This document shows positions 1-64,000 of a DNA stretch of 64,000 nucleotides, one piece after another. Source of the stretch: Pachysolen tannophilus NRRL Y-2460 (taxonomy: Eukaryota); contig KV454011.1 of NCBI GenBank assembly GCA_001661245.1, positions 2,406,987 to 2,470,986 on the forward strand. The letters run 5' to 3'. Positions within the stretch are counted from its first letter, which is position 1. Every line of letters starts with the position of its first letter. The notes below the pieces were generated by a model. That model was given only the letters and a program-made list of their open reading frames with translations, ran no database searches and was not told the DNA's origin. Made by a program: the position numbers and the translations under genes.

Positions 1-588
1 TCTTTGAGACATTAAGTTATATGTTTCCAAGACTTTTGGAATATTTCTACCATGGATACCAATAGCAACTCTCATATTTAAATGTTGTGGTCTCTCAGCA
101 ACTTTACCATTAATTCTTAACAAGTATGATCTTTCTAAAGTTTTGAACCCAAAATAGTTATAACTGAAATCACGGTCATAAACAATAGAAGAATTTAATT
201 CTTCTGCATTTTCCATAACAATATCATAAGTTTCTTTTGAAACCATTGGTGAATGAATATTAGTTATTGGATTATAATAATTGTATAACTGAGAAACAAC
301 TTCTGAAAATTGCTTTGTTGTTTGTTTATGCAAATTTGAAATTGCAATCCTAGCAGCCAAGACAGCATAATCAGGATGAATAGTAGTCATATATGCAGCA
401 GTTTCAGCAGCCAAGTTATCCAACTCAATAGTGGTAACACCTTCATAAACACCAGAAATAACTCTCTGAGTTATAGCAACTGCGTCAACGTGTTTTGGAT
501 CCAACCCATAACATAACCTAGAAACTCTTGCTGTTATTTTATCAAAACGAACTGGCTCCTTACGGCCATCTCTCTTAAGGACATACAT
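1..588 (-). CDS. RNR1: Ribonucleotide reductase large subunit, 5' part (continues off the left edge)
   Basis: Not in the ORF track. Manual translation from ATG at 588 gives [35 protein letters not shown]...[20 protein letters not shown]...[31 protein letters not shown], the ATP-cone N-terminus of eukaryotic RNR alpha. Open to base 1. Confidence 0.97.
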
Positions 589-697
589 AATATATGTAGT
601 TGAACTCTTATAATCTTTCAATCAAAAAAAAGAAAGATAAATAATAATAATAATAATAAGAATAAGAATATATTAGAAAACTAAATTCGATGGAAAG

Positions 698-792
698 ACG
701 CGTCTATTTATATATCGTCTTCAATTATTAATCAAACTGAAAAATTAAAACGCGTTTTTAAAAATCTGTCACGTGATTAATTTTTAACGCGG
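698..792. promoter_or_regulatory. MCB (MBF) elements and a Cbf1-type E-box upstream of RNR1
   Basis: ACGCGT at 698-703 and 750-755, ACGCGG at 787-792, GTCACGTG at 768-775. These lie 110-205 bp upstream of the RNR1 ATG; RNR1 is a classic MBF target. Confidence 0.75.
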
Positions 793-1181
793 AAATGGGA
801 AATTTTGACACATTACAAAAGTAGTGCAATTTGCCCTTATTTGCATACTAAATTGCTAGGTTTGATGCGCTGATTAGGTCTATGGAAACGGGAAAAAAAC
901 GTGTTTGGATTCGGAGAATAATGGTTTGTTTACCTTTTCCCCTTTTCGCTCAATATATGTTTATGTCCCGAAAAGTTTTAATCTGATCTATCTAGGTGGA
1001 AAACTACAAGCAGATCATCGGAAGATACATAGATTATGAGAGAGGTTTTTTTTTTTTTGGTTTCTTGATTAACTTGATCCGATAAAATGCAAATTATTAT
1101 ATTATAGCCTCAATACTGGGGGTTTTTATTTTATTTTTATATAAGCTAATTTTTCAAAATAGCTAGGGTTCAAACGGTATT

Positions 1182-1574
1182 TTATTGAATTTGGTTATAA
1201 TGAGCATCTTTATCTATATAATTAAAATGGTTTGAATCTTCTAATGGGAATATCATTTTTTCAATGGTAGTTTCCAATTTTTGTTTAAAAAGTGGTATGA
1301 AATGACGTTTTGCATAATGCGTATCTTGTTGTTTCTCAATTTCTTCACTGTTTGCAGTCTTGGGTATACATAAAAGTAAGCCATCTTTTTGAGCAAAATC
1401 CAATTCCACACCATTGTCATCATTTTCCAATGACATTGATAAAAATTGCTTGTTTTTCTTACCAATGTGAGTCTTAGTTGAATACTGTTTTATGGAAAGT
1501 ATCTTCTCCTTTGTATCTTTAGTCAGAAACATAAAAGATGAAGTTTCCGGTGGGACTGTTGAATCTTGATTCAT
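1182..1574 (-). CDS. Hypothetical protein (~130 aa), no recognised family; possibly a gene fragment
   Basis: ORF from ATG 1574 (MNQDSTVPPET...). Long for very AT-rich DNA but no recognisable motif. Confidence 0.3.
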   Translation of the reverse strand: MNQDSTVPPETSSFMFLTKDTKEKILSIKQYSTKTHIGKKNKQFLSMSLENDDNGVELDFAQKDGLLLCIPKTANSEEIEKQQDTHYAKRHFIPLFKQKLETTIEKMIFPLEDSNHFNYIDKDAHYNQIQ

Positions 1575-2035
1575 CGCCAAAAGCTATTTCCTTCAAGTAA
1601 ACTTTTTCAAATCTAGTAGGCTGTCTACTAAGACTAATCAATAATCTTTTTTTAAACCTTTACTCATAAAGGTGAAATCATTTCTGAAAGCCAGTGCAGT
1701 GAAAAGAAAAGAAAGAAAAAGTATTAGCCAATGATACGGTATACAAAAGCTAGCTTTAAAACTAAACTACTCAAAATTGTTTAACCTTGTTTTATTGTAG
1801 ACTTTCAAAAAGCAAATAGAAAAAAAAAAGAAAATTATTCACTTCAGGTAGCCAACAATAAGAAGTTAAATTCACAGTCAATGTCAACTTTCTTTTTGTG
1901 TTGCGAGATGAGATAAGATTAGGATTTTAATAACCAAGACAAAACCTCATGCGGCTGTAAAAGAAAGTTCAAAGAATAGCAGCATGGAAAGAAAACAACA
2001 AGTTTGAAATTTTCCTAAACTTTAGTAGTAATAAT

Positions 2036-2117
2036 GTCCCAGTGGCCGAGTGGTTAAGGCGACGCCCTGCTAAGGCGTTGTGCTCTGCATGCGCAGGTTC
2101 GAATCCTGTCTGTGACG
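2036..2117 (+). tRNA. tRNA-Ser(GCT), intronless
   Basis: GTCCCAGTGGCCGAGTGGTTAAGGCG-ACGCC-CT-GCT-AA-GGCGT, long variable arm, GGTTCGAATCC, then TGTCTGTGACG. Anticodon at 2069-2071, A and B boxes intact, oligo-T Pol III terminator at ~2121-2131. Confidence 0.97.
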
Positions 2118-2297
2118 TTATTTTTTTTTTTCAAATTTTTCATTATTGTTCACACGCATAATTATACATATCAACTACTCTACTTTTATTTACTTTTCAT
2201 TTCAATCACTCACTCACTCACTGCTTTAATGAAATTCCATTCAAAAACGAAGCTGCTAAAAACAGCCATACTATACTACAAATATATTTAAAGCCCA

Positions 2298-5200
2298 TTA
2301 TCTATAAACATTGATGACACCGCTTCTGTCTGCAGAAATAATCATCTCGTAAGGTTTGCAAATGCTTATGATATCAGTAACAAGATCATGATGATTTTTA
2401 ATTATGTCTAATTGTTCTTGAGTTATTAAACTAATCCTCTTTTTACTTGATTTTTTATTATCATCACTGCCCACCATATTTTCGTTATTAGATTGAGATT
2501 TAATATTAAAAATTGTTAAACCTTGGTCAACTGCATTTGCTGAAAATGTTGGAATATTCTGATTACTACTCTCTTGATCATCATTCATGTTACCAATAAT
2601 AATTTTCGAATATTCTGGATTTGAAATGTTCCAAAAAACTAATTTTCTATCATGAGATGCTGTTACAATATATAGTGATTTTTTATAAGATGAAGAAACT
2701 TGTTGAGACTGAATTGGCAAAGATTCAACAACAGTCATAGCAGTCATAGTTTGATTTAAAAGGTCGGCCCTTTCCCCATTACCAATATCAAGATTCTTGG
2801 AGATAACATTACCATTATCATCTTCATCGCGTAGTGATAATGAACTAAATCCAAAACCATTATAGAAACTCAAGTCAAAGGTTTCGTTATTGTTGAATTT
2901 AGCAACATCTATAATACCAATTGCAGAATTTTTATTTCCTCCAGTTACAACAACATATCTATTTTTTTTCGATGATGTGAAATCTTTAGGACAAATCTTA
3001 AGCTTATTGATTGGAATTATTGAATTTTTATTTGGCAGCGATCCTTTAAAAAATGATGTCAAAAAGAATGATTTTAAATGAATCTCAAATCTCAAATCCC
3101 AAAGATTCATAATTCCACTTGATGTACCTAATAACAACCATGTCTGCTTATTATCAACACAAAAAGTTGTAGGAACACCATGCGATAGATCATTTTGCAA
3201 ACTAAAAACTAAAGTCATCCTTCTAATGTCTAATGCAATAATTTTGGAAGAAGGTGTAATGAAGACCAACAAGGACTTGGAGTTATCAACTAAAAATTCC
3301 ATTTCCAAAGCATAAGCTCCATCTTCTTTTGATATTTCGTATTCCCTAATTAATGTTAACTTATTATATCTGTTCTTACCATTTCTTTCAAAATCAACTC
3401 TGAATAACTTAATAAATCCATCTTGAGTACTAACTGCAAAACAGTCTCTCGATTTAATAAATTTGATACATTTAACAGGAGAACCGAGGTTAACTGATAA
3501 GGATGAACTACCGGTAACATTTCTTTCTAATCTTAATGCATCCCATATCTTTATAGTACAGTCATTACCACCAGATATAAAGTAGTTGTTATCAGGCGAT
3601 ACGGCAATGCATTCAACATTTCCTTTATGTTCAATCAAATGGGCAACTAATATCCCTTTGGGGTTCCATATACTTGCAGGGTAATGTGATTGCAGTTGCG
3701 AACGCTGTTGAGAAGTATTTGCAGCATGATTACCCAAATTACTCAATGGAGGCCCAAATTCAACAAAGTCATCAAGTAATGGTTCGAACTCAATACTGTT
3801 TAAATATTTCAAAATATAAGGATTTCTACCAGAATAACTATTTGTAACAGTGGTTACGATATTTTGTGATAAACCGGGATCAGATTCCATTAATGACGAA
3901 ACAGTGAATATTTCTTGTGACTTATTATTGCCATTCGTTTTTGTCATTATCGAAGATGCATCATTCGAAGTTTCTAATTTTCCGAAAGCATTTTCTCTGT
4001 CTTCATGAATAGAAGGTGCAGCTTTTCTTGCATTTCCAAACATTATAGAATTTGGAGACATGGCAATTGATGGTTGAGGACTAGAATTATAATTTTCGCT
4101 TGCATTATTTTTAGTCTTATTAATATTGATAGGCAATGGTAAGGTCATATTATTGTTGGTATTATTTTTAACTTTCAAATATTCTTTTTTAACAATTTCT
4201 GATTTATGAACAACATCAAAAAATATGTTTTTCGGTAGCACACCCAATTTTTGTATTTCAACTATTATCTCTTCATCACCAGAATCACCTAGACCACTGT
4301 TGTAATTCATTCTTTGATTTAATCTTGCAACTCTATAAATATAATCCCGCATGGTAGCAATCTTCCATAAATCCAGTTCTTCTAACCCAGATGACTTTAA
4401 TTTCTCAACCCAGTTCTTATCTTCTTGAGACAAAGGAATTTCGGAATTATCAACAACCATAGAATCGTTGTTATTATTTCTGGACAATGAAAAACTTAAG
4501 GAAGTGGAATTTCCGTTATCAACATTTTTTTTCATGAAGGACAATCCGGTATTTCCAAAGGAATCTGTTTGTTGAATTCCTTCCACTTTTTGCCAAAACA
4601 ATGATGATTTTTCTGGTGATTTTAAAGACCAGTTAATTGATAAATTGTAAACAGATCTCGATATAGGCCTTTGTAATGATTTTAATAAAGTGTCATAGTT
4701 GAAAGAACTAATGTCAAATTTCAAAAATGGTAAAATTATGGGATACAAAATGCAAAAAAGATCTGATAACTCAATATTTTCGGATATAGTTATTATGATT
4801 AACAAGCTTTCTTGTCGTATCCATTCATTCGGATGCAATATTAACTTTGTGGTATTTTTAACCAAGTCCCATAAGAATTGTTTCTTAATAAAACCTAGCT
4901 TAATTAATCTATTAAAAGTCTGTAATATTTTTAATACAACTATTTCTTCGGGATCATTTAATGTCTGGACTAACAAAGGTAAAATATAATGCTCCAAGCT
5001 TGTAATTCCCGTAAACATTACAATAGGTAAAATTGACTCTATAAAACTAATTCTTAAAGATGCATGCTTATCATTCAAATAAGTAATCAAATGACTTAGA
5101 ATCAAGTCATTGGTTTTATCTTTACCAAAAAACATACACAAGGGAGCAATATTTTTCAATAAGGCCATTTTGACGTTTGGATTTGGATCTGTAAGTAACA

Positions 5201-6977
5201 AGCTTACAAAATTTTTGAAATCATTTGTTAAATTATTTTTATCAAACAATTTATCCATTATCACTGGATCCACTTGTTGTTGAAAGTTAGTTCCGTTGAT
5301 ATTAGAAGGTTCAACTGTAGTTATATTTTTTTTTAAGTTAAGTGTGATTTGATAAAATTTTAATGAAATGTTTGCAATATGTGGTAAATAAGTTGCAAAT
5401 ATCAATTTCAAATAATTAGAGTTTTTCACATGATGATTATAGAAATTTTGTAATTTTGGTAAAATATATTCTTGGAATATCGAAATATTAACAACTGTTA
5501 TCGTATCAACCATATATAATAGTTGAGTGATGCCTCGAAGTGAGGCGACTTGTACATCTGTACTTGGATCATCTAATAAAACCATTAAATAAGGTAAACA
5601 TCTATCTAGCTTTGCTTCATCATGAATTTTTTCTGATAGGGCAATAATTAAATCGCATGCCCTGATTCTAAATGATGAGTGTGTAGTATTTCTAATTGAA
5701 GATAGTACCATATCTAAAAAAATTAATGAACTTGAATTACTATTTATTACTGTTTGTCCTGCTGGCTTTGGCGTATATTGATAAAGTCCCGGTAGATCCA
5801 ACTTTATTGGAATTGTATCTTCTTGAATTGAATGTATATCATCCTTTTTGACAAAGTTATTTTTAAGATTATTATCTGTTTCAAATCCTAATAATTTAGA
5901 AATTTTTGAAAAATCATTATAAATTCTTTCTATTCTTAAATCGCATTCATGAAATCTATCATAATTTCTTCTTTTTTGTTTTTTATTGGTATTACTATTT
6001 TTGTTATGTTGTTGGTCAATGTTATAATTATCATTTGAAGGTTCTGATAAATATTTCATATATGGATAAACAAAATCATAAAATTCTCCTGGAAAAATTA
6101 TATCCTTGTATTTGATCAAGATTTCTTTACAACTCATTCTTTTCAAAGGATTTAAATCAATCATATTTAAAATCATTTCCTTTAAATGTGGATCATCTAT
6201 CCCGTTTAAGTTTGGTTTATATTCATTTTTTTTATATTTAAACAATTGTGATAAAGTGAAAATTGAAGAACCTTCCAAGACTAATTCTGCAAAAATACAA
6301 CCTAAGCTGAAAACATCCATTTGAGATGTTAAATTTTTATTTGTAGGAATATCATCATCTTTTGATAAAAATCTTTCTGGAGCAAGATAACAAGTATGCC
6401 TTCTATTAGTATCAAAATAAAACGAAAATTGAGTTGGATTATCTTCTGGAAGATGAATTGGCTTAAAAAGAGCAAAATCTGATATTAAACACCAATTCCA
6501 TGATGTTAACAATATATTTTCTAATTTTAAATCCCCATGTATTATATTTTGTAAATGACATTGATTCAAAGCATTTAATAATTGAAATATTACCCATTTT
6601 TTTTCAATTTTCTCTAAAAAGGGTCTAGTGGATATTCTATCATAAAGATTTGTCTTAATAACTGGCCTTACAAGATAACATGCTCTATCAGTATCTATAA
6701 TTCTAGAATATGGTGTAACATTTGATAATTTAAATAAAATTTGTTGTTGATATTCCAATTGCTTTACATAATGACCATAATCAATCAAAATGTCCATATT
6801 ATCAGGCTTAATCAATACTTTGACAACAATACTACCATTTGAATCCAATCCTTTACATGTTTTCAAAAATCTCGAACTATTAATTGTTTTAGAATATTGG
6901 ATATCAGGTAAAATATCAACATACGACTGAATAGCCACAGCAGTGGTCGGCGCTAATAAAGAGAGCTCCGCTCCCAT
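2298..6977 (-). CDS. VPS15: PI3K complex regulatory subunit Vps15 (kinase-like domain, HEAT repeats, WD40)
   Basis: Start refined to ATG 6977 giving MGAELSL (myristoylated Gly2). Motifs LYDRISTRPFL, HGDLKLENIL, FSFYFDT.RR.TCYLAPERF, DEAKLDRCLPY and C-terminal WD40 repeats. Confidence 0.96.
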   Translation of the reverse strand: MGAELSLLAPTTAVAIQSYVDILPDIQYSKTINSSRFLKTCKGLDSNGSIVVKVLIKPDNMDILIDYGHYVKQLEYQQQILFKLSNVTPYSRIIDTDRACYLVRPVIKTNLYDRISTRPFLEKIEKKWVIFQLLNALNQCHLQNIIHGDLKLENILLTSWNWCLISDFALFKPIHLPEDNPTQFSFYFDTNRRHTCYLAPERFLSKDDDIPTNKNLTSQMDVFSLGCIFAELVLEGSSIFTLSQLFKYKKNEYKPNLNGIDDPHLKEMILNMIDLNPLKRMSCKEILIKYKDIIFPGEFYDFVYPYMKYLSEPSNDNYNIDQQHNKNSNTNKKQKRRNYDRFHECDLRIERIYNDFSKISKLLGFETDNNLKNNFVKKDDIHSIQEDTIPIKLDLPGLYQYTPKPAGQTVINSNSSSLIFLDMVLSSIRNTTHSSFRIRACDLIIALSEKIHDEAKLDRCLPYLMVLLDDPSTDVQVASLRGITQLLYMVDTITVVNISIFQEYILPKLQNFYNHHVKNSNYLKLIFATYLPHIANISLKFYQITLNLKKNITTVEPSNINGTNFQQQVDPVIMDKLFDKNNLTNDFKNFVSLLLTDPNPNVKMALLKNIAPLCMFFGKDKTNDLILSHLITYLNDKHASLRISFIESILPIVMFTGITSLEHYILPLLVQTLNDPEEIVVLKILQTFNRLIKLGFIKKQFLWDLVKNTTKLILHPNEWIRQESLLIIITISENIELSDLFCILYPIILPFLKFDISSFNYDTLLKSLQRPISRSVYNLSINWSLKSPEKSSLFWQKVEGIQQTDSFGNTGLSFMKKNVDNGNSTSLSFSLSRNNNNDSMVVDNSEIPLSQEDKNWVEKLKSSGLEELDLWKIATMRDYIYRVARLNQRMNYNSGLGDSGDEEIIVEIQKLGVLPKNIFFDVVHKSEIVKKEYLKVKNNTNNNMTLPLPININKTKNNASENYNSSPQPSIAMSPNSIMFGNARKAAPSIHEDRENAFGKLETSNDASSIMTKTNGNNKSQEIFTVSSLMESDPGLSQNIVTTVTNSYSGRNPYILKYLNSIEFEPLLDDFVEFGPPLSNLGNHAANTSQQRSQLQSHYPASIWNPKGILVAHLIEHKGNVECIAVSPDNNYFISGGNDCTIKIWDALRLERNVTGSSSLSVNLGSPVKCIKFIKSRDCFAVSTQDGFIKLFRVDFERNGKNRYNKLTLIREYEISKEDGAYALEMEFLVDNSKSLLVFITPSSKIIALDIRRMTLVFSLQNDLSHGVPTTFCVDNKQTWLLLGTSSGIMNLWDLRFEIHLKSFFLTSFFKGSLPNKNSIIPINKLKICPKDFTSSKKNRYVVVTGGNKNSAIGIIDVAKFNNNETFDLSFYNGFGFSSLSLRDEDDNGNVISKNLDIGNGERADLLNQTMTAMTVVESLPIQSQQVSSSYKKSLYIVTASHDRKLVFWNISNPEYSKIIIGNMNDDQESSNQNIPTFSANAVDQGLTIFNIKSQSNNENMVGSDDNKKSSKKRISLITQEQLDIIKNHHDLVTDIISICKPYEMIISADRSGVINVYR

Positions 6978-7163
6978 CTTCAACACTGAATAGCAATACC
7001 CAAAACCTTATCACACAATTGATGGCAAATAAATAAATAAATAAATAAATTAAAAAAATAATATAAATCATATCAACTTTAAGAAACCTCATCTACCTAC
7101 CTACAAAAACAAAAAGCCATACATTTACCCAAATATTACCCAATGCGGCAGTTCCGATAAGAA

Positions 7164-7221
7164 TTACCAATTTAGGAAGTAAAAAAGTACAAAAAAAATA
7201 AGCATTTCCTAATTAGGAAAT
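7164..7221. promoter_or_regulatory. Two Mcm1-type MADS-box sites in the divergent VPS15/TMEM14 promoter
   Basis: TTACCAATTTAGGAAG (7164-7179) and the perfect palindrome ATTTCCTAATTAGGAAAT (7204-7221) both fit TTWCC(W6)GGWAA-like consensus. Confidence 0.6.
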
Positions 7222-7287
7222 TAGTTGAATTTATGGTCTAAAAGGTTCATTTTATGACCATATATATAATTTTCACAATTTAAACCC

Positions 7288-7325
7288 ATATTCTTGTTAC
7301 TAAGATATATTCTTGTTACTAAGAT
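7288..7325. repeat. 19-bp tandem duplication ATATTCTTGTTACTAAGAT x2
   Basis: Direct reading: copies at 7288-7306 and 7307-7325. Confidence 0.85.
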
Positions 7326-7364
7326 ATAATATATATATATATAAAATTATTGATTAAAAGAAAA

Positions 7365-7840
7365 ATGGTAAGTGATAGTTGCAATTGGATTATAATGTCT
7401 TTGTTTGTCTTAGTGGATTGAGTTGTCTAACATTTTTTTGCTTTTTTTTTAGGATCATCTTGCTTTCACTTATTCTGCTTTGGCCATTTTCGGTGGTTCT
7501 ATGGGTTACTTGTAAGTGTTGATATTTTTTAAACTTAGAGTGATAAGTTATGGAGTTACTAATGTGAAGTTTTTTTTTTTGTTTTAGCCGTAAGAGATCA
7601 AAGCCATCGTTAATTGCTGGTGTCACCATTGGTGGTATCTTTGCAGGTGCTGGTTATTTATTACATAACAATATGGAATATGGTATTCACACTGCTTTAT
7701 TGGGTTCAAGTTTGATGTTAGTTGGAGGTGCTATTAGGGGCTCAAGTGCTGGGTTCCGTAAGCCAATTCCTTTGACTTTAGTAATTTTAGGTGGATTATC
7801 TACTCTCTATTATGCGAAAAAGTATACTGAATTTTATTAA
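7365..7840 (+). CDS. TMH11: TMEM14-family small membrane protein (YJR085C/Tmh11-like), 104 aa, two introns
   Basis: Exons 7365-7367 (ATG only), 7453-7511 and 7588-7840. Introns are GTAAGT...GTCTAAC...TAG and GTAAGT...TACTAAT...TAG. Spliced product MDHLAFTYSALAIFGGSMGYFRKRSKPSLIAG...AGYLLH...FRKPIP...GGLSTLYYAKKYTEFY* is in frame throughout. Confidence 0.9.
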
Positions 7841-8029
7841 GCAGTTTATTTTTTTTTTTTCAATTGATAAAAGAAATTAACTGACTGTATATACAAGATT
7901 TTATTATTTAATATAAATGTCCGATTATTTTATTATAAGATCCTAAATGTACGAATACGAATACAGAGATGATAGCAGCAAAAAAAATGGGAAAATTTTT
8001 TGAAACTTTTTTTTTAATTTTTTCTTATT

Positions 8030-9484
8030 TTAAGTATTGGCGCTATTGGTACCATTGGGAGCATTAACACCATTGTCAACAATATTATTTTCGTTACCAG
8101 TGGTAGAATTACTATTGTAAAGTTTATTCAATTCAATGTTTTCTACCTCGTGATCATCAGCGGCAGAATCAGATAAGAAATCCCCGGGTTCTAGGATTCT
8201 AACAAATTCAACATAATCATTAATATATTCATTACCAAATTCGTATTCATCACAACCTTTTAATAATGTATCTTCATCTTGTAATTTTAATGACAATCCA
8301 GGGATCTTGTCTATTATTGTTAAGAAGATAAAACTCATTGAAAAACAATAACAAAGAGTAACGATTGATCCAATAAATTGATACAATAATGCAATGTATC
8401 TGTGACTAATCCAACCACCTTTTATATCCACCACACCTAGTTGTGCAATATTTTTATCAGCAAATAAACCTGTTAACAAGCTTCCAACAAATCCACCACA
8501 TCCATGAATGGCAAATATATCCAAACAGTCATCAATTTTTAATAAAAATTTTAAACCAGTAGCAAAATTACAAACCAGTCCACCAATAAATCCAATTACA
8601 AAACTTGACCAAAAATTAACAAAACCTGCACTTGGTGTTATAACAACTAATCCAGCGACACATCCTGAACATAGTCCTATAATGGAGAAATTTCTATTAT
8701 AATAATAATCTAACAGAAACCATGTAAAACCTGCAATGAAACATGAAGTCAATGTATTAATTAAAATGATTAAAGTTTGAAAAGACATATGATATGAGCA
8801 TCCACCATTAAAACCTAACCATCCAATAATCATTAAAAAAGTACCAATTAATATTAATCCAGTATTTGAATTTCTATAATTTTTGGTAACTGAATTATAA
8901 CTTCTTTTACCCAATTTTAAACTATAACATAAAGATGTTGAACCACTTAATAAATGTACTGGATCTCCTCCAGCAAAATCCATTATATTCAAATCAAGTT
9001 TCAACCAACCTTTTTCATTCCAATGCCAATAACTTACAGGGTAATATATGATGATACACCATATTATAATGAATAAAAATAATGGTTTAAAACGACCTCT
9101 TTCCGCTATACACCCAAATGCTAAACTTCCAGTAATACAACAAAACAAGCCTTCAAATAATACATGTATATAAGCTGGAACTCTCAGTTCTCCTTCTATT
9201 TCAACCACAGAACTAGTCAAGTATCTCAACCCAACATTATGGAAATTCCCAATATACCTATTCGAAGCTGTTGTTGAATAACATAAGGTATAACCGATGA
9301 AAACCCATTCAACAAAAATTATGCAAGATATAATCAACGGTAACGATATTTGACTTAAAGCAGATTTCCTCTGTGTTAACCCAGAGTAAAATAAACCAAT
9401 CCCAAGGATTATAAACATCAATAAAGTTGAGCACCCAAACAAAAATACCGCATCGATCTGTTGCGCAATAGATAATACCTCCAT
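8030..9484 (-). CDS. Ammonium transporter, Mep/Amt family (divergent)
   Basis: GIGLFYSGL, AERGR, MDFAGGDPVH, GWLGFNGG, GLVVITPSAGFV, DDCLDIFAIHG; multiple transmembrane segments. Confidence 0.93.
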   Translation of the reverse strand: MEVLSIAQQIDAVFLFGCSTLLMFIILGIGLFYSGLTQRKSALSQISLPLIISCIIFVEWVFIGYTLCYSTTASNRYIGNFHNVGLRYLTSSVVEIEGELRVPAYIHVLFEGLFCCITGSLAFGCIAERGRFKPLFLFIIIWCIIIYYPVSYWHWNEKGWLKLDLNIMDFAGGDPVHLLSGSTSLCYSLKLGKRSYNSVTKNYRNSNTGLILIGTFLMIIGWLGFNGGCSYHMSFQTLIILINTLTSCFIAGFTWFLLDYYYNRNFSIIGLCSGCVAGLVVITPSAGFVNFWSSFVIGFIGGLVCNFATGLKFLLKIDDCLDIFAIHGCGGFVGSLLTGLFADKNIAQLGVVDIKGGWISHRYIALLYQFIGSIVTLCYCFSMSFIFLTIIDKIPGLSLKLQDEDTLLKGCDEYEFGNEYINDYVEFVRILEPGDFLSDSAADDHEVENIELNKLYNSNSTTGNENNIVDNGVNAPNGTNSANT

Positions 9485-10005
9485 TACTGAAAAAAGAAGA
9501 AAAAAAAATAGAAAAACTTTACGGACCTAAAGAATCATCAAGAGAATAAATATCCTGCAAAACAAATGTAAAAGTACAACCAAGAACCAAGAACCAAACA
9601 AAAAAGAAAAAGCAAAAAAAAAAACTTTCCACAATTTACAAAAACCACACAGGAAAGTACCAAAAACAATCAAAACAACACCTTATCAACAATAATAAAC
9701 TATTAACAGCTTTTCATTAAAATATACAAATTATCAATAGATCTTGATGTAATTAGCAACATAAACCATTGTCATTTCCTAATTGGGAAATTGTGCAATA
9801 AGACACGACGCAATGTGTTTTAATTAGAAAAAGTTTGAGCTTAAGCAAAGGATCTGTTTAATAATAAATAAATAATAATATTATTATTATTATTAAATTA
9901 ATAGTTATAAAATTCTATATATATATATATATTTATTTTGGGAATTAAAAATAGTTGGAGTGATTTTGATCTTTGGTTTTTTTTTCTTTCTTTGGTTTGG
10001 ATATA

Positions 10006-12768
10006 ATGGCAGATTCAGTTCTGAAACAATCTATATCGAGAACCAAGTTGTTACAAATTGCTAGTGATGAATTGAGTAAAAATATTGGTATTAATTCTAA
10101 CGGCGGTAATAATAATAATAGTAATAATAGTAATAATAGTAATAATAATACAAGTAGTGTTAATGGCGGTAGTTATCAAGATGATTATAATAGTAGTAAT
10201 AATAGTTTGAAGTTGGTTGATTTGAGTATAGCTTCTATACCGCCGGAGTTGATTGAGTTGATTAGAGAAAATCATTTGACAAAATTATCATTACAACAAA
10301 ATATGTTAACATCTTTACCAAATTATTTTAGTAGATTAGGTAATTTAAGATATCTTGATTTACATAGAAATAATTTTCAACATTTTCCATCAACTTTATG
10401 TTCATTTAAAAATTTGGAAATATTAGATATAAGTGAAAATTCAATTAAAAAATTACCATTAAATATAGGTAATCTTATTAGTTTAAAAGTTTTAAGTTTA
10501 AAAGATAATAAGTTGGAATATTTACCATCATCTATTTCTACAATGAAAAGTTTAAGAATATTAGAAGTTTCAAATAATCCTTTAATTCTGCCACCTTTAA
10601 ATTATATTCATGATTTACAAAGTGATTTATCAAGTAATTCAGATTGGTTGGATAATTTAAAATCATATATAAGAGATCATGGTAATTATTTGGATGCAAA
10701 GATAAAAGAAATTGATGATTTGGAAAATAATAGTGTACTGCAACCTCCACCTATGAAATTAGAAAGATCAAGAAGTAATTTGAATGATCCAGTGTCAGCT
10801 AAAGCTGCAAAGAGAATGGGATTCATCATTAAAAAGCTGAATAACCCAATGTCTAATCAAGAAATGGATCACGATGATGTAAATGACATTGTTGATGAAA
10901 CAAATATTAATGGTCATACAATTACCAATAATCATAATGGAACAGGTAATGATAATGAAAATAATAGTTCCAATCAAGAAGAATTTCTTAATGATTCTCA
11001 TTTTTCAGCAGTGGAACAACCAAGAGCGGTACAAGCATTAAATAATGATTATTCAGACATAGTGAGAACAAGTTCAACCTCTGCAATTCCACTCTTGAGA
11101 CCAAGATCTCAAAGTGCAGGAAGGAATGAAAATAGTAAATCTGTGGATAATTATGCAATTGCAGAAGATAATTTACAGCAGCAACAAAAATATGATGCTG
11201 AGCACAAGTCTTCTGCATATTTTAGAAGGTTATCTACTTTGGAAGAAATTAAAAAACCTAAAAATATTATAGTCATAAAAGTTGTTAGAAAATTATTATT
11301 TATTTTTACATCATTGCATTATAACGTAAATAAGATAAATGTTTTCAATTTGGATAAAAAATTATCGTTGAAAATAAATAATTGTTTAAATTTATCAAAA
11401 TCAAAACTTGATCTGTTGATTGAAAATTTAGAAATTTTAGAAAAAAATAATATTCATAGTTCCTATGATACTGATATATTGATTGATAAATTATTAACAT
11501 CAATAGTTTCATCTTTAAGCATTTTTAAAAATTTAATTAAAACAATTCAAGGAATAAATTTAACCAGAGTTTTAGATAATACCGATATTTGTTTTATAAG
11601 AAGTTTTTATTTAAATTGTTTTGGATCATTTATGGAATTATATAATTCCTATAAGATATTATATCCCGATTTGAATCCACAGCATCCTCAACCACCTCCA
11701 CATCTGAATGCAATCACTACGCCAACTCCATCACAATCCTTTTCTACAAATGTACCATCTTCAAATTCATCAGCACAATATCAGCAACCACCTCCATTAC
11801 GTATAGACACGGCATTGGCAAATCAACAAAGTGGTGGAGGCCAACCTCAAAGTGCGATAACGTCTTTTTCTACTCAACAAGTTAATGATGAACGATTATA
11901 TAATAGTGTTGATACTGCAACTAATTCTGCAAACTTTGTTTTCAGTCAATTGACATCATTACTTAATAAGACTGCATTAGAAAATGCAGTAACTACTTCT
12001 TCAACAGAGAATAATAATAATGTTAATGGTTCTTCAAAGTTGAATATATCGATTGTTAAAGAATTAACTAGTATTTCAGTTTCATCTATAGAAGCAACAA
12101 AAAATTTAAAAACTTCCTTGGCTACAATAACTTCACAACCACCAGCAGTTCAACCAACTCCATACCAGGAAAAACTTAAATTTTACAGGAACGTCAACAT
12201 TTTCTTGAAATCAATCATAAATGTTTTGAACACATCAAAAATTGCCATTAATGATTTACCAATATTGAATGAGATAAGGCCCAGTTTAGCGGCATTAACT
12301 AAGGCAACTAAGGATGTCACTTTGATGTTAGAAAATAGTTCCTTCAATAACATCACATTACAACAACAGCAGCAACCACAATCAAGTATTTCTGCTTTCC
12401 CTCCACCACTATCATCAATTCCATCAATGGCAATATTGCCAAATCAGCAACAAGTTACTACACCAATGATTGCAGCTTTGGGTAATGCAGCTGCAGCACT
12501 GACTGTTTTGCCACCTTCTGGGAACATTATTTCTAATGGTGCTAATAATGGTGTTCTTAGTCCTTCATCAGGGGCTGACTTGAGTAATAATAATAATAAT
12601 AATAACAACAACAACAACAATAATAATAATAATAGTAACAATAACAATGCTAACAATGCTAACAATGCTAATAATGCTAATAATGCTAATAATGCTAATA
12701 ATATTAATAATAATACTACTAATAATAATGGTAATAATAACGGTGCTGCTAATAATTTCGATGATTAG
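10006..12768 (+). CDS. SOG2: RAM-network leucine-rich-repeat protein Sog2
   Basis: First ATG at 10006. N-terminal LRRs (LRYLDLHRNNF, LEILDISENSI), then RSRS, KRMGFII and YFRRLSTLEE blocks and a helical C-terminal domain typical of Sog2. Confidence 0.85.
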   Translation: MADSVLKQSISRTKLLQIASDELSKNIGINSNGGNNNNSNNSNNSNNNTSSVNGGSYQDDYNSSNNSLKLVDLSIASIPPELIELIRENHLTKLSLQQNMLTSLPNYFSRLGNLRYLDLHRNNFQHFPSTLCSFKNLEILDISENSIKKLPLNIGNLISLKVLSLKDNKLEYLPSSISTMKSLRILEVSNNPLILPPLNYIHDLQSDLSSNSDWLDNLKSYIRDHGNYLDAKIKEIDDLENNSVLQPPPMKLERSRSNLNDPVSAKAAKRMGFIIKKLNNPMSNQEMDHDDVNDIVDETNINGHTITNNHNGTGNDNENNSSNQEEFLNDSHFSAVEQPRAVQALNNDYSDIVRTSSTSAIPLLRPRSQSAGRNENSKSVDNYAIAEDNLQQQQKYDAEHKSSAYFRRLSTLEEIKKPKNIIVIKVVRKLLFIFTSLHYNVNKINVFNLDKKLSLKINNCLNLSKSKLDLLIENLEILEKNNIHSSYDTDILIDKLLTSIVSSLSIFKNLIKTIQGINLTRVLDNTDICFIRSFYLNCFGSFMELYNSYKILYPDLNPQHPQPPPHLNAITTPTPSQSFSTNVPSSNSSAQYQQPPPLRIDTALANQQSGGGQPQSAITSFSTQQVNDERLYNSVDTATNSANFVFSQLTSLLNKTALENAVTTSSTENNNNVNGSSKLNISIVKELTSISVSSIEATKNLKTSLATITSQPPAVQPTPYQEKLKFYRNVNIFLKSIINVLNTSKIAINDLPILNEIRPSLAALTKATKDVTLMLENSSFNNITLQQQQQPQSSISAFPPPLSSIPSMAILPNQQQVTTPMIAALGNAAAALTVLPPSGNIISNGANNGVLSPSSGADLSNNNNNNNNNNNNNNNNSNNNNANNANNANNANNANNANNINNNTTNNNGNNNGAANNFDD
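12586..12740 (+). repeat. Coding microsatellite: (AAT/AAC)n poly-Asn and (GCTAAYAAT)n Ala-Asn-Asn repeats at the Sog2 C-terminus
   Basis: Direct reading of trinucleotide and 9-bp repeats. Confidence 0.9.
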
Positions 12769-12965
12769 GAAGAAGGAGACAAAAAGCTAAAAAAAGCTAA
12801 GAAAAAAAAAGAAAAAAAGAAAAAAGAGTTTCAATTTGAAAACATAATTAGTATTCTAAAAATTTATTAAATAGGCGGGTATATAGGTGGGTGTTATTAT
12901 GTATATGTATAAACTTTAGACAATAGAAATCCAGTTTTATAATTATCAATCTAGCTAGTGTTGAA

Positions 12966-13697
12966 TTATTTTTCAGCCATGAACAAATCGATTTCATCCA
13001 ATTCATCCTGGTTAACATAATGTTCAATCATATGGTATCTCGATTTACTGATTTTTTCAACTTTTTCATTCCAAAGACCACAAATTTTCATAGCTTCAAC
13101 GGGAGGAATTGTAATTCTTCCATTTTTGAAAACGTATTTTGTAATACAATTACAACAAGTCTTATATTGATTCTTACCAGTTGGGAAAGCAAATTTTGAC
13201 AAGACGAAAAGCCATTTTTCATCCCAGCATAAAACTTCACTTATAACATGATATCTCAGTAACGGTGTAATTTCTTTCTTAAAATTTCCCGAGAGAGTAG
13301 CAGTTGGAATATATGGCCAATTTAAAACTGAATATTTCCCTTTTTTACCTAAATTTACATCTTGAGCATGCCAAAATAATTCTCTAAATCTTAATGTCAT
13401 TAAATCTGCTCTGCATATATCCAATTCTTGAAAATAAGTTGAATTGGATTTATGTAGGTACGAATCACATTCAAAAAATGAACAAAAAGTCTTGTAAACT
13501 AAAGGATTGAAAACTTCTAATTCATGCTTCTTAATATCCTTAACTTTCAAATAAGATTTGGTATAATATGGTATAATCAAATTTTTCAAAATTGGACGAT
13601 AAAACCTAATTGTATATGCAAAAGGAACAGATTTATAAGATAAAATTGATATCAAGATGAAAACCCATTTTAAAATCCAAAACAGTAAAGCTAACAT
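12966..13697 (-). CDS. Thioesterase/hot-dog-fold protein, YBR096W-like
   Basis: ATG 13697, N-terminal hydrophobic anchor, ECDSYLHKSNSTYFQELDICR, FKKEI.P, WDEKWLFV, KYVFKNGRITIPP. Confidence 0.8.
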   Translation of the reverse strand: MLALLFWILKWVFILISILSYKSVPFAYTIRFYRPILKNLIIPYYTKSYLKVKDIKKHELEVFNPLVYKTFCSFFECDSYLHKSNSTYFQELDICRADLMTLRFRELFWHAQDVNLGKKGKYSVLNWPYIPTATLSGNFKKEITPLLRYHVISEVLCWDEKWLFVLSKFAFPTGKNQYKTCCNCITKYVFKNGRITIPPVEAMKICGLWNEKVEKISKSRYHMIEHYVNQDELDEIDLFMAEK

Positions 13698-14109
13698 TGA
13701 CTTTTGCAAAAATGACTTTCTCAACTCAAACCTCACCGGTGATTACTTTATAAAGATCTATAATTATAATTAGTATTAATTAAATAGATTACAACTATCC
13801 CTAGATTTAGTTCTAGTTCAAATTCAACAACAATTTGTATAAAAATTGGTATATTTCCACACCAGTAGATTTTTTATATACTATTAATGAATAAAGAAGG
13901 AATTCAATAAATTATAATTTAATAAGTAAAATGATAATAGTTGAAGTAAAAAAAAAAAGAACATATCATTTATTAGTTTAAAATTTCATTTATTAGTCTA
14001 GTATATAGTGTAGATCCCTTACAATTCTATATTGAATATAATAATAATAATATTAATAATAATATAATAAAATGAGCCTTTATCCTTTCTAAGTTGATGT
14101 TTTAATATT

Positions 14110-14931
14110 TTAATTTTGAATACCAGAGCATTCATTTGTACTTATATGATCTCTAATCCATTCATCTACATTTGAATAAATTTTACCACACAGTTTACAA
14201 TTTCCACTAACATGGTTTCTATTTTTTTTTTAGTTCCCAAGGGGTATTCGAAATGCAATGCTTTTAAATGATTTTTATAAGTATCACATCTTGAGAAACA
14301 ACCACTTGAATGACATATTTTAATATTTTGCTTTTCATCTGAAGTTGTTTCTTCATTTTTGTAAAAAGGACATTTAAATCCATATTCGCTTAAATCTTTT
14401 AAATGTGATTTTTCATGTCTTGTTAAATCATTTGGTCTTGCAAAACCTCTTGAACAAGTTTTACAAACATGAGGTCTTGCATTAACTGAAAGATGTGTTG
14501 ATTTATGTGTTGCCAAGTTACTAAAATATAATAAACATTGTGGACATTGTTTCTTCTTGCGTCTATTTTTCTGGATTTTACTCTGTTTTGACGGAAGATG
14601 CAGGAAGTGGTTCTGTTGTACAATAACTTGTTGGTACTGCTGTTGGTGCAAAGGTTTCTGATCTTGTGGTTCTAAATGTGACCTAAACCCACTTGCCAAT
14701 ACTAAAACAGCATTTGCATTTGCATTCGCATTCGCATTCGCATTTGCGTTTGTATTAGCATTTACATTCACATTAACATTAGCATTAGACTTTTCATATG
14801 TGATTGGATCACTACTACTTCTTGACCTACTTCCTTCATTATTATTATTATTATGATTATTATCTGAAGAAACTTCGTCTGCAGATGTGGGTGAATGTAG
14901 ATAATAGCTTTTACTGTTATTAGTCAATATA

Positions 14932-14963
<32 letters not shown>

Positions 14964-15506
14964 TTGTAGTTGTTGATATTGCTGATATTGTGATTGTGGT
15001 TGTGGTTGTGGTGGTTGCTGTGGTTGTTGTTGTTGTAAAGATCTAACTTTTGGGGATTGCGAGTATCCAAAACGAAATTCCTGAGCCCTTTTTTGATTAT
15101 CATAATATGGAACTATTGGTGGTGGTAAAGCACTGGATATTCCTTGAGTCCTCGAAGGATAATAATAATTTGACGATCCTGAAGGTACCGAAGCTGGTGG
15201 AGGTAACCTATATTTTTCATTCAACCCAGAACCTGGATGTTTATCAAGAACTTTCAACTTTGGTGGAGGCGCAAGATTTATAGAATTTGTAAAACTATTA
15301 AAAGTTGGTAAACGAAACTTATTATCAGCACTTGAACTAGTTGTTGGTTGAGGTAATAGAGCTATTGCTGGTGGTGATACTTGTGTTCCTCCCAGGGCCA
15401 GGGAAATGGGTATGGCTGAATTAGTACCATTATTCGTATTAACGTTGACACAACCACTCCCTTGAGTGCTGGAAGTATCTCTTTTCTGTTCAATCATAAT
15501 CATCAT
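14110..15506 (-). CDS. STP3: Stp3/Stp4-like C2H2 zinc-finger transcription factor (apparent 1-nt frameshift near the 3' end)
   Basis: CPQC..FSNLATHKSTH, RPHVCKTCSRGFARPNDLTRHEKSH, FSRCDTYKNHLKALHFEYP.GTKKK. The conserved tail continues in another frame to the stop at 14110. Position next to ELO3-ROM2-ARC18 matches S. cerevisiae STP3. Confidence 0.82.
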
Positions 15507-16614
15507 TTAAAACTATTTTTCTTTTTTTTTATAATTTCATCTTATAACTTCACTTTATTTGTGATTTTATCTTTTAAAATAAAGCAAATATAGATAAAAT
15601 CTCAACTTATTCTTTCAAATAATAACTGTTTAATCGCATTGGGCTAACTCTATTAACAGCAGAAATACCTTCAAGGAATCGCACGGCTAGTAAAAGCCTG
15701 CAAGTTAATATGCGAGTTGATGCATAAAACTTAAACTTTTTTTTTTTTCGCTCGGGAAGGCAGAAGAAGGTATTAAAGATTGGGAAGAGGTATATATTTA
15801 ATACCCAAAGATATAAAATGATTTAAATTTTATTTGACATCCACGGATACCGAAAAAGAATCTTTTAATTAGTATTTCTATGATCTAGAGAAGGTTCTGA
15901 TTATGACCCCATTTTTTATAAATAAAATAAAAAAAAAAATGACGGAAATGTGTATACGAAAGAATTCATTTATAAGATGCCATGTTTTTCTTGCCGTATT
16001 TAAATTTTTATTTTAACCGAGAAAATGGTAAAATCGGAAAGCGGCACAGCTTAAAATTTTAAAACAACCGCAAAATAAAACTACAAAAAAACAAAAAAAA
16101 AAAGAATGAAAATGAACGTGAAGGTTATTGAACAACCGTGGCGATAATGACACGGCGATCTTGAAGAGTTTGAAATGAGGAAATATTTTTATTGGAAAAA
16201 GCGGCTGTACTATAGTGTTTACAATTTCTTATTGTATGTATAGTACATGGCTATACAAATACATAATAATAATAATAATAATAAATACACTTATTTTATA
16301 CTATTAGTGGTACTAATCTGACTACAATAGTATTATACTTATATTATTACTACTACTATTAACTTTTAAAATTCGCATATATATAATAAAGACATAAAAG
16401 AAAAGAAAAATGAAAAAAAAAAAAAAAATACATATGTATATATTTATGAGAAATCAAAATGAAAAAAAAAAAAAAAAAAGAAAAAATGGAATATTTTGAA
16501 TCTATATGATTAAAAGATACTTAACTTTTTTTTTTTTCTTTTTTCAAATTTTTTCAAATTTTTTATTTTAGAAAATGACCAACCACTTTTTGGTTTATTT
16601 ATTTATTTATTTAT

Positions 16615-17621
16615 TTATGCTTTTCTTGAAGTTGGTTTTGTGATTTTTGGAATGGAAACACCAGTTGCTGAAATTGAAGCAACTTCTTCTTCAACTAATT
16701 TTTTTGCAGCTTTTTTACCTTTCTTCATATAAACTTTAATGTAAAAACTTATAAATAAGACCAAATATGAAGATAAGATCAAGTAACCATAAGCTGCAGC
16801 ACCTTCGGTACCATGACAAGTACCTTTATTTGGTAACCATTGGAAATATTTATCAGCATAAAAAGTATAAGTAGCAAAATAAACAAAAATTAAATCCAAT
16901 ATAAATTGAATAATTTGAAATCTTGTTACCCATTCTTTCCACCAAACTCTAACACCTCTAGATGATAAGAAATAGTACCAATACATAACCACATGAACAG
17001 CCAAGTTTAAAGAGATTGGAACCCATTCAACTGTTGTATGGCCTGCTAATTGTGTATAACATAATAAAGCAGTAGCACCATGATGATAAGTATGCAAAAA
17101 TAATAATTTTTTCCTTTTTAAAACAAGGAAAACTGTATCAATTAATTCAATATATTTTGTAAGATAATTCAAATAATATAAAGTAACCAACTTTGAAGTA
17201 TAAGCATCTCTTGAACAAATAGAATATAATATTCCATTTTTAACAACCATTGGAATCAATTGTTCCAACATTAATATTAATAAGATAAGTGAAACACAAG
17301 TTAAAAATAAATTATGTAATTGAAATAAAAAATTCAATTTTAAAGCTGGAATATTAAAAGTATTAACAATCAGTCTACCTCCAAATACAACAGAATAATA
17401 AACAATAATCGCACAAACAACTTCTGGGAAACTACCCATAAATGTTTCATTCCATACAAATTTAAATTCTTCAGCACTATAACCTTTAACCAAATAAAAA
17501 AAATGGTTGAAAATAGGCCATAATTTTAAACCAAACGGATTATCATCTCGTATAGATGGAGCAGAATACTGGATCCATTCAGGAAAAACTTCCACAATGC
17601 TCGAAATGCTTGAAACTCCAT
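16615..17621 (-). CDS. ELO3: Very-long-chain fatty acid elongase Elo3/Sur4 (start codon unresolved)
   Basis: [65 protein letters not shown]-terminal SRKA. No in-frame ATG upstream of the conserved N-terminus; the nearest ATG (17621) is 1 nt out of frame. Confidence 0.92.
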
Positions 17622-18705
17622 AAATATATGTTTTGGTTGAAATAGAAAATATAATATATCTTATTAGACTGGGAAGAGGAAAAGATTAAAAATTAAAAAT
17701 AATAAAAAAAAAAAAAAAAAAGAAATAAGAAAAAGAAAAATAAAAAAAAAAATAAAAAGTTTAATAAAACGAGAGAGAGAATTATTATCAATGTCATTTT
17801 CAAATAAGAAAGAAGAACAAAGAAAAAAAAAAAAAAAAAAAAACAGAAAAAGTGAAAGGACTTCCTCTCTAAATAAATAAAATAATATTAAAAAAAATAG
17901 TTGAAAATTTTCTGTATTCTTTTATTTACCTTTTTGAAAAAAATTTTTTTTTTTTTTCAACTCTTTTTTTGAGAAAGTTTTGTTGATTTTAACAAAACAA
18001 AAATCTTTTATTAATGACACTTTGATTTGTAGTTTCCTGAGTAGATGGATAAGATATTAACAGATCATTTTTTAAATAAAAAGCTTGAATGAGATTTGTA
18101 GTTATCGTAATTGAGGTAAATTCTTTGAGTTGATTGTTGATTGTTGTTTGTAGTATTTGTCGGCTCCACCATTTTTTTTTTGTATTGCTAAGTGTGAGCA
18201 ATATGGAAATGATGGGAAAAACAAAACGTGACACTTTACACCATCCGATCGCGCCCTTGGAAATCCGAGATTGGTTATTAAGATGAGTTAAAAAGTAGAT
18301 TATAAAATCTTTTTAAGTTAAATAATTATGTTTTTAGTCTACGAATGTTTTTCTGTTATGTATAACTTTTAACTTTTCCCTTTATATTTATATATAATAT
18401 CTCCCATGATTCTTATCGCCCATTAAATGGAAAAACAAGATAAAAATAAAACAAAAAAAAAAAAAAAAAAAAACAGCTAAATGATGATAACGAATGGAGG
18501 AAATAAAATGGTAATGTAATACATGACTAAATAATTAAAACAACAAAATTAGAAAGTTAAAAAAAAAATAAAAATAAAAAATAAAAAATAAAACATATAC
18601 GAATAAATATATATATGTAATGACACCCTTAAATTAATTAAATTATGCGTAAAAGGACAACAACAACAACAACAACAACGAGAAAAAAAAATAATTTGAT
18701 ATTCG

Positions 18706-21700
18706 TTATTTGGCACTTGGTTCATCTGAATTATTGTTAGTAGCAGTAGTAGTAGTACTAGTAGTAGTAGTAGTAGTATTATTTTTTTTAATAGATTTAT
18801 CCCAGAAATCCAAACTAACTACAACGTCATATCCTTTTTCATCTTCATAAGCGTACAAAATTTCCTGAGATGACCTATGCAAAAACCTAATATTTTCACC
18901 ATAAATGATTCGTAATAAATCTCCAGTTTCCACATGCCTAATTTCTATAAAAGAGGAATCGAAACCTAATAAGTAAGGATACCAAATTGCAAAATCTTGT
19001 GGTAAACCTTCCCAATTGATCAAAAATTGAGGTCTGGATCTCCAACCATTACCGTTAACATAAAATGAAAAATCTGAATAACTTAATAAAAAATAAGAAT
19101 TAATTCTATCAATTTCCAATGGTTTAAGTCCTTCTTTACCAATGACAAAATCTAAAGATGTATCTGCAGGATCCAATAATAATTCCATTTTATTTTCTTC
19201 AATAGAAACTATTTCAAAACCTTTAGTACAACCAACACATAATCTGGAATTAATAAAAGATATAGAAACAGGTTCAGAACTGAAAACAATCTCTTTTGTT
19301 TCATTTTTAAATTTCCTCTTATTTAATTTCTTTTGCTGAATTGGATCTATTGGTTCAAACACTTTAATTATATGGTTTGATCCATTTTTGGCAGCACAAA
19401 CCAACATTCTACCATTACAAATACCAACTCTGAAAAATGAAACATGAGATATTAATTCTTTACCTATTTTTGCATTTTTAAATGGATCTATAGTAGTTTG
19501 TGATAAAATCTCTAATGGCCATGTAAGCAATTTCTTATCAGTTAATACTAAAAACGTTTGATATCCTTCCAAAACTTCCAATTGCATGACATTTATTTTA
19601 CTTATAATTTTAATAGGTTTTGAAACAATTCTCTTGCCTTGATCTGATTTCTTGATCTCAGATAGATAAATTCCAGAATCGGTACCATACAATAATTTTC
19701 TACCACCATCAAATGGAACAACACAATTAATCTTGTTGCTATAGTCAAAAAACTTTTGACATAACGGCGTAAAAGTGAAAACATCATTGGCTTCAATCAA
19801 TTTTTTATGTTGCAGTTCAATTTTTTCAATTAATGTTTTTTGAATCGATAACTTCGGAGCATATAAAGTTAAATAATCACCTTTTCTTCCCAAGTATGAA
19901 AAAGTAACAGGAAATTTGTTTGAGTTACTATTACCATTGTTAAGTGAGGTACTACTAGACATTAATATACTTGGAGGCGATGACGCTACTAATGAAGAGG
20001 CAGATGATAAAGCAGAAATTTGCATCAGCGATGATCTCTTCATCATAGTTTTCAAATTTGGAACTTCTTCGGTAACAGACAAAAGCAATAATTGTAAAGG
20101 AATTGGTCTTTGGTAAACACGATGTTGTTCTCTCTTATTAACAATCTTAATCTTAACAAACAATAAGGCATGATCAAATAAATAAGCTTGAACTTCACCT
20201 TGATTTTCTTTGTCCTGATAATTACGTTTTTTCAAGACACAATGATACAAGATCCTTCTATTTGGAGTAGTCAATTTAAGATCAACAAATTCACCAGGTC
20301 TGAATTGAAGTTTTTGTTTCAACAAAATTAATTGGTATCTATCTGATGATTTACCAGTCTCAATGTTAATTCTATCTAATAATTTTTGTAATAGAGCCAA
20401 AGCTTTGTTCAAATTTTCATAGTCCGGTGAATCTTCCCTTGTATGATCCCTAATAGCTTTTAACAATAAAGGATATCTAGCAGGCCTAGAAGTTGGCTTT
20501 GACAAAAAAGATGATAAATCCAATCTCCTGGATTCTTTCAATCTCTCAGTCTCTTCAACAAATCTAGCAAACAACGGGTTTGTTGTCTTTTGCCTTTCAA
20601 ATTCATATTTGCCAAAAATTTGACCAGCACCATAATAAACAAAAGGCTCAAAATGTGGGATATACTGTAAAAAAATATCACCTATTTGATCAACGATAGA
20701 TTTTTTGTTTTGTCTTCTCGTTAATGCCGCTGCCAATTTACCGTTTACTGCCAAGATCTCATTAACTCCACTAAATACGGTTTTAATAAATTTTTCACGT
20801 TCTCTTTCTGGAATAATATTACTTTCTCGCAAGGGCCTAATCCAAAAATCCCTAATATATTCTAAATCTTTGACAAAATCACGCTCAGTATAAATAGTTT
20901 CAAAAATTGATTCTTGTCTTTTCAATTCCCTCTTATCAACACTTTCCAAGACAGACTTTGGAACAGAATAAGACCATAAATGCTTCTTTTCATCATTTTC
21001 ATGCAATGATATATGTGTATCATTTCTTCTTAGTCCTCCTTGTGGTTTTAAATTCAATCTTGCCTGTTGCTCCAATCTTCTTGGGCAAGCAATACTATAA
21101 CATAATCTATCTCTTGTACAAGTTGGGGAATAGCATTCCGTTAACAATGTGAAAACTCCATTAACGAGTATATCCTGTTGATTTAGGAGAGCACTACTAC
21201 CATTATTAACTTGTTGATTAATAGATGCAGATGAGGGTAACTGATGAATTGTTGATGAAACAGATGGTGATTCTAGCATGCTTGCATTATTTAATGTATT
21301 TTCGCTATTAAACGAGTTACGTTTATTACCGTTGAGGTTAGTTTGAGTACCATTACCTGTATTATTCTGATTGAAAAACGTAAAATCATTAAATTGGTAA
21401 ACTTCATTGTTGCTGTCCCTTAATCTGTGTTCATATGTAACGTCATGGAAAAATTTCTGGGCATCAAGAGCTCTTCCTAATAGCAAAGCTAAATTTCTAT
21501 CAGAAGTTCGAATAATGTGTGAAATGATATCAACAGCTTCTGAACCTGAAAATGCATCTCTATATTCCAATCCATTTTTCAATTTTGAACCTAAAACTAT
21601 ACGTTCCTTGAATAACCTAGCAACTCTTGATAAAAGAGCCGGATATACTGAAGGTCTTCTTGAGGATGAAGTGAAAACAGTCTTGGATGTCAATGAAGAG

Positions 21701-22917
21701 CTACTATAGCTCCTATCTGTATTCTTCAAATTTGATTGAGAAGATTGAGACAATGTTCTCTTTGAAACTTTTGTTGTTAGCGAAGAAAAACTTCTTGATT
21801 TTGAATTTAATCCTGGGCTTGAATTTCCATTTGATGAATGACTATAAGTGTTATTACCATTATTAATATTTGTATCAGAAACATCAACTTTTTGGGGTAT
21901 TGTTCTGCCACTCAGCGTAGTTGTAGGTTTATGATGTTGGTGATATCTATCATGTGACGTTGAACTTAAAGACATTGCTCTATTATTATTCCCATTATTT
22001 TGAAAATTATTTGAATTTCTTAATTCGGAGTTAACTGCACTTGTGGATACAGATCTTTGTGATAGAGAAGCTGTACTTCTGTTGAAAAAATTGAAGCTCT
22101 GTCTCAAGACAGGGCTACGATTATTTGTCGGATGATGGAGAGGGGAAGTGTTTTCCGAATAATTGTATCTTTCAGGAATCGCACCTAATGTATTTGTGGT
22201 TGAAACTGGGGGAGGTTGTGGCTGTGGATGATTGTATTGATGTTGCTGCTGTTGTTGTTGCTGTACATTCGGGTAAGGTAAATTACCACCACGACTCGAT
22301 GGATGACTATTAACAGGCCTTTGTTGGTTATTACTTATATTCTGAGGAATGTATTGCTGCTGCTGCGGTTGTTGCTGTTGCTGTTGAAGCATATGCGAAT
22401 TTGTTTGTGGCTTAATTGGAAGGTTATGAGGCCGCTGTTGTTGTTGCAGTTGTTGCAGTTGTTGCAGATAATGATTTTGCTGTGGCCTAGCCGGCAAATT
22501 GGCCTGACCTTGCAAATATTGGGGTCCGTATTGCGGTCTCACAGGCAAGTTGAGTTGCCTCTGCAGTTGCAGTTGCAGCAGCTGCTGCTGCTTCTGATTC
22601 CCATACAAGTATCGCAACTCTTCCGACGACCCTGAAGATGAATCCGATTTTGTCGGATCTAGTGTAACCGGCTGTTCCTGCTGCTGATAGCTATTTAGCT
22701 GTGGCTGCAAATGGGGTGGGATGTTGTTGATAATTTTTTGTTGTGAACTTTGACTTGATGATGGTGATGGTATTAGTGGAATATTAGACAAGTCCAAAGG
22801 CGGCTGCTGATGAGTAGGAGAACTTCCAGCACTCCCACGAACTGGTCGCTTAGAACCAAATATATCGGAGAACACATCATCCCGCTGTATATTACCATTA
22901 AACCTTGAAGAGGACAT
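18706..22917 (-). CDS. ROM2: Rho1 guanine-nucleotide exchange factor (DEP-DH-PH-CNH)
   Basis: YPALLSRVA, DRNLALLLGRALDAQKFFHDVTY (DEP), GVFTLLTECYSPTC, KRQESIFE..YTERDFVKDLE (DH), YLFDHALL (PH), CNH domain; Q/N-rich N-terminus. Confidence 0.96.
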   Translation of the reverse strand: MSSSRFNGNIQRDDVFSDIFGSKRPVRGSAGSSPTHQQPPLDLSNIPLIPSPSSSQSSQQKIINNIPPHLQPQLNSYQQQEQPVTLDPTKSDSSSGSSEELRYLYGNQKQQQLLQLQLQRQLNLPVRPQYGPQYLQGQANLPARPQQNHYLQQLQQLQQQQRPHNLPIKPQTNSHMLQQQQQQPQQQQYIPQNISNNQQRPVNSHPSSRGGNLPYPNVQQQQQQQHQYNHPQPQPPPVSTTNTLGAIPERYNYSENTSPLHHPTNNRSPVLRQSFNFFNRSTASLSQRSVSTSAVNSELRNSNNFQNNGNNNRAMSLSSTSHDRYHQHHKPTTTLSGRTIPQKVDVSDTNINNGNNTYSHSSNGNSSPGLNSKSRSFSSLTTKVSKRTLSQSSQSNLKNTDRSYSSSSLTSKTVFTSSSRRPSVYPALLSRVARLFKERIVLGSKLKNGLEYRDAFSGSEAVDIISHIIRTSDRNLALLLGRALDAQKFFHDVTYEHRLRDSNNEVYQFNDFTFFNQNNTGNGTQTNLNGNKRNSFNSENTLNNASMLESPSVSSTIHQLPSSASINQQVNNGSSALLNQQDILVNGVFTLLTECYSPTCTRDRLCYSIACPRRLEQQARLNLKPQGGLRRNDTHISLHENDEKKHLWSYSVPKSVLESVDKRELKRQESIFETIYTERDFVKDLEYIRDFWIRPLRESNIIPEREREKFIKTVFSGVNEILAVNGKLAAALTRRQNKKSIVDQIGDIFLQYIPHFEPFVYYGAGQIFGKYEFERQKTTNPLFARFVEETERLKESRRLDLSSFLSKPTSRPARYPLLLKAIRDHTREDSPDYENLNKALALLQKLLDRINIETGKSSDRYQLILLKQKLQFRPGEFVDLKLTTPNRRILYHCVLKKRNYQDKENQGEVQAYLFDHALLFVKIKIVNKREQHRVYQRPIPLQLLLLSVTEEVPNLKTMMKRSSLMQISALSSASSLVASSPPSILMSSSTSLNNGNSNSNKFPVTFSYLGRKGDYLTLYAPKLSIQKTLIEKIELQHKKLIEANDVFTFTPLCQKFFDYSNKINCVVPFDGGRKLLYGTDSGIYLSEIKKSDQGKRIVSKPIKIISKINVMQLEVLEGYQTFLVLTDKKLLTWPLEILSQTTIDPFKNAKIGKELISHVSFFRVGICNGRMLVCAAKNGSNHIIKVFEPIDPIQQKKLNKRKFKNETKEIVFSSEPVSISFINSRLCVGCTKGFEIVSIEENKMELLLDPADTSLDFVIGKEGLKPLEIDRINSYFLLSYSDFSFYVNGNGWRSRPQFLINWEGLPQDFAIWYPYLLGFDSSFIEIRHVETGDLLRIIYGENIRFLHRSSQEILYAYEDEKGYDVVVSLDFWDKSIKKNNTTTTTTSTTTTATNNNSDEPSAK

Positions 22918-23755
22918 TTCCTCAATAATAATAGTGATGATTTATGATCAAAGTTTTATTTTTCTTTCTTTCTTTCTTTCCAAAAAAATACCCCCAGTTA
23001 TTACCCAAGAGCACAAGAAATAACTTCCTCCTCTTTTACACCAATAAGAAAAAAATTCACCTTGATGAAATTCACAACTTTCCTTTTTGTATTAATAACT
23101 TCTTCTTCTTTTTATAAAGATTTGTATCCTTATCCTCCTAATAAATTTTTTCTTGCCCAATATACTTCTTGCTTTTTTTTTTTTTTTGGTGGCTTTCCCC
23201 TTATCCACCGTTTTGACTGAATCCTTTTTCTTTTTTTTTTTTTATCTTTTTTTCTTTTATCTTCTGTAACTCAAGCTCTTTTATTCTTCTCTAGAAAGCA
23301 ATCTCGATATATAATAGAAGCAATCTTGACTATATAAGCAATAATATTACACTTGATTGATGAATTGTATAAATAGATTTATGTCTTCAAAACTATACGG
23401 AAAGATTGGGTTTCGAATGGATTAAGCGCTGTTAATATTTTTAGATTGATCAAGATTTGGTTCGCGCCGACACGACCAAAACAATTTTAATAAAAATATT
23501 ACGAAGCAGTTTGGAGTTTATGTAATATATGATTTACTCTCCACTGAGGTCAAGAGCTGTTATAGAAATGTAGGTTACAAGAGCGGGTTTATAACTCAGT
23601 AAACGCTACACATTGAACTAAAGCGCCATTAATTCTGACTGGTTCAAACTGTACCGCCAATTGAATTTGATATTGTTACTGCCTATGTTAATAGATAATT
23701 TAAGGCAAAAAAGTGTTGTGCGATATGTGCACTACCTGTGAAATGGAACCAAGTC

Positions 23756-23794
<39 letters not shown>

Positions 23795-23866
23795 GTATAA
23801 TTAATTAATTAACTGATTAATTAATTAATAAGAAATCATTTGGAAGATCAATTAATTTTATTAGCG

Positions 23867-24486
23867 ATGCCAGTATGTATTTCAATTGAAGAATTGGGGA
23901 TTTGATTGAGTTTGAAACTGACTTTTGTTTTTTTTTTTTTTTTTTTTTTTGTCTCTAGGCTTATCACTCAACTTTTTTAGACCAGGAGTCGAATGACGCC
24001 AGAATAGTTGGGAATTTTGCTATATTACCTATAAAGACGAAATTTAGAGGTCCTTCGTACCCATGTAGCGCTGATGAGTACGATATTATAGATGAGATTT
24101 TGGATTTGTTTAGGCCAAATTCTTTTTTTAAGAATTTTGAAATTAAAGGCCCCGCAGATAGAACTTTAATTTATGGTATCTTGTATTTGTCTTCATGTTT
24201 GAATTTGTTGAATAGTAGAGTTGATGAATCCGAGGCAGTTAAAGTTTTGAATAATTTGGCATTGGAAGATTTTAGTATTCCTGGGGATTTGGGATTCCCG
24301 TTAAATTCTCTTTATTTACCACCAAGTTCAAGACAAGAAGCAGATTTGTTAAGAGGTTATTTACAACAATTTAGACAAGAATTGGGAGCAAGGTTGATAG
24401 CAAGAATTTATAAAGACACCAAGTCATCACCTTCAAAGTACTGGTTGGCTTTCCAAAGGAAAAAATTTATGAATAAAAGTTTGTAA
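23867..24486 (+). CDS. ARC18: Arp2/3 complex subunit ARPC3/p21, one intron
   Basis: Exon 1 23867-23872 (ATG CCA), intron 23873-23958 (GTATGT...AACTGAC...TAG), exon 2 23959-24486. Gives MPAYHSTFL...FRGP...LFRPNSFFKNFEIKGPADRTLIYGIL...SKYWLAFQRKKFMNKSL. Confidence 0.95.
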
Positions 24487-24791
24487 ATTGATGTTTACGT
24501 TTACGTTTAGTTAGAAATTTATTTTTTTGTTTTTGTATATGTTGAACAATAGCAATATTGATATATATTGATGTATATATATATATATATAAATAATTTT
24601 ATATTGTAGTTATATGTAATACTTATCTCTCTTTTTCAAAATGGAAAACAATAAAAACCAAAAATGTAATGATAACAATAATAATAATAATAAAAAAAAA
24701 AAAACACAAAAATACAGTTATATAAAAATTGAATGTAATATATAGATTGATAAGAGAACAGCTTCACAAATTCGTGTTAGATGATTGATGT

Positions 24792-27700
24792 TCACCAGTC
24801 ATCTTCCTCTTCTTCTTGCTCATCGTCACTATCTCTTCTGCCAGATCTAGCTCTGATGGCATCGGCCAAGCTACCGGCCAATGTTGAATCTTCTTGCTGT
24901 CTGGCTTTCAAGGCAGCAGCTAAGCCACCAGCTAATGCATCATTATTGGCAGCTCCGTTGGTGGCTCCGTTGGTGGCTCCATTAGAATTACCGTTGCCAT
25001 TAGATATGACTGCTGCAGTTGTCGAGGTAGAAGTACTAACTGTATAACTATTGGTTGCTGGGGCCAGAGGCAGTGCTGCTGATGTGGATCCGGAAGATGG
25101 AGGATCACATTTAACAACATAAGCAGCAGGAACCCATCCCTCCTTCGAGCCGTCAAGAGTCTTTGCTAGCCACCAACCATTCGCATCTTCTTGTCTTAAA
25201 ATGTAAACAATCGTTTCTTTTGAAATTGGTAATTCTGAAGCAGACCCTGTACCAACGAAATCAAATGCAGCCTTGTAAGTTGGAAATTCTGGTTCCTTTT
25301 TAACCTGTGGTGGTGGAGGTGGTGGTGGTGGTACAGGAGTAGAAGCAGCTGCTGCTTGTTTAGGCTGAGGACGAGGAGGTGGAACTTTCTTCTTCGCTAT
25401 TGGTTGTGGTGGTGGTGGTTTATTTGCTCTTACAGGAGGCTTTGAATTAGTGTGGGAATATGCAGCTGTTGCCGCTGAAACCGCTTGGCTACGTGCTGAA
25501 GGTTGTTGCTGCATCGCAGGTGCAGGTGGAGGAGGAGCCTTTCTATTCTGATAATTGTTTTGAGCTGGCAGTGGCAGTGATACCGGATGTCTATTTTGTT
25601 GGTAAGATGGAACAGCAGAAGCAAATCCATTAGAAGAAGCATAACCATTACCGTTACCGTTACCAGTAGGTCTATAATTTTCCAACGCATGAGAAGGTTT
25701 TCCTCTTGGTTTCTTCTTTTGCCTCGAACTCGATGGATTACCCTTTCTCACAGTAATGGTTCCAGATTTGTATATATCACCACTTACAGGAGCCAAATCA
25801 CCATATTGATATTTAATAACGTGTAATTTTGAATTTCCAGCTTTCTTATGATATTGCACAGTAGGACCTATTACAATGGATAATGATTGATTTATATTCT
25901 TCAAATGTGTTACCAACTCTGTTTTGAACATAAGATTGATAAAAGGATCTGCTTGAGTTTGTGAATTTATTATAATAGCCAACCAATCATCCTGGAAACT
26001 TGAAAGATTTAAAGATTGAATCGAACTAACAGGAATTGCATATTCTTTATTAATTGTGATTTTCTTTAATTGCTGGTTATAAGCTTCCTCTAAAATGTAT
26101 AACGTTGATTTGGCCAAAATTAAAATTCTTGGTATTCTCATAGAAGATCTACCAAATTTATGATACAAAGATTCACATCTGGATGAAAAAATGACCCTAT
26201 CAGTAATGCCAGCATTTTTCTTGATAAAAGAACCAAATGATCCTCCACCATTACAATTCAAATAGTCACCCAAAAATGCTCTACTTCCTAACAAAGAGTA
26301 TGATCTCCTTTCCTTCTTGTTGTAAACTAAAGTGTTTCCATAGTCTCTTAACTGTTCAAATTTATTTCCCTTCTTATGAATTCTCCACAGTTTTTGAAGA
26401 ACAACAGCAGCATCAATCTTTTTCTGTATTCTCTTTCTCCATGCTCTTTGGATTCTGATGGCCATTGTATCAAAATACTTGTCTTTCAAGTCTTCTAAAC
26501 CAAAAATAGTTTGAGGTGATTTGATGAAAATCTTAGTTAAACCAATTTTATACTCATCTATTGGGACATTTGCAGAGTGTAAAATATGCATAATTGCCTC
26601 CTTCGTATCACCTTGGTGTATATATTCACCAGCATAACAAGTATAAGGAGAAAGCAAGAAAAATCTTTGGACAAACTGTTCAAAAGTTGATCTGTAAGAG
26701 AACCCTGCTTTTCTAACTTTTACATTCTCTTTTAAACCAAGATATTTGATCTGATGCAAGACATTCTTGACGTTGTAATCTAATGGTGCCTTATTTTCAT
26801 TAGGTTTTATGGTTCTGATATAAGATGGTGTACATTGGGAAAGTTTCTCAACTAAAGCGTTGGCAGATTGTCTAATCTTATCACCTCCACTTGGTGGTCT
26901 TCTCTTAGAGTTTGTATCAATTTTTTCAACAATATTTTCAGTAATAAATGTATTAGTTGATGTCGATAACATTTCAACCAAATCTTTCAACATAGAATCC
27001 TTGTTCTTATCAGTAATTCCGTCAATATCATAAGTGACATCACCTGCATAATGGTGAACTATAAACTTATTAGAACGGAGTTCAAAATACTTATTACCAC
27101 TTGACATGTTCAAACGTTGGGCAAATGATTGATCTGCAGCGCTAGGATCCGCATGAGCTGTCGCACATGCATCATTTAAAAGTGAAAATATACCACCTCT
27201 CTTGTCTTCTATCAACTCACAAACAACTTTATTATCAAAATATTTAATAGGAGTCCAAGTGATTTGTTCTCTCTTATACTCTTCTTGTTCTTCTTTTATG
27301 GTCAATTGAATGAAAACCTGTTGCAACTTCTCGTTAACATAATTGATACAAAATTGTTCAAAACTATTATTATCAAATATTTCAAACCCATAAATATCCA
27401 ATATACCTATTGATTTAGCCGCAGAACCACTTGAACCAGATGTATTTAATGAAATATTAACACGTTTAACAATCCAATCAAATAAATTGTTATACAAACC
27501 TTTTGCCAATGCATCTCTAACGGCATAAGCTTGAGTTAAATTTAAAGGAACGTGATAAATTGAACCTCTTTTCATACCATGACTTGTTTCCATTATTCTT
27601 TCCGTTAATGATTTTGCCAATTGTTCTGCATCTACTTGTAACAAATAAGCAATATAATTTATAACACCTTGATCTCCAATGGCTGAATTAGCATCTTCAT

Positions 27701-28643
27701 TTTCAACAAATAAGACATTACCTATCCACAATATAGCAGACAAGATTCTAAAAATTTGGTCTTGTTCTTCTTGAGACAAACCTATAATAGACATTGCATT
27801 TAATGTTGCATCGAAATCTTTTAAATCATCTATACCATTAACTGAGGTACATTTAGCTCCATAAGTATATTGATATTTTTCTGGAGGTTGAACTCCGAAA
27901 ACTTGTCTATATTTTTCAGATTTTGTTAATTGATAAAAAATATGATAATTTCTTTCATTATTCAATTGTTGAACAACTCTATTTTTTTCTAAAAGGTAAT
28001 TTGTAATATTACCAGCAATTGGTTCATCTTGACTATTGAAAAAAATTTCCAAATATTTACCATGTCTTGAAGAATTGTTATTTCTTAAAGTTTTAGCACA
28101 ACCAAAACTTTCCAATAACGGATTCGTAGCTAAAACCATATCTTTAATTTTTTGAATTTCAGTTGAATTACTACCACCAGAAACTTCAGCAATATATTGC
28201 ATTATTCTCTTTGCCGCCTCGGTTTTCCCAGCACCAGACTCACCAGATATAATAACACATTGATTTTCACTATATGACTTCATCTGATAATACATTGATT
28301 CAGCTATGGCAAAAACATGAGGTTGAACTTCTAATCTATTTTTACCTCTATAACTTTCCAATACTTTATCTGTATAAATTCCTAAATCTTTAAAAGGATT
28401 CACAGAGATCAAAACATTACCGATATATGTATAAATTGTATTGTTCTTAAATCTTTTCTCCAAATTGTCATTAATTGATTCATCCGTGACCGTTGATAAT
28501 AAAGTTAAATCACTAACACCAACCTCTTTCTTCTTACTAGCATCAAAAGTAGCTTTTTGAATACCTCTTTTAGCAGGAGGTTCAGCTGAAGTCTTGGTGG
28601 CACCTGACCTCTTAGTTCTGCCAGCCCTCTTAGTAATAGCCAT
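24792..28643 (-). CDS. MYO5: Type I myosin (Myo3/Myo5 family)
   Basis: GESGAGKT P-loop, [14 protein letters not shown]-site region [11 protein letters not shown] motifs, TH1, proline-rich region, SH3, acidic tail ending EEEEEDDW. Confidence 0.97.
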
Positions 28644-29076
28644 ATTTTTATTTTTTAAGTTAATTGCTTAATTGATGGCACCGCTAAGCTAAAAACAGAT
28701 AATAATTAATATTGTACAATATATTACAATATATTATATTTTGTTATATTATATTATATTATATTAACCTTCTCTATGTCAACCTGTTCCTATTAACAGC
28801 TTTAACCTCTCTCCGGCCCAAAAAGGAACTTTTAATTTTTCACGACACGACAAAAGTTTCTGTAAAAAAATAGCAAATTTATTTCCTAATTTGGAACTAT
28901 TTTTTATAACTTCCCAACACAGTAATATTACTTACATTAGGTAACAGTTTCCCAAAAAGGTAGAATGTTAAAAGGCTATTAAATGTATATAGTAAGGGAA
29001 TACAAGAAAACTATCTAATTGACTTGTTCATATATATATATATAAATATATATGTATCTGGATATAGGTATCTTCA

Positions 29077-31293
29077 ATGTCTGCTGTTGCTTCAGATCCT
29101 GATACGTTTAGAATATTAGTAACTACAGACAATCATGTTGGGTATCAAGAATCTGATCCAATCAGAGGTAATGACTCGTGGAAAACTTTTGAAGAGATTA
29201 TGTATATTGCTAAAGAGCAAAATATAGATTTTGTACTTCAAGCAGGTGATTTATTCCATGTGAATAAGCCTTCGAAGAAATCAATGTTTCATGTATTGAA
29301 GAGTCTTCGGACATGTTGTTATGGGAGTAAACCAATTGAGTTTGAACTTTTATCTGATCTGTCGTTATCGATTGATAATAGGGGTTTAAACCATTGTAAT
29401 TTTCAAGATCCTAATATTAACGTTGCAGTTCCAGTATTTGCCATTGCCGGGAATCATGATGATAGTACAGGTGATGAATTATTGGATCCAATGGATCTAC
29501 TTAGTGTCACTGGGTTGATAAATCATTTTGGTAAAAATTTGAATAATGATAAAGTTACCGTTGCTCCTCTTTTATTTCAAAAAGGTACTACAAAATTGGC
29601 ATTATATGGATTATCAAATATAAGAGATGAAAGATTATACAAGACTTTTATTGATGGTGATGTGAAGTTTTTAAAAATAGATGAGAAATCAAAGAGAATG
29701 AATCTTGATCAATCTGATTTTTTCAATTTATTAGCAGTACATCAAAATCATACTGAACATACAGATACAAGTTATTTACCTGAAAATTTCTTACCTAAAT
29801 TTCTTGATCTAGTTGTATGGGGCCATGAACATGAATGTATACCATACTTTACTTCTTCTACTAATGGCTTTAAAGTCTTACAACCAGGTTCTTCTGTGGC
29901 GACTTCGTTATCAGATGGAGAAGTTCCTAGAAAACATATTTTCATATTAGAAGTTAAAAACAAAAATGTGAAAATGATTAATATACCATTGAAAACAGTT
30001 AGGCCCTTTATATTGAAAACAATAGATTTAACAAAAGAAATCACATTAACTGGGAATGTAACTCGGGATAAAAAGAAAATTAATGATTTTTTAATAAGAG
30101 AAACCGAAAATTTAATTGAAGAAGCAAGAAATAATTGGAAACAACTCAACCAGGAAGAAGAGGAAGAAGGCCAGGATGATGACGATGATGACGATCTGGA
30201 ACAAGCTTTATCAAACGGACAAGAGGATAATATTCCTTTGCCCCTAATCAGATTGAAAGTAGAATATACTGATGGATACGAAATTGAAAATCCAAGAAGG
30301 TTTTCAAATAGGTTTGTCGGGAAAGTTGCCAATGTAAATGATGTCGCCTTATTTCATCGTAAAAAGACCACAAATAGTTTATTGGACAAGAAAAAATTAA
30401 CCAAGAAGAAAGGTGTTGGAGCCTTAGGTGAAGATAATGAAGAAGAAGAAGAAGTTGATTTAAATACCGATATAAGTACTTTAATCAATGCTTTCCTTAC
30501 TGATAATGATTTGAATCTTATAAGTAAGAAACAATTGGGTGATATCATAAAACAGTTCATTGAGAAAGATGATAAATCTGTTTTGAAAAAATATGTTGAT
30601 GATGAGTTAAATAAGGATTTCAAAATTTTGTTGAGCATAGCAGAGAATAGTATAAAAGAAAATTTGTTAAATGAAGATTCAATAGATTTTAATGACAATT
30701 CGGATAAGAATGAAAAATTATCCGATTTGAAAAAAGGTTTCAAAGAAATTTTGAGACAAATAAATCAGGATAAAAAGCAAGATTCAAAGGAGTCACAAAA
30801 ATTACTGCAAGAAAGAAAGAAACAAAAGCATAATATTAAAAGTACTGAATATATTGCTGATTCTTCTTCAGAAGACTTCAACAAAAGCGAAGATGGAGAT
30901 TTTATTATGGAGAACGAACTTAAACAGAAGACCCCGAAAAATATAAATCAGAAAAGGAAAATTCGAGAAGCCTCAGTTGAAGTAATCTCATCATCTGAAA
31001 AAGAACAAGAACCATTAGATATTAGCGACATCAGTGAGGACGATAGGTTAAGTGATCTCAATGATGATGAATTGATATCAATGTCCCAACCTAAAAAGCA
31101 AATGAATACAAAATCAAAATCAACCCCTACAACTAGAGGAGAAAGGGGAAGAGGGAGGGCCAGAGGAAGAGGCAGTTCACGAAATGCTCGAAAAAGCAGA
31201 GTTTCTAAGGATACAACCAAGGAACCTCAAGATACTGCGAGAGGAGAAGGAATAATGAATATGATTAGTAGTTTAGCCAATAGAAAAAAATAG
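29077..31293 (+). CDS. MRE11: Double-strand break repair nuclease Mre11
   Basis: Phosphoesterase motifs TDNHVG, GDLFH, GNHDD, HQNH, WGHEH; QPGSSVATSL; ENPRRFSNRFVGKVAN. Confidence 0.97.
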   Translation: MSAVASDPDTFRILVTTDNHVGYQESDPIRGNDSWKTFEEIMYIAKEQNIDFVLQAGDLFHVNKPSKKSMFHVLKSLRTCCYGSKPIEFELLSDLSLSIDNRGLNHCNFQDPNINVAVPVFAIAGNHDDSTGDELLDPMDLLSVTGLINHFGKNLNNDKVTVAPLLFQKGTTKLALYGLSNIRDERLYKTFIDGDVKFLKIDEKSKRMNLDQSDFFNLLAVHQNHTEHTDTSYLPENFLPKFLDLVVWGHEHECIPYFTSSTNGFKVLQPGSSVATSLSDGEVPRKHIFILEVKNKNVKMINIPLKTVRPFILKTIDLTKEITLTGNVTRDKKKINDFLIRETENLIEEARNNWKQLNQEEEEEGQDDDDDDDLEQALSNGQEDNIPLPLIRLKVEYTDGYEIENPRRFSNRFVGKVANVNDVALFHRKKTTNSLLDKKKLTKKKGVGALGEDNEEEEEVDLNTDISTLINAFLTDNDLNLISKKQLGDIIKQFIEKDDKSVLKKYVDDELNKDFKILLSIAENSIKENLLNEDSIDFNDNSDKNEKLSDLKKGFKEILRQINQDKKQDSKESQKLLQERKKQKHNIKSTEYIADSSSEDFNKSEDGDFIMENELKQKTPKNINQKRKIREASVEVISSSEKEQEPLDISDISEDDRLSDLNDDELISMSQPKKQMNTKSKSTPTTRGERGRGRARGRGSSRNARKSRVSKDTTKEPQDTARGEGIMNMISSLANRKK

Positions 31294-31430
31294 TAAACTT
31301 TTGTCTTTATATGTTTTTATTTTAAAAAGTCCATTGTAGTTTTTAATGGTCAACTTTGGAATAAATAAAAATAAATAAAATAAATAGAAATATAAAAAAA
31401 CAATCATTACTGTATCTAAACAAACATTAT

Positions 31431-33266
31431 TTAATCATCATCACCAACTATAAGATTCAAGAATCTATGATACCAATACCTCAGTTGTTTCTTATCTTTA
31501 TTATCAATGTGGTATTCTTCACTATTCAAATACAGTTCTTCATAATCTTCAATTTCTTTTAAGTACTTATCGAAGTTGACCTCACTTACTTTTCTCCATT
31601 TGGTTCTGAATATAATCTTGTAACCAATGTACAATGCCAGGTCAACGAATAGCAATAAAAATGAAAACAAGAATGTTTCTAAACTCCAGTATTCTTTTGA
31701 AGGATAATATAATAGGTATGGATTTATAAAAATCATTGAAAAGAAACAAATAGCTCCCAAGATTGCCAAATATGGCTGATACCAAGCTCTAAAATATAAG
31801 TCTTTTCTGTCTATTCCTTTATATTTTAACAGCTTATAGAAAAAACAATAAGTGGAACAAATAAGGAAATAATTCAACAATTGACATTGGGTAACTAAGT
31901 TAATAATCCAGTCCAATACAATTGAAGAATTAGTTCCCAATTCTAATAGTGATAACAAACCCCAGCATAAACTAATCAAGACACAATACATAGGAACACC
32001 ATTTTTGGTACAGTGAGTTAAAAATTTTGGTGTTTTCCCATTCTTAGCCAATCCGTACAAAGTTCTTGAGGTACAATATGTGTATGAATTACCAGCGCTA
32101 AAAGCAGATAAAACTAACAATGCATTCACGATATCTGGCAAAACAGGTATATCCAAATTTTTCATTGCTATAACGTAAGGGGAGGAACCAGCTCCTGGTC
32201 TTGATTCTGAAATAGCACTTATCAACTGGCTGTCTCTCGAAGAACATACAATTCCAACACAAAGAGCACCACCAATAAACATAAAAGTTAATCTAAAGAA
32301 AACTTGTTTGAATGCTTTAGGTAAATTTTTCTTACGAACTTCACCTTTTATTTCTCCTGCAACACTAGCCACATAATCTGGACCTGCAATTGTAAAACTT
32401 GCCTGAATCAAACATGCTAAAAACCCTTGGAATCTACCTAAATTGCCTGTAGTCAAATATTCAACCATTGGTGATGGTTCATTCCAATTTCTAAAACCAT
32501 AAGCATCTCTATGAGGATTGGCACCAACCATAGTGAAAAATGTGAAAAGCATAAGTCCTGCTGCTAATATCACTTTACCTATACTTAACCAAAACTCAGT
32601 TTCTCCATAATAGCTTACAGCTGACATGCTAATGATAAAATATAACCCAAGTTGAATTCCTAATTCTATTCCCGGATTATGAGTTGAATTCCAATATTCT
32701 ATAATCGTATGAACACCAGAAATTTCAAAAGGAATCAACGCACCTTGCAAGACCCAAAAATTAAAACCTTGCATAAATTCCAAAGCTTCATCACATAATA
32801 TACCTGTTAAAGTTATAAATGGAGAAGTTGTTGGAAGAAAGCAAACCATTTCTGCCGTACAAAGTGTAACGAAAAAAACTGGAATACACCATATCAGAAA
32901 CGACAATAATAAACTTAGTGGTCCACCTTCATACAAAGAAGTACCAATAGACACAAAAAGTGCCGTTCCAATAGTACCACCAATACCTATCAACTGAACA
33001 TGCCTATTTTTCAAATTTCTTCTAGTAGTGTAAACTGAAGGTATTAAAGTTGAAGATGAGTCTGAAGCAACATTATCAACTTCTGTATCAATACGAAACT
33101 GATAATCACCTTTATCATACCTATCTATTCCAGTTGCTACAACGTATTGGCTATTTTCTTTTTCGTCTTGCTCAACTGTTGTTGTCAAAACGGCCGTAGT
33201 CGATTTAGCAGGAGGTAGCGGTACTAAATGATCATATAAAAAATTTTTCAACTTTGACTTCGACAT
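31431..33266 (-). CDS. APC-superfamily amino-acid permease, Agp2-like
   Basis: ATG 33266. RNLKNRHVQLIGIGGTIGTALFVSIG, YGETEFW..IGK, GAGSSPYVIAM, FSAGNSYTYC.SR; about 12 TM segments. Confidence 0.9.
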   Translation of the reverse strand: MSKSKLKNFLYDHLVPLPPAKSTTAVLTTTVEQDEKENSQYVVATGIDRYDKGDYQFRIDTEVDNVASDSSSTLIPSVYTTRRNLKNRHVQLIGIGGTIGTALFVSIGTSLYEGGPLSLLLSFLIWCIPVFFVTLCTAEMVCFLPTTSPFITLTGILCDEALEFMQGFNFWVLQGALIPFEISGVHTIIEYWNSTHNPGIELGIQLGLYFIISMSAVSYYGETEFWLSIGKVILAAGLMLFTFFTMVGANPHRDAYGFRNWNEPSPMVEYLTTGNLGRFQGFLACLIQASFTIAGPDYVASVAGEIKGEVRKKNLPKAFKQVFFRLTFMFIGGALCVGIVCSSRDSQLISAISESRPGAGSSPYVIAMKNLDIPVLPDIVNALLVLSAFSAGNSYTYCTSRTLYGLAKNGKTPKFLTHCTKNGVPMYCVLISLCWGLLSLLELGTNSSIVLDWIINLVTQCQLLNYFLICSTYCFFYKLLKYKGIDRKDLYFRAWYQPYLAILGAICFFSMIFINPYLLYYPSKEYWSLETFLFSFLLLFVDLALYIGYKIIFRTKWRKVSEVNFDKYLKEIEDYEELYLNSEEYHIDNKDKKQLRYWYHRFLNLIVGDDD

Positions 33267-33574
33267 ACTAAACGCTTTTACTGTAATTACCTCGATAATA
33301 AAAGACTCGATAATAAAAAAACCCACAAGAATCAAAATGATTCAGGCAACATATTAAGAAATATAATAGATATACGTCTTTATATATATATACATATAGA
33401 TATATATGTATATATATTGGTTTCACCTATTAGCATGATTAGCATAATGCAGCCTCCAAAAGAGTTCTACTTACAGAATGAAAATGACATATGACATAAT
33501 GTATAGTCTTTTTTTTTGTTTTTCAATGATCACGTCCATTTGACCTCAAGCAAGTAGTTGAAGATAAAAAGCGG

Positions 33575-33600
33575 GCATATGGTGCATATGGTGCATATGG
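33575..33600. repeat. 9-bp tandem repeat (GCATATGGT) x ~3 in the divergent promoter of the permease and DUF4451 copy 1
   Basis: Direct reading GCATATGGTGCATATGGTGCATATGG. Confidence 0.8.
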
Positions 33601-33880
33601 ATGCGCTGTACATTCCATTGGTGTAAAAACCCTTATTTCTTTGTGGGGCTTTAACTTAAAATGGAATTTTAATCACAATTTTCAGTTATCAGGTAATAAA
33701 TAAACCGAATAGAGGTATTTATTCCGTTTAAGATTAAGCTTATCTTTTAACTATGTTGCCTAAAAATATAGAAGATCAAAACTTAAATACTTTAAATGGC
33801 TGCACGCGATAAACACTACAAGATGCTACGAGATACTTCTTCAATTATTATCTTTTGAAGATTTTTTAACAGGAAACTAT

Positions 33881-34801
33881 ATGAACACCAACAACGAAGA
33901 CTTGTGCCAGTTCACAAGTGTCTTTGAAGAAGAGAATCATGAATCTCAAGAGAATCATGGATCTCAAGAGCATCACGAGTCTTGTAGATGTACTGAGTGT
34001 CTTGACAATAGTGATTTACTTCTAGATTTGGAAAGTAATTTCAATACTTTGCCAGATTCATCTTCTCCCAACACTCCTTTGACACCTCCAAGTTCAGAGG
34101 AAGATTCCTTAACAAATGAAGATTGGAAAACACTCAACGAGTTTATTCTGCAAGAGTTCCCAGAAGAAGCTAATTCTCAGGGTAAGGTTACCCCTGCTCA
34201 GACTGAAAACAGACTGGCAGATATGGAGAACGAAGCTGATTCTGAAAACTTCGATAAGTTACTAGAAGAATTAGAATTACACTTTGAGCAATCATCATCA
34301 GCTTCTGAAGATACTACACAAAATGGACTTTACGGGTTAGAGTACTATAGAAGACGTAATCATTTCAGGCTTAGTGACATGCCACGAGGTGAAGTTTATC
34401 AATACGAGATTTCTCCTAAAGCAAATAAATCACGCTACGAGCCTCAAATCTTGAGAAGAAAAGGCGCAAAGAGATCATCTACCGAAGGTTTATGTCCATA
34501 CTGCGAACATATTAATTTTTTGAAGTTAAGCTCTTCAGCTTACTTGCATCATTTAGGAATGAACCACGGCATTTTCTCCAATGGAGAAAAAGTCAAGGAA
34601 CCAACATTTGAAGAAAGACAAGAACTTAGCAGTTGTGGGAAAATTAAAACAATAGCAGGTTTCAGGTGCCCATACGAAAACTGTAAAATCGGCCACATCA
34701 AGGTCCCACAATTCAAACCTATACCTAGCAAAAACAGATACAAGAACTACCTTAGACATTGTAAGTTCTGCCACAATCGAGGCAAAAAATTGAAACATTG
34801 A
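33881..34801 (+). CDS. Acidic zinc-finger protein with a DUF4451/Rua1-C-like domain, copy 1 (lacks the 16-aa N-terminus of copy 2)
   Basis: YEPQILRRKG....EGLCPYC....FLKL..SAY.HH....HGI resembles the DUF4451 (Rua1/Meu26) pattern as I recall it. Second Cys/His cluster CPYENC...RHCKFCH; acidic N-terminal half. Confidence 0.65.
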   Translation: MNTNNEDLCQFTSVFEEENHESQENHGSQEHHESCRCTECLDNSDLLLDLESNFNTLPDSSSPNTPLTPPSSEEDSLTNEDWKTLNEFILQEFPEEANSQGKVTPAQTENRLADMENEADSENFDKLLEELELHFEQSSSASEDTTQNGLYGLEYYRRRNHFRLSDMPRGEVYQYEISPKANKSRYEPQILRRKGAKRSSTEGLCPYCEHINFLKLSSSAYLHHLGMNHGIFSNGEKVKEPTFEERQELSSCGKIKTIAGFRCPYENCKIGHIKVPQFKPIPSKNRYKNYLRHCKFCHNRGKKLKH

Positions 34802-34891
34802 TAAAATATGTATAAAACTATTGATTTTTTACCCTGAATTTTTTTACACTACAGTAGTTTTTGCTGTCTCCGTATTATAGATATATTGAAT

Positions 34892-35098
34892 AGATAATAT
34901 CTATTGGATTCATTTTAGAAAGAAAAGTTCTTGATTTTTTAAAAAAAAGATTCTGAGGACTAACCTCTTCTTTTATATCATTCATTCCCACTCTTTAGAT
35001 TGGAGGAAACTGCTACAAATCTTTTGAAAAAATGCAATTATAATATCTTAATACAAAGATCTAGGAAACTATAGATCTATCCAGATGTACGTCCTGCA
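34892..35098 (-). repeat. Left arm of a ~200-bp inverted repeat; inverted copy of the promoter and first codons of DUF4451 copy 2
   Basis: Reverse complement aligns to 41799-42015, including an identical run of ~50 bp (AGATCTATAGTTTCCTAGATCTTTGTATTAAGATATTATAATTGCATTTTT) and ATG AAT CCA ATA GAT versus ATG GAT CCA ATG GAT. Confidence 0.93.
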
Positions 35099-35309
35099 TA
35101 TTATGCATAATGTGTACTTCAAGATTTCATACAAATGATTACTCGCAGATAACCACCTATTTATCATCTTGGAAAGATTCAGGGGCACAAAAGTTGAAGG
35201 AAGACTGTTTATAGTTAAATTTGAAAGATTGTATGATTGAATAACGGGAAAGTTTAGTAAAAAAAAAAAAAAATGGGGAAAAAAAAGAGTACTTAGTTCT
35301 ATTTAGTGG

Positions 35310-36578
35310 TTATACCGGTTCAGATGCTTTTCCTAGATTCGAAGTTTCTTCTTCTTCTTCTTCTTCTATTTTGAAAGTCGTCATTGGAATTTTAAAGTTG
35401 TCACTGCTATTGGCATCATCAATATGAAATACAGTGTTTCTATCTGTATCCATTTCATGGGAAAGTTCATCATCGTCCAAGAGAGTTTCAGTTTGATCTT
35501 GCTGTTCTTCTTTTTGCTTTAACAAAACTGCAGATATCGCCGAACTTATAATTATAACAAATCCAATCCAGCTCAAAAGAGGTGGAACATGGTGCCATAT
35601 GGTTAGTTCCCAGACTAGTGCATATATCATTTGTGTATAACTCACCAAAGACAGACGACCTGCTTTTTCTCTTTGAATACCAGCAGTCATGAATACTTGG
35701 TTGATAAATCCAGACAGTCCCAAGAGAAAGAAAAAAATCCAATGTTTTATGGTTTTTGGTAGTTGAATGGTTTCACTTTGTTTAAAAATTACAATCAAAC
35801 AAGACACAATACAAGAGACACCAGAATAATACTGAACTGAAAGCAAAGGATGAGCTCTATTACCAATTGAACGAATCAATATTGTGACAAAACTACCCCC
35901 TAAAATTCCGAAAAATAATACGGAAGTGGCAAGTAGTCTGACTTTTGGATCTTTGGTTTCTACATCTTCATCTGTCTGATTATTTACAAGGTACCAACTA
36001 AAGAGAAATGAAGGTCTTGCAATTAAGAGAACGCCAATCATTGAAAAAAGGCCACTGAGAGCTTCCCAGATTGAATATCTCTCTTTTAATAAAACATAGG
36101 CCAAAGCCAATGTTATACAAGGGCTGATAAATTCAATAACTATAGAATCACTAAGACTGATATAATGTAATGCATAATAAGATCCAAATAACCACAAGAA
36201 CCCACTTGATCCCCTTAACAACAATAAATGCCGAACTTCTTTTGCACCAAATGGGAAATGCGGAATTTCCATGTAATACATATAGACGGCAGAGCAAACA
36301 ACAGTAAAAGACATCCTAACAAAAATTAGTTCAGAGGAACTTAAAGGTGTATTAAAGTTCTTATCATTTTCCAATAGTTTGACAAATACAAACATAAGTG
36401 AATTGAAAAACTGACTTATAAACAAGAAGCATAATCCAATATTGTGCTTGAAATATTTCAAATAAATTTCCGAATTATAATATCTTTCCTTCAACCTTGC
36501 CAAAAATGAAGATGATGAATCCCCGTATAAAGCGGGCACATTGCTTTGAGTATAAGATGATGATGTTTGACTTATCAT
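35310..36578 (-). CDS. EamA/DMT-superfamily transporter (YMR253C/YPL264C-like), paralog 1
   Basis: SQFFNSLM, RG..GF, LIARPSFLF, IRSIGNRAHPLLSV.Y, AGIQREKAGR, YTQMIYALVWE; about 10 TM segments. Confidence 0.88.
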   Translation of the reverse strand: MISQTSSSYTQSNVPALYGDSSSSFLARLKERYYNSEIYLKYFKHNIGLCFLFISQFFNSLMFVFVKLLENDKNFNTPLSSSELIFVRMSFTVVCSAVYMYYMEIPHFPFGAKEVRHLLLLRGSSGFLWLFGSYYALHYISLSDSIVIEFISPCITLALAYVLLKERYSIWEALSGLFSMIGVLLIARPSFLFSWYLVNNQTDEDVETKDPKVRLLATSVLFFGILGGSFVTILIRSIGNRAHPLLSVQYYSGVSCIVSCLIVIFKQSETIQLPKTIKHWIFFFLLGLSGFINQVFMTAGIQREKAGRLSLVSYTQMIYALVWELTIWHHVPPLLSWIGFVIIISSAISAVLLKQKEEQQDQTETLLDDDELSHEMDTDRNTVFHIDDANSSDNFKIPMTTFKIEEEEEEETSNLGKASEPV

Positions 36579-36730
36579 TTTCTCGTTTTATTTCTATTTC
36601 TATCACACACACTCACTTTTAATTTTCCACTTCTTTTTTTCAACCTTTTACTTTTACAGTTGAACAAGTAATACTCTATAGCTCTATATAATTCATGATA
36701 AACCTATCCTTGTTTTGTAGTTAATACTTT

Positions 36731-36739
36731 ATGACTCAT
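36731..36739. promoter_or_regulatory. Perfect Gcn4/AP-1-type site ATGACTCAT upstream of EamA paralog 1
   Basis: Exact 9-mer consensus ~155 bp upstream of the ATG at 36578. Confidence 0.5.
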
Positions 36740-37167
36740 ATAACTAGTTAAATGTAGTTAGTTAGCCACAGAAGAGATGCGATAAGATTTTTCAGTTAGC
36801 CGATTTACGCCCTATATTTAGCGAAATCGCTATCAAATAGATAAGTTCAAATTAATACTATAAATAAATGAGTAAACATTGCCCATCACTTCTATCTCTA
36901 ACTATATACCATATAGTACAAACTTCTAAGAAAATGGAAAACAAAACTAATTCGAAATGAAAGTAAAGGTTATAATGAAAAGGAAACAAACTAAAACAAA
37001 AAAAAAGGAAGAACCTATGCAATGAAAACCCGCATTAAATATTAGTAAATCAAAGATGTAGATAAATATATATAAAAATTTCTGATATTTCCCATTCCCC
37101 CTAGGAATACACCCCAAAAGATCTTAGATCTATTTTTTTTTTCCTAGTCGGATATTGTTTTTGAATG

Positions 37168-38538
37168 TTATTTGGTAATGATAGACAGTTCAGAACTAGA
37201 GTTAGAGCTCTTAATACTGCTTTCCTTTGGCACGGCACCGGCATTAAGATGTAATTTTTTGTTGACTAGAGATTCATTTGAATTTAAAATATTGGCAGAG
37301 TGGTTTAGTTTGCCAATGTTTTCCAACTCAACTGAATTTTGTTCTGCACCTCTACTTTCCATATCATCTTCAGATACGAACCTTTCTCTACGAACAATAC
37401 CATTTGGTTCAATTGGTGGCTCATGTTTTGGTTTAAAGTAACATATGCATGCTGCGGATCCAATAATGATGAAAAAACCTATCCAACTCAATATAGGTGG
37501 AAAATGATACCAAACTGTGATTTCCCAGAATAATGCATATATCATCTGTGTATAAGTCATTAATGCAGTTCTACCAGCTTTTTCTCTTTGTACACCTGCG
37601 GTTAAACAAAATTGCATAACAAATCCACTAACACCAATAAGGATAAAATAATACCATTGTCTTGGAGTATGTGGAATTTGAAAAGTTAATGAAGGGGTAA
37701 CCATTATTGCAATAAATGATACTAAACAACAATACAGAGAGAAATATGATACGGAAAGGAGTGCATGTGCTCTTTTACCAATATAACGTATTACAATCAT
37801 AACAAAACCAGAACCCACGGCACCTAGCACAGCAACAAATGTGGCCAATATTCTCTTTGAAGGATCTGCAGTTTCAACGTTAGTATCAGTTTCGCTACTT
37901 GTTTCATTTCCAAAGATAAATGTAGGCCTTGCTATTAAAACAACACCCAATAAAGAAAATATACCTCCAACACCTTCAATCCAAGTAAATGTTTCGTGCA
38001 AGATTAAGTACGCAGCCAACCCAGTTATTGAAGGACCCAAAAACATCAACACTGTAGCATCACTAACACTTAAATATTGTAAAGAAAAATACATTCCAAA
38101 TACCCCAAAAAACCCGGTAACTCCTCTCATGATTAGCCATTTTCTCAAACCTTTAGGACCTAATGGGAAATCAGGAGTCTTTGCAAAATACATATATATA
38201 AAACACATGATATAAGTTATCGACATCCTAGCAAATAAAATTTGAAAAGGATTCATCGGCACTTCGAAATCAGGATCTGTTTCCAACAATTTGCATGACA
38301 TATTCATCAAGGAATTGAAAAACTGAGCAACGCAAACCAACGATAACCCAATATTTGGCAGTACAAACCTATCATAATAAGAGGTTAATATTGTCTTCAT
38401 CTTATACAACTGTGAACTCCCCAATATCGTTTCGTCATTATCACTGTCATCATAAATGGACAACTCAAAGGAGTCATTATCATCGTTATCTTTTAATAAA
38501 CCTCTACCTACGCTCAGGTTCCGATCTCTATCTGTCAT
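37168..38538 (-). CDS. EamA/DMT-superfamily transporter (YMR253C/YPL264C-like), paralog 2
   Basis: ATG 38538. AQFFNSLM, RGVTGFFGVFGMYFSLQYLSVSDATV, LIARPTFIFG, IRYIGKRAH, GVQREKAGR, YTQMIYALFWE. Confidence 0.9.
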   Translation of the reverse strand: MTDRDRNLSVGRGLLKDNDDNDSFELSIYDDSDNDETILGSSQLYKMKTILTSYYDRFVLPNIGLSLVCVAQFFNSLMNMSCKLLETDPDFEVPMNPFQILFARMSITYIMCFIYMYFAKTPDFPLGPKGLRKWLIMRGVTGFFGVFGMYFSLQYLSVSDATVLMFLGPSITGLAAYLILHETFTWIEGVGGIFSLLGVVLIARPTFIFGNETSSETDTNVETADPSKRILATFVAVLGAVGSGFVMIVIRYIGKRAHALLSVSYFSLYCCLVSFIAIMVTPSLTFQIPHTPRQWYYFILIGVSGFVMQFCLTAGVQREKAGRTALMTYTQMIYALFWEITVWYHFPPILSWIGFFIIIGSAACICYFKPKHEPPIEPNGIVRRERFVSEDDMESRGAEQNSVELENIGKLNHSANILNSNESLVNKKLHLNAGAVPKESSIKSSNSSSELSIITK

Positions 38539-39365
38539 TTTCCTGCAATATTTGTTCACCTAAAGACTAGCTTTCTCTTAACTTCAAACCTCACCGGAAC
38601 TAGCCCAACAACAGTTAGAAACAAATATCGAAATTAAACAGCCAAAAAAGATAAATCTAGAAAAGGCAAGAAAAATAATATATATATATATTTTATATGC
38701 TTAAAACATATTTGATCAAAAGTGTGGCCTACTTTGCCAGAGGTAGTCATGGGCCGCTATGGAAAAGGCTGCAGGAAAATGCGCTCAAAAAAACACTTAG
38801 TGCGCTCGCTTATTGCGCACACTTCAGACTTAACTGCGGATGGGACACATTAGATATTGAATCTGCGTAGCAGTTGAAGAGACTTCTTCATTGATGATGG
38901 ATGATTTATAATGCCAGTGTCGAGTTATCAATAGCAATTGTAGTTTCAGGGGTTAGAAATAGAGACAATCGGTTTCAATTTTTTTAATTTTTTTTTTTTT
39001 TTTTTTTTTAAGGTTCAATTTATAATTTTAGTTTTAATCATGATGAACCTTTAAAAAATACAAGTAATGTGATTATTATATTACTATTTCCTGAATAAAA
39101 ATTTAGACAAAAATGTCAAATTTTTCATTTGCATACTCAGGATAGTTTCCATTTTTTAAAACCATTTGATTTAAGTGTTTACAACATTAATAGCTTTTAC
39201 TAGTTGCTTATCTTTTAGAAAAGAAAAATTCAGCTTCTACACGAGTGATACCAAAACTTGCAGGTTCCTGCAGATACTGTTTATACAACAACAAAAAAAA
39301 TTAAATTCAACACGATTGATAGATTGATAAATATATATATATATATATATATAAACTCTCGCTAC

Positions 39366-41180
39366 TTAGATATATCCATTTCCACTCCCTCTTAACCTAT
39401 TAATAATAAACTCATTTTCATATAACTCTTTAAACTTCATTAGTAAATCAAATATGCAATCAATTTCTATCTTGATATCATCAGCTCCCAATAAATAATC
39501 GTTGATCAATTTACTGAAAGATTCACCATTTGTAATAATGATTTGGTTTTGTTCCAAACTACAATTTAAATTTAAAATATGTTCATCCTCAAACAAGGTA
39601 TCTTCACATTTCAACCATTTATGAACATCAATATAACCAAATTTTTTCAACTTGTAAGATAAATTCCCCAAACCTTTTAATTTTTCAACATCAATGTTAA
39701 ATTCAGTAATATTTGTCACAAATGAAGGAATATTAATGTTAAAAATCAAATCACCGCTAACTGTTGGTTTGTCAAACCCATTATCTACCGAAAAGGATAA
39801 ATTTTCTAATGTGGTATTTTTCAAAAATTGGTAAGACAATGTCAGTTCTTGATCATTAATTATTTGTTTAAGAAACAAAGAAGTTAAACTCTTCAAATCA
39901 AACTCTAAATTCAATGATGCAAAAATGTTTTCATATAACCAAGTTGGTAATTCTTTTTCGTTTTCTGAAGAGCTTCTGAGATCCAACATGATTGATTCAT
40001 CTTTGTCATAAACAAGTTTCCGTATTATATTTGATAATGGTGAAAATTCATCTTCACTATCACATGATTCAAAGAAAACACTAGGTAAATTATTCAATAA
40101 CGATTCCAAATTTATTGGTTCCTTACTGTTCAAAAATTTTGATAAATTTGAAGTTTTCAAAGTTGCTAGTTTGATTTCTGGAATTTCTAAAACTTCATCA
40201 ATTTTTTTAGTACATGGACTGCGTAAATACAAATCCCAGTACAATATATCTGGAATCGATATATGATTCCTATATTTAGATAACAAATCATCGCCATCAG
40301 TTTCTTTATTCCTTTTGGAATCTAAAAAAGTTTTAACACTGACAATATTGTCTTCTTTCGAAATTTCAAAATTATTAAAATTAAAATCTTTTGCATTTAC
40401 AAAACCAATAAAATCATACAATTTAAAATTTCTAGTAAAATCTATTCTTATCTTCCCCATAGGTATATTTAATAATCCAAATTTAATTTTCAAAGCAATA
40501 TCACCATAAAGTTTTAAAATCTCATCCGGGTTTTTAATCATTTTCTTTACAATTTTAAAAATATTCTCTTGATTGGGTTTCACATTAACAAATAATTGCA
40601 AGCTATTTCTAGAATTTTGATGAATTTTAACATCAAATGGATCTATTCTAATTTGACCTAATTCCAAATATTCATTAATGGATTCATCAAATATTCTTAA
40701 ATTAATATCGTCCAAATTCAATTTTAAAGTTTGAATCACATAACTAGACGATATCAATAATTTTCTATCCCAATCACTCAAATTTTCAGCATTATTATAA
40801 TCTATACTGTTGTCTAAATAAACTATCAAGTTAATAGAGCCTTTATCTTGATCATCAATACCTTTATATTCGATATTTGTTATGTTTACCTCATTTGACT
40901 CCTGAATGGTATTACCTAAATTTGAATAAATTTTCAACCCCGTTATAATGAAAAAACCTACAATAGATGATAGCAATAATATAGAAATTAAAGCTAGCAC
41001 CATCTTCAAATTATACCTTCCAAATCTATAAGGTCTATGATGACGATGTGTCCCTGGTTCCATTATCAAATTTTCATCATCTTGGTTCATTAGATTATCA
41101 TCCTCGATTGGTACCGGCGGTAAATTCGTCAACAACGGAGTTGACTCACTCGTATCCTGCTTTATAGGATGCGACGACAT
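39366..41180 (-). CDS. Single-pass type II membrane protein, probably Tag1 (YLR173W)-like vacuolar protein
   Basis: ATG 41180. N-terminal acidic dileucine signal ESTPLL, one TM helix near aa 60-85, large putative luminal domain. Family call is tentative. Confidence 0.5.
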   Translation of the reverse strand: MSSHPIKQDTSESTPLLTNLPPVPIEDDNLMNQDDENLIMEPGTHRHHRPYRFGRYNLKMVLALISILLLSSIVGFFIITGLKIYSNLGNTIQESNEVNITNIEYKGIDDQDKGSINLIVYLDNSIDYNNAENLSDWDRKLLISSSYVIQTLKLNLDDINLRIFDESINEYLELGQIRIDPFDVKIHQNSRNSLQLFVNVKPNQENIFKIVKKMIKNPDEILKLYGDIALKIKFGLLNIPMGKIRIDFTRNFKLYDFIGFVNAKDFNFNNFEISKEDNIVSVKTFLDSKRNKETDGDDLLSKYRNHISIPDILYWDLYLRSPCTKKIDEVLEIPEIKLATLKTSNLSKFLNSKEPINLESLLNNLPSVFFESCDSEDEFSPLSNIIRKLVYDKDESIMLDLRSSSENEKELPTWLYENIFASLNLEFDLKSLTSLFLKQIINDQELTLSYQFLKNTTLENLSFSVDNGFDKPTVSGDLIFNINIPSFVTNITEFNIDVEKLKGLGNLSYKLKKFGYIDVHKWLKCEDTLFEDEHILNLNCSLEQNQIIITNGESFSKLINDYLLGADDIKIEIDCIFDLLMKFKELYENEFIINRLRGSGNGYI

Positions 41181-41798
41181 CTTAATCACTTATATCACAA
41201 TTATTACAGATTTTACGACTGAATACAACTAAACCGTCTTTTGATGGATTGTAATAAATACAGGAGAAAGTCAGTCAGTCAGTCATGCACAGAAAAAAGA
41301 AAATATAATGTCTTTTTGTAGAAAACACAAAGTAGTGTAGTTCAAACCCAATTTTACGAAAGAGGAAATTTTTGTGTTTCTGCAAAGAAACCATTTTTAA
41401 GGAACAATAAGAAGACAGGACTATACATGAGATGTTTCTGAATCTCTAGAAGAATCTTGGGTATTATAGGGTTCAGATAGAAACCTTTGCTTTTTGTTTA
41501 AAAGAGACGTAGGTTAGTTGCAATCTAGGAATTTTTTTTTTTCTTTTTGGTAGGGCTTCAGTTAACAAGATTGTAAGTAGTAGAGAGAAGGTGTGTGTAA
41601 TCTTACAAGTCAGAGTGCCAAAGACGCATGTTTACAGAAATGAGATATTAAGTCAACCCCAAGGAAGAACGAACAAGTGGGAAAGAAGAAACATCTTTAA
41701 AGAAAAGAAGGTAACTACTAACATATTGAAAGTTAAAAAAAAAAANAAAAAAAAAACTACCCAAATCTCGCTGTGTTTAGGATCCATTATGTAGGTGG

Positions 41799-42015
41799 TG
41801 CAGGTTGTAGATCGAGACAGATCTATAGTTTCCTAGATCTTTGTATTAAGATATTATAATTGCATTTTTTTTAAAAGATTTGTAGCAGTTTCCTTCAATT
41901 TAAAGAGTACCAAATAGTGGGAATGAATGATATAAAAGAAAAGGTTAGTCCTCTCGTTTTTTTTTTAAAAAAATCAAGAACTTTTCTTTCTAAAATGGAT
42001 CCAATGGATTTATCT
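41799..42015 (+). repeat. Right arm of the ~200-bp inverted repeat (promoter and start of DUF4451 copy 2)
   Basis: Aligns to the reverse complement of 34892-35098 with scattered substitutions and a 10-nt insertion near 41908-41917. Contains TATAAAA at 41931-41937. Confidence 0.93.
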
Positions 42016-42945
42016 TTTGAAGATTTTATAGCGGGAAACTATATGAACACCAACAACGAAGACTTGTGCCAGTTCACAAGTGTCTTTGATGAAGAGAATC
42101 ATGGATCTCAAGAGCATCACGAGTCTTGTAGATGTACTGAGTGTCTTGACAATAGTGATTTACTTCTAGATTTGGAAAGTAATTTCAATACTTTGCCAGA
42201 TTCATCTTCTCCCAACACTCCTTTGACACCTCCAAGTTCAGAGGAAGATTCCTTAACAAATGAAGATTGGAAAACACTCAACGAGTTTATTCTGCAAGAG
42301 TTCCCAGAAGAAGCTAATTCTCAGGGTAAGGTTACCCCTGCTCAGACTGAAAACAGACTGGCAGATATGGAGAACGAAGCTGATTCTGAAAACTTCGATA
42401 AGTTACTAGAAGAATTAGAATTACACTTTGAGCAATCATCATCAGCTTCTGAAGATACTACACAAAATGGACTTTACGGGTTAGAGTACTATAGAAGACG
42501 TAATCATTTCAGGCTTAGTGACATGCCACGAGGTGAAGTTTATCAATACGAGATTTCTCCTAAAGCAAATAAATCACGCTACGAGCCTCAAATCTTGAGA
42601 AGAAAAGGCGCAAAGAGATCATCTACCGAAGGTTTATGTCCATACTGCGAACATATTAATTTTTTGAAGTTAAGCTCTTCAGCTTACTTGCATCATTTAG
42701 GAATGAACCACGGCATTTTCTCCAATGGAGAAAAAGTCAAGGAACCAACATTTGAAGAAAGACAAGAACTTAGCAGTTGTGGGAAAATTAAAACAATAGC
42801 AGGTTTCAGGTGCCCATACGAAAACTGTAAAATCGGCCACATCAAGGTCCCACAATTCAAACCTATACCTAGCAAAAACAGATACAAGAACTACCTTAGA
42901 CATTGCAAGTTTTGCCATAATCAAGGTAAGAAATTTAAACATTAA
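41995..42945 (+). CDS. Acidic zinc-finger protein with a DUF4451/Rua1-C-like domain, copy 2 (316 aa)
   Basis: ATG 41995 in AAAATGG context (MDPMDLSFEDF...). Near-identical direct repeat of 33881-34801. Confidence 0.7.
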   Translation: MDPMDLSFEDFIAGNYMNTNNEDLCQFTSVFDEENHGSQEHHESCRCTECLDNSDLLLDLESNFNTLPDSSSPNTPLTPPSSEEDSLTNEDWKTLNEFILQEFPEEANSQGKVTPAQTENRLADMENEADSENFDKLLEELELHFEQSSSASEDTTQNGLYGLEYYRRRNHFRLSDMPRGEVYQYEISPKANKSRYEPQILRRKGAKRSSTEGLCPYCEHINFLKLSSSAYLHHLGMNHGIFSNGEKVKEPTFEERQELSSCGKIKTIAGFRCPYENCKIGHIKVPQFKPIPSKNRYKNYLRHCKFCHNQGKKFKH

Positions 42946-43073
42946 CAAATTATTATGGGGTTTTTTTTGGTTTTTTGTTAGTTTTTTAGTTTTTTTAGTT
43001 TTTAGTTTTCTTAGTTATATAGATAGATCTTACTGATAACAATATTAATATAATTTGAATTATACCACTGATA

Positions 43074-43739
43074 ATGTCCGAATCGATTTATGACTTAGAG
43101 TCAGCAACAATTGACTCAATTAGAGATTGTAATATTGCAATTGAAGAACCTGAATATGTTACCAAGAAGATTAAACGTTCTACGCAGACGCAAGCTTTAA
43201 TTGATAGCTTAAAGCTTATGGGTCATCCCGAAGGCGGTTTTTTCAAAGAAACCGATAGATCACCATTTACAATGGCTTCTCCATATTTTAACAATCCAGA
43301 GATCAAGAGTGATAGCACAACGGCCAAGACACCAACGAGATCATATTCCACGTTAATATATTACTTGATAACTCCAGAAGCACCATTAGGTAGATTACAC
43401 CGGAATCATTCAAGAATCATACACATTTGGCAAGGGGGAAGAGGTCAATACGTCTTGATATACCCAAATGGTGAAATCAAGACATTTAAAGTTGGTCCTA
43501 ATATTGAAAAAGGTGAGGTTATGCAATGGGTAGTTCCAGGAGGAGTTTATAAAGCTAGTTTTCTTGTACCTGAAGATGAAGACACAGGTGAATCCGAACA
43601 CGACAAGTTATTGATCAGTGAGGTTGTTGTTCCAGGTTTTGAATTTGAAGACCATAGGTTCATGAAGGATCTAACCGAACTAGAGTCTTTGGTCGGTAAG
43701 GATAAGGCATCCAATTTAAAATGGTTATTAGGTAACTAA
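43074..43739 (+). CDS. CFF1: Cupin-superfamily DUF985 protein (YML079W/Cff1-like)
   Basis: L.GHPEGGFFKETDRSP, STLIYYLIT, H.N.SRIIHI.Q.GRGQYVLIYP.G, QWVVPGGVYKASFL, LISEVVVPGFEFEDH. Confidence 0.88.
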   Translation: MSESIYDLESATIDSIRDCNIAIEEPEYVTKKIKRSTQTQALIDSLKLMGHPEGGFFKETDRSPFTMASPYFNNPEIKSDSTTAKTPTRSYSTLIYYLITPEAPLGRLHRNHSRIIHIWQGGRGQYVLIYPNGEIKTFKVGPNIEKGEVMQWVVPGGVYKASFLVPEDEDTGESEHDKLLISEVVVPGFEFEDHRFMKDLTELESLVGKDKASNLKWLLGN

Positions 43740-43948
43740 CTATTAGTTAACTAACAATTAGGTAAGATGGGTGGAGAAGAGGTGGAGGTAAGTTGAGAGG
43801 GTTGTAACCCTAATTCAACAAACAAAATAACAAAATGCTAGTCACAATTATTAATTTATAGCACGCAACAGTAAATAGGAGCACTATGATTTGGAACTTT
43901 CCTTTTTTGAATTTTGGGATTTGAGAACACGACAAATGATGAATAATT

Positions 43949-43979
<31 letters not shown>

Positions 43980-44096
43980 ACCTTTATGGGTTTGGTTGGG
44001 TGAAAAATTTATTGTAACCAAGTTAAATATTAATAAAAAAGTTTTATATTTTTATTTTAAAGATAGCGTTAAAGAACAAATTCTAAACTATAGAAG

Positions 44097-44925
44097 ATGG
44101 CTACCGAATTAACTGTTCAATCAGAAAGAGCTTTCCAAAAGGTATGTTATAATCATGAGTACAGTAAGCAGTGGATGGATAGATAGATTGATACAGAAAT
44201 ATGAGATTATTCCCGAGATGTAATATGTATTAGTATTAGATGTCAAGAATATGTTTTAAATTAGTATTATAATATTGAAATTACAAGTATATTGGAGGCA
44301 CCACAAGATAATATGAATGTGGAAAATAAATATTGAAATTTGAATCTAAGTATTGTTGTAATGGGAGAATTAAAATTTGAATTTTTCATTTATTTTACAA
44401 ATTTATGAATTTTTTACTATCTATTCAAGGGAACTGTTAATTTGATCATAGAAGTTTATATACTAACTGAATTTTATTTTTATTTTTATTGATTTATAGC
44501 AACCACATATCTTTACCAACCCAAAGGCTAGAGCCAACAGACGTACCAAGAGATGGTTTAAGGATGTCGGTTTAGGTTTCAAGACTCCAAAAGAGGCTAT
44601 TGAAGGTCACTACATTGACAAGAAATGTCCATTTGCTGGTTTAGTTTCAATCAGAGGTAGAATCTTGACTGGTGTTGTTGTTTCAACCAAGATGCACCGT
44701 ACCATCATCATTAGAAGAGATTACTTGCACTATGTTCCTAAATATAACAGATACGAAAAGAGACACAAGAACTTGGCTGCTCACGTTTCCCCAGCATTCC
44801 GTGTTAACGAAGGTGACATTGTTACCGTTGGTCAATGTAGACCAATCTCAAAGACTGTTAGATTCAATGTTTTAAAAGTTGCTTCATCCACAGGTAAATC
44901 AAACAAGAAATTCTCAAAATTCTAA
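44097..44925 (+). CDS. RPS11: 40S ribosomal protein S11 (uS17), one intron, 156 aa
   Basis: Exon 1 44097-44141 ([15 protein letters not shown]), intron 44142-44499 (GTATGT...TACTAAC at 44461...TAG), exon 2 44500-44925 (QPHIF...YIDKKCPF...[11 protein letters not shown]...). Confidence 0.98.
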
Positions 44926-45619
44926 GAAAAATTACAAAAATCTATTCGGTTTTTCTCCCTCTCTTTTTCCCTCTTTCTTTCTCTCTCACACTCAAGAATG
45001 AGTAACAGTGAGTGAGTAAGTGAGAGTGGGAAAGTGAGTGAGTGTGTTTTAGTTTCAAGTTTTGTGTGATTTTATTATTTTTATTTGTTGATGACAAAAT
45101 GGTGAAAAAATGAAAAAAAAAAGTTAAATAAGTAAGAATTATTAATACATATATATTAAAAAAGATCTACAATATTATAGTAGCTGAGATCCCAGAATCT
45201 CAACCTTTAAACCTTTTTAAGCTCAAACCAATGGCCAACTCTTATAAACTCTTGTACCCATAATACAATACAAATAAAAAAGACCAAAAACATAGTCGTG
45301 CACCATATTGCACAAATCCTGTTTCGGAAAATTGGATTTTCGAAAACGAAAAAAATTTTCACCTTCTTTTGAAAAATGTTAAGTAAGTTAATTTTGACCA
45401 TATTGGCTTTCTTAAAAAGACATATATATTAACAGGGTAACTTTTCAAGATAAGATAAAGTTAATTTGTGATTTTTTTTCTATTGAATTTTTCAGATCAT
45501 CTTTGTAGCTATAGTTGTTCGAGAAGTTTATTTGTTTTAAAAGTTATTTTGTAATTTTTTTGTAAAGTGTGGGTGAGAAAAAAGAGAAAAAAAATTTTGG
45601 TTTCTCATTTGAGGTAGAT

Positions 45620-47911
45620 ATGTCGGAGAATCATCAACAAGAAGAATTCGGTAATGAATTGGGAGGAGCAAGAGCTTTATTACAATTGGGAAATAAGATT
45701 CAACCAAATGAAGTTGATGTTGAGGCAGCTGTGATGAAGTTGGTTGGTGGGATAGAAAGTGCAAGTAATGGTGTACATGGAGGGCATACCGGTACCGGTG
45801 GCACTAATATTAGCAATGTTGGTAATAATATGATTAAATCCAATGGTAATAATAATAATAATAATAATAAGAAAAGAAGATTAGTTTTTTCAACAGATGA
45901 ATTGTCGAATTTGAATGAGTTTCAACAATGGACTGGGTTTTTAGAAGAAGAGTTACATGCAAGTACTCAGAATCATGTTGATGAGGGAAATAACCATAAT
46001 GATGATAATACTGTGAATACTGTTAATGATGATCATGATGGGCATAACCATGATGAGAATGGTCATCATGAACATGTTCACGATGAGCATGGTCAGGATG
46101 AAAATGTTCACGAGGATGAGGTTGATGAAGTAAGTCCTTTCTTGAATACTGAGATCTCACATACTCCTCCTTCGAAAAGACATAGAAGAGTAAATAATAT
46201 TGGTACAAATCATGGACTGGAGAATGTCCATGATACTCATAACAACACCAATAATAACAATAAAAACATGTCGACTTTAAATGTTGATCCCGAGTTGGCA
46301 CAACTAGATACGATAACTACAGATCATGAACAATTGGTTCAATCTGCAATGATGAATGCAAATGAGTTGGAAAATGAATTTGGTCCCTTTAGTGAACACG
46401 GAGTTAGTAATTATTTCAAAAATAATAATATCAACTCGACAACTACATCTAATACGAGTCCCAACCAACAGCAACTACAAGAGCATACCACTCAAGCTGT
46501 GGTTGCTGCTGCTCAACAAGCTGCTCAACATATGGCAAATCAAGGTGGTGCTGGATTCAACAGTAGAAATAATGGTAAAATACCAAAATTAACTAAATTA
46601 CAAGAAACTCAACAACTACATCAACTTCGACAACAACAACATCAACAACAGCAGCAGCAGCAACAACAACAACAAAAAAAGAAAAGAGGAAGAAAACCAA
46701 CTAAAAATGAAACGGTTCTTAGCTCAAACGAAAATGTACAAATAGTTAGCGATGTTGTTACAAAAGCTCAGTCTTGGTTAACTGCTGAGCAAGGACCTTC
46801 TGATTCACCATCATCTGAAAAACTACATGGAAATCACGACGGAAAACATGAAGTTGGTAACATTGATGAGAAATCATCTGTGTCTTTGAAAACCGATAGA
46901 AAAGATGAAGCTAATAAGAAATCACGTCAATCAATAAGTCAATCTAGTTCTGTACAACAGGGAAAGACTTTTACTAAAGAAGAGTGTGACTCAATTGATA
47001 CTTTCATATTGGCATATTGTGAAATTAACAATATGTCCAGAGAACAAATATGTCAAAGAATATGGTCAAATATGAGACAAAAGGATGATTTTTGGGAATC
47101 TTTACAAAAAGTTTTACCAAGTAGATCAAGGGCCTCATTATATAAACATGTAAGAAGAACTTACCATATTTTTCAAGTTAGAGGTAAATGGACTCCTTAT
47201 GAAGAACTGGAATTAGGTAAGTTAGCAGCGGAAAATCCTGGTAATTGGAAACTTATTGGTTCCATTATGGGAAGAATGCCCGAAGATTGTAGAGACAGAT
47301 TTAGAAATTATGTCAAGTGTGGCAAAAACAGATCTTCAAATAAATGGTCTGCTGAAGAAGAGAATTTATTACGTGATATTATAAACGAGATGTTACATAA
47401 TTTAGATAATGAAAATGAACCAGCTATTATCAACTGGACATTAGTAAGCGAAAAGATGAATGGAAGACGGTCGAGAATTCAGTGCCGTTACAAATGGAAC
47501 AAGTTAAACAAAAGAACCCAAGAAGAACAAGATGATGGGGATGAAACTGAAAACGAGTCAAAAAATGATTATGGTAATAATAAGAAAGATAATAATAGTA
47601 TTGCACATTCAATCCAGGATGTACAAGTAAGAAATCAAAATCTTGGAGATTCAGTAGAATCAATAGAAGTTAAACTCTGGCTATTACAACAATTGAAGTC
47701 AATATACAATAACGAGCAAGATATTGCTTGGGATATAATATTCTCATTATTCCCATTTAGTTCAACTTCCTGGAAGATTAAAAATGGAGATGACTTGAAA
47801 AAATACTTTGAATCTTTGAAATTAAAGTACCTCAATGATGCTTCAGATTGGAAAGATAAATCATTTGATGATAATTTAAATTTCTTGATCGAAAGAGTTA
47901 GCATCCAATAG
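45620..47911 (+). CDS. REB1: Reb1/Nsi1-family Myb-domain DNA-binding protein
   Basis: ATG 45620. CQRIWS..RQKDDFW, LPSRSRASLYKHVRRTYH.F..RGKWT, GRMPEDCRDR.RNYVKCG, INWTLVSEKM.G.RSRIQCRYKWNKL. Adjacent to RPS11 as in S. cerevisiae. Confidence 0.88.
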   Translation: MSENHQQEEFGNELGGARALLQLGNKIQPNEVDVEAAVMKLVGGIESASNGVHGGHTGTGGTNISNVGNNMIKSNGNNNNNNNKKRRLVFSTDELSNLNEFQQWTGFLEEELHASTQNHVDEGNNHNDDNTVNTVNDDHDGHNHDENGHHEHVHDEHGQDENVHEDEVDEVSPFLNTEISHTPPSKRHRRVNNIGTNHGLENVHDTHNNTNNNNKNMSTLNVDPELAQLDTITTDHEQLVQSAMMNANELENEFGPFSEHGVSNYFKNNNINSTTTSNTSPNQQQLQEHTTQAVVAAAQQAAQHMANQGGAGFNSRNNGKIPKLTKLQETQQLHQLRQQQHQQQQQQQQQQQKKKRGRKPTKNETVLSSNENVQIVSDVVTKAQSWLTAEQGPSDSPSSEKLHGNHDGKHEVGNIDEKSSVSLKTDRKDEANKKSRQSISQSSSVQQGKTFTKEECDSIDTFILAYCEINNMSREQICQRIWSNMRQKDDFWESLQKVLPSRSRASLYKHVRRTYHIFQVRGKWTPYEELELGKLAAENPGNWKLIGSIMGRMPEDCRDRFRNYVKCGKNRSSNKWSAEEENLLRDIINEMLHNLDNENEPAIINWTLVSEKMNGRRSRIQCRYKWNKLNKRTQEEQDDGDETENESKNDYGNNKKDNNSIAHSIQDVQVRNQNLGDSVESIEVKLWLLQQLKSIYNNEQDIAWDIIFSLFPFSSTSWKIKNGDDLKKYFESLKLKYLNDASDWKDKSFDDNLNFLIERVSIQ

Positions 47912-48028
47912 ATTTTATTCTAATTTTTTTATTACTTGTTCTCAAAATATATAGTGTGAAAAAGAGATACTTTTTTATGTGTACTTTTAGTGTTAAAATA
48001 AAATGGTGGTTATATTGTAAATTAACTT

Positions 48029-50860
48029 TTATACTGCCCTACTTTCTAATTTGCTGTTGGTAAGCGAACCTTCCACTAATCCCCTAACACTGTAAACGAC
48101 ATCGTTAATATTAACATTCGTTATGTTTTTCAAAGTGCCATAAAATTTATCAATTGAATGCAATATAACCTGTCTATCCTCCTCAAAGATATCTTCAAAT
48201 ATTAAATGATGAAAATAATTCTTCAAGTATTCTATATCAGCTACAAATTGCTGCAAGCCACAAATTCCAATTTTTTTAGTTTTCGACAGCTGATCCAACT
48301 TGATTAAAAAATTGTTCAAAATTTTTATGATGATTTTATTGATTAAGAAACTATTGTTTGATAAGTTAGTATTTGATTTTGTAGATAACTTTGCTAGCAA
48401 CCGTATTTTTGTTCTCACTATTACTGCTATAATCATTTTCAAATATTTTGAAATCGATGACAGAGGAATTTTTTCTTCTGACCACCAGTCTTTGCTATTA
48501 TCATTGCTATCATTAAACTCATCATTCAAAATATTGTTGATTTCCATATTAATTGGCTTAATCAAATTATCAAAAATTTCAATTTCCAAGTTATCTAATA
48601 ATACAAATATAGACAATTTTTCGTTAGCTAATGAAGTTTTAAAATAGAAATCAAATTTTGCAATTAAATTATTCAAAATTTTTTTGAATTTGAAAAAATT
48701 GATTAAATTTAAATAGTTATCTCCTTCATTACTGAGCAATAAGTTTTTCTTTAAGTTGGCTTCAATAAACAAATTTAAACTTCTTAAAAATTGAAATTGA
48801 AAAGTTTGTAATAAATTTTTAGAAGGATATAACTTCAACTTTGAAGAATTTTTAAGATCATTTTGGAACAAGAAATTTGAAGATATATTCAAAAAAATGT
48901 TGTAATATAGTTCAACAATATCAATTAAATTAATTTCATCATCTTCCGTTTCATCAATATCAATTTTATAAAAAAATGTCATATCATTCACTAAATTAAT
49001 CATTATTGAATTTGTCAAAGAAGAGTTAATTTTCATAAAACAATTTTTTAACAGTTCTAAAGTATAATCATTGATATTAGAGTCTACCAATTTCTGAAAT
49101 TTTTGAGAAATCTCAATCAATATTAAATTATTTTGATAAATTGTTGTGATAGAATTCGTAAAAGGTGGCAAATAACCAAATTCAAGTAACGTCCCTTTAA
49201 CCTTCTCAGGAGTTGCTTCTATATTATTTTTCTTTTCAGCCAACATGCCAAAACTAGTAGCATCTGTTTTGAAGAAATCTATCAACTTACTACAAAAGGC
49301 CATAACTAATTTTTCATTTTGAATATTTATCCTTTTAGCCTCATAATCTGTTAAATTTAAATGTTGTTCAATAGTTGAAGTTCCTCTATTAATATTTTCT
49401 TTTTTAGATAAAAGTGCATTATACTGAGATAAAAATTCTCCTTTAAGAAAAAACTCAATGATTTTCGAAAATTTAATAATATTTTCAACTAACGAAGTAT
49501 AGTTTTTAACAAAAGATAATATGAGCTTCCAGTAATTTAGAATTAACGGTAAATCTGAGAATTCACTGAAATTGTAGTGATTCAAAATTCCATCAACGTT
49601 ATTCAGTTCTCCATTTTTAAATAAAAATATTAAAAAATTGAAATCTGATATGATATTGGTATCACCATAATTTTTATTAATTTTATCTTTTGAACTTATG
49701 ATTTTGAGAATATAGTCAGTATATAATGTATTAAGATCATGCATCAAATTATCATATTGCAAATTAATGAATTCTGTGATTGGATTATCAACGACACCCA
49801 ATTCTAACAACTTGCAAATCAATGAAATGATATTATTGTCATTATTAACGTTTGATGATAAATTGAAATAATTACTGTTATTCTTGTTATTCAAACTTAA
49901 ATCGTTTAATTTAAATTTGGTAAGCTTCAACCAGGTTATTTTCTTATATTCATTTATAATACTTTCAACTTCTAACCAAATTTTATTCATTATCTTAATA
50001 TTAATTGTGTTCAAATTTTCTGATTTATCTCTCTCTAATTCATTTAAACTTTGAAGATAAAATGATGCTCCTTTATTATAATCATAAATAAAAGAGTCAT
50101 AATCTTTCAATCTGATATAATTGTTTAAATTTTTAGGTAAATTGAAAAAAAACTTGTTATGATTTATGAATAATAAAGATTGATTCAAAATATCTTCTTT
50201 TTGTTTTAAATCATTTACTGGTAGTAAAATATTATTTGATTCTTTTAAAGAATTATCCAAATTTTGTTTTAAAGAATTTAAAGATTCATACGTCTTATTA
50301 TTTTTATTATTTTTACTAAAATTGTCCAAGACATCATCTAATGAATTTTTAATATTGATAAATTTGATAAATTCCTTATTCAAAACATTTTTCAAAAAAA
50401 CTTCTCTTTGTGCAATATCATCTTTTAAAAATTCAAAATGAGTAACAAAATCTCTTTCACTTATGCTATCACCAATTAAATTACGCACATACAGAGTTGG
50501 ATTATAATTTGATGAACTCACAAAAAATTCCAATTTCTTATCATCTCTACTATCATCTATAATATCCTTATCAATCAATTCATCCACCACAGAGTCAAAA
50601 TATCCCAATGGATCAACATCGTCTTTAAGCACTTTTGTACTTGTAGTATTTTGTGATAACCGTAAATTATTCTTGGAATTGGCACTAGCGTTCGCATTGG
50701 CGTTGTCTATATTTATCAATTTCTGTAAAAGATCGTACTGTTGGCTTAGATCCTTTGTGTACTCAAACTCCAAAGAGTAAGAATCAGATGTGTAATCTTG
50801 CGGATCCAATGAGCGCAATTGATAAAACTGCTTCAAATAAGAACTCTGATCTTCCGCCAT
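48029..50860 (-). CDS. SEC5: Exocyst subunit Sec5
   Basis: N-terminal DPLG motif, FFVSSSNYNP..Y, LK..L..EF.KFI..K..LD, NKFFFNLP..L, YD.FI.DY.KG; long helical-rod composition; near CDC37/TAF10 as in S. cerevisiae. Confidence 0.8.
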   Translation of the reverse strand: MAEDQSSYLKQFYQLRSLDPQDYTSDSYSLEFEYTKDLSQQYDLLQKLINIDNANANASANSKNNLRLSQNTTSTKVLKDDVDPLGYFDSVVDELIDKDIIDDSRDDKKLEFFVSSSNYNPTLYVRNLIGDSISERDFVTHFEFLKDDIAQREVFLKNVLNKEFIKFINIKNSLDDVLDNFSKNNKNNKTYESLNSLKQNLDNSLKESNNILLPVNDLKQKEDILNQSLLFINHNKFFFNLPKNLNNYIRLKDYDSFIYDYNKGASFYLQSLNELERDKSENLNTINIKIMNKIWLEVESIINEYKKITWLKLTKFKLNDLSLNNKNNSNYFNLSSNVNNDNNIISLICKLLELGVVDNPITEFINLQYDNLMHDLNTLYTDYILKIISSKDKINKNYGDTNIISDFNFLIFLFKNGELNNVDGILNHYNFSEFSDLPLILNYWKLILSFVKNYTSLVENIIKFSKIIEFFLKGEFLSQYNALLSKKENINRGTSTIEQHLNLTDYEAKRINIQNEKLVMAFCSKLIDFFKTDATSFGMLAEKKNNIEATPEKVKGTLLEFGYLPPFTNSITTIYQNNLILIEISQKFQKLVDSNINDYTLELLKNCFMKINSSLTNSIMINLVNDMTFFYKIDIDETEDDEINLIDIVELYYNIFLNISSNFLFQNDLKNSSKLKLYPSKNLLQTFQFQFLRSLNLFIEANLKKNLLLSNEGDNYLNLINFFKFKKILNNLIAKFDFYFKTSLANEKLSIFVLLDNLEIEIFDNLIKPINMEINNILNDEFNDSNDNSKDWWSEEKIPLSSISKYLKMIIAVIVRTKIRLLAKLSTKSNTNLSNNSFLINKIIIKILNNFLIKLDQLSKTKKIGICGLQQFVADIEYLKNYFHHLIFEDIFEEDRQVILHSIDKFYGTLKNITNVNINDVVYSVRGLVEGSLTNSKLESRAV

Positions 50861-51027
50861 CCTCTTTTAAAACTACTAATATATAATTAAATATATATAT
50901 ATATATAACTTGTTTTGATATTGATTTCAATTTCAATAGTATATTTTATATTGAGAAAGATAATAAACCAAAAACGTAAATAAAAAATACAAAAAATGGA
51001 GCTGTACACAATTACCTAAATAGGAAG

Positions 51028-53859
51028 TCAGTCAAATTCACCATCATCTACACCAAAATCATTATCAATTTCGTTAACTTTCAAGTTACAATAGTAGCAT
51101 TTCTCTGATAGCAAATCATCGATTTCATCTTTGATGGTTTGAATTTCCTTCTTGTTAGTTTTTTTGTTTAACTCTGCCAATTTTTTTTCGTAGATGTACA
51201 ATTTATTCTTTATCTTATAATTACTAGAGTTTTGAACCAAGAAATTAATTAAACAGTCATGATGATAATTGTGGAAACATTTGAACATAAAGAATTTGCG
51301 TGTTATTAATAACTTGTTGCAAATAACACATGAATCTTTTGGTTCAATTATTAAAAATTCATTTTTGTTATAATTTGTAAATTCAATTTTCAAATTTTCT
51401 GAAATATTCAAAGATAACAACATTTCTTTATTCAATTTATTTAAATTATTTGAAAAATTTTCTAAATTTTTAATAATTTCTTCTTTGAAATTATCTATAA
51501 CAACAAAATTTGGGAATAAATTAATTAGATCTTGAATATTTAATAATGGTTTACTTTTGTTTAAAATAAATTTTAAAATAGTTTGAATTTGTTCATTTTT
51601 GGAATTGATATCCAATTTTTTACCCTTTTCATGCTTATCAGTATTAGTTACCAATTGATCTTCATTAATTTCTTTAAAATAACTATCGTTTAGCAAAATC
51701 TTGTTAATTAATTTTTGTGAAATTGATAACCATAATTTCTTTCTCAATCTATTCATATCACTATTCAAATCTTCTTCATCCATCGACAAGAAATTTTCTC
51801 TATTTCTTGGTTTATCAGCTATTATGGTGGCTAATTCGATAAGATCATTATCCAAACATAAATTGACGGCATCTTCATAATTTTCTAATACAGAATAAAT
51901 GAAAACTAATGATTGAATCTTTTGATGTTTGTTGCACAATCTTAATATAAAATCTGTATCAAACGGAATTTTATTATTGTCAGCTTTTTTCTCCAAGTAT
52001 TTCAATATTAACAACTCATCATCATTAAATATAGGATACGATATTAACAAACTTAAATATAAATTATGTAAAAACTTTGCATTTAAATTTTTCTCAAAAA
52101 TTAAATTACCAAGAAAAATTATTGTTTGGTTTTCCAGTGGCTTTACTTGACCAGATATCAACTTATGATATGTCAATAACGATGGCACTAATTTGTTATA
52201 ATCTAAAACACAATCATCTTGTAAATTATTAATCATAATCCAAGTTTCAATGGTTTGCTTTGGAGCATTAATCAATAAGACATTTGCGTATTTATAAACA
52301 TAATCTATATTCTTGGTAATATTTTTTTCATCATCAAATAATAATAGTATAATCTTCAATGCTTTCTCCCATTGACCAAGGTTTATATAATAATTCAAAA
52401 CAAAATCATAATCTTTGATCAAGTTTGAATAATATAACAATTCTTCAGTTCTATTATAGGATGTTATAATTTGATAAACAGTCAATTTATCCAATTTTTT
52501 ATTATTATTCCGCAAGAAAATTTCAAAATTTTTTAAAGATTTCTGTCTTGTTTTCGAATCAGTTGTAGTTTCTGTATTATTTGTCAGTGTATTATCCAAA
52601 TCATTTAATATTTCCATATATAATTCGACAATCCAACTTGTTAATATTATCTGCTGCATATATTGATTATTATTTAAAGTTAATAATTTGGAACTGAAAT
52701 ATGCTAATAAGGAGTTTATATCATCTTTAAACAATAGCACAACTTCTTCAAAAGGTTTTGATGTTGAAGCAAAAATTTCTGCAGCTTTTACCTTGTCTTG
52801 AGTAGCTAAATATTCTGCTTTTTTAATTAATATATAATCTTGTAATTCTGTATTATCCTCCTGTAACAAATTTAGCGCTTCATCAAACATTTGTTTCTTT
52901 ACCATTATTTGCCATATATCTTTTAATTCATTTTTTATCAAGATTTCATAAATGTTAGCCGAGGAGTAAAGCCAAAAAGTATTACTTTTATAGTCATTGA
53001 TTAAACCAATAAAGTTTTCGTTAAAACCTGACAAGTCAAAAGAATACACCAATTTACTATTCAATTGGTTATAAATCATTATTTTGCTATTTTCTGTCAA
53101 TATAAAGATGTGATACTGTGATAAGAGAAATGATCGAATTGTAGTATCCAGTACTATAATCGAATTGATCTTGTCGGAATTTTCCAGTATGTAAAATACT
53201 TCATTTGAGGAAATAAAGCATAATAAAGCATCGTTATGGATTGATTTCAAAATTTTTTGTCCTCTATTATTAAATCTGATAACATTTTGTCCTTCATCCT
53301 TAAAATGTTGGTTAAAATTAGAAGAATTTTGATGAAACTTGTTAATACGGAACTTATTATACTTCACCAATGAATTGTTAGTCAAAACTGAGAGGTTAAA
53401 TTCATCATTTGTCTCTTTCACCATTACTCCAACAAGTGCATTTTCCTTGTGAACTGTTTTCAAAAACCCTCCAGTGACGTTTGATTCATAAATAACACCA
53501 TTCGAAGTAATGATCAAAATGTGGTCTTGGCTAACAAATTCGATATTACCAATATCTAAACTTTTGAACTTCGACAAATTTTTTAACTGATTGTCTCTTC
53601 CAATCACAAAATAGTTCAAGTTTGAAGTTTTCGCAATTAAGCAATCTCCATTTTTAATATCTATGAATGTATCCACTATACTATTACTTATCTTAAAAGT
53701 ATCAGTCAATTCAGGATTGTTTAAATTAATCTTTATCACACGGTTGTCTAATAATGAAAGGTATAGGTAGTTGTTTGCAATATTCAAATTCACAATGTTA
53801 TTGATGTCAAACTGCAATTGAACTTGCTCTATGCTAAAGAAATTGGTATTCTCCGACAT
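51028..53859 (-). CDS. PEP3: HOPS/CORVET subunit Vps18/Pep3
   Basis: ATG 53859. F.IEQVQLQF, TFWLYS...IYEI, SKPFEEVVL.F, WIVELY, RKKLWL.I, FPNFVVIDNFKEEI and a C-terminal RING-H2 (C..C...F.C.H.YH..C...C..C). Confidence 0.92.
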   Translation of the reverse strand: MSENTNFFSIEQVQLQFDINNIVNLNIANNYLYLSLLDNRVIKINLNNPELTDTFKISNSIVDTFIDIKNGDCLIAKTSNLNYFVIGRDNQLKNLSKFKSLDIGNIEFVSQDHILIITSNGVIYESNVTGGFLKTVHKENALVGVMVKETNDEFNLSVLTNNSLVKYNKFRINKFHQNSSNFNQHFKDEGQNVIRFNNRGQKILKSIHNDALLCFISSNEVFYILENSDKINSIIVLDTTIRSFLLSQYHIFILTENSKIMIYNQLNSKLVYSFDLSGFNENFIGLINDYKSNTFWLYSSANIYEILIKNELKDIWQIMVKKQMFDEALNLLQEDNTELQDYILIKKAEYLATQDKVKAAEIFASTSKPFEEVVLLFKDDINSLLAYFSSKLLTLNNNQYMQQIILTSWIVELYMEILNDLDNTLTNNTETTTDSKTRQKSLKNFEIFLRNNNKKLDKLTVYQIITSYNRTEELLYYSNLIKDYDFVLNYYINLGQWEKALKIILLLFDDEKNITKNIDYVYKYANVLLINAPKQTIETWIMINNLQDDCVLDYNKLVPSLLTYHKLISGQVKPLENQTIIFLGNLIFEKNLNAKFLHNLYLSLLISYPIFNDDELLILKYLEKKADNNKIPFDTDFILRLCNKHQKIQSLVFIYSVLENYEDAVNLCLDNDLIELATIIADKPRNRENFLSMDEEDLNSDMNRLRKKLWLSISQKLINKILLNDSYFKEINEDQLVTNTDKHEKGKKLDINSKNEQIQTILKFILNKSKPLLNIQDLINLFPNFVVIDNFKEEIIKNLENFSNNLNKLNKEMLLSLNISENLKIEFTNYNKNEFLIIEPKDSCVICNKLLITRKFFMFKCFHNYHHDCLINFLVQNSSNYKIKNKLYIYEKKLAELNKKTNKKEIQTIKDEIDDLLSEKCYYCNLKVNEIDNDFGVDDGEFD

Positions 53860-54056
53860 CACTTTTAAATATATGGTCAGTAAACTAGCTAATCCTCAAT
53901 TTAATAGGAAGTTTGTATGTTTTCAACTTTTTTTTATTTTTTATTTTTTTATTATTTTTTTAATATAATTTAAATAAAAATAAAAATAAAATTTTTAAAA
54001 ATCTTTTCAAATATCACAAATTTAAGAGTAATAGATCAAGAAATAAATCAAGAAAA

Positions 54057-54362
54057 ATGTCATCAAGTATACCTGTGAAGTTATTGTATGAATCACAAGG
54101 ACATGTGGTATCTATAGAATTGAATAATGGGAATATTTACAGAGGCAAGCTTATAGATTGTGAAGATAATATGAACTTGTCTTTGAAAAATATTGTATTA
54201 ACAGAATCTAATGGCAATATAAGTCACTTAGATCATTGTTTTATAAGAGGATCCATGATCAAGTTTATATCCATTCCGGAGATATTGAAGAATGCTCCAA
54301 TGTTCAATAAAAATTTGGTTAAACCAAATGCTCCTATTAGAAATTTACCAAGAAGGAAGTAA
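54057..54362 (+). CDS. SMD3: Sm core protein D3
   Basis: IPVKLL.E.QGH.VS.EL..G..YRGKL...EDNMN, FIRGS.IKF...P..LKNAPMF. Confidence 0.95.
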   Translation: MSSSIPVKLLYESQGHVVSIELNNGNIYRGKLIDCEDNMNLSLKNIVLTESNGNISHLDHCFIRGSMIKFISIPEILKNAPMFNKNLVKPNAPIRNLPRRK

Positions 54363-54533
54363 TTATAAATTAGTAAAGTTTTTTACTTTTAAGTTGGAGA
54401 TGTGTATATGTTGATGTGTTTAATACTAAAATTAGTTTTCATATTTTAATGGATATGCTTTAGTTTCATATATATATATATATATATATTTAGAATAAAA
54501 ATAAATAAGAATTTTAAACAATTTATGTATTTT

Positions 54534-56108
54534 TTAATCAACTACATCAGCTGTATTAACAAAATCTGCAGGTTCATCAGTATGTTTAACTTCCTGATCA
54601 ACATCAACAATCTTATCTTCTATACTGGAATTCCCCTTTATTTCATTTTTCAAGTTTTCAAATTCTTGTTCATTTTCTAATACATCAACGCTAATAACTC
54701 CAGCTTCATTAATTAAATCTAAGATACGTTCCAGCTCATCAATTTTAATTTTTTCAAAAACTTTATTAACTTCATCTATTGATTGAGTGGCCAAGGCTTT
54801 TTTAAAGTCTTCTGGTAATTGATTATAAATTTTATATCTTTCAGGATCCTCTTCTTTTGAAGGAATATTAACCGATAAAACAGTGTTATCATCTGTTGAT
54901 CTCAATTGAATAAGTTCTTCTGCTTCTTCATTTCCATCTTCTTCTCCTCTTTTCTTTTCCTCTTCTTTAATTATCTTACATCTTTTCTTAATGTGATCAT
55001 AAGTAAAGGCAATTTCTTGTTCAAATGCTTTAGCTGCTGGATGAGCTTTATTACCTATTCTATCAAAAAAATTATGAATTGCGCTAACTTTCACATCTTT
55101 GTCTGATATTTGTTTTGTTAAATCATCTAAAAATTTCAACATCATTGCCTTATAAACAATATCATATGCTTTAGCAGAATCATCTTTCAATTCAAAGTCA
55201 AATGCTGTCATTAATAATGAATCTTTCTGTTGTTCAGAAATTATGTACAAATGCTTGATCAAATATTGATAAAGTTTATCCATTTGTTTTATTTTAGAGT
55301 ATTCTTCAGTTTCTTGTAATAATTCCAACTCCCCTAATTCATTAAGAGGTTTTGAAGGTTTAGCTTCTTGATGATGATGATGATGTTGGTGATGATTTTG
55401 ATGTTGAGAGTTTTCATTCGACAAATTTTTGCCATTAGCGGCAGGAGAATTAATGGTTTCAATTGTTTCAATTTTTTCAGTTTTCTTAGCCGAATTATTA
55501 TTGATAATCTTCTTATTCTGATCCTCATCATCCTCATCTTCATCATCTCTATTAATAAAAGTGGAGCTGAAACCTTCTTTCAAATCAGAAATTTCTATAT
55601 GTGAATTTTTTTCTGCAATTAATTCTTTTAACCTTGCGTCTTGTTTTACAACCAATTCATCAATTTTTTTCTTATGTTTTGACAACAAGTCTCTCAAATG
55701 TAAATCATTAACTTCAACCTTATCCTTCTCAAGGTCACCTCTCAATTGTAAGATCAAATCCTCAATCTGCTCATTATACGGAATCAATTCTTCTTTACTA
55801 CTATCAATTAATTCGCTTTGTAATACTTCATTTTTATCAAACTTTGAATTTAAAAAATTAATGAAATCTGTATTATTTGAAAGATCAAACCCTTTATCAG
55901 CCAATATCGCATCAACACGCCTATTTAAATGCCCATACATTTCTTTTTGAATTGTAATATTCTTGATCTCATGGTTTCTTCTTTCTCTTTTCTCATGAAT
56001 ATCTCTTTGTTTCCATCTAATAAAAGATTTCTTATCAACATTTGGATGAACCTCAACATCGGAATCATCCGAAATCTCTATATTTTCAAACCTCGAATAA
56101 TCAATCAT
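54534..56108 (-). CDS. CDC37: Hsp90 co-chaperone Cdc37
   Basis: MIDYSRFENIEISDDSDVEVHPNVDKKSFIRWKQRDIHEKR N-terminal signature with the CK2 site. Confidence 0.96.
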   Translation of the reverse strand: MIDYSRFENIEISDDSDVEVHPNVDKKSFIRWKQRDIHEKRERRNHEIKNITIQKEMYGHLNRRVDAILADKGFDLSNNTDFINFLNSKFDKNEVLQSELIDSSKEELIPYNEQIEDLILQLRGDLEKDKVEVNDLHLRDLLSKHKKKIDELVVKQDARLKELIAEKNSHIEISDLKEGFSSTFINRDDEDEDDEDQNKKIINNNSAKKTEKIETIETINSPAANGKNLSNENSQHQNHHQHHHHHQEAKPSKPLNELGELELLQETEEYSKIKQMDKLYQYLIKHLYIISEQQKDSLLMTAFDFELKDDSAKAYDIVYKAMMLKFLDDLTKQISDKDVKVSAIHNFFDRIGNKAHPAAKAFEQEIAFTYDHIKKRCKIIKEEEKKRGEEDGNEEAEELIQLRSTDDNTVLSVNIPSKEEDPERYKIYNQLPEDFKKALATQSIDEVNKVFEKIKIDELERILDLINEAGVISVDVLENEQEFENLKNEIKGNSSIEDKIVDVDQEVKHTDEPADFVNTADVVD

Positions 56109-56391
56109 AACTAAACCTAAACTTGAGCAATTCTTAGCTTATTCTTCCATGGGCGCTTAAACAACAATTCCATATATCTAGATATATATATATATATTAT
56201 TATACATAAAACCTATGAATTCTTCTAGAAATAAAATTGAAAATGATACAAAAAGAAGTATCGTGTCAATAGGGAAAGAAAAAAAATCACGAAATTGACA
56301 GATTTGGAATTTTGGAATGTTTTGTCACTTTCGCACGACCATTATGTTTTTTTTTCATTGGAAAGCTGACGAGCATGGTCCATGACAATAT

Positions 56392-56424
<33 letters not shown>

Positions 56425-56474
56425 TCGAAAGGTGGATAGATAGATATCTTATAGATATCTTGGTTTTATTGATT

Positions 56475-56672
56475 ATGAGTGACTCAGTCAGTTCAGAAAA
56501 GATGGATGTAGAGGAGCCGGTGATTGAAGATTCTGGGAAAAGTGGAAATGTTGCTCAAGTAGGAGTACCATTAGGTGAAGATAAGGAAGAAGAAGTAGAA
56601 GAAGAAGAAGAAGATGATGAATTTAACGATAATCAGGAATCGACAATAAATGATGGCAATAATAATAATAAT

Positions 56673-56709
<37 letters not shown>

Positions 56710-57338
56710 GCAACAAGGGTGGTGATGGTATTAATAATTTGCTGGGGAGTAGGATTACGATTCCGGAATTACCTGAGCTTACTAGAAAGGACAAGACTTT
56801 ACAAGAGCTTTTATCAATGATGGACGAGTACTCGCCCATTATACCAGATGCTGTTACTGACTATTTATTAGCTAAGAATGGACTATTGACTAATGATTTA
56901 CAGGTGAAAAGATTACTAGCATTAGCAACTCAAAAATTTGTTAGTGATATTGCTCAGGACGCATATGAATACTCGAGAATAAGATCAAACACGGTTTCCA
57001 AATTGAAAAATAATTTGAATAATCCAAACAGTGGATTGCAGCCACCTGTATCATCCCAAAATGCCAATACTGGTGCTATGGGAACGCCTTCAGGTCCTGG
57101 AGGTTCAGGTGCAGGAAGTAATTTTGGACCTGGTGCAGGGGGTCCTGGTGGTGCAGGTGGTAGTGGTGCAGGTGCAAGTGGTGGTGCGGGGGGTTTTCTG
57201 AATTCAAGTACTGGTACAGGTGCTGGTGGAGGAAGTGCTGTACTCACTAATGAAAAAGTCACCTTAACTATGGACGATTTATCAAGTGCTTTAGAAGAAT
57301 ATGGTGTAAATATTAAAAGACCAAATTTTTACCGTTAA
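56475..57338 (+). CDS. TAF10: TFIID/SAGA subunit Taf10
   Basis: ATG 56475. [67 protein letters not shown]; poly-N and Gly-rich insertions. Confidence 0.95.
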
Positions 57339-57704
57339 TTAATTTATCTAGCAGAAAAACCGCAACAAGAAAGTTTCTTTCTTTTCAATCAATGTATTAT
57401 AAAAATAAATTCCTTTTTCTTTTCTTTTTTTTTTTATTTTTGTTTATTGCAAAATGTAAGATAATTTTAAATTAACTATCAACTATTATATTAGTAGTAT
57501 ATCTGTATAAATAGCTAGTTGCTATTGTATTGTTTTGTATTTCTTAATCTGAGGTCAATTTTAGTCAAAATATAGTGAAAATTTATCATTTAGAAAAAAA
57601 TCCACAATTTTCAACGACTTAGCTTATTTGCTTTTACATATAAGATAATGCAAAGATTGAATTTGTAAGCAAAACAAAAAAAAAAAAACAAAAAGCACAG
57701 TGTA

Positions 57705-59195
57705 ATGATTAATAGTTTGATATCTAGTAATCAAAGTAGAATAACTAGTAAATTATCGTTATTAGCAAGACAATTATCATCAACTTCTCTGAAAAAAATG
57801 GCTCCAATTGACAAAACTCACTTCAATTATTTGGTTATCGGTGGTGGATCTGGAGGAGTTGCTTCTGCTAGAAGAGCTGCTTCTTATGGAGCAAAAGTAT
57901 TGTTAATTGAGTCCAAAGCTATGGGTGGAACTTGTGTTAATGTTGGATGCGTTCCAAAGAAAGTTATGTGGTATGCTTCTGATTTAGCCGGTAGAATTGC
58001 TCAGGCAAAAGAATATGGTTTTAATGTTGATCCACAAGCTGCGAAAACTTTTGATTGGGGTTATTTTAAACCAAAGAGAGATGCTTATATTGAAAGATTA
58101 AATGGTATTTATGAAAGAAATTTGACTAAAGAAGGTGTTGAATATATATATGGATTTGCCAAGTTTAACGACAAAGGTACAGTTGATGTTGTTACAAAAG
58201 ATACTAATGAAACATTAACTTTTTCTGCTGATAATTACTTGATTGCCACTGGAGGTCATCCAATTTTTCCTGAAAATATTCCAGGTTATGAATATGGTAT
58301 TGATTCGGATGGATTTTTCAAGTTATCGAAACAACCAAAGAAAGTTGCTCTTGTAGGAGCTGGTTATATTGGTATTGAACTTGCTGGTGTTTTCCAAGGC
58401 CTTGGTTCAGAAACTCATCTTGTTATAAGAGGTGAGACTGTACTTAGATCGTTTGATGAAATAATTCAACATACTATAACTGACCATTACGAAAAAATTG
58501 GAATCAATGTTCATAAGCAATCGCAAGTTGTTAAAGTTGAAAAAATTAAAGATGATTTTTTAAAAGTTCATTTAAATAATGGTGAAATATTAGAAGTTGA
58601 AGCTTTAATTTGGACAATTGGTAGAAAATCTTTAAGTGGCATTGGTTTGGATAAGATTGGTGTCAAATTAAATGACAAGGAACAAGTTGAAGTAAATGAA
58701 TGGCAAGAAACTAATGTTCCAAACGTTTACTCTTTAGGTGACGTTGTTGGTAAAGTCGAATTGACACCTGTAGCCATTGCCACAGGTAGAAAATTGAGTA
58801 ATAGGCTTTTTGGACCTGAAGTTTATGCTAAACAAAAGCAAGATTTCAATAACGTACCTTCTGTTGTTTTCAGTCATCCAGAAGCTGGATCAATTGGTCT
58901 CTCTGAAAAAGAAGCTATTGAAAAATATGGTGAGTCGAACTTGAAAATTTATAGATCAAAATTCACTGCAATGTACTACGCAATGTTATCACATAAAGCT
59001 CCAACTTCATATAAATTGATTTGTCTCAAAACTGAAAATGAAAGAGTTATAGGCTTACACATTGTTGGTGACTCTAGTGCTGAAATCTTACAAGGATTTG
59101 GTGTTGCCATTAAAATGGGTGCAACAAAAGCAGATTTCGACAACTGTGTAGCCATTCATCCAACAAGTGCCGAAGAATTGGTTACCCTAGTATAA
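57705..59195 (+). CDS. GLR1: Glutathione reductase (mitochondrial and cytosolic isoforms likely)
   Basis: [21 protein letters not shown] redox disulfide, [18 protein letters not shown]. Second in-frame ATG at 57798. Confidence 0.97.
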
Positions 59196-59427
59196 TATTA
59201 ATAGATATATAGTTATAACTACGTTATATAGACTTCTTCTCAACTGACTGTACTTTCAATTTTTCACTACCAAAAAAGAATGAAATAAAAAAAAAATTAA
59301 ATTGAAAAATTTTCTGTGTATGAATCATACATAATAATAAATACCGCCAAACTTGGGGTTATAAAATATAATTGTGTAATCAGTTGTTATTTTAAAAAAT
59401 TAATAATTAAAGTCAATAATTTTGGAA

Positions 59428-60321
59428 ATGACGAGTCTACTAATAAAGTCATCGTTGGGTAGGTCATCTAATAAGGTACTAGCAGTATCGAAACGTTTTT
59501 CATCTTCGTCGACGTCTGCATTGGCTTACAAACAATTACATAGGAATAGATCAAGACCATCATTACCAACTTTGGATGCTCCACTGTGGTCTGCAAATTC
59601 TGCTGTTTCTTCTATTCTTTATGAATCGCCGGTTCAAAGTAAAGCACCTAAGACTCAGCATATTTTGAACTGTCTTGTTCAAAATGAACCAGGTGTGCTA
59701 TCTTTGATATCTGGGACACTAGCAGCAAGAGGTTTTAACATTGATTCGTTGGTTGTTTGCAACACAGAAGTTAAAGATTTGTCCCGGATGACAATTACAC
59801 TTGATGGCCATGATGCTGTTATTGAGCAAGCAAGAAGACAGATTGAAGATTTGGTGCCAGTTTATGCAGTATTGGATTATACCAATTCTGAAATCATTAA
59901 AAGAGAATTATTATTGGCTAGAGTCTCGATATTAGGTCCTGAATATTTCCAAGAATTGATTGCTCATCATAATGAGGAACCATTAGTTTCGGTTGAGGAT
60001 TTGAAATTCCATCCAAGTAACTTGGCTCCATCGGAACTGTTGAGACAAAAACATTCTCATCTTGAATCTTTGTCAAGTTTAGCAAAACAATTTGGTGGTA
60101 AAATCGTTGATATTAGCGATAGAAGTTGCATTATTGAATTATCGGCTAAGCCTTCAAGAATAACCTCATTTGTAAAGTTGATTCAACCTTTTGGTATACT
60201 AGAGTTGGCTAGATCAGGTATGATGGCTTTGCCAAGAACACCATTGAAGGACTATGAGAACGAAGAAGTTGCTACGGAATCAAATGAAGAAGTTGATATT
60301 TCACAATTACCTCCAGGTTAA
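59428..60321 (+). CDS. ILV6: Acetolactate synthase regulatory subunit
   Basis: ATG 59428, presequence, then HILNCLVQNEPGVLS.ISGTLAARGFNIDSLVVCNTEVKDLSRMTI (ACT domain), ARSGMMALPRTP, SQLPPG. Confidence 0.96.
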   Translation: MTSLLIKSSLGRSSNKVLAVSKRFSSSSTSALAYKQLHRNRSRPSLPTLDAPLWSANSAVSSILYESPVQSKAPKTQHILNCLVQNEPGVLSLISGTLAARGFNIDSLVVCNTEVKDLSRMTITLDGHDAVIEQARRQIEDLVPVYAVLDYTNSEIIKRELLLARVSILGPEYFQELIAHHNEEPLVSVEDLKFHPSNLAPSELLRQKHSHLESLSSLAKQFGGKIVDISDRSCIIELSAKPSRITSFVKLIQPFGILELARSGMMALPRTPLKDYENEEVATESNEEVDISQLPPG

Positions 60322-60568
60322 TCGAATTCGAAATCGAAATCTAAATCGAAATCTTTTTCCTTTGATGAAGATTTAATTTAATTTTTTCCTCTTTTGTGTT
60401 TTTTTACTTTGGTTAGTCAATTAATTTTATTTTTTGGCCTTTTTTATATATACATTTTTTTTTTATACTTTTTATCGATTGTTTTATCATCAACACAATT
60501 AAGTTATATAAACATTATTTCAATGACAAAATCCGAGTAGGCAAGCAAAAAAAGAAAAAGAAAAAAAC

Positions 60569-61471
60569 CTAATTACTAAAATCATCTTCTGTAGGTGGAA
60601 CATAAGGAGGAGGTTTGAAAAATTCTTGATCTTGTAAGACCAATTTTTTGAAACTATCTTTATCATCAACAAATTCGTACAAATACTCCAACTCTAAATC
60701 ATGAACCTGTCTCCCTAACATTATCAAACTATGCAAAGGCTCACCAGCATCATAATTACTTAATTCTTTTAAGGAGCCAGCTTTAAAAGACTGGGTTGGA
60801 GCTCCCAATCTTGATATAGCAACACAAGGCGTAGCTTCTGTATATGCTTGTTCCTTTCTCAAGCTTTCAATTTCTAATAACTGACTTGCTGCAGTGCTTA
60901 TATCCATATATCTTGGAGGTTCATAAATAAGTCTACCTCTTGCCATATTTTCAATACTTTGTTCCTTAACCTTGATATCCAATAAGATTAATGTATGTAA
61001 TCCAATTTTCCTATTTTCCATTATCTTATCGTAAAAACTATCTGGTCTCCAACTATCAGTAAAGAAAACCATTGAAACCGTCTGACCAAATTGATATAAT
61101 TGTAAACCACAAGCACCTACAGCATTCATAATACTAGCATTATGTATACATTCCACTTTTATTCCTAATTCTCTTGCTCTTATAATCAAATCCGTATGAG
61201 TAGTGGCACCAAAAGGATCACCAACAACCAAAAATGCAATATCCTCTGTATCTGCATCTTTTAACATCTCATCTGAACCGGTTTCCACAAGTTCTCGATC
61301 AGCTAGAATAACTTCTTTTCCATAAAAACTCTCCAAAGATTCTTTCGATGCCGCCATAAGAATCGACGTATAGGCCTCCAAATAAACCCTTTTACATTTT
61401 TTCACAGCCTGAAGACCCCTAACAGTTATATCAGTTTCATGAGATAATCCTAATCCAATTAAATACAACAT
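60569..61471 (-). CDS. DPH5: Diphthine methyl ester synthase
   Basis: ATG 61471. [58 protein letters not shown]. Confidence 0.97.
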
Positions 61472-61585
61472 GGTGATGACACTTATTACTCCCACCTGGT
61501 TGATTGTTCTTTCAATAAAGAGTCAAAATATAAATTACCTGAAAAAAAAAAAAAATAAAAAAATTTTTTTTAAAAAATTTTTTTT

Positions 61586-61701
61586 NNNNNNNNNNNNNNN
61601 NNNNNNNNNNNNNNNNNNNNNNNNNNNNNNNNNNNNNNNNNNNNNNNNNNNNNNNNNNNNNNNNNNNNNNNNNNNNNNNNNNNNNNNNNNNNNNNNNNNN
61701 N
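61586..61701. other. Assembly gap (116 N)
   Basis: Run of N. Confidence 0.99.
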
Positions 61702-62387
61702 TTCTCAAGCTTTCAATTTCTAATAACTGACTTGCTGCAGTGCTTATATCCATATATCTTGGAGGTTCATAAATAAGTCTACCTCTTGCCATATTTTCAA
61801 TACTTTGTTCCTTAACCTTGATATCCAATAAGATTAATGTATGTAATCCAATTTTCCTATTTTCCATTATCTTATCGTAAAAACTATCTGGTCTCCAACT
61901 ATCAGTAAAGAAAACCATTGAAACCGTCTGACCAAATTGATATAATTGTAAACCACAAGCACCTACAGCATTCATAATACTAGCATTATGTATACATTCC
62001 ACTTTTATTCCTAATTCTCTTGCTCTTATAATCAAATCCGTATGAGTAGTGGCACCAAAAGGATCACCAACAACCAAAAATGCAATATCCTCTGTATCTG
62101 CATCTTTTAACATCTCATCTGAACCGGTTTCCACAAGTTCTCGATCAGCTAGAATAACTTCTTTTCCATAAAAACTCTCCAAAGATTCTTTCGATGCCGC
62201 CATAAGAATCGACGTATAGGCCTCCAAATAAACCCTTTTACATTTTTTCACAGCCTGAAGACCCCTAACAGTTATATCAGTTTCATGAGATAATCCTAAT
62301 CCAATTAAATACAACATGGTGATGACACTTATTACTCCCACCTGGTTGATTGTTCTTTCAATAAAGAGTCAAAATATAAATTACCTG
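61702..62387 (-). repeat. Identical duplicate of the DPH5 5' part and upstream sequence (matches 60856-61541); probably an unmerged contig overlap
   Basis: Constant 846-bp offset, no differences seen by eye, abuts the N gap. Confidence 0.9.
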
Positions 62388-63444
62388 AAAAAAAAAAAAA
62401 AAATAAAAAAAAAAATTTTTTTTTTTTTTTTAAGTTTTCCGCTCTTTTCAACCGAAGTCGAAATCAACATTTTAAAAAGTAATTCATCTTTAAGATTCGG
62501 ATTCAAATGAGTGTTTTCAGTTGAACTATATGTGAATCAAAGTAACAGTAGTTATTGAATAAATACTCTTGAAACATTTCCTTAATTTCGAACAAGAATC
62601 ATTTTTAGTTGAATAATGGTTGATTTTTCTTATAATTATGTCTCTGCAGATGCTGTACTAAATGTTTTTTCAGCTTTTGTTGCTGACAAACTTTTCTTTA
62701 AATATTAAGCATTTGGTCTCGAATTTTATAACAACTCATTCAGTTATACAAAGCTATCTGAATAGTCTCTTACTAACAATCCATTGATTTTAGTTCCGTT
62801 TCTTCTGTTTGAATCGAGAATTTCATCATGTAAAAATGATAAATGTACTTTTTATCATAAAAATCCGCAGAAAATGCGGCTGTGATCTAATTAGCTTGTT
62901 CTCTGGTCTAGACTATTTTCTTTTGATAGATGGAGTTTGCAAGAATTAAAGCTTAGATGATATTATGATTATGAGTTGGAAAAGTTTAGCTTAAAAGTGG
63001 AAAGATAAAAACAGATAAAAAATGACAGAGCTAAAAAATGAATGAGGCAACTTTTATGATGTAAAAACTCAGAACAAGAAATTTAGCTTTAATTTGTAGG
63101 ATGAAACAAGAAACAGACGTTCAGATACAAACCAAATTTGAATTAATAGTTTGAAAGTAATTTCTATTTTTTCAATTGGACTGTTCTAGATCTACTAGAG
63201 CAACTAAGACCAATGATTCAACTCCATTTACTTACCTATAGATATGTATAGAAAGAAAGCAAAGAAAAGAAAGAAAAATAAAAAATAAAAAAGTAAAAGG
63301 ACACATAAAAGAAAACAATTTAACGATGAATAGTTTTTTTTTTTTTTTTTTTATTTTAAATAAAGTTAATTGTCATAATCTCAGAAACTTATTTTGAGTC
63401 TGATATTTTCTGAATCCGTAAAATTTGAATTTTTAAGATAGTAT

Positions 63445-64000
63445 TTAAGAATTTGAAGGAGCTTTTACCTGTGCAACGTTTATGCTTTTTGAGCCCCATT
63501 CTTTCAAGTTATCTAATAGCGTTCCTTTTTCATGCAACAGATGAATATCATCAGAACCACCACGTGAAACTCCGTTTATGACTAAATTTGGAACAGTTTT
63601 TCTACCTGTTATTTGAGCAATATATTTTTGTAAATCCAGGCCATTTTTATGTTTATCTAATTCAACAATTGTAGGTAAAGGTGTGATTTCATACTGTTTT
63701 TGTAACAAATTTTTCAAAGCTTTTGAATATGGACAATACGTCTTACTAAAAATCACTACTGGTGAAATCTTCAAAATACCCGTATATTCCTTTTCAGCAT
63801 TAAATTCAGAAGTAACTTCTCCTTCTTTATTATTAACCATATTCTTATTATCTACAAGTACATCATCACCACTCTGAGCAATTGGGCGAGATACTCCTAA
63901 TTTTTGACGTACTTCTTCTGCATCTTTAACTCTACTTTCATCAATTTCACCTTTCTCATTTTTAACAACTTCATTCAAATTCGAATTAACCTTTGGATTT
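63445..64000 (-). CDS. Monothiol glutaredoxin, Grx6/Grx7-like, 3' part (start lies beyond the right edge)
   Basis: SPVVIFSKTYCPYSK (CPYS active site), TGRKTVPNL.ING..RGG.DD. The frame stays open to the window edge, consistent with a long N-terminal extension. Confidence 0.88.
   Translation of the reverse strand, partial: NPKVNSNLNEVVKNEKGEIDESRVKDAEEVRQKLGVSRPIAQSGDDVLVDNKNMVNNKEGEVTSEFNAEKEYTGILKISPVVIFSKTYCPYSKALKNLLQKQYEITPLPTIVELDKHKNGLDLQKYIAQITGRKTVPNLVINGVSRGGSDDIHLLHEKGTLLDNLKEWGSKSINVAQVKAPSNS

Follow-up and report, generated by a model that had tools for sequence, protein, structure and literature searches.

The 64,000-nucleotide stretch of DNA analyzed here (hereafter the window; all coordinates are positions within it) is, with near certainty, nuclear DNA of Pachysolen tannophilus (Alaninales) in which every in-frame CTG codon is translated as alanine. 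This reading, which corresponds to NCBI translation table 26, had been put forward in the first-pass annotation of this DNA. It is borne out by decoding against homologue profiles, by Pfam scores when alanine is compared with leucine, by the match to the species and by published mass spectrometry, in which alanine was found at 243 of 256 CUG sites of P. tannophilus (PMC5951914, Suppl. Table 1). That CUG means alanine in this DNA is already known as a 2016 result. Biologically, our finding is therefore a rediscovery in the species where the reassignment was first found, and its importance is practical only. As a sense-codon reassignment recovered from 64 kb by reading alone, it provides a useful positive control.

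The window is filled with AT-rich budding-yeast genes. Tabulation of its open reading frames (ORFs) gave 73 in-frame CTG codons across 27 ORFs, with at least one in 24 of them, over a span from 1524 to 63639 (1524..63639, no strand assigned); all are read here as alanine with table 26. This corresponds to a frequency of 4.7 CTG per 1000 codons in the 27 ORFs, and four extra frames in the window, which are small or intron-bearing, contained no CTG. That the particular 73 codons follow the genome-wide alanine rule is what we infer from the species. Twelve of the CTG coordinates given in the first-pass annotation were checked, and all 12 are in-frame CTG codons on the coding strand. Its statement that the supplied translations are wrong at every CTG holds as well and amounts to about 5 wrong residues per 1000 if table 26 is not used. 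The genes of the P. tannophilus genome need this table for translation, as do other findings made there. Gene names follow Pfam or PDB matches for part of the genes, and the other names are putative.

A tRNA-Ser(GCT) gene (2035..2118, + strand) is the sole tRNA gene of the window and is not the CUG decoder; no tRNA(CAG) was found within the 64 kb. According to the published model, the anticodon of a tRNA-Ala gene would have mutated to CAG, and the resulting tRNA(CAG), without a long variable arm, would retain the alanine identity elements G3:U70 and A73. It would be charged by alanyl-tRNA synthetase and would then read CUG. A tRNA-Ala(CAG) has been described for P. tannophilus (PMC4937558, PMC5951914), and a competing tRNA-Leu(CAG) is not described for the CUG-Ala clade in the literature sections covered here. 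For the origin of the code, PMC4937558 proposes loss of tRNA-Leu(CAG) followed by codon capture; the authors of PMC5951914 prefer an ambiguous phase with selection against tRNA-Leu(CAG).

The meaning of CTG in the window was assessed by Codetta-style per-codon decoding, a check that the first-pass annotation had suggested. Profiles from four homologue families were applied to five window genes, yielding 1784 columns. The homologue sets comprised an Agp2-like permease (n=118), Ilv6 (n=119), an ammonium transporter (n=119) and EamA transporters (n=150), and excluded the window's own records and P0002 (947 aa). For the first three families X was placed at CTG in the query. The EamA homologues were collected with the second paralogue translated by table 26, and the informative CTG site lies in the first paralogue. 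The five decoded genes contain 16 CTG codons, 14 of which could be aligned; one was dropped because of low alignment confidence and 13 were kept. These 13 columns decode as alanine with a posterior of 0.9988 (Val 0.0012, Leu 7.6e-9, Ser 3.8e-11). In the same decoding all 58 non-CTG codons seen received their standard meaning, CGA and CGC being absent from the aligned columns.

When CTG columns were left out one at a time, alanine always came first, with a lowest posterior of 0.856. Among 5000 random draws of 13 true leucine columns alanine was never called, and it was called in 13 of 5000 draws of 13 true serine columns. The call is carried by three alanine-dominated columns, Agp2-479, Ilv6-204 and EamA1-309; without the three strongest alanine columns isoleucine is preferred (0.94) and alanine drops to 0.012. 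Alanine is the leading residue at 4 of the 13 CTG columns, leucine at 2 and serine at 1, and GCN columns are alanine-led in 64 of 93 cases. Thus, the signal for CTG as alanine that comes from the window itself is thin. Conserved CTG columns dominated by leucine or serine, which the first-pass annotation had named as the observation that would contradict its reading, are absent: alanine exceeds 50% in three of the 13 columns, leucine and serine in none.

Furthermore, 21 CTG-bearing fragments were scored with Pfam under tables 1, 26 and 12. Summed scores refer to 14 family scores from 13 fragments in which the match covers the CTG site. Matches that do not cover it (Vps15 WD40, myosin TH1, Tag1, Rua1, TAF10 and Ilv6) were excluded, as were the unstable Sog2 LRR matches and a thioesterase-like ORF with a single weak match in the serine form only. 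Over the 14 families alanine gains 14.7 bits against leucine, with nine families better, three worse and two tied, and 13.3 of these bits come from the 10 families outside the profile decoding. Against serine the summed gain is 7.5 bits, with six families better, five worse and three tied. The Pfam scores therefore reject leucine at CTG and discriminate alanine from serine poorly.

Serine at CTG, as in table 12 of the CUG-Ser clades, was the first assignment for Pachysolen, made in 2014, and PMC4986446 translated its myosin sites accordingly. In line with this reading, serine equals or beats alanine in 8 of the 14 Pfam families and occurs at Ilv6 residue 53 in 25 of 119 homologues, as compared to asparagine in 62, threonine in 13 and alanine in 7. 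The profile decoding, however, gives serine the negligible posterior stated above, and serine is above 50% in none of the 13 CTG columns while alanine is so in three. In addition, the assignment was corrected in 2016 by the same group on the basis of proteomics (PMC4937558), and serine was found at 0 of the 256 CUG sites in PMC5951914. We regard a serine code in this DNA as extremely improbable.

The strongest alanine column among the CTG sites belongs to the Agp2-like amino-acid permease at residue 479 (31830..31832, - strand), where 110 of 118 homologues have alanine, 7 glycine and 1 valine, and none leucine or serine. Residue 204 of Ilv6 (60037..60039, + strand) is alanine in 91, valine in 20 and leucine in 2 of 119 homologues, with no serine; the ILV6 gene (59428..60321, + strand) was used both for profile decoding and for the tree described below. 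In the first EamA transporter, residue 309 (35652..35654, - strand) is alanine in 87, glycine in 44, serine in 4 and leucine in 2 of 150 homologues. Residue 459 of Cdc37 (54732..54734, - strand) is clearly a fourth alanine site, the Pfam family CDC37_C scoring 73.2 bits with alanine, 70.0 with serine and 67.8 with leucine. For the Cdc37 C-terminus a PDB search returned no matches, and a metagenome scan no relatives of Cdc37.

Two CTG sites are counter-examples to alanine. Residue 257 of the ammonium transporter (MEP; 8714..8716, - strand) lies in a leucine-rich column, with leucine in 61 and alanine in 13 of 119 homologues. In the second EamA transporter, residue 268 (37735..37737, - strand) falls in a mixed column with leucine in the lead (43 of 150 homologues) ahead of alanine and valine (18 each). 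Both sites would fit the standard code, under which CTG would be leucine and the alanine-like sites tolerated substitutions, as would the top Pfam score of leucine in 3 of the 14 families and sequence contexts that are not alanine-like (see below). Yet more than half of the columns of other leucine codons (116 of 226) consist of over 50% leucine as compared to 0 of the 13 CTG columns, and leucine is missing from all 118 homologues at Agp2-479. Together with a decoding posterior close to zero and leucine at only 3 of the 256 CUG sites covered by published peptides (PMC5951914), this makes the standard code the least probable of all readings considered, and alanine stands as the meaning of CTG.

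The first-pass annotation had stated that homologues often carry alanine or another small residue at the sites it cited. For alanine, this is correct at Ilv6-204 and EamA1-309. It is not for Ilv6-53, with the residues given above; for Mre11-95, with P, P, P, T and T in the five PDB alignments listed; for the two glutaredoxin (Grx) sites, one with E, E, R, S, A and the other with K, K, Q, T, E among the PDB alignments listed; or for Reb1-530, with E in the closest structure and mostly E in the PDB alignments. Leucine dominates at none of the cited conserved sites. In the PDB search with Ilv6 the two closest matches have S and V, and Vps15-868 is matched by K in both PDB matches. Of six PDB matches to the myosin, one among the five listed spans a CTG site, with W at that position.

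Sequence context was examined with a neighbour-residue classifier, which is weak and assigned 282 of 649 true alanine sites correctly. At 71 CTG sites it returned alanine 21 times, leucine 29 times and serine 21 times. The mean alanine-minus-leucine score of the CTG sites was -0.087; when true alanine sites were drawn at random, 99.9% of the sets scored at least as high. The alanine-type contexts reported for CTG in the first-pass annotation thus do no better than chance in this weak classifier, and its striking examples are a selection. Neighbour context was rejected as evidence for alanine, since no support was obtained either with or without the Rom2 tracts. These poly-Gln tracts (22447..22581, - strand, at the DNA level) contain 7 CTG among CAG and CAA codons and do not discriminate between the codes because CAG and CTG are one base apart. 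Both the Rom2 poly-Gln and the myosin-tail CTG sites were rejected as evidence, being of low complexity and accessible by a single change from CAG to CTG. For the most part, the conclusion that CTG is alanine does not depend on the contexts of low complexity and the homologue residues cited originally.

The assignment to P. tannophilus is supported above all by the class I myosin gene (24792..28643, - strand), which has five CTG codons. Its product matches the '>Pta' row in FileS2 of PMC4986446, the segment in question lying between the '>Pta' header and the next row of that concatenated alignment. As judged by eye, with the table-12 translation of the window gene used for comparison, the two agree over their whole length save the five CTG sites, at which the published row has serine. 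'Pta' presumably stands for P. tannophilus. The text of PMC4986446 puts the CUG codons of the Pachysolen myosin at two or three as compared to the five in the window and in the paper's own alignment row.

Codon usage was compared with P. tannophilus and three other species, Nakazawaea wickerhamii, P. xylosa and P. kudriavzevii. The window correlates with the P. tannophilus table given in Suppl. Data 3 of PMC5951914 at r 0.995 as compared to 0.90-0.93 for the three others (N. wickerhamii 0.93, P. xylosa 0.90), and 24 of 26 window genes fit P. tannophilus best. The 4.7 CTG per 1000 codons of the window compare with 6.1 in P. tannophilus, 11.0 in N. wickerhamii and 8.0 in P. xylosa. The top named homologues come from Komagataella, Ogataea and Kuraishia, with 50-76% identity. 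A single-gene tree of Ilv6, built from 39 of 120 rows (28 named, 10 unnamed and the protein of the window), sets the window, without strong support, on a separate branch that lies outside the rows of Pichiales, Serinales and Saccharomycetales.

Public records of the window's Agp2, Ilv6 and Mep proteins carry alanine at 10 of 10 CTG sites, and Mre11, myosin and Rom2 are present as table-26 translations in NCBI and UniRef. For Mre11 and myosin, the public protein collection lacks the forms translated by tables 1 and 12. GLR1 had no match there under tables 26, 1 or 12, probably owing to a different start. The table-26 records are annotation of the deposit and not independent evidence of the code.

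The code itself is well documented. Muhlhausen et al. 2016 (PMC4937558) reported that P. tannophilus reads CUG as alanine (NCBI table 26), with alanine at 97.2% of 907 ion-supported CUG positions; PMC11182611 cites Riley et al. 2016 for the same code. Species, codon and residue are all the same as in the window, and no difference was found. The reassignment is shared by the CUG-Ala clade (Alaninales, Pachysolenaceae: Pachysolen, Nakazawaea and Peterozyma), for which the first-pass annotation had rightly called it established (PMC5951914, PMC11182611). In PMC5951914 alanine occupies 134 of 137 CUG sites of N. wickerhamii and 472 of 497 of P. xylosa, both of which fit the window's codon usage worse than P. 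tannophilus does. According to PMC11182611, CUG as alanine belongs to the diagnosis of Alaninales, for which OG0016373 is named as an order-specific protein family. In the CUG-Ser1 (Serinales, table 12) and CUG-Ser2 (Ascoideales) clades CUG has likewise been taken from leucine by an anticodon-mutated tRNA; unlike in the CUG-Ala clade, however, the residue is serine and the source tRNAs are others. The window's Ilv6 is not nested among the Serinales rows of the tree, in a placement without strong support.

The CTG columns are rich in aliphatic residues: 49% of their non-alanine share consists of L, M, V and I as compared to 27% for GCN columns (13 versus 93 columns, permutation p 0.04). Such an excess would suit a code in which CUG is mainly alanine with a functional minority of leucine, and the mass spectrometry data of PMC5951914 leave room for low-level incorporation of other residues. 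Against this, CUG decoding is as unambiguous as that of AUG according to PMC4937558, and the mutational neighbourhood of CTG accounts for aliphatic-rich columns without ambiguity. We consider a functional leucine minority very improbable, although less so than a pure leucine or serine code, and retain alanine at every CTG.

A single base change separates CTG from Leu, Val, Met, Pro, Gln and Arg codons, and two or three changes separate it from every GCN codon. Many CTG-encoded alanines are therefore expected to have arisen via non-synonymous steps at tolerant positions. The sites at which the first-pass annotation found that leucine would also fit may be explained in this way. PMC4937558 put the location of CUG sites at weakly conserved positions down to random mutation. 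We tentatively suggest, as a possibility that falls short of an even chance, that these alanines are not a random sample of all alanines but reflect new one-step routes from Leu, Met, Gln or Arg to Ala, aliphatic-tolerant columns and the conversion of poly-Gln into Gln-Ala repeats as in Rom2. If true, the non-random distribution would be a measurable mark left by a code change on proteome evolution. Some CTG sites may also be relics of ancestral CUG-Leu. The aliphatic excess at the CTG columns, which comes from one small test, and the presence of the Rom2 CTG codons among CAG and CAA are no more than suggestive of such a distribution.

Among the 119 Ilv6 homologues from the public protein collection, P0125 showed the highest share of leucine at alanine-conserved positions (3 of the 15 columns), and it also carries leucine at the column matching the CTG codon of residue 204 in ILV6 of the window. 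In the single-gene Ilv6 tree this protein is placed as sister of the window protein (support values 90/73). Judged from its protein sequence, P0125 is probably the protein of a CUG-Ala relative that was translated by the standard code. Four other records of the homologue sets, P0221, P0175, P0236 and P0111, have leucine in many serine-conserved columns (9/20 for P0221), the pattern that would be expected of CUG-Ser yeasts whose entries in the public collection are standard-code translations.

Several exons, reading frames and genes of the window contain no CTG at all. These are the forward-strand exons at 44500-44922 and 23959-24483 and the forward-strand frames at 53964-54359 and 7568-7837, which we take to be RPS11, ARC18, an SmD3-like and a TMEM14-like gene, respectively, as well as the RNR1 fragment (1-588), the cupin gene (43074-43739) and DPH5. 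Their lack of CTG is consistent with avoidance of this codon in conserved or highly expressed genes. The reading frame of GLR1 (57705-59195, + strand) starts with a Ser/Arg-rich extension, which in its composition looks like a mitochondrial presequence, and the single CTG of the gene, at residue 29, lies inside it. The full-length form, searched as translated by tables 26, 1 and 12, had no match in the public protein collection. The two tandem EamA-family transporter paralogues (Pfam; 35310-38538, - strand) have no CTG position in common.

A Rua1_C-domain gene (Pfam) is present in two forward-strand copies, at 33848-34813 and 42010-42956, which are spaced by about 8.1 kb and identical in 934 of 947 aligned bases. 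A single N is found at 41746, close upstream of the second copy, and the pair represents either a recent duplication or an assembly artefact. Sequence comparison within the window furthermore revealed two tandem DPH5 copies on the reverse strand (60569-62423), identical in 720 of 722 bases between 60856-61585 and 61702-62423. The second copy ends abruptly at a run of 116 Ns (61586-61701), and the doubling is probably an unmerged scaffold join and not a true duplication.

What the first reader, a model, noticed from the sequence alone, without database searches (positions are those of the whole stretch)
33846..42945. Nested direct and inverted repeat architecture around two DUF4451-like zinc-finger genes: candidate invertible or excisable three-gene cassette
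Seen: copy 1 (33881-34801) and copy 2 (41995-42945) are same-strand repeats ~8.15 kb apart. Just inside them, 34892-35098 and 41799-42015 form a ~200-bp inverted repeat that is the promoter, TATA and start region of copy 2. The ~6.7 kb between the arms carries two EamA transporters and a Tag1-like gene. Established: Ogataea, Komagataella and Pachysolen use recombination between inverted repeats to flip a chromosomal segment at MAT. Inference: recombination between these arms would invert the block and swap the distal upstream sequence feeding copy 2, while recombination between the direct repeats would excise or amplify an ~8.1-kb unit. No MAT genes or recombinase are visible here, so a programmed switch is only a hypothesis; a fixed historical rearrangement is equally possible.
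Basis: partly seen in the sequence, partly recalled or inferred. Interest (0 to 1): 0.8.

Follow-up and report, generated by a model that had tools for sequence, protein, structure and literature searches.

The report
Duplicated yeast regulator genes, scrambled repeat
Two nearly identical copies of a zinc-finger regulator gene bracket three membrane-protein genes in the yeast Pachysolen tannophilus, and the repeats look like the scar of an old rearrangement kept alike by gene conversion, not a working genetic switch.

Summary
A 966-nt direct repeat (33848-34813 / 42010-42956, 96.7%) and a 234-column inverted repeat (34876-35098 / 41799-42030, 85%) bracket two EamA genes and a Tag1-like gene. 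The organism is Pachysolen tannophilus NRRL Y-2460.

The repeated genes are Rua1_C zinc-finger paralogs. Their middle 814 bp is identical, and all differences lie in the first 100 and last 52 nt. This points to recent gene conversion between older, selected paralogs.

The left inverted arm is a dead copy of copy 2's promoter and first codons. It lies between two gene 3' ends and points into the tail of copy 1.

The arms are short and diverged, with a longest perfect run of 52 bp. The known flip/flop loci use about 2-kb repeats, identical in O. polymorpha. In the window, 27 of 29 ORFs of 120 aa or more were scanned, and none is a MAT gene, recombinase or transposase.

I read this as a fixed historical rearrangement with concerted evolution. 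A programmed switch is unlikely.

Rare inversion or pop-out is therefore not excluded.

The parts
33848..34813 (+). Direct repeat, left copy (block A1)
   Evidence: blastn 96.7% over 966 columns to 42010-42956; alignment
33881..34801 (+). Rua1_C zinc-finger gene, copy 1 (306 aa). It lacks the N-terminal stretch of about 40 residues that the long copy-2 ORF has, and carries one extra 18-nt (6-codon) repeat unit
   Evidence: ORF; Pfam PF14616 1.3e-17; all 20 invariant family columns kept; 18-nt indel at 33928-33945
33948..34761 (+). 814-bp core, identical to 42092-42905: the gene-conversion tract
   Evidence: Longest identical run. 0 of 200000 random placements of the 16 difference events leave such a run, and P(no synonymous difference) is 4e-8 to 2e-13
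34814..34875 (.). 62-nt spacer with no detectable match to the downstream region of copy 2
   Evidence: Local alignment no better than shuffles (329 of 500 shuffles reach the score)
34876..35098 (-). Left inverted arm: relic copy of copy 2's promoter, ATG and first codons. A 36-codon minus-strand ORF runs from 34985 down to 34875. It lies between the stop of copy 1 (34801) and the stop of EamA-1 (35310) and points into copy 1's 3' end
   Evidence: blastn 85% over 234 columns to 42030-41799; alignments; reading frames
35057..35078 (-). 22-nt partly palindromic block inside the 52-bp perfectly conserved stretch of the arms (second copy 41819-41840 +)
   Evidence: Only these 2 matches in the window at up to 3 mismatches, 0 expected from shuffles; longest identical run 52
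35310..36578 (-). EamA-family membrane transporter gene 1 (422 aa)
   Evidence: Pfam PF00892 1.7e-22; 46% identical to its neighbour over 341 residues
37168..38538 (-). EamA-family membrane transporter gene 2 (456 aa), an old tandem paralog of gene 1
   Evidence: Pfam PF00892 7.3e-28
39366..41180 (-). Tag1-like gene (604 aa)
   Evidence: Pfam Tag1_C 1.2e-13 and Tag1_N 1.9e-10
41799..42030 (+). Right inverted arm: live upstream region and 5' end of copy 2, in the divergent intergenic region shared with the Tag1-like gene
42010..42956 (+). Direct repeat, right copy (block A2). It overlaps the right arm by 21 nt (42010-42030)
41995..42945 (+). Rua1_C zinc-finger gene, copy 2 (316 aa from ATG 41995, as in public model P0077). 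The frame is open from ATG 41923 (340 aa)

Best explanation
This is a fixed product of past duplication and rearrangement in a gene-dense chromosome arm of Pachysolen tannophilus. It is not an active switch. A 1.16-kb unit (promoter block B plus gene body A, intact at 41799-42956) is present a second time on the left, but split at the B/A joint. There, A stands in the same orientation as on the right (33848-34813), and B stands inverted just downstream of it (34876-35098).

Inferred origin, about even odds. The unit was first duplicated in inverted orientation across the 6.7-kb block of two EamA genes and a Tag1-like gene. A local inversion of about 1 kb then flipped the left gene body away from its promoter. 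The left copy thereby lost about 40 N-terminal codons and came under the intergenic region it shares with the amino-acid permease gene. Its old promoter and first codons were stranded as a decaying relic between two gene ends.

Shown. Both gene copies stayed intact and under purifying selection. Their central 814 bp has recently been made identical by gene conversion, that is, concerted evolution between direct repeats 8.1 kb apart.

Inferred. Like any 0.8-kb perfect direct repeat, the pair can occasionally recombine to delete or amplify the 8.1-kb unit. The diverged 234-column arms should recombine only very rarely. Nothing points to regulation of either event.
For: (1) Repeat geometry and significance.
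(2) All 13 mismatches and 3 indel events of the direct repeat lie in its first 100 or last 52 nt, and the middle 814 bp is identical. 0 of 200000 random placements give such a run. With 154 synonymous sites, and the 11-19% divergence seen in the arms and the tail, the chance of no synonymous difference is 4e-8 to 2e-13.
(3) The unconverted last 13 codons differ at 5 synonymous sites and 2 non-synonymous sites, and the stop codon differs (TGA/TAA), over 6.0 synonymous sites. This indicates old paralogs under purifying selection. Both keep all 20 invariant columns of an 11-sequence family alignment, including the Cys/His pairs C205, C208, H224, H229 and C263, C268, H293, H298.
(4) Read on the minus strand, the left arm holds the same ATG and N-terminal codons as copy 2, but runs into a stop after 36 codons. 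It lies in a convergent 3'-3' intergenic space of 508 nt, so it serves no intact gene.
(5) Both left-hand blocks end at the same point of the intact unit (42010-42030), as expected if one inversion breakpoint split an intact copy.
(6) The arms have 22 mismatches and 13 gap columns in 234, with a longest perfect run of 52 bp. In yeast even 2% divergence lowered break-induced ectopic recombination about 5-fold (PMC6511840, passages).
(7) Context: Pfam on 27 of the 29 ORFs of 120 aa or more shows housekeeping genes and no MAT gene, recombinase, transposase or reverse transcriptase. 3 of the 27 had no family, 1 tRNA-Ser lies at 2035, and there is no other Rfam hit.
(8) The stretch is held almost whole (0.96-0.97 of 943 sampled words) by 5 runs from 2 studies.
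Against: The same species is reported to invert its MAT region on nitrogen depletion (PMC6692504, passages), so it has some way to provoke recombination between inverted repeats.

The in-place inversion model predicts homology between 34814-34875 and the region downstream of copy 2, and none is detectable. All 5 local-alignment tests beyond the repeat blocks score no better than shuffles. The origin step therefore stays inferred, and two separate copying events or one template-switching event fit equally well.

The arms contain one 52-bp perfect block, mildly more than expected (my rough estimate p about 0.04, not a tool result). This could mean constraint on the relic.

The identical 814-bp core is also exactly the length of a separate 814-bp contig in the public assembly. 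The way the assembler threaded the two copies through this repeat therefore rests on pairing information I could not inspect.
Confidence: 0.72

Rival explanations
1. Programmed or inducible inversion. The 234-column arms act like the MAT flip/flop repeats. Recombination between them flips the 6.9-kb block and changes what lies upstream of copy 2 and of the Tag1-like gene.
For: An inverted repeat brackets a gene block of about the size of the reported 8-kb MAT cassette of the same species, which inverts on nitrogen depletion (PMC6692504, passages). The right arm sits in a promoter region. The arms share a 52-bp perfect block with a palindromic 22-mer found nowhere else in the window.
Against: The arms are 85% identical with indels of up to 10 nt, whereas the known systems use about 2-kb repeats, stated to be identical in O. 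polymorpha (PMC5720833, passages). Switching there needs homologous recombination, which divergence suppresses. Ongoing exchange would homogenise the arms, yet the direct repeats next to them are homogenised and the arms are not. There are no MAT genes and no recombinase. The left arm lies in a 3'-3' gap, so a flip would place no new promoter next to a gene that lacks one.
Confidence: 0.04
2. Functional excision or amplification. The 0.8-kb identical direct repeats are used to pop out an 8.1-kb circle or to build tandem arrays. This would vary the dose of the two EamA transporters, the Tag1-like gene and the regulator under selection.
For: 814 bp of perfect identity in direct orientation 8144 bp apart is a competent substrate. 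Evidence of recent exchange is strong. Repeat-flanked transporter genes that amplify or circularise under nutrient limitation are known in S. cerevisiae (recalled: HXT6/7, GAP1 circle; not checked here). The assembly graph through an 814-bp repeat node would equally fit one chromosomal copy plus a circle or array.
Against: There is no evidence of any copy-number form other than the assembled one. 5 runs from 2 studies hold the assembled words, but that does not address junctions. Gene conversion alone explains the identical core. No replication origin is known on the unit. Passive, rare pop-out is expected of any such repeat and is not a function.
Confidence: 0.08
3. Assembly artefact. The two copies, or their perfect identity, are produced by threading one 814-bp repeat node twice through a short-read scaffold. 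The true locus has another copy number, order, or small differences between the copies.
For: A partial model of the same protein sits on a separate contig of exactly 814 bp, the length of the identical core. The same scaffold shows an un-merged 710-bp overlap around a 116-N gap at 60856-62411, and a single N at 41746, 53 nt from the right arm.
Against: Both copies have their own diverged 5' and 3' flanks joined without gaps to unique DNA on both sides. At least two entries to and two exits from the core therefore exist in the reads. The arms differ by 15% and so are assembled from distinct reads. A second study's run holds 0.96 of the sampled words.
Confidence: 0.08
4. The relic arm is still a working promoter. 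Under the same signals as copy 2 it drives antisense transcription into copy 1, so the two paralogs are expressed reciprocally.
For: The relic keeps the proximal promoter region, the 52-bp perfect block, the ATG and an open 36-codon frame, and it points into copy 1's 3' end 74 nt away. The public gene model for copy 1 places an exon in this arm, which might reflect transcript coverage there.
Against: No RNA holder was listed and none was laid, so there is no transcript evidence. The 52-bp block is only marginally unexpected. The public model's intron has a weak donor and deletes the second conserved Cys/His motif, so it looks like a mis-prediction and not like evidence.
Confidence: 0.08

Closest known systems
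Flip/flop (FF1) mating-type cassettes of Ogataea polymorpha, Pachysolen tannophilus and Ascoidea rubescens
   Same: An inverted repeat brackets a block of several kb. The species is one in which such an inversion is reported to be induced by nitrogen depletion (PMC6692504 passages; PMC5720833 passages).
   Different: The known loci have about 2-kb repeats (identical in O. polymorpha) and MATa/MATalpha genes at the ends. Here the arms span 234 columns at 85% identity, one arm is a dead fragment in a 3'-3' gap, no MAT genes are present, and most of the duplicated unit is now in direct, not inverted, orientation.
Concerted evolution of dispersed or nearby paralogs by gene conversion in yeasts (general phenomenon; examples recalled, not checked here)
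   Same: An identical tract is bounded sharply by diverged flanks. Synonymous differences are absent inside it and frequent outside. Both copies are intact.
   Different: Nothing essential. The particular feature is the stranded, inverted promoter fragment showing that the left copy was rearranged.
Repeat-flanked amplifiable or excisable nutrient-transporter loci of S. cerevisiae (HXT6/HXT7, GAP1 circle; recalled, not checked here)
   Same: Direct repeats of about 1 kb flank membrane-transporter genes, and the substrate is competent for pop-out and tandem amplification.
   Different: Here the repeats are themselves intact regulator genes. No circle, array or copy-number variant has been seen, and it could not be tested.
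Ustilago maydis Rua1, the zinc-finger regulator that sits in and activates the cellobiose-lipid (ustilagic acid) gene cluster
   Same: The same Pfam C-terminal domain (PF14616). The regulator gene lies next to transporter-type genes. Only the Cys/His domain is conserved among relatives, as reported for Rua1 homologs (PMC7673458 passages).
   Different: The proteins are much shorter (306-340 aa) with an unrelated acidic N-terminal half. The neighbours are not biosynthetic enzymes. No evidence here that the paralogs regulate the enclosed genes.

Membership tests
Flip/flop invertible mating-type cassette (FF1) | Long inverted repeat (about 2 kb; identical copies in O. polymorpha) flanking the invertible region | tested here: not met
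   Arms span 234 columns at 85% identity, with 22 mismatches and 13 gap columns and a longest perfect run of 52 bp. Compare PMC5720833 and PMC6692504 passages.
Flip/flop invertible mating-type cassette (FF1) | MATa and MATalpha genes at the two ends of the region | tested here: not met
   The genes at and between the arms are Rua1_C, EamA x2 and Tag1-like. None of the 27 scanned ORFs (of 29 ORFs of 120 aa or more) hit an alpha-box, HMG or homeodomain family. ORFs under 90 aa and spliced genes were not examined.
Flip/flop invertible mating-type cassette (FF1) | Both orientations present in a population or inducible | not testable with these tools
All listed runs are kept as contigs.
Flip/flop invertible mating-type cassette (FF1) | A silencing site (centromere or telomere) beside one arm | tested here: inconclusive
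   Both sides are dense in housekeeping genes for about 30 kb and about 20 kb, with no telomere. A centromere could not be recognised with these tools. For P. tannophilus MAT itself the silencing basis is reported as unclear.
Site-specific-recombinase inverton or excision cassette (e.g. FLP/FRT type) | A recombinase gene with short defined target sites in the arms | tested here: not met
   No recombinase, integrase or transposase family among the 27 of 29 ORFs scanned in the 64-kb window. A recombinase encoded elsewhere in the genome could not be searched for, because no genome is held.
LTR retrotransposon (direct repeats flanking about 7 kb) | Non-coding LTRs flanking gag/pol (reverse transcriptase, integrase) | tested here: not met
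   The 'LTR-like' repeats are protein-coding Rua1_C genes. The interior holds EamA, EamA and Tag1-like genes on the opposite strand.
Paralog pair under concerted evolution (gene conversion) | Identity tract sharply bounded by diverged flanks, far beyond chance | tested here: met
   An 814-bp identical run. All 16 difference events lie outside it, and 0 of 200000 permutations reproduce it.
Paralog pair under concerted evolution (gene conversion) | Synonymous differences absent in the tract but common in unconverted coding flank | tested here: met
   0 differences over 154 synonymous sites in the core, against 5 over 6.0 synonymous sites in the last 13 codons. The flank is very short.
Rua1_C (PF14616) fungal zinc-finger regulators | C-terminal domain match above Pfam's gathering score, with the conserved Cys/His residues | tested here: met
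   64.6 and 64.3 bits against a cut-off of 27. All 20 invariant columns are kept in both copies. All 76 relatives at E of 0.001 or less match only the C-terminal part, from residue 157 onward, apart from the window's own copy-1 model P0001, which matches residues 41-297.
Rua1_C (PF14616) fungal zinc-finger regulators | Sequence-specific DNA binding and activation of neighbouring genes | not tested
   No expression or binding data were available. This is an inference from U. maydis Rua1 only.

The most novel reading that the evidence does not exclude
The locus is a second, non-MAT recombination cassette in a flip/flop yeast. It began as a 1.16-kb inverted repeat around a 6.7-kb transporter block. 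It still undergoes condition-dependent recombination, driven by whatever provokes the MAT inversion under nitrogen depletion. That recombination would be inversion through the residual arms, or pop-out and amplification of the 8.1-kb unit through the identical 814-bp direct repeats.
Probability: 0.05. Interest if true: 0.7.

Novelty: new member of a known kind. Interest (0 to 1): 0.22.

Why it matters
As read here it is an ordinary, if neat, example of yeast gene-family evolution: duplication, a small rearrangement that gave one copy a new promoter and N-terminus, and gene conversion that keeps the copies alike.

It has practical value for annotation:
- The public model of copy 1 appears mis-spliced.
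- A redundant 814-bp contig carries a partial third 'gene'.
- The relic promoter should not be called a gene start.

It would matter more only if reads showed both orientations or extra copy-number forms. Pachysolen would then have a non-MAT locus subject to induced recombination. That would help to find what initiates flip/flop switching, a question reported as open (PMC5720833).

Tried and rejected
(1) Read test. The look-up of sequencing runs listed 7 runs.

(2) Whole genome. None is held, so other copies of the repeats, MAT and recombinases elsewhere could not be searched.

(3) Homology beyond the repeat blocks, to test the in-place inversion model. None of 5 local alignments scored above shuffles: 329, 133, 492, 346 and 391 of 500 shuffles reached the observed score.

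(4) LTR retrotransposon or mobile-element reading. Rejected on gene content.

(5) RNA genes. Only one tRNA-Ser at 2035-2118, far from the locus.

(6) Word-based protein search found only the species' own protein (1 hit among 685 candidates). The full HMMER search gave 76 relatives, which apart from the window's own copy-1 model P0001 (residues 41-297) share only the C-terminal domain. No genomic context for them could be fetched.

(7) Earlier notes of this scan. Nothing on this genome or sequence. The word search returned only unrelated bacterial elements.

(8) Riley et al. 2016, the primary description of P. tannophilus MAT, is not held. I rely on its summary in PMC6692504.

(9) Literature. 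No paper holds 'DUF4451' or the two locus tags. The 4 papers that hold Pachysolen tannophilus, 'inverted repeat' and 'mating-type' include two on mating-type switching (the passages I read, deal with MAT) and two general genome-evolution reviews that I did not open.
Full report
**What is there**

The window is 30% G+C and eukaryotic. The only database protein close to the repeated gene is PACTADRAFT_1074 of Pachysolen tannophilus NRRL Y-2460, on a 2.5-Mb contig. I therefore read the DNA with NCBI table 26 (CUG = Ala), which reproduces the public protein.

- A direct repeat, 33848-34813 vs 42010-42956: 96.7% over 966 columns.
- An inverted repeat, 34876-35098 vs 42030-41799: 85.0% over 234 columns, E about 2e-60.
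- Neither block occurs elsewhere in the 64 kb.

Gene content by Pfam:
- Both repeat copies encode Rua1_C (PF14616) zinc-finger proteins.
- The 6.7 kb between the arms carries two EamA transporter genes and a Tag1-like gene, all on the minus strand.
- The two EamA proteins are 46% identical, so they are an old tandem pair.

**Anatomy of the direct repeat**

All differences sit at the ends.
- The first 100 nt hold 4 mismatches and an in-frame 18-nt indel.
- The last 52 nt hold 10 mismatches and one 1-nt gap.
- The 814 bp in between (33948-34761 = 42092-42905) is identical.

Random placement of the 16 difference events never left such a run (0 of 200000). At the 11-19% divergence seen in the arms and the tail, the chance of no change at the core's 154 synonymous sites is 4e-8 to 2e-13.

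The last 13 codons differ at 5 synonymous and 2 non-synonymous positions, and use different stop codons. Both proteins keep every one of the 20 invariant columns of an 11-sequence family alignment, including two Cys-Cys...His-His motifs.

So these are old paralogs, both maintained by selection, whose middle has recently been homogenised by gene conversion. Relatives elsewhere (76 at E of 0.001 or less) share only the C-terminal domain, apart from the window's own copy-1 model P0001, which matches residues 41-297. A third, longer Rua1_C gene lies on another scaffold of the same species.

**Anatomy of the inverted repeat**

The right arm is the upstream region and 5' end of copy 2, in the 742-nt divergent gap it shares with the Tag1-like gene. 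The left arm is its reverse complement.

Read on the minus strand, the left arm has the same ATG and N-terminal codons as the long copy-2 ORF, then drifts into a stop after 36 codons (34985 down to 34875). It lies in the 508-nt gap between the stop of copy 1 and the stop of EamA-1, so it serves no intact gene. It is a relic pointing into the tail of copy 1.

The arms differ by 22 mismatches and 13 gap columns, including a 10-nt indel. The longest perfect run is 52 bp. That run contains a partly palindromic 22-mer found only in the two arms.

**How the pieces relate**

The intact unit (promoter block B plus gene body A) is 41799-42956. On the left, A and B are both present but split at the same point of the unit (42010-42030). 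A is in direct orientation and B is inverted, lying on the far side of A.

The simplest single step from an intact copy is an in-place inversion of the gene body of a copy that originally lay in inverted orientation. Under that reading the ancestral locus was a 1.16-kb inverted repeat around the three-gene block. A later flip of about 1 kb turned most of it into a direct repeat. That flip removed about 40 N-terminal codons from copy 1 and put it under the 614-nt region it shares with the amino-acid permease gene.

This step is inferred. The predicted homology of the 62-nt spacer and of the outer flanks to copy 2's surroundings is not detectable (5 tests, none above shuffles). Two separate copying events, or one template-switching event, remain possible.

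**Is it a switch?**

The flip/flop systems in print have these features:
- About 2-kb inverted repeats. Two identical copies in O. polymorpha, and 2-kb repeats around an 8-kb MAT region in P. tannophilus.
- MAT genes at the ends.
- Dependence on homologous recombination, with no recombinase found (PMC5720833 and PMC6692504, passages only).

Here the arms are a tenth of that length and 15% diverged. Even 2% divergence cut break-induced ectopic recombination about 5-fold in S. cerevisiae (PMC6511840, passages). Stronger suppression at higher divergence is recalled, not checked.

Regular crossing-over would keep the arms alike. Instead the neighbouring direct repeats are homogenised while the arms have decayed.

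None of the 27 scanned ORFs (of 29 ORFs of 120 aa or more) is a MAT gene, recombinase, transposase or reverse transcriptase. The left-out two are a gap-duplicated ORF at 61535-62317 and one nested in a longer open-ended frame. 3 of the 27 had no family. The surroundings are housekeeping genes such as Mre11, myosin, Sec5, Cdc37 and TAF10.

I therefore rate a programmed inversion as unlikely (about 0.04). The 814-bp perfect direct repeats can certainly mediate occasional deletion or amplification of the 8.1-kb unit, as any such repeat does. I see no sign that this is used.

**What could not be done**

The decisive test is orientation and copy number in reads, and it failed. Five runs from two studies hold 0.96-0.97 of the sampled words, all as contigs. 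No genome is held, and relatives' genomic context cannot be fetched. The primary paper on P. tannophilus MAT is not held.

**Assembly caveats**

The protein cluster of the gene includes a 'partial' model on a separate contig of exactly 814 bp, the length of the identical core. This looks like the repeat node left over in the public assembly. It supports exact identity of the shared core, but it means the threading of the two copies rests on pairing data I could not see.

The diverged, gap-free flanks on both sides of both copies argue that two copies are real. Elsewhere the scaffold has an un-merged 710-bp overlap around a 116-N gap.

**Verdict**

No paper in the held library names the locus tags or DUF4451. 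The locus is a new example of a known kind of event and is of low to moderate interest.

Noticed in passing
window 33948-34761 (and a separate public contig, not in the window): The 90% cluster of the copy-1 protein holds a 'partial' 229-aa model (PACTADRAFT_5461) on a contig of 814 bp, exactly the length of the identical core of the direct repeat. It is probably the repeat node left as a redundant mini-scaffold in the public assembly.
   Followed up: partly
window 34666-34998: The public model of copy 1 (PACTADRAFT_1074, 286 aa) splices out 333 nt with a weak GT donor and ends in an exon inside the left inverted arm. This deletes the second conserved Cys/His motif (C263, C268, H293, H298). 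It is probably a mis-prediction, and the unspliced 306-aa ORF keeps the whole domain.
   Followed up: partly
window 60856-61563 and 61702-62411, gap 61586-61701: A 99.7% identical 710-nt direct duplication flanks a 116-N gap. It looks like un-merged contig ends and duplicates part of a TP_methylase (diphthine-synthase-like) ORF.
   Followed up: no
window 41746: A single N inside a long A run, 53 nt left of the right inverted arm. It is an ambiguous base or a minimal gap in a homopolymer.
   Followed up: no
window 33928-33945: Copy 1 has one more unit than copy 2 of an 18-nt in-frame tandem repeat encoding a Glu/His-rich hexapeptide. This is a small length polymorphism between the paralogs, just outside the converted core.
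   Followed up: no
window 35057-35078 (-) and 41819-41840 (+): A 22-nt partly palindromic sequence lies within the only 52-bp perfectly conserved block of the otherwise 85% identical arms. It is a candidate regulator-binding site in copy 2's promoter, found nowhere else in the window.
   Followed up: partly
window 14166-15506 (-): A 446-aa ORF rich in Gln/Asn runs, whose C-terminal part has Cys/His spacing that looks like a C2H2 zinc finger, gave no Pfam hit at E of 1e-4 or less.
   Followed up: no
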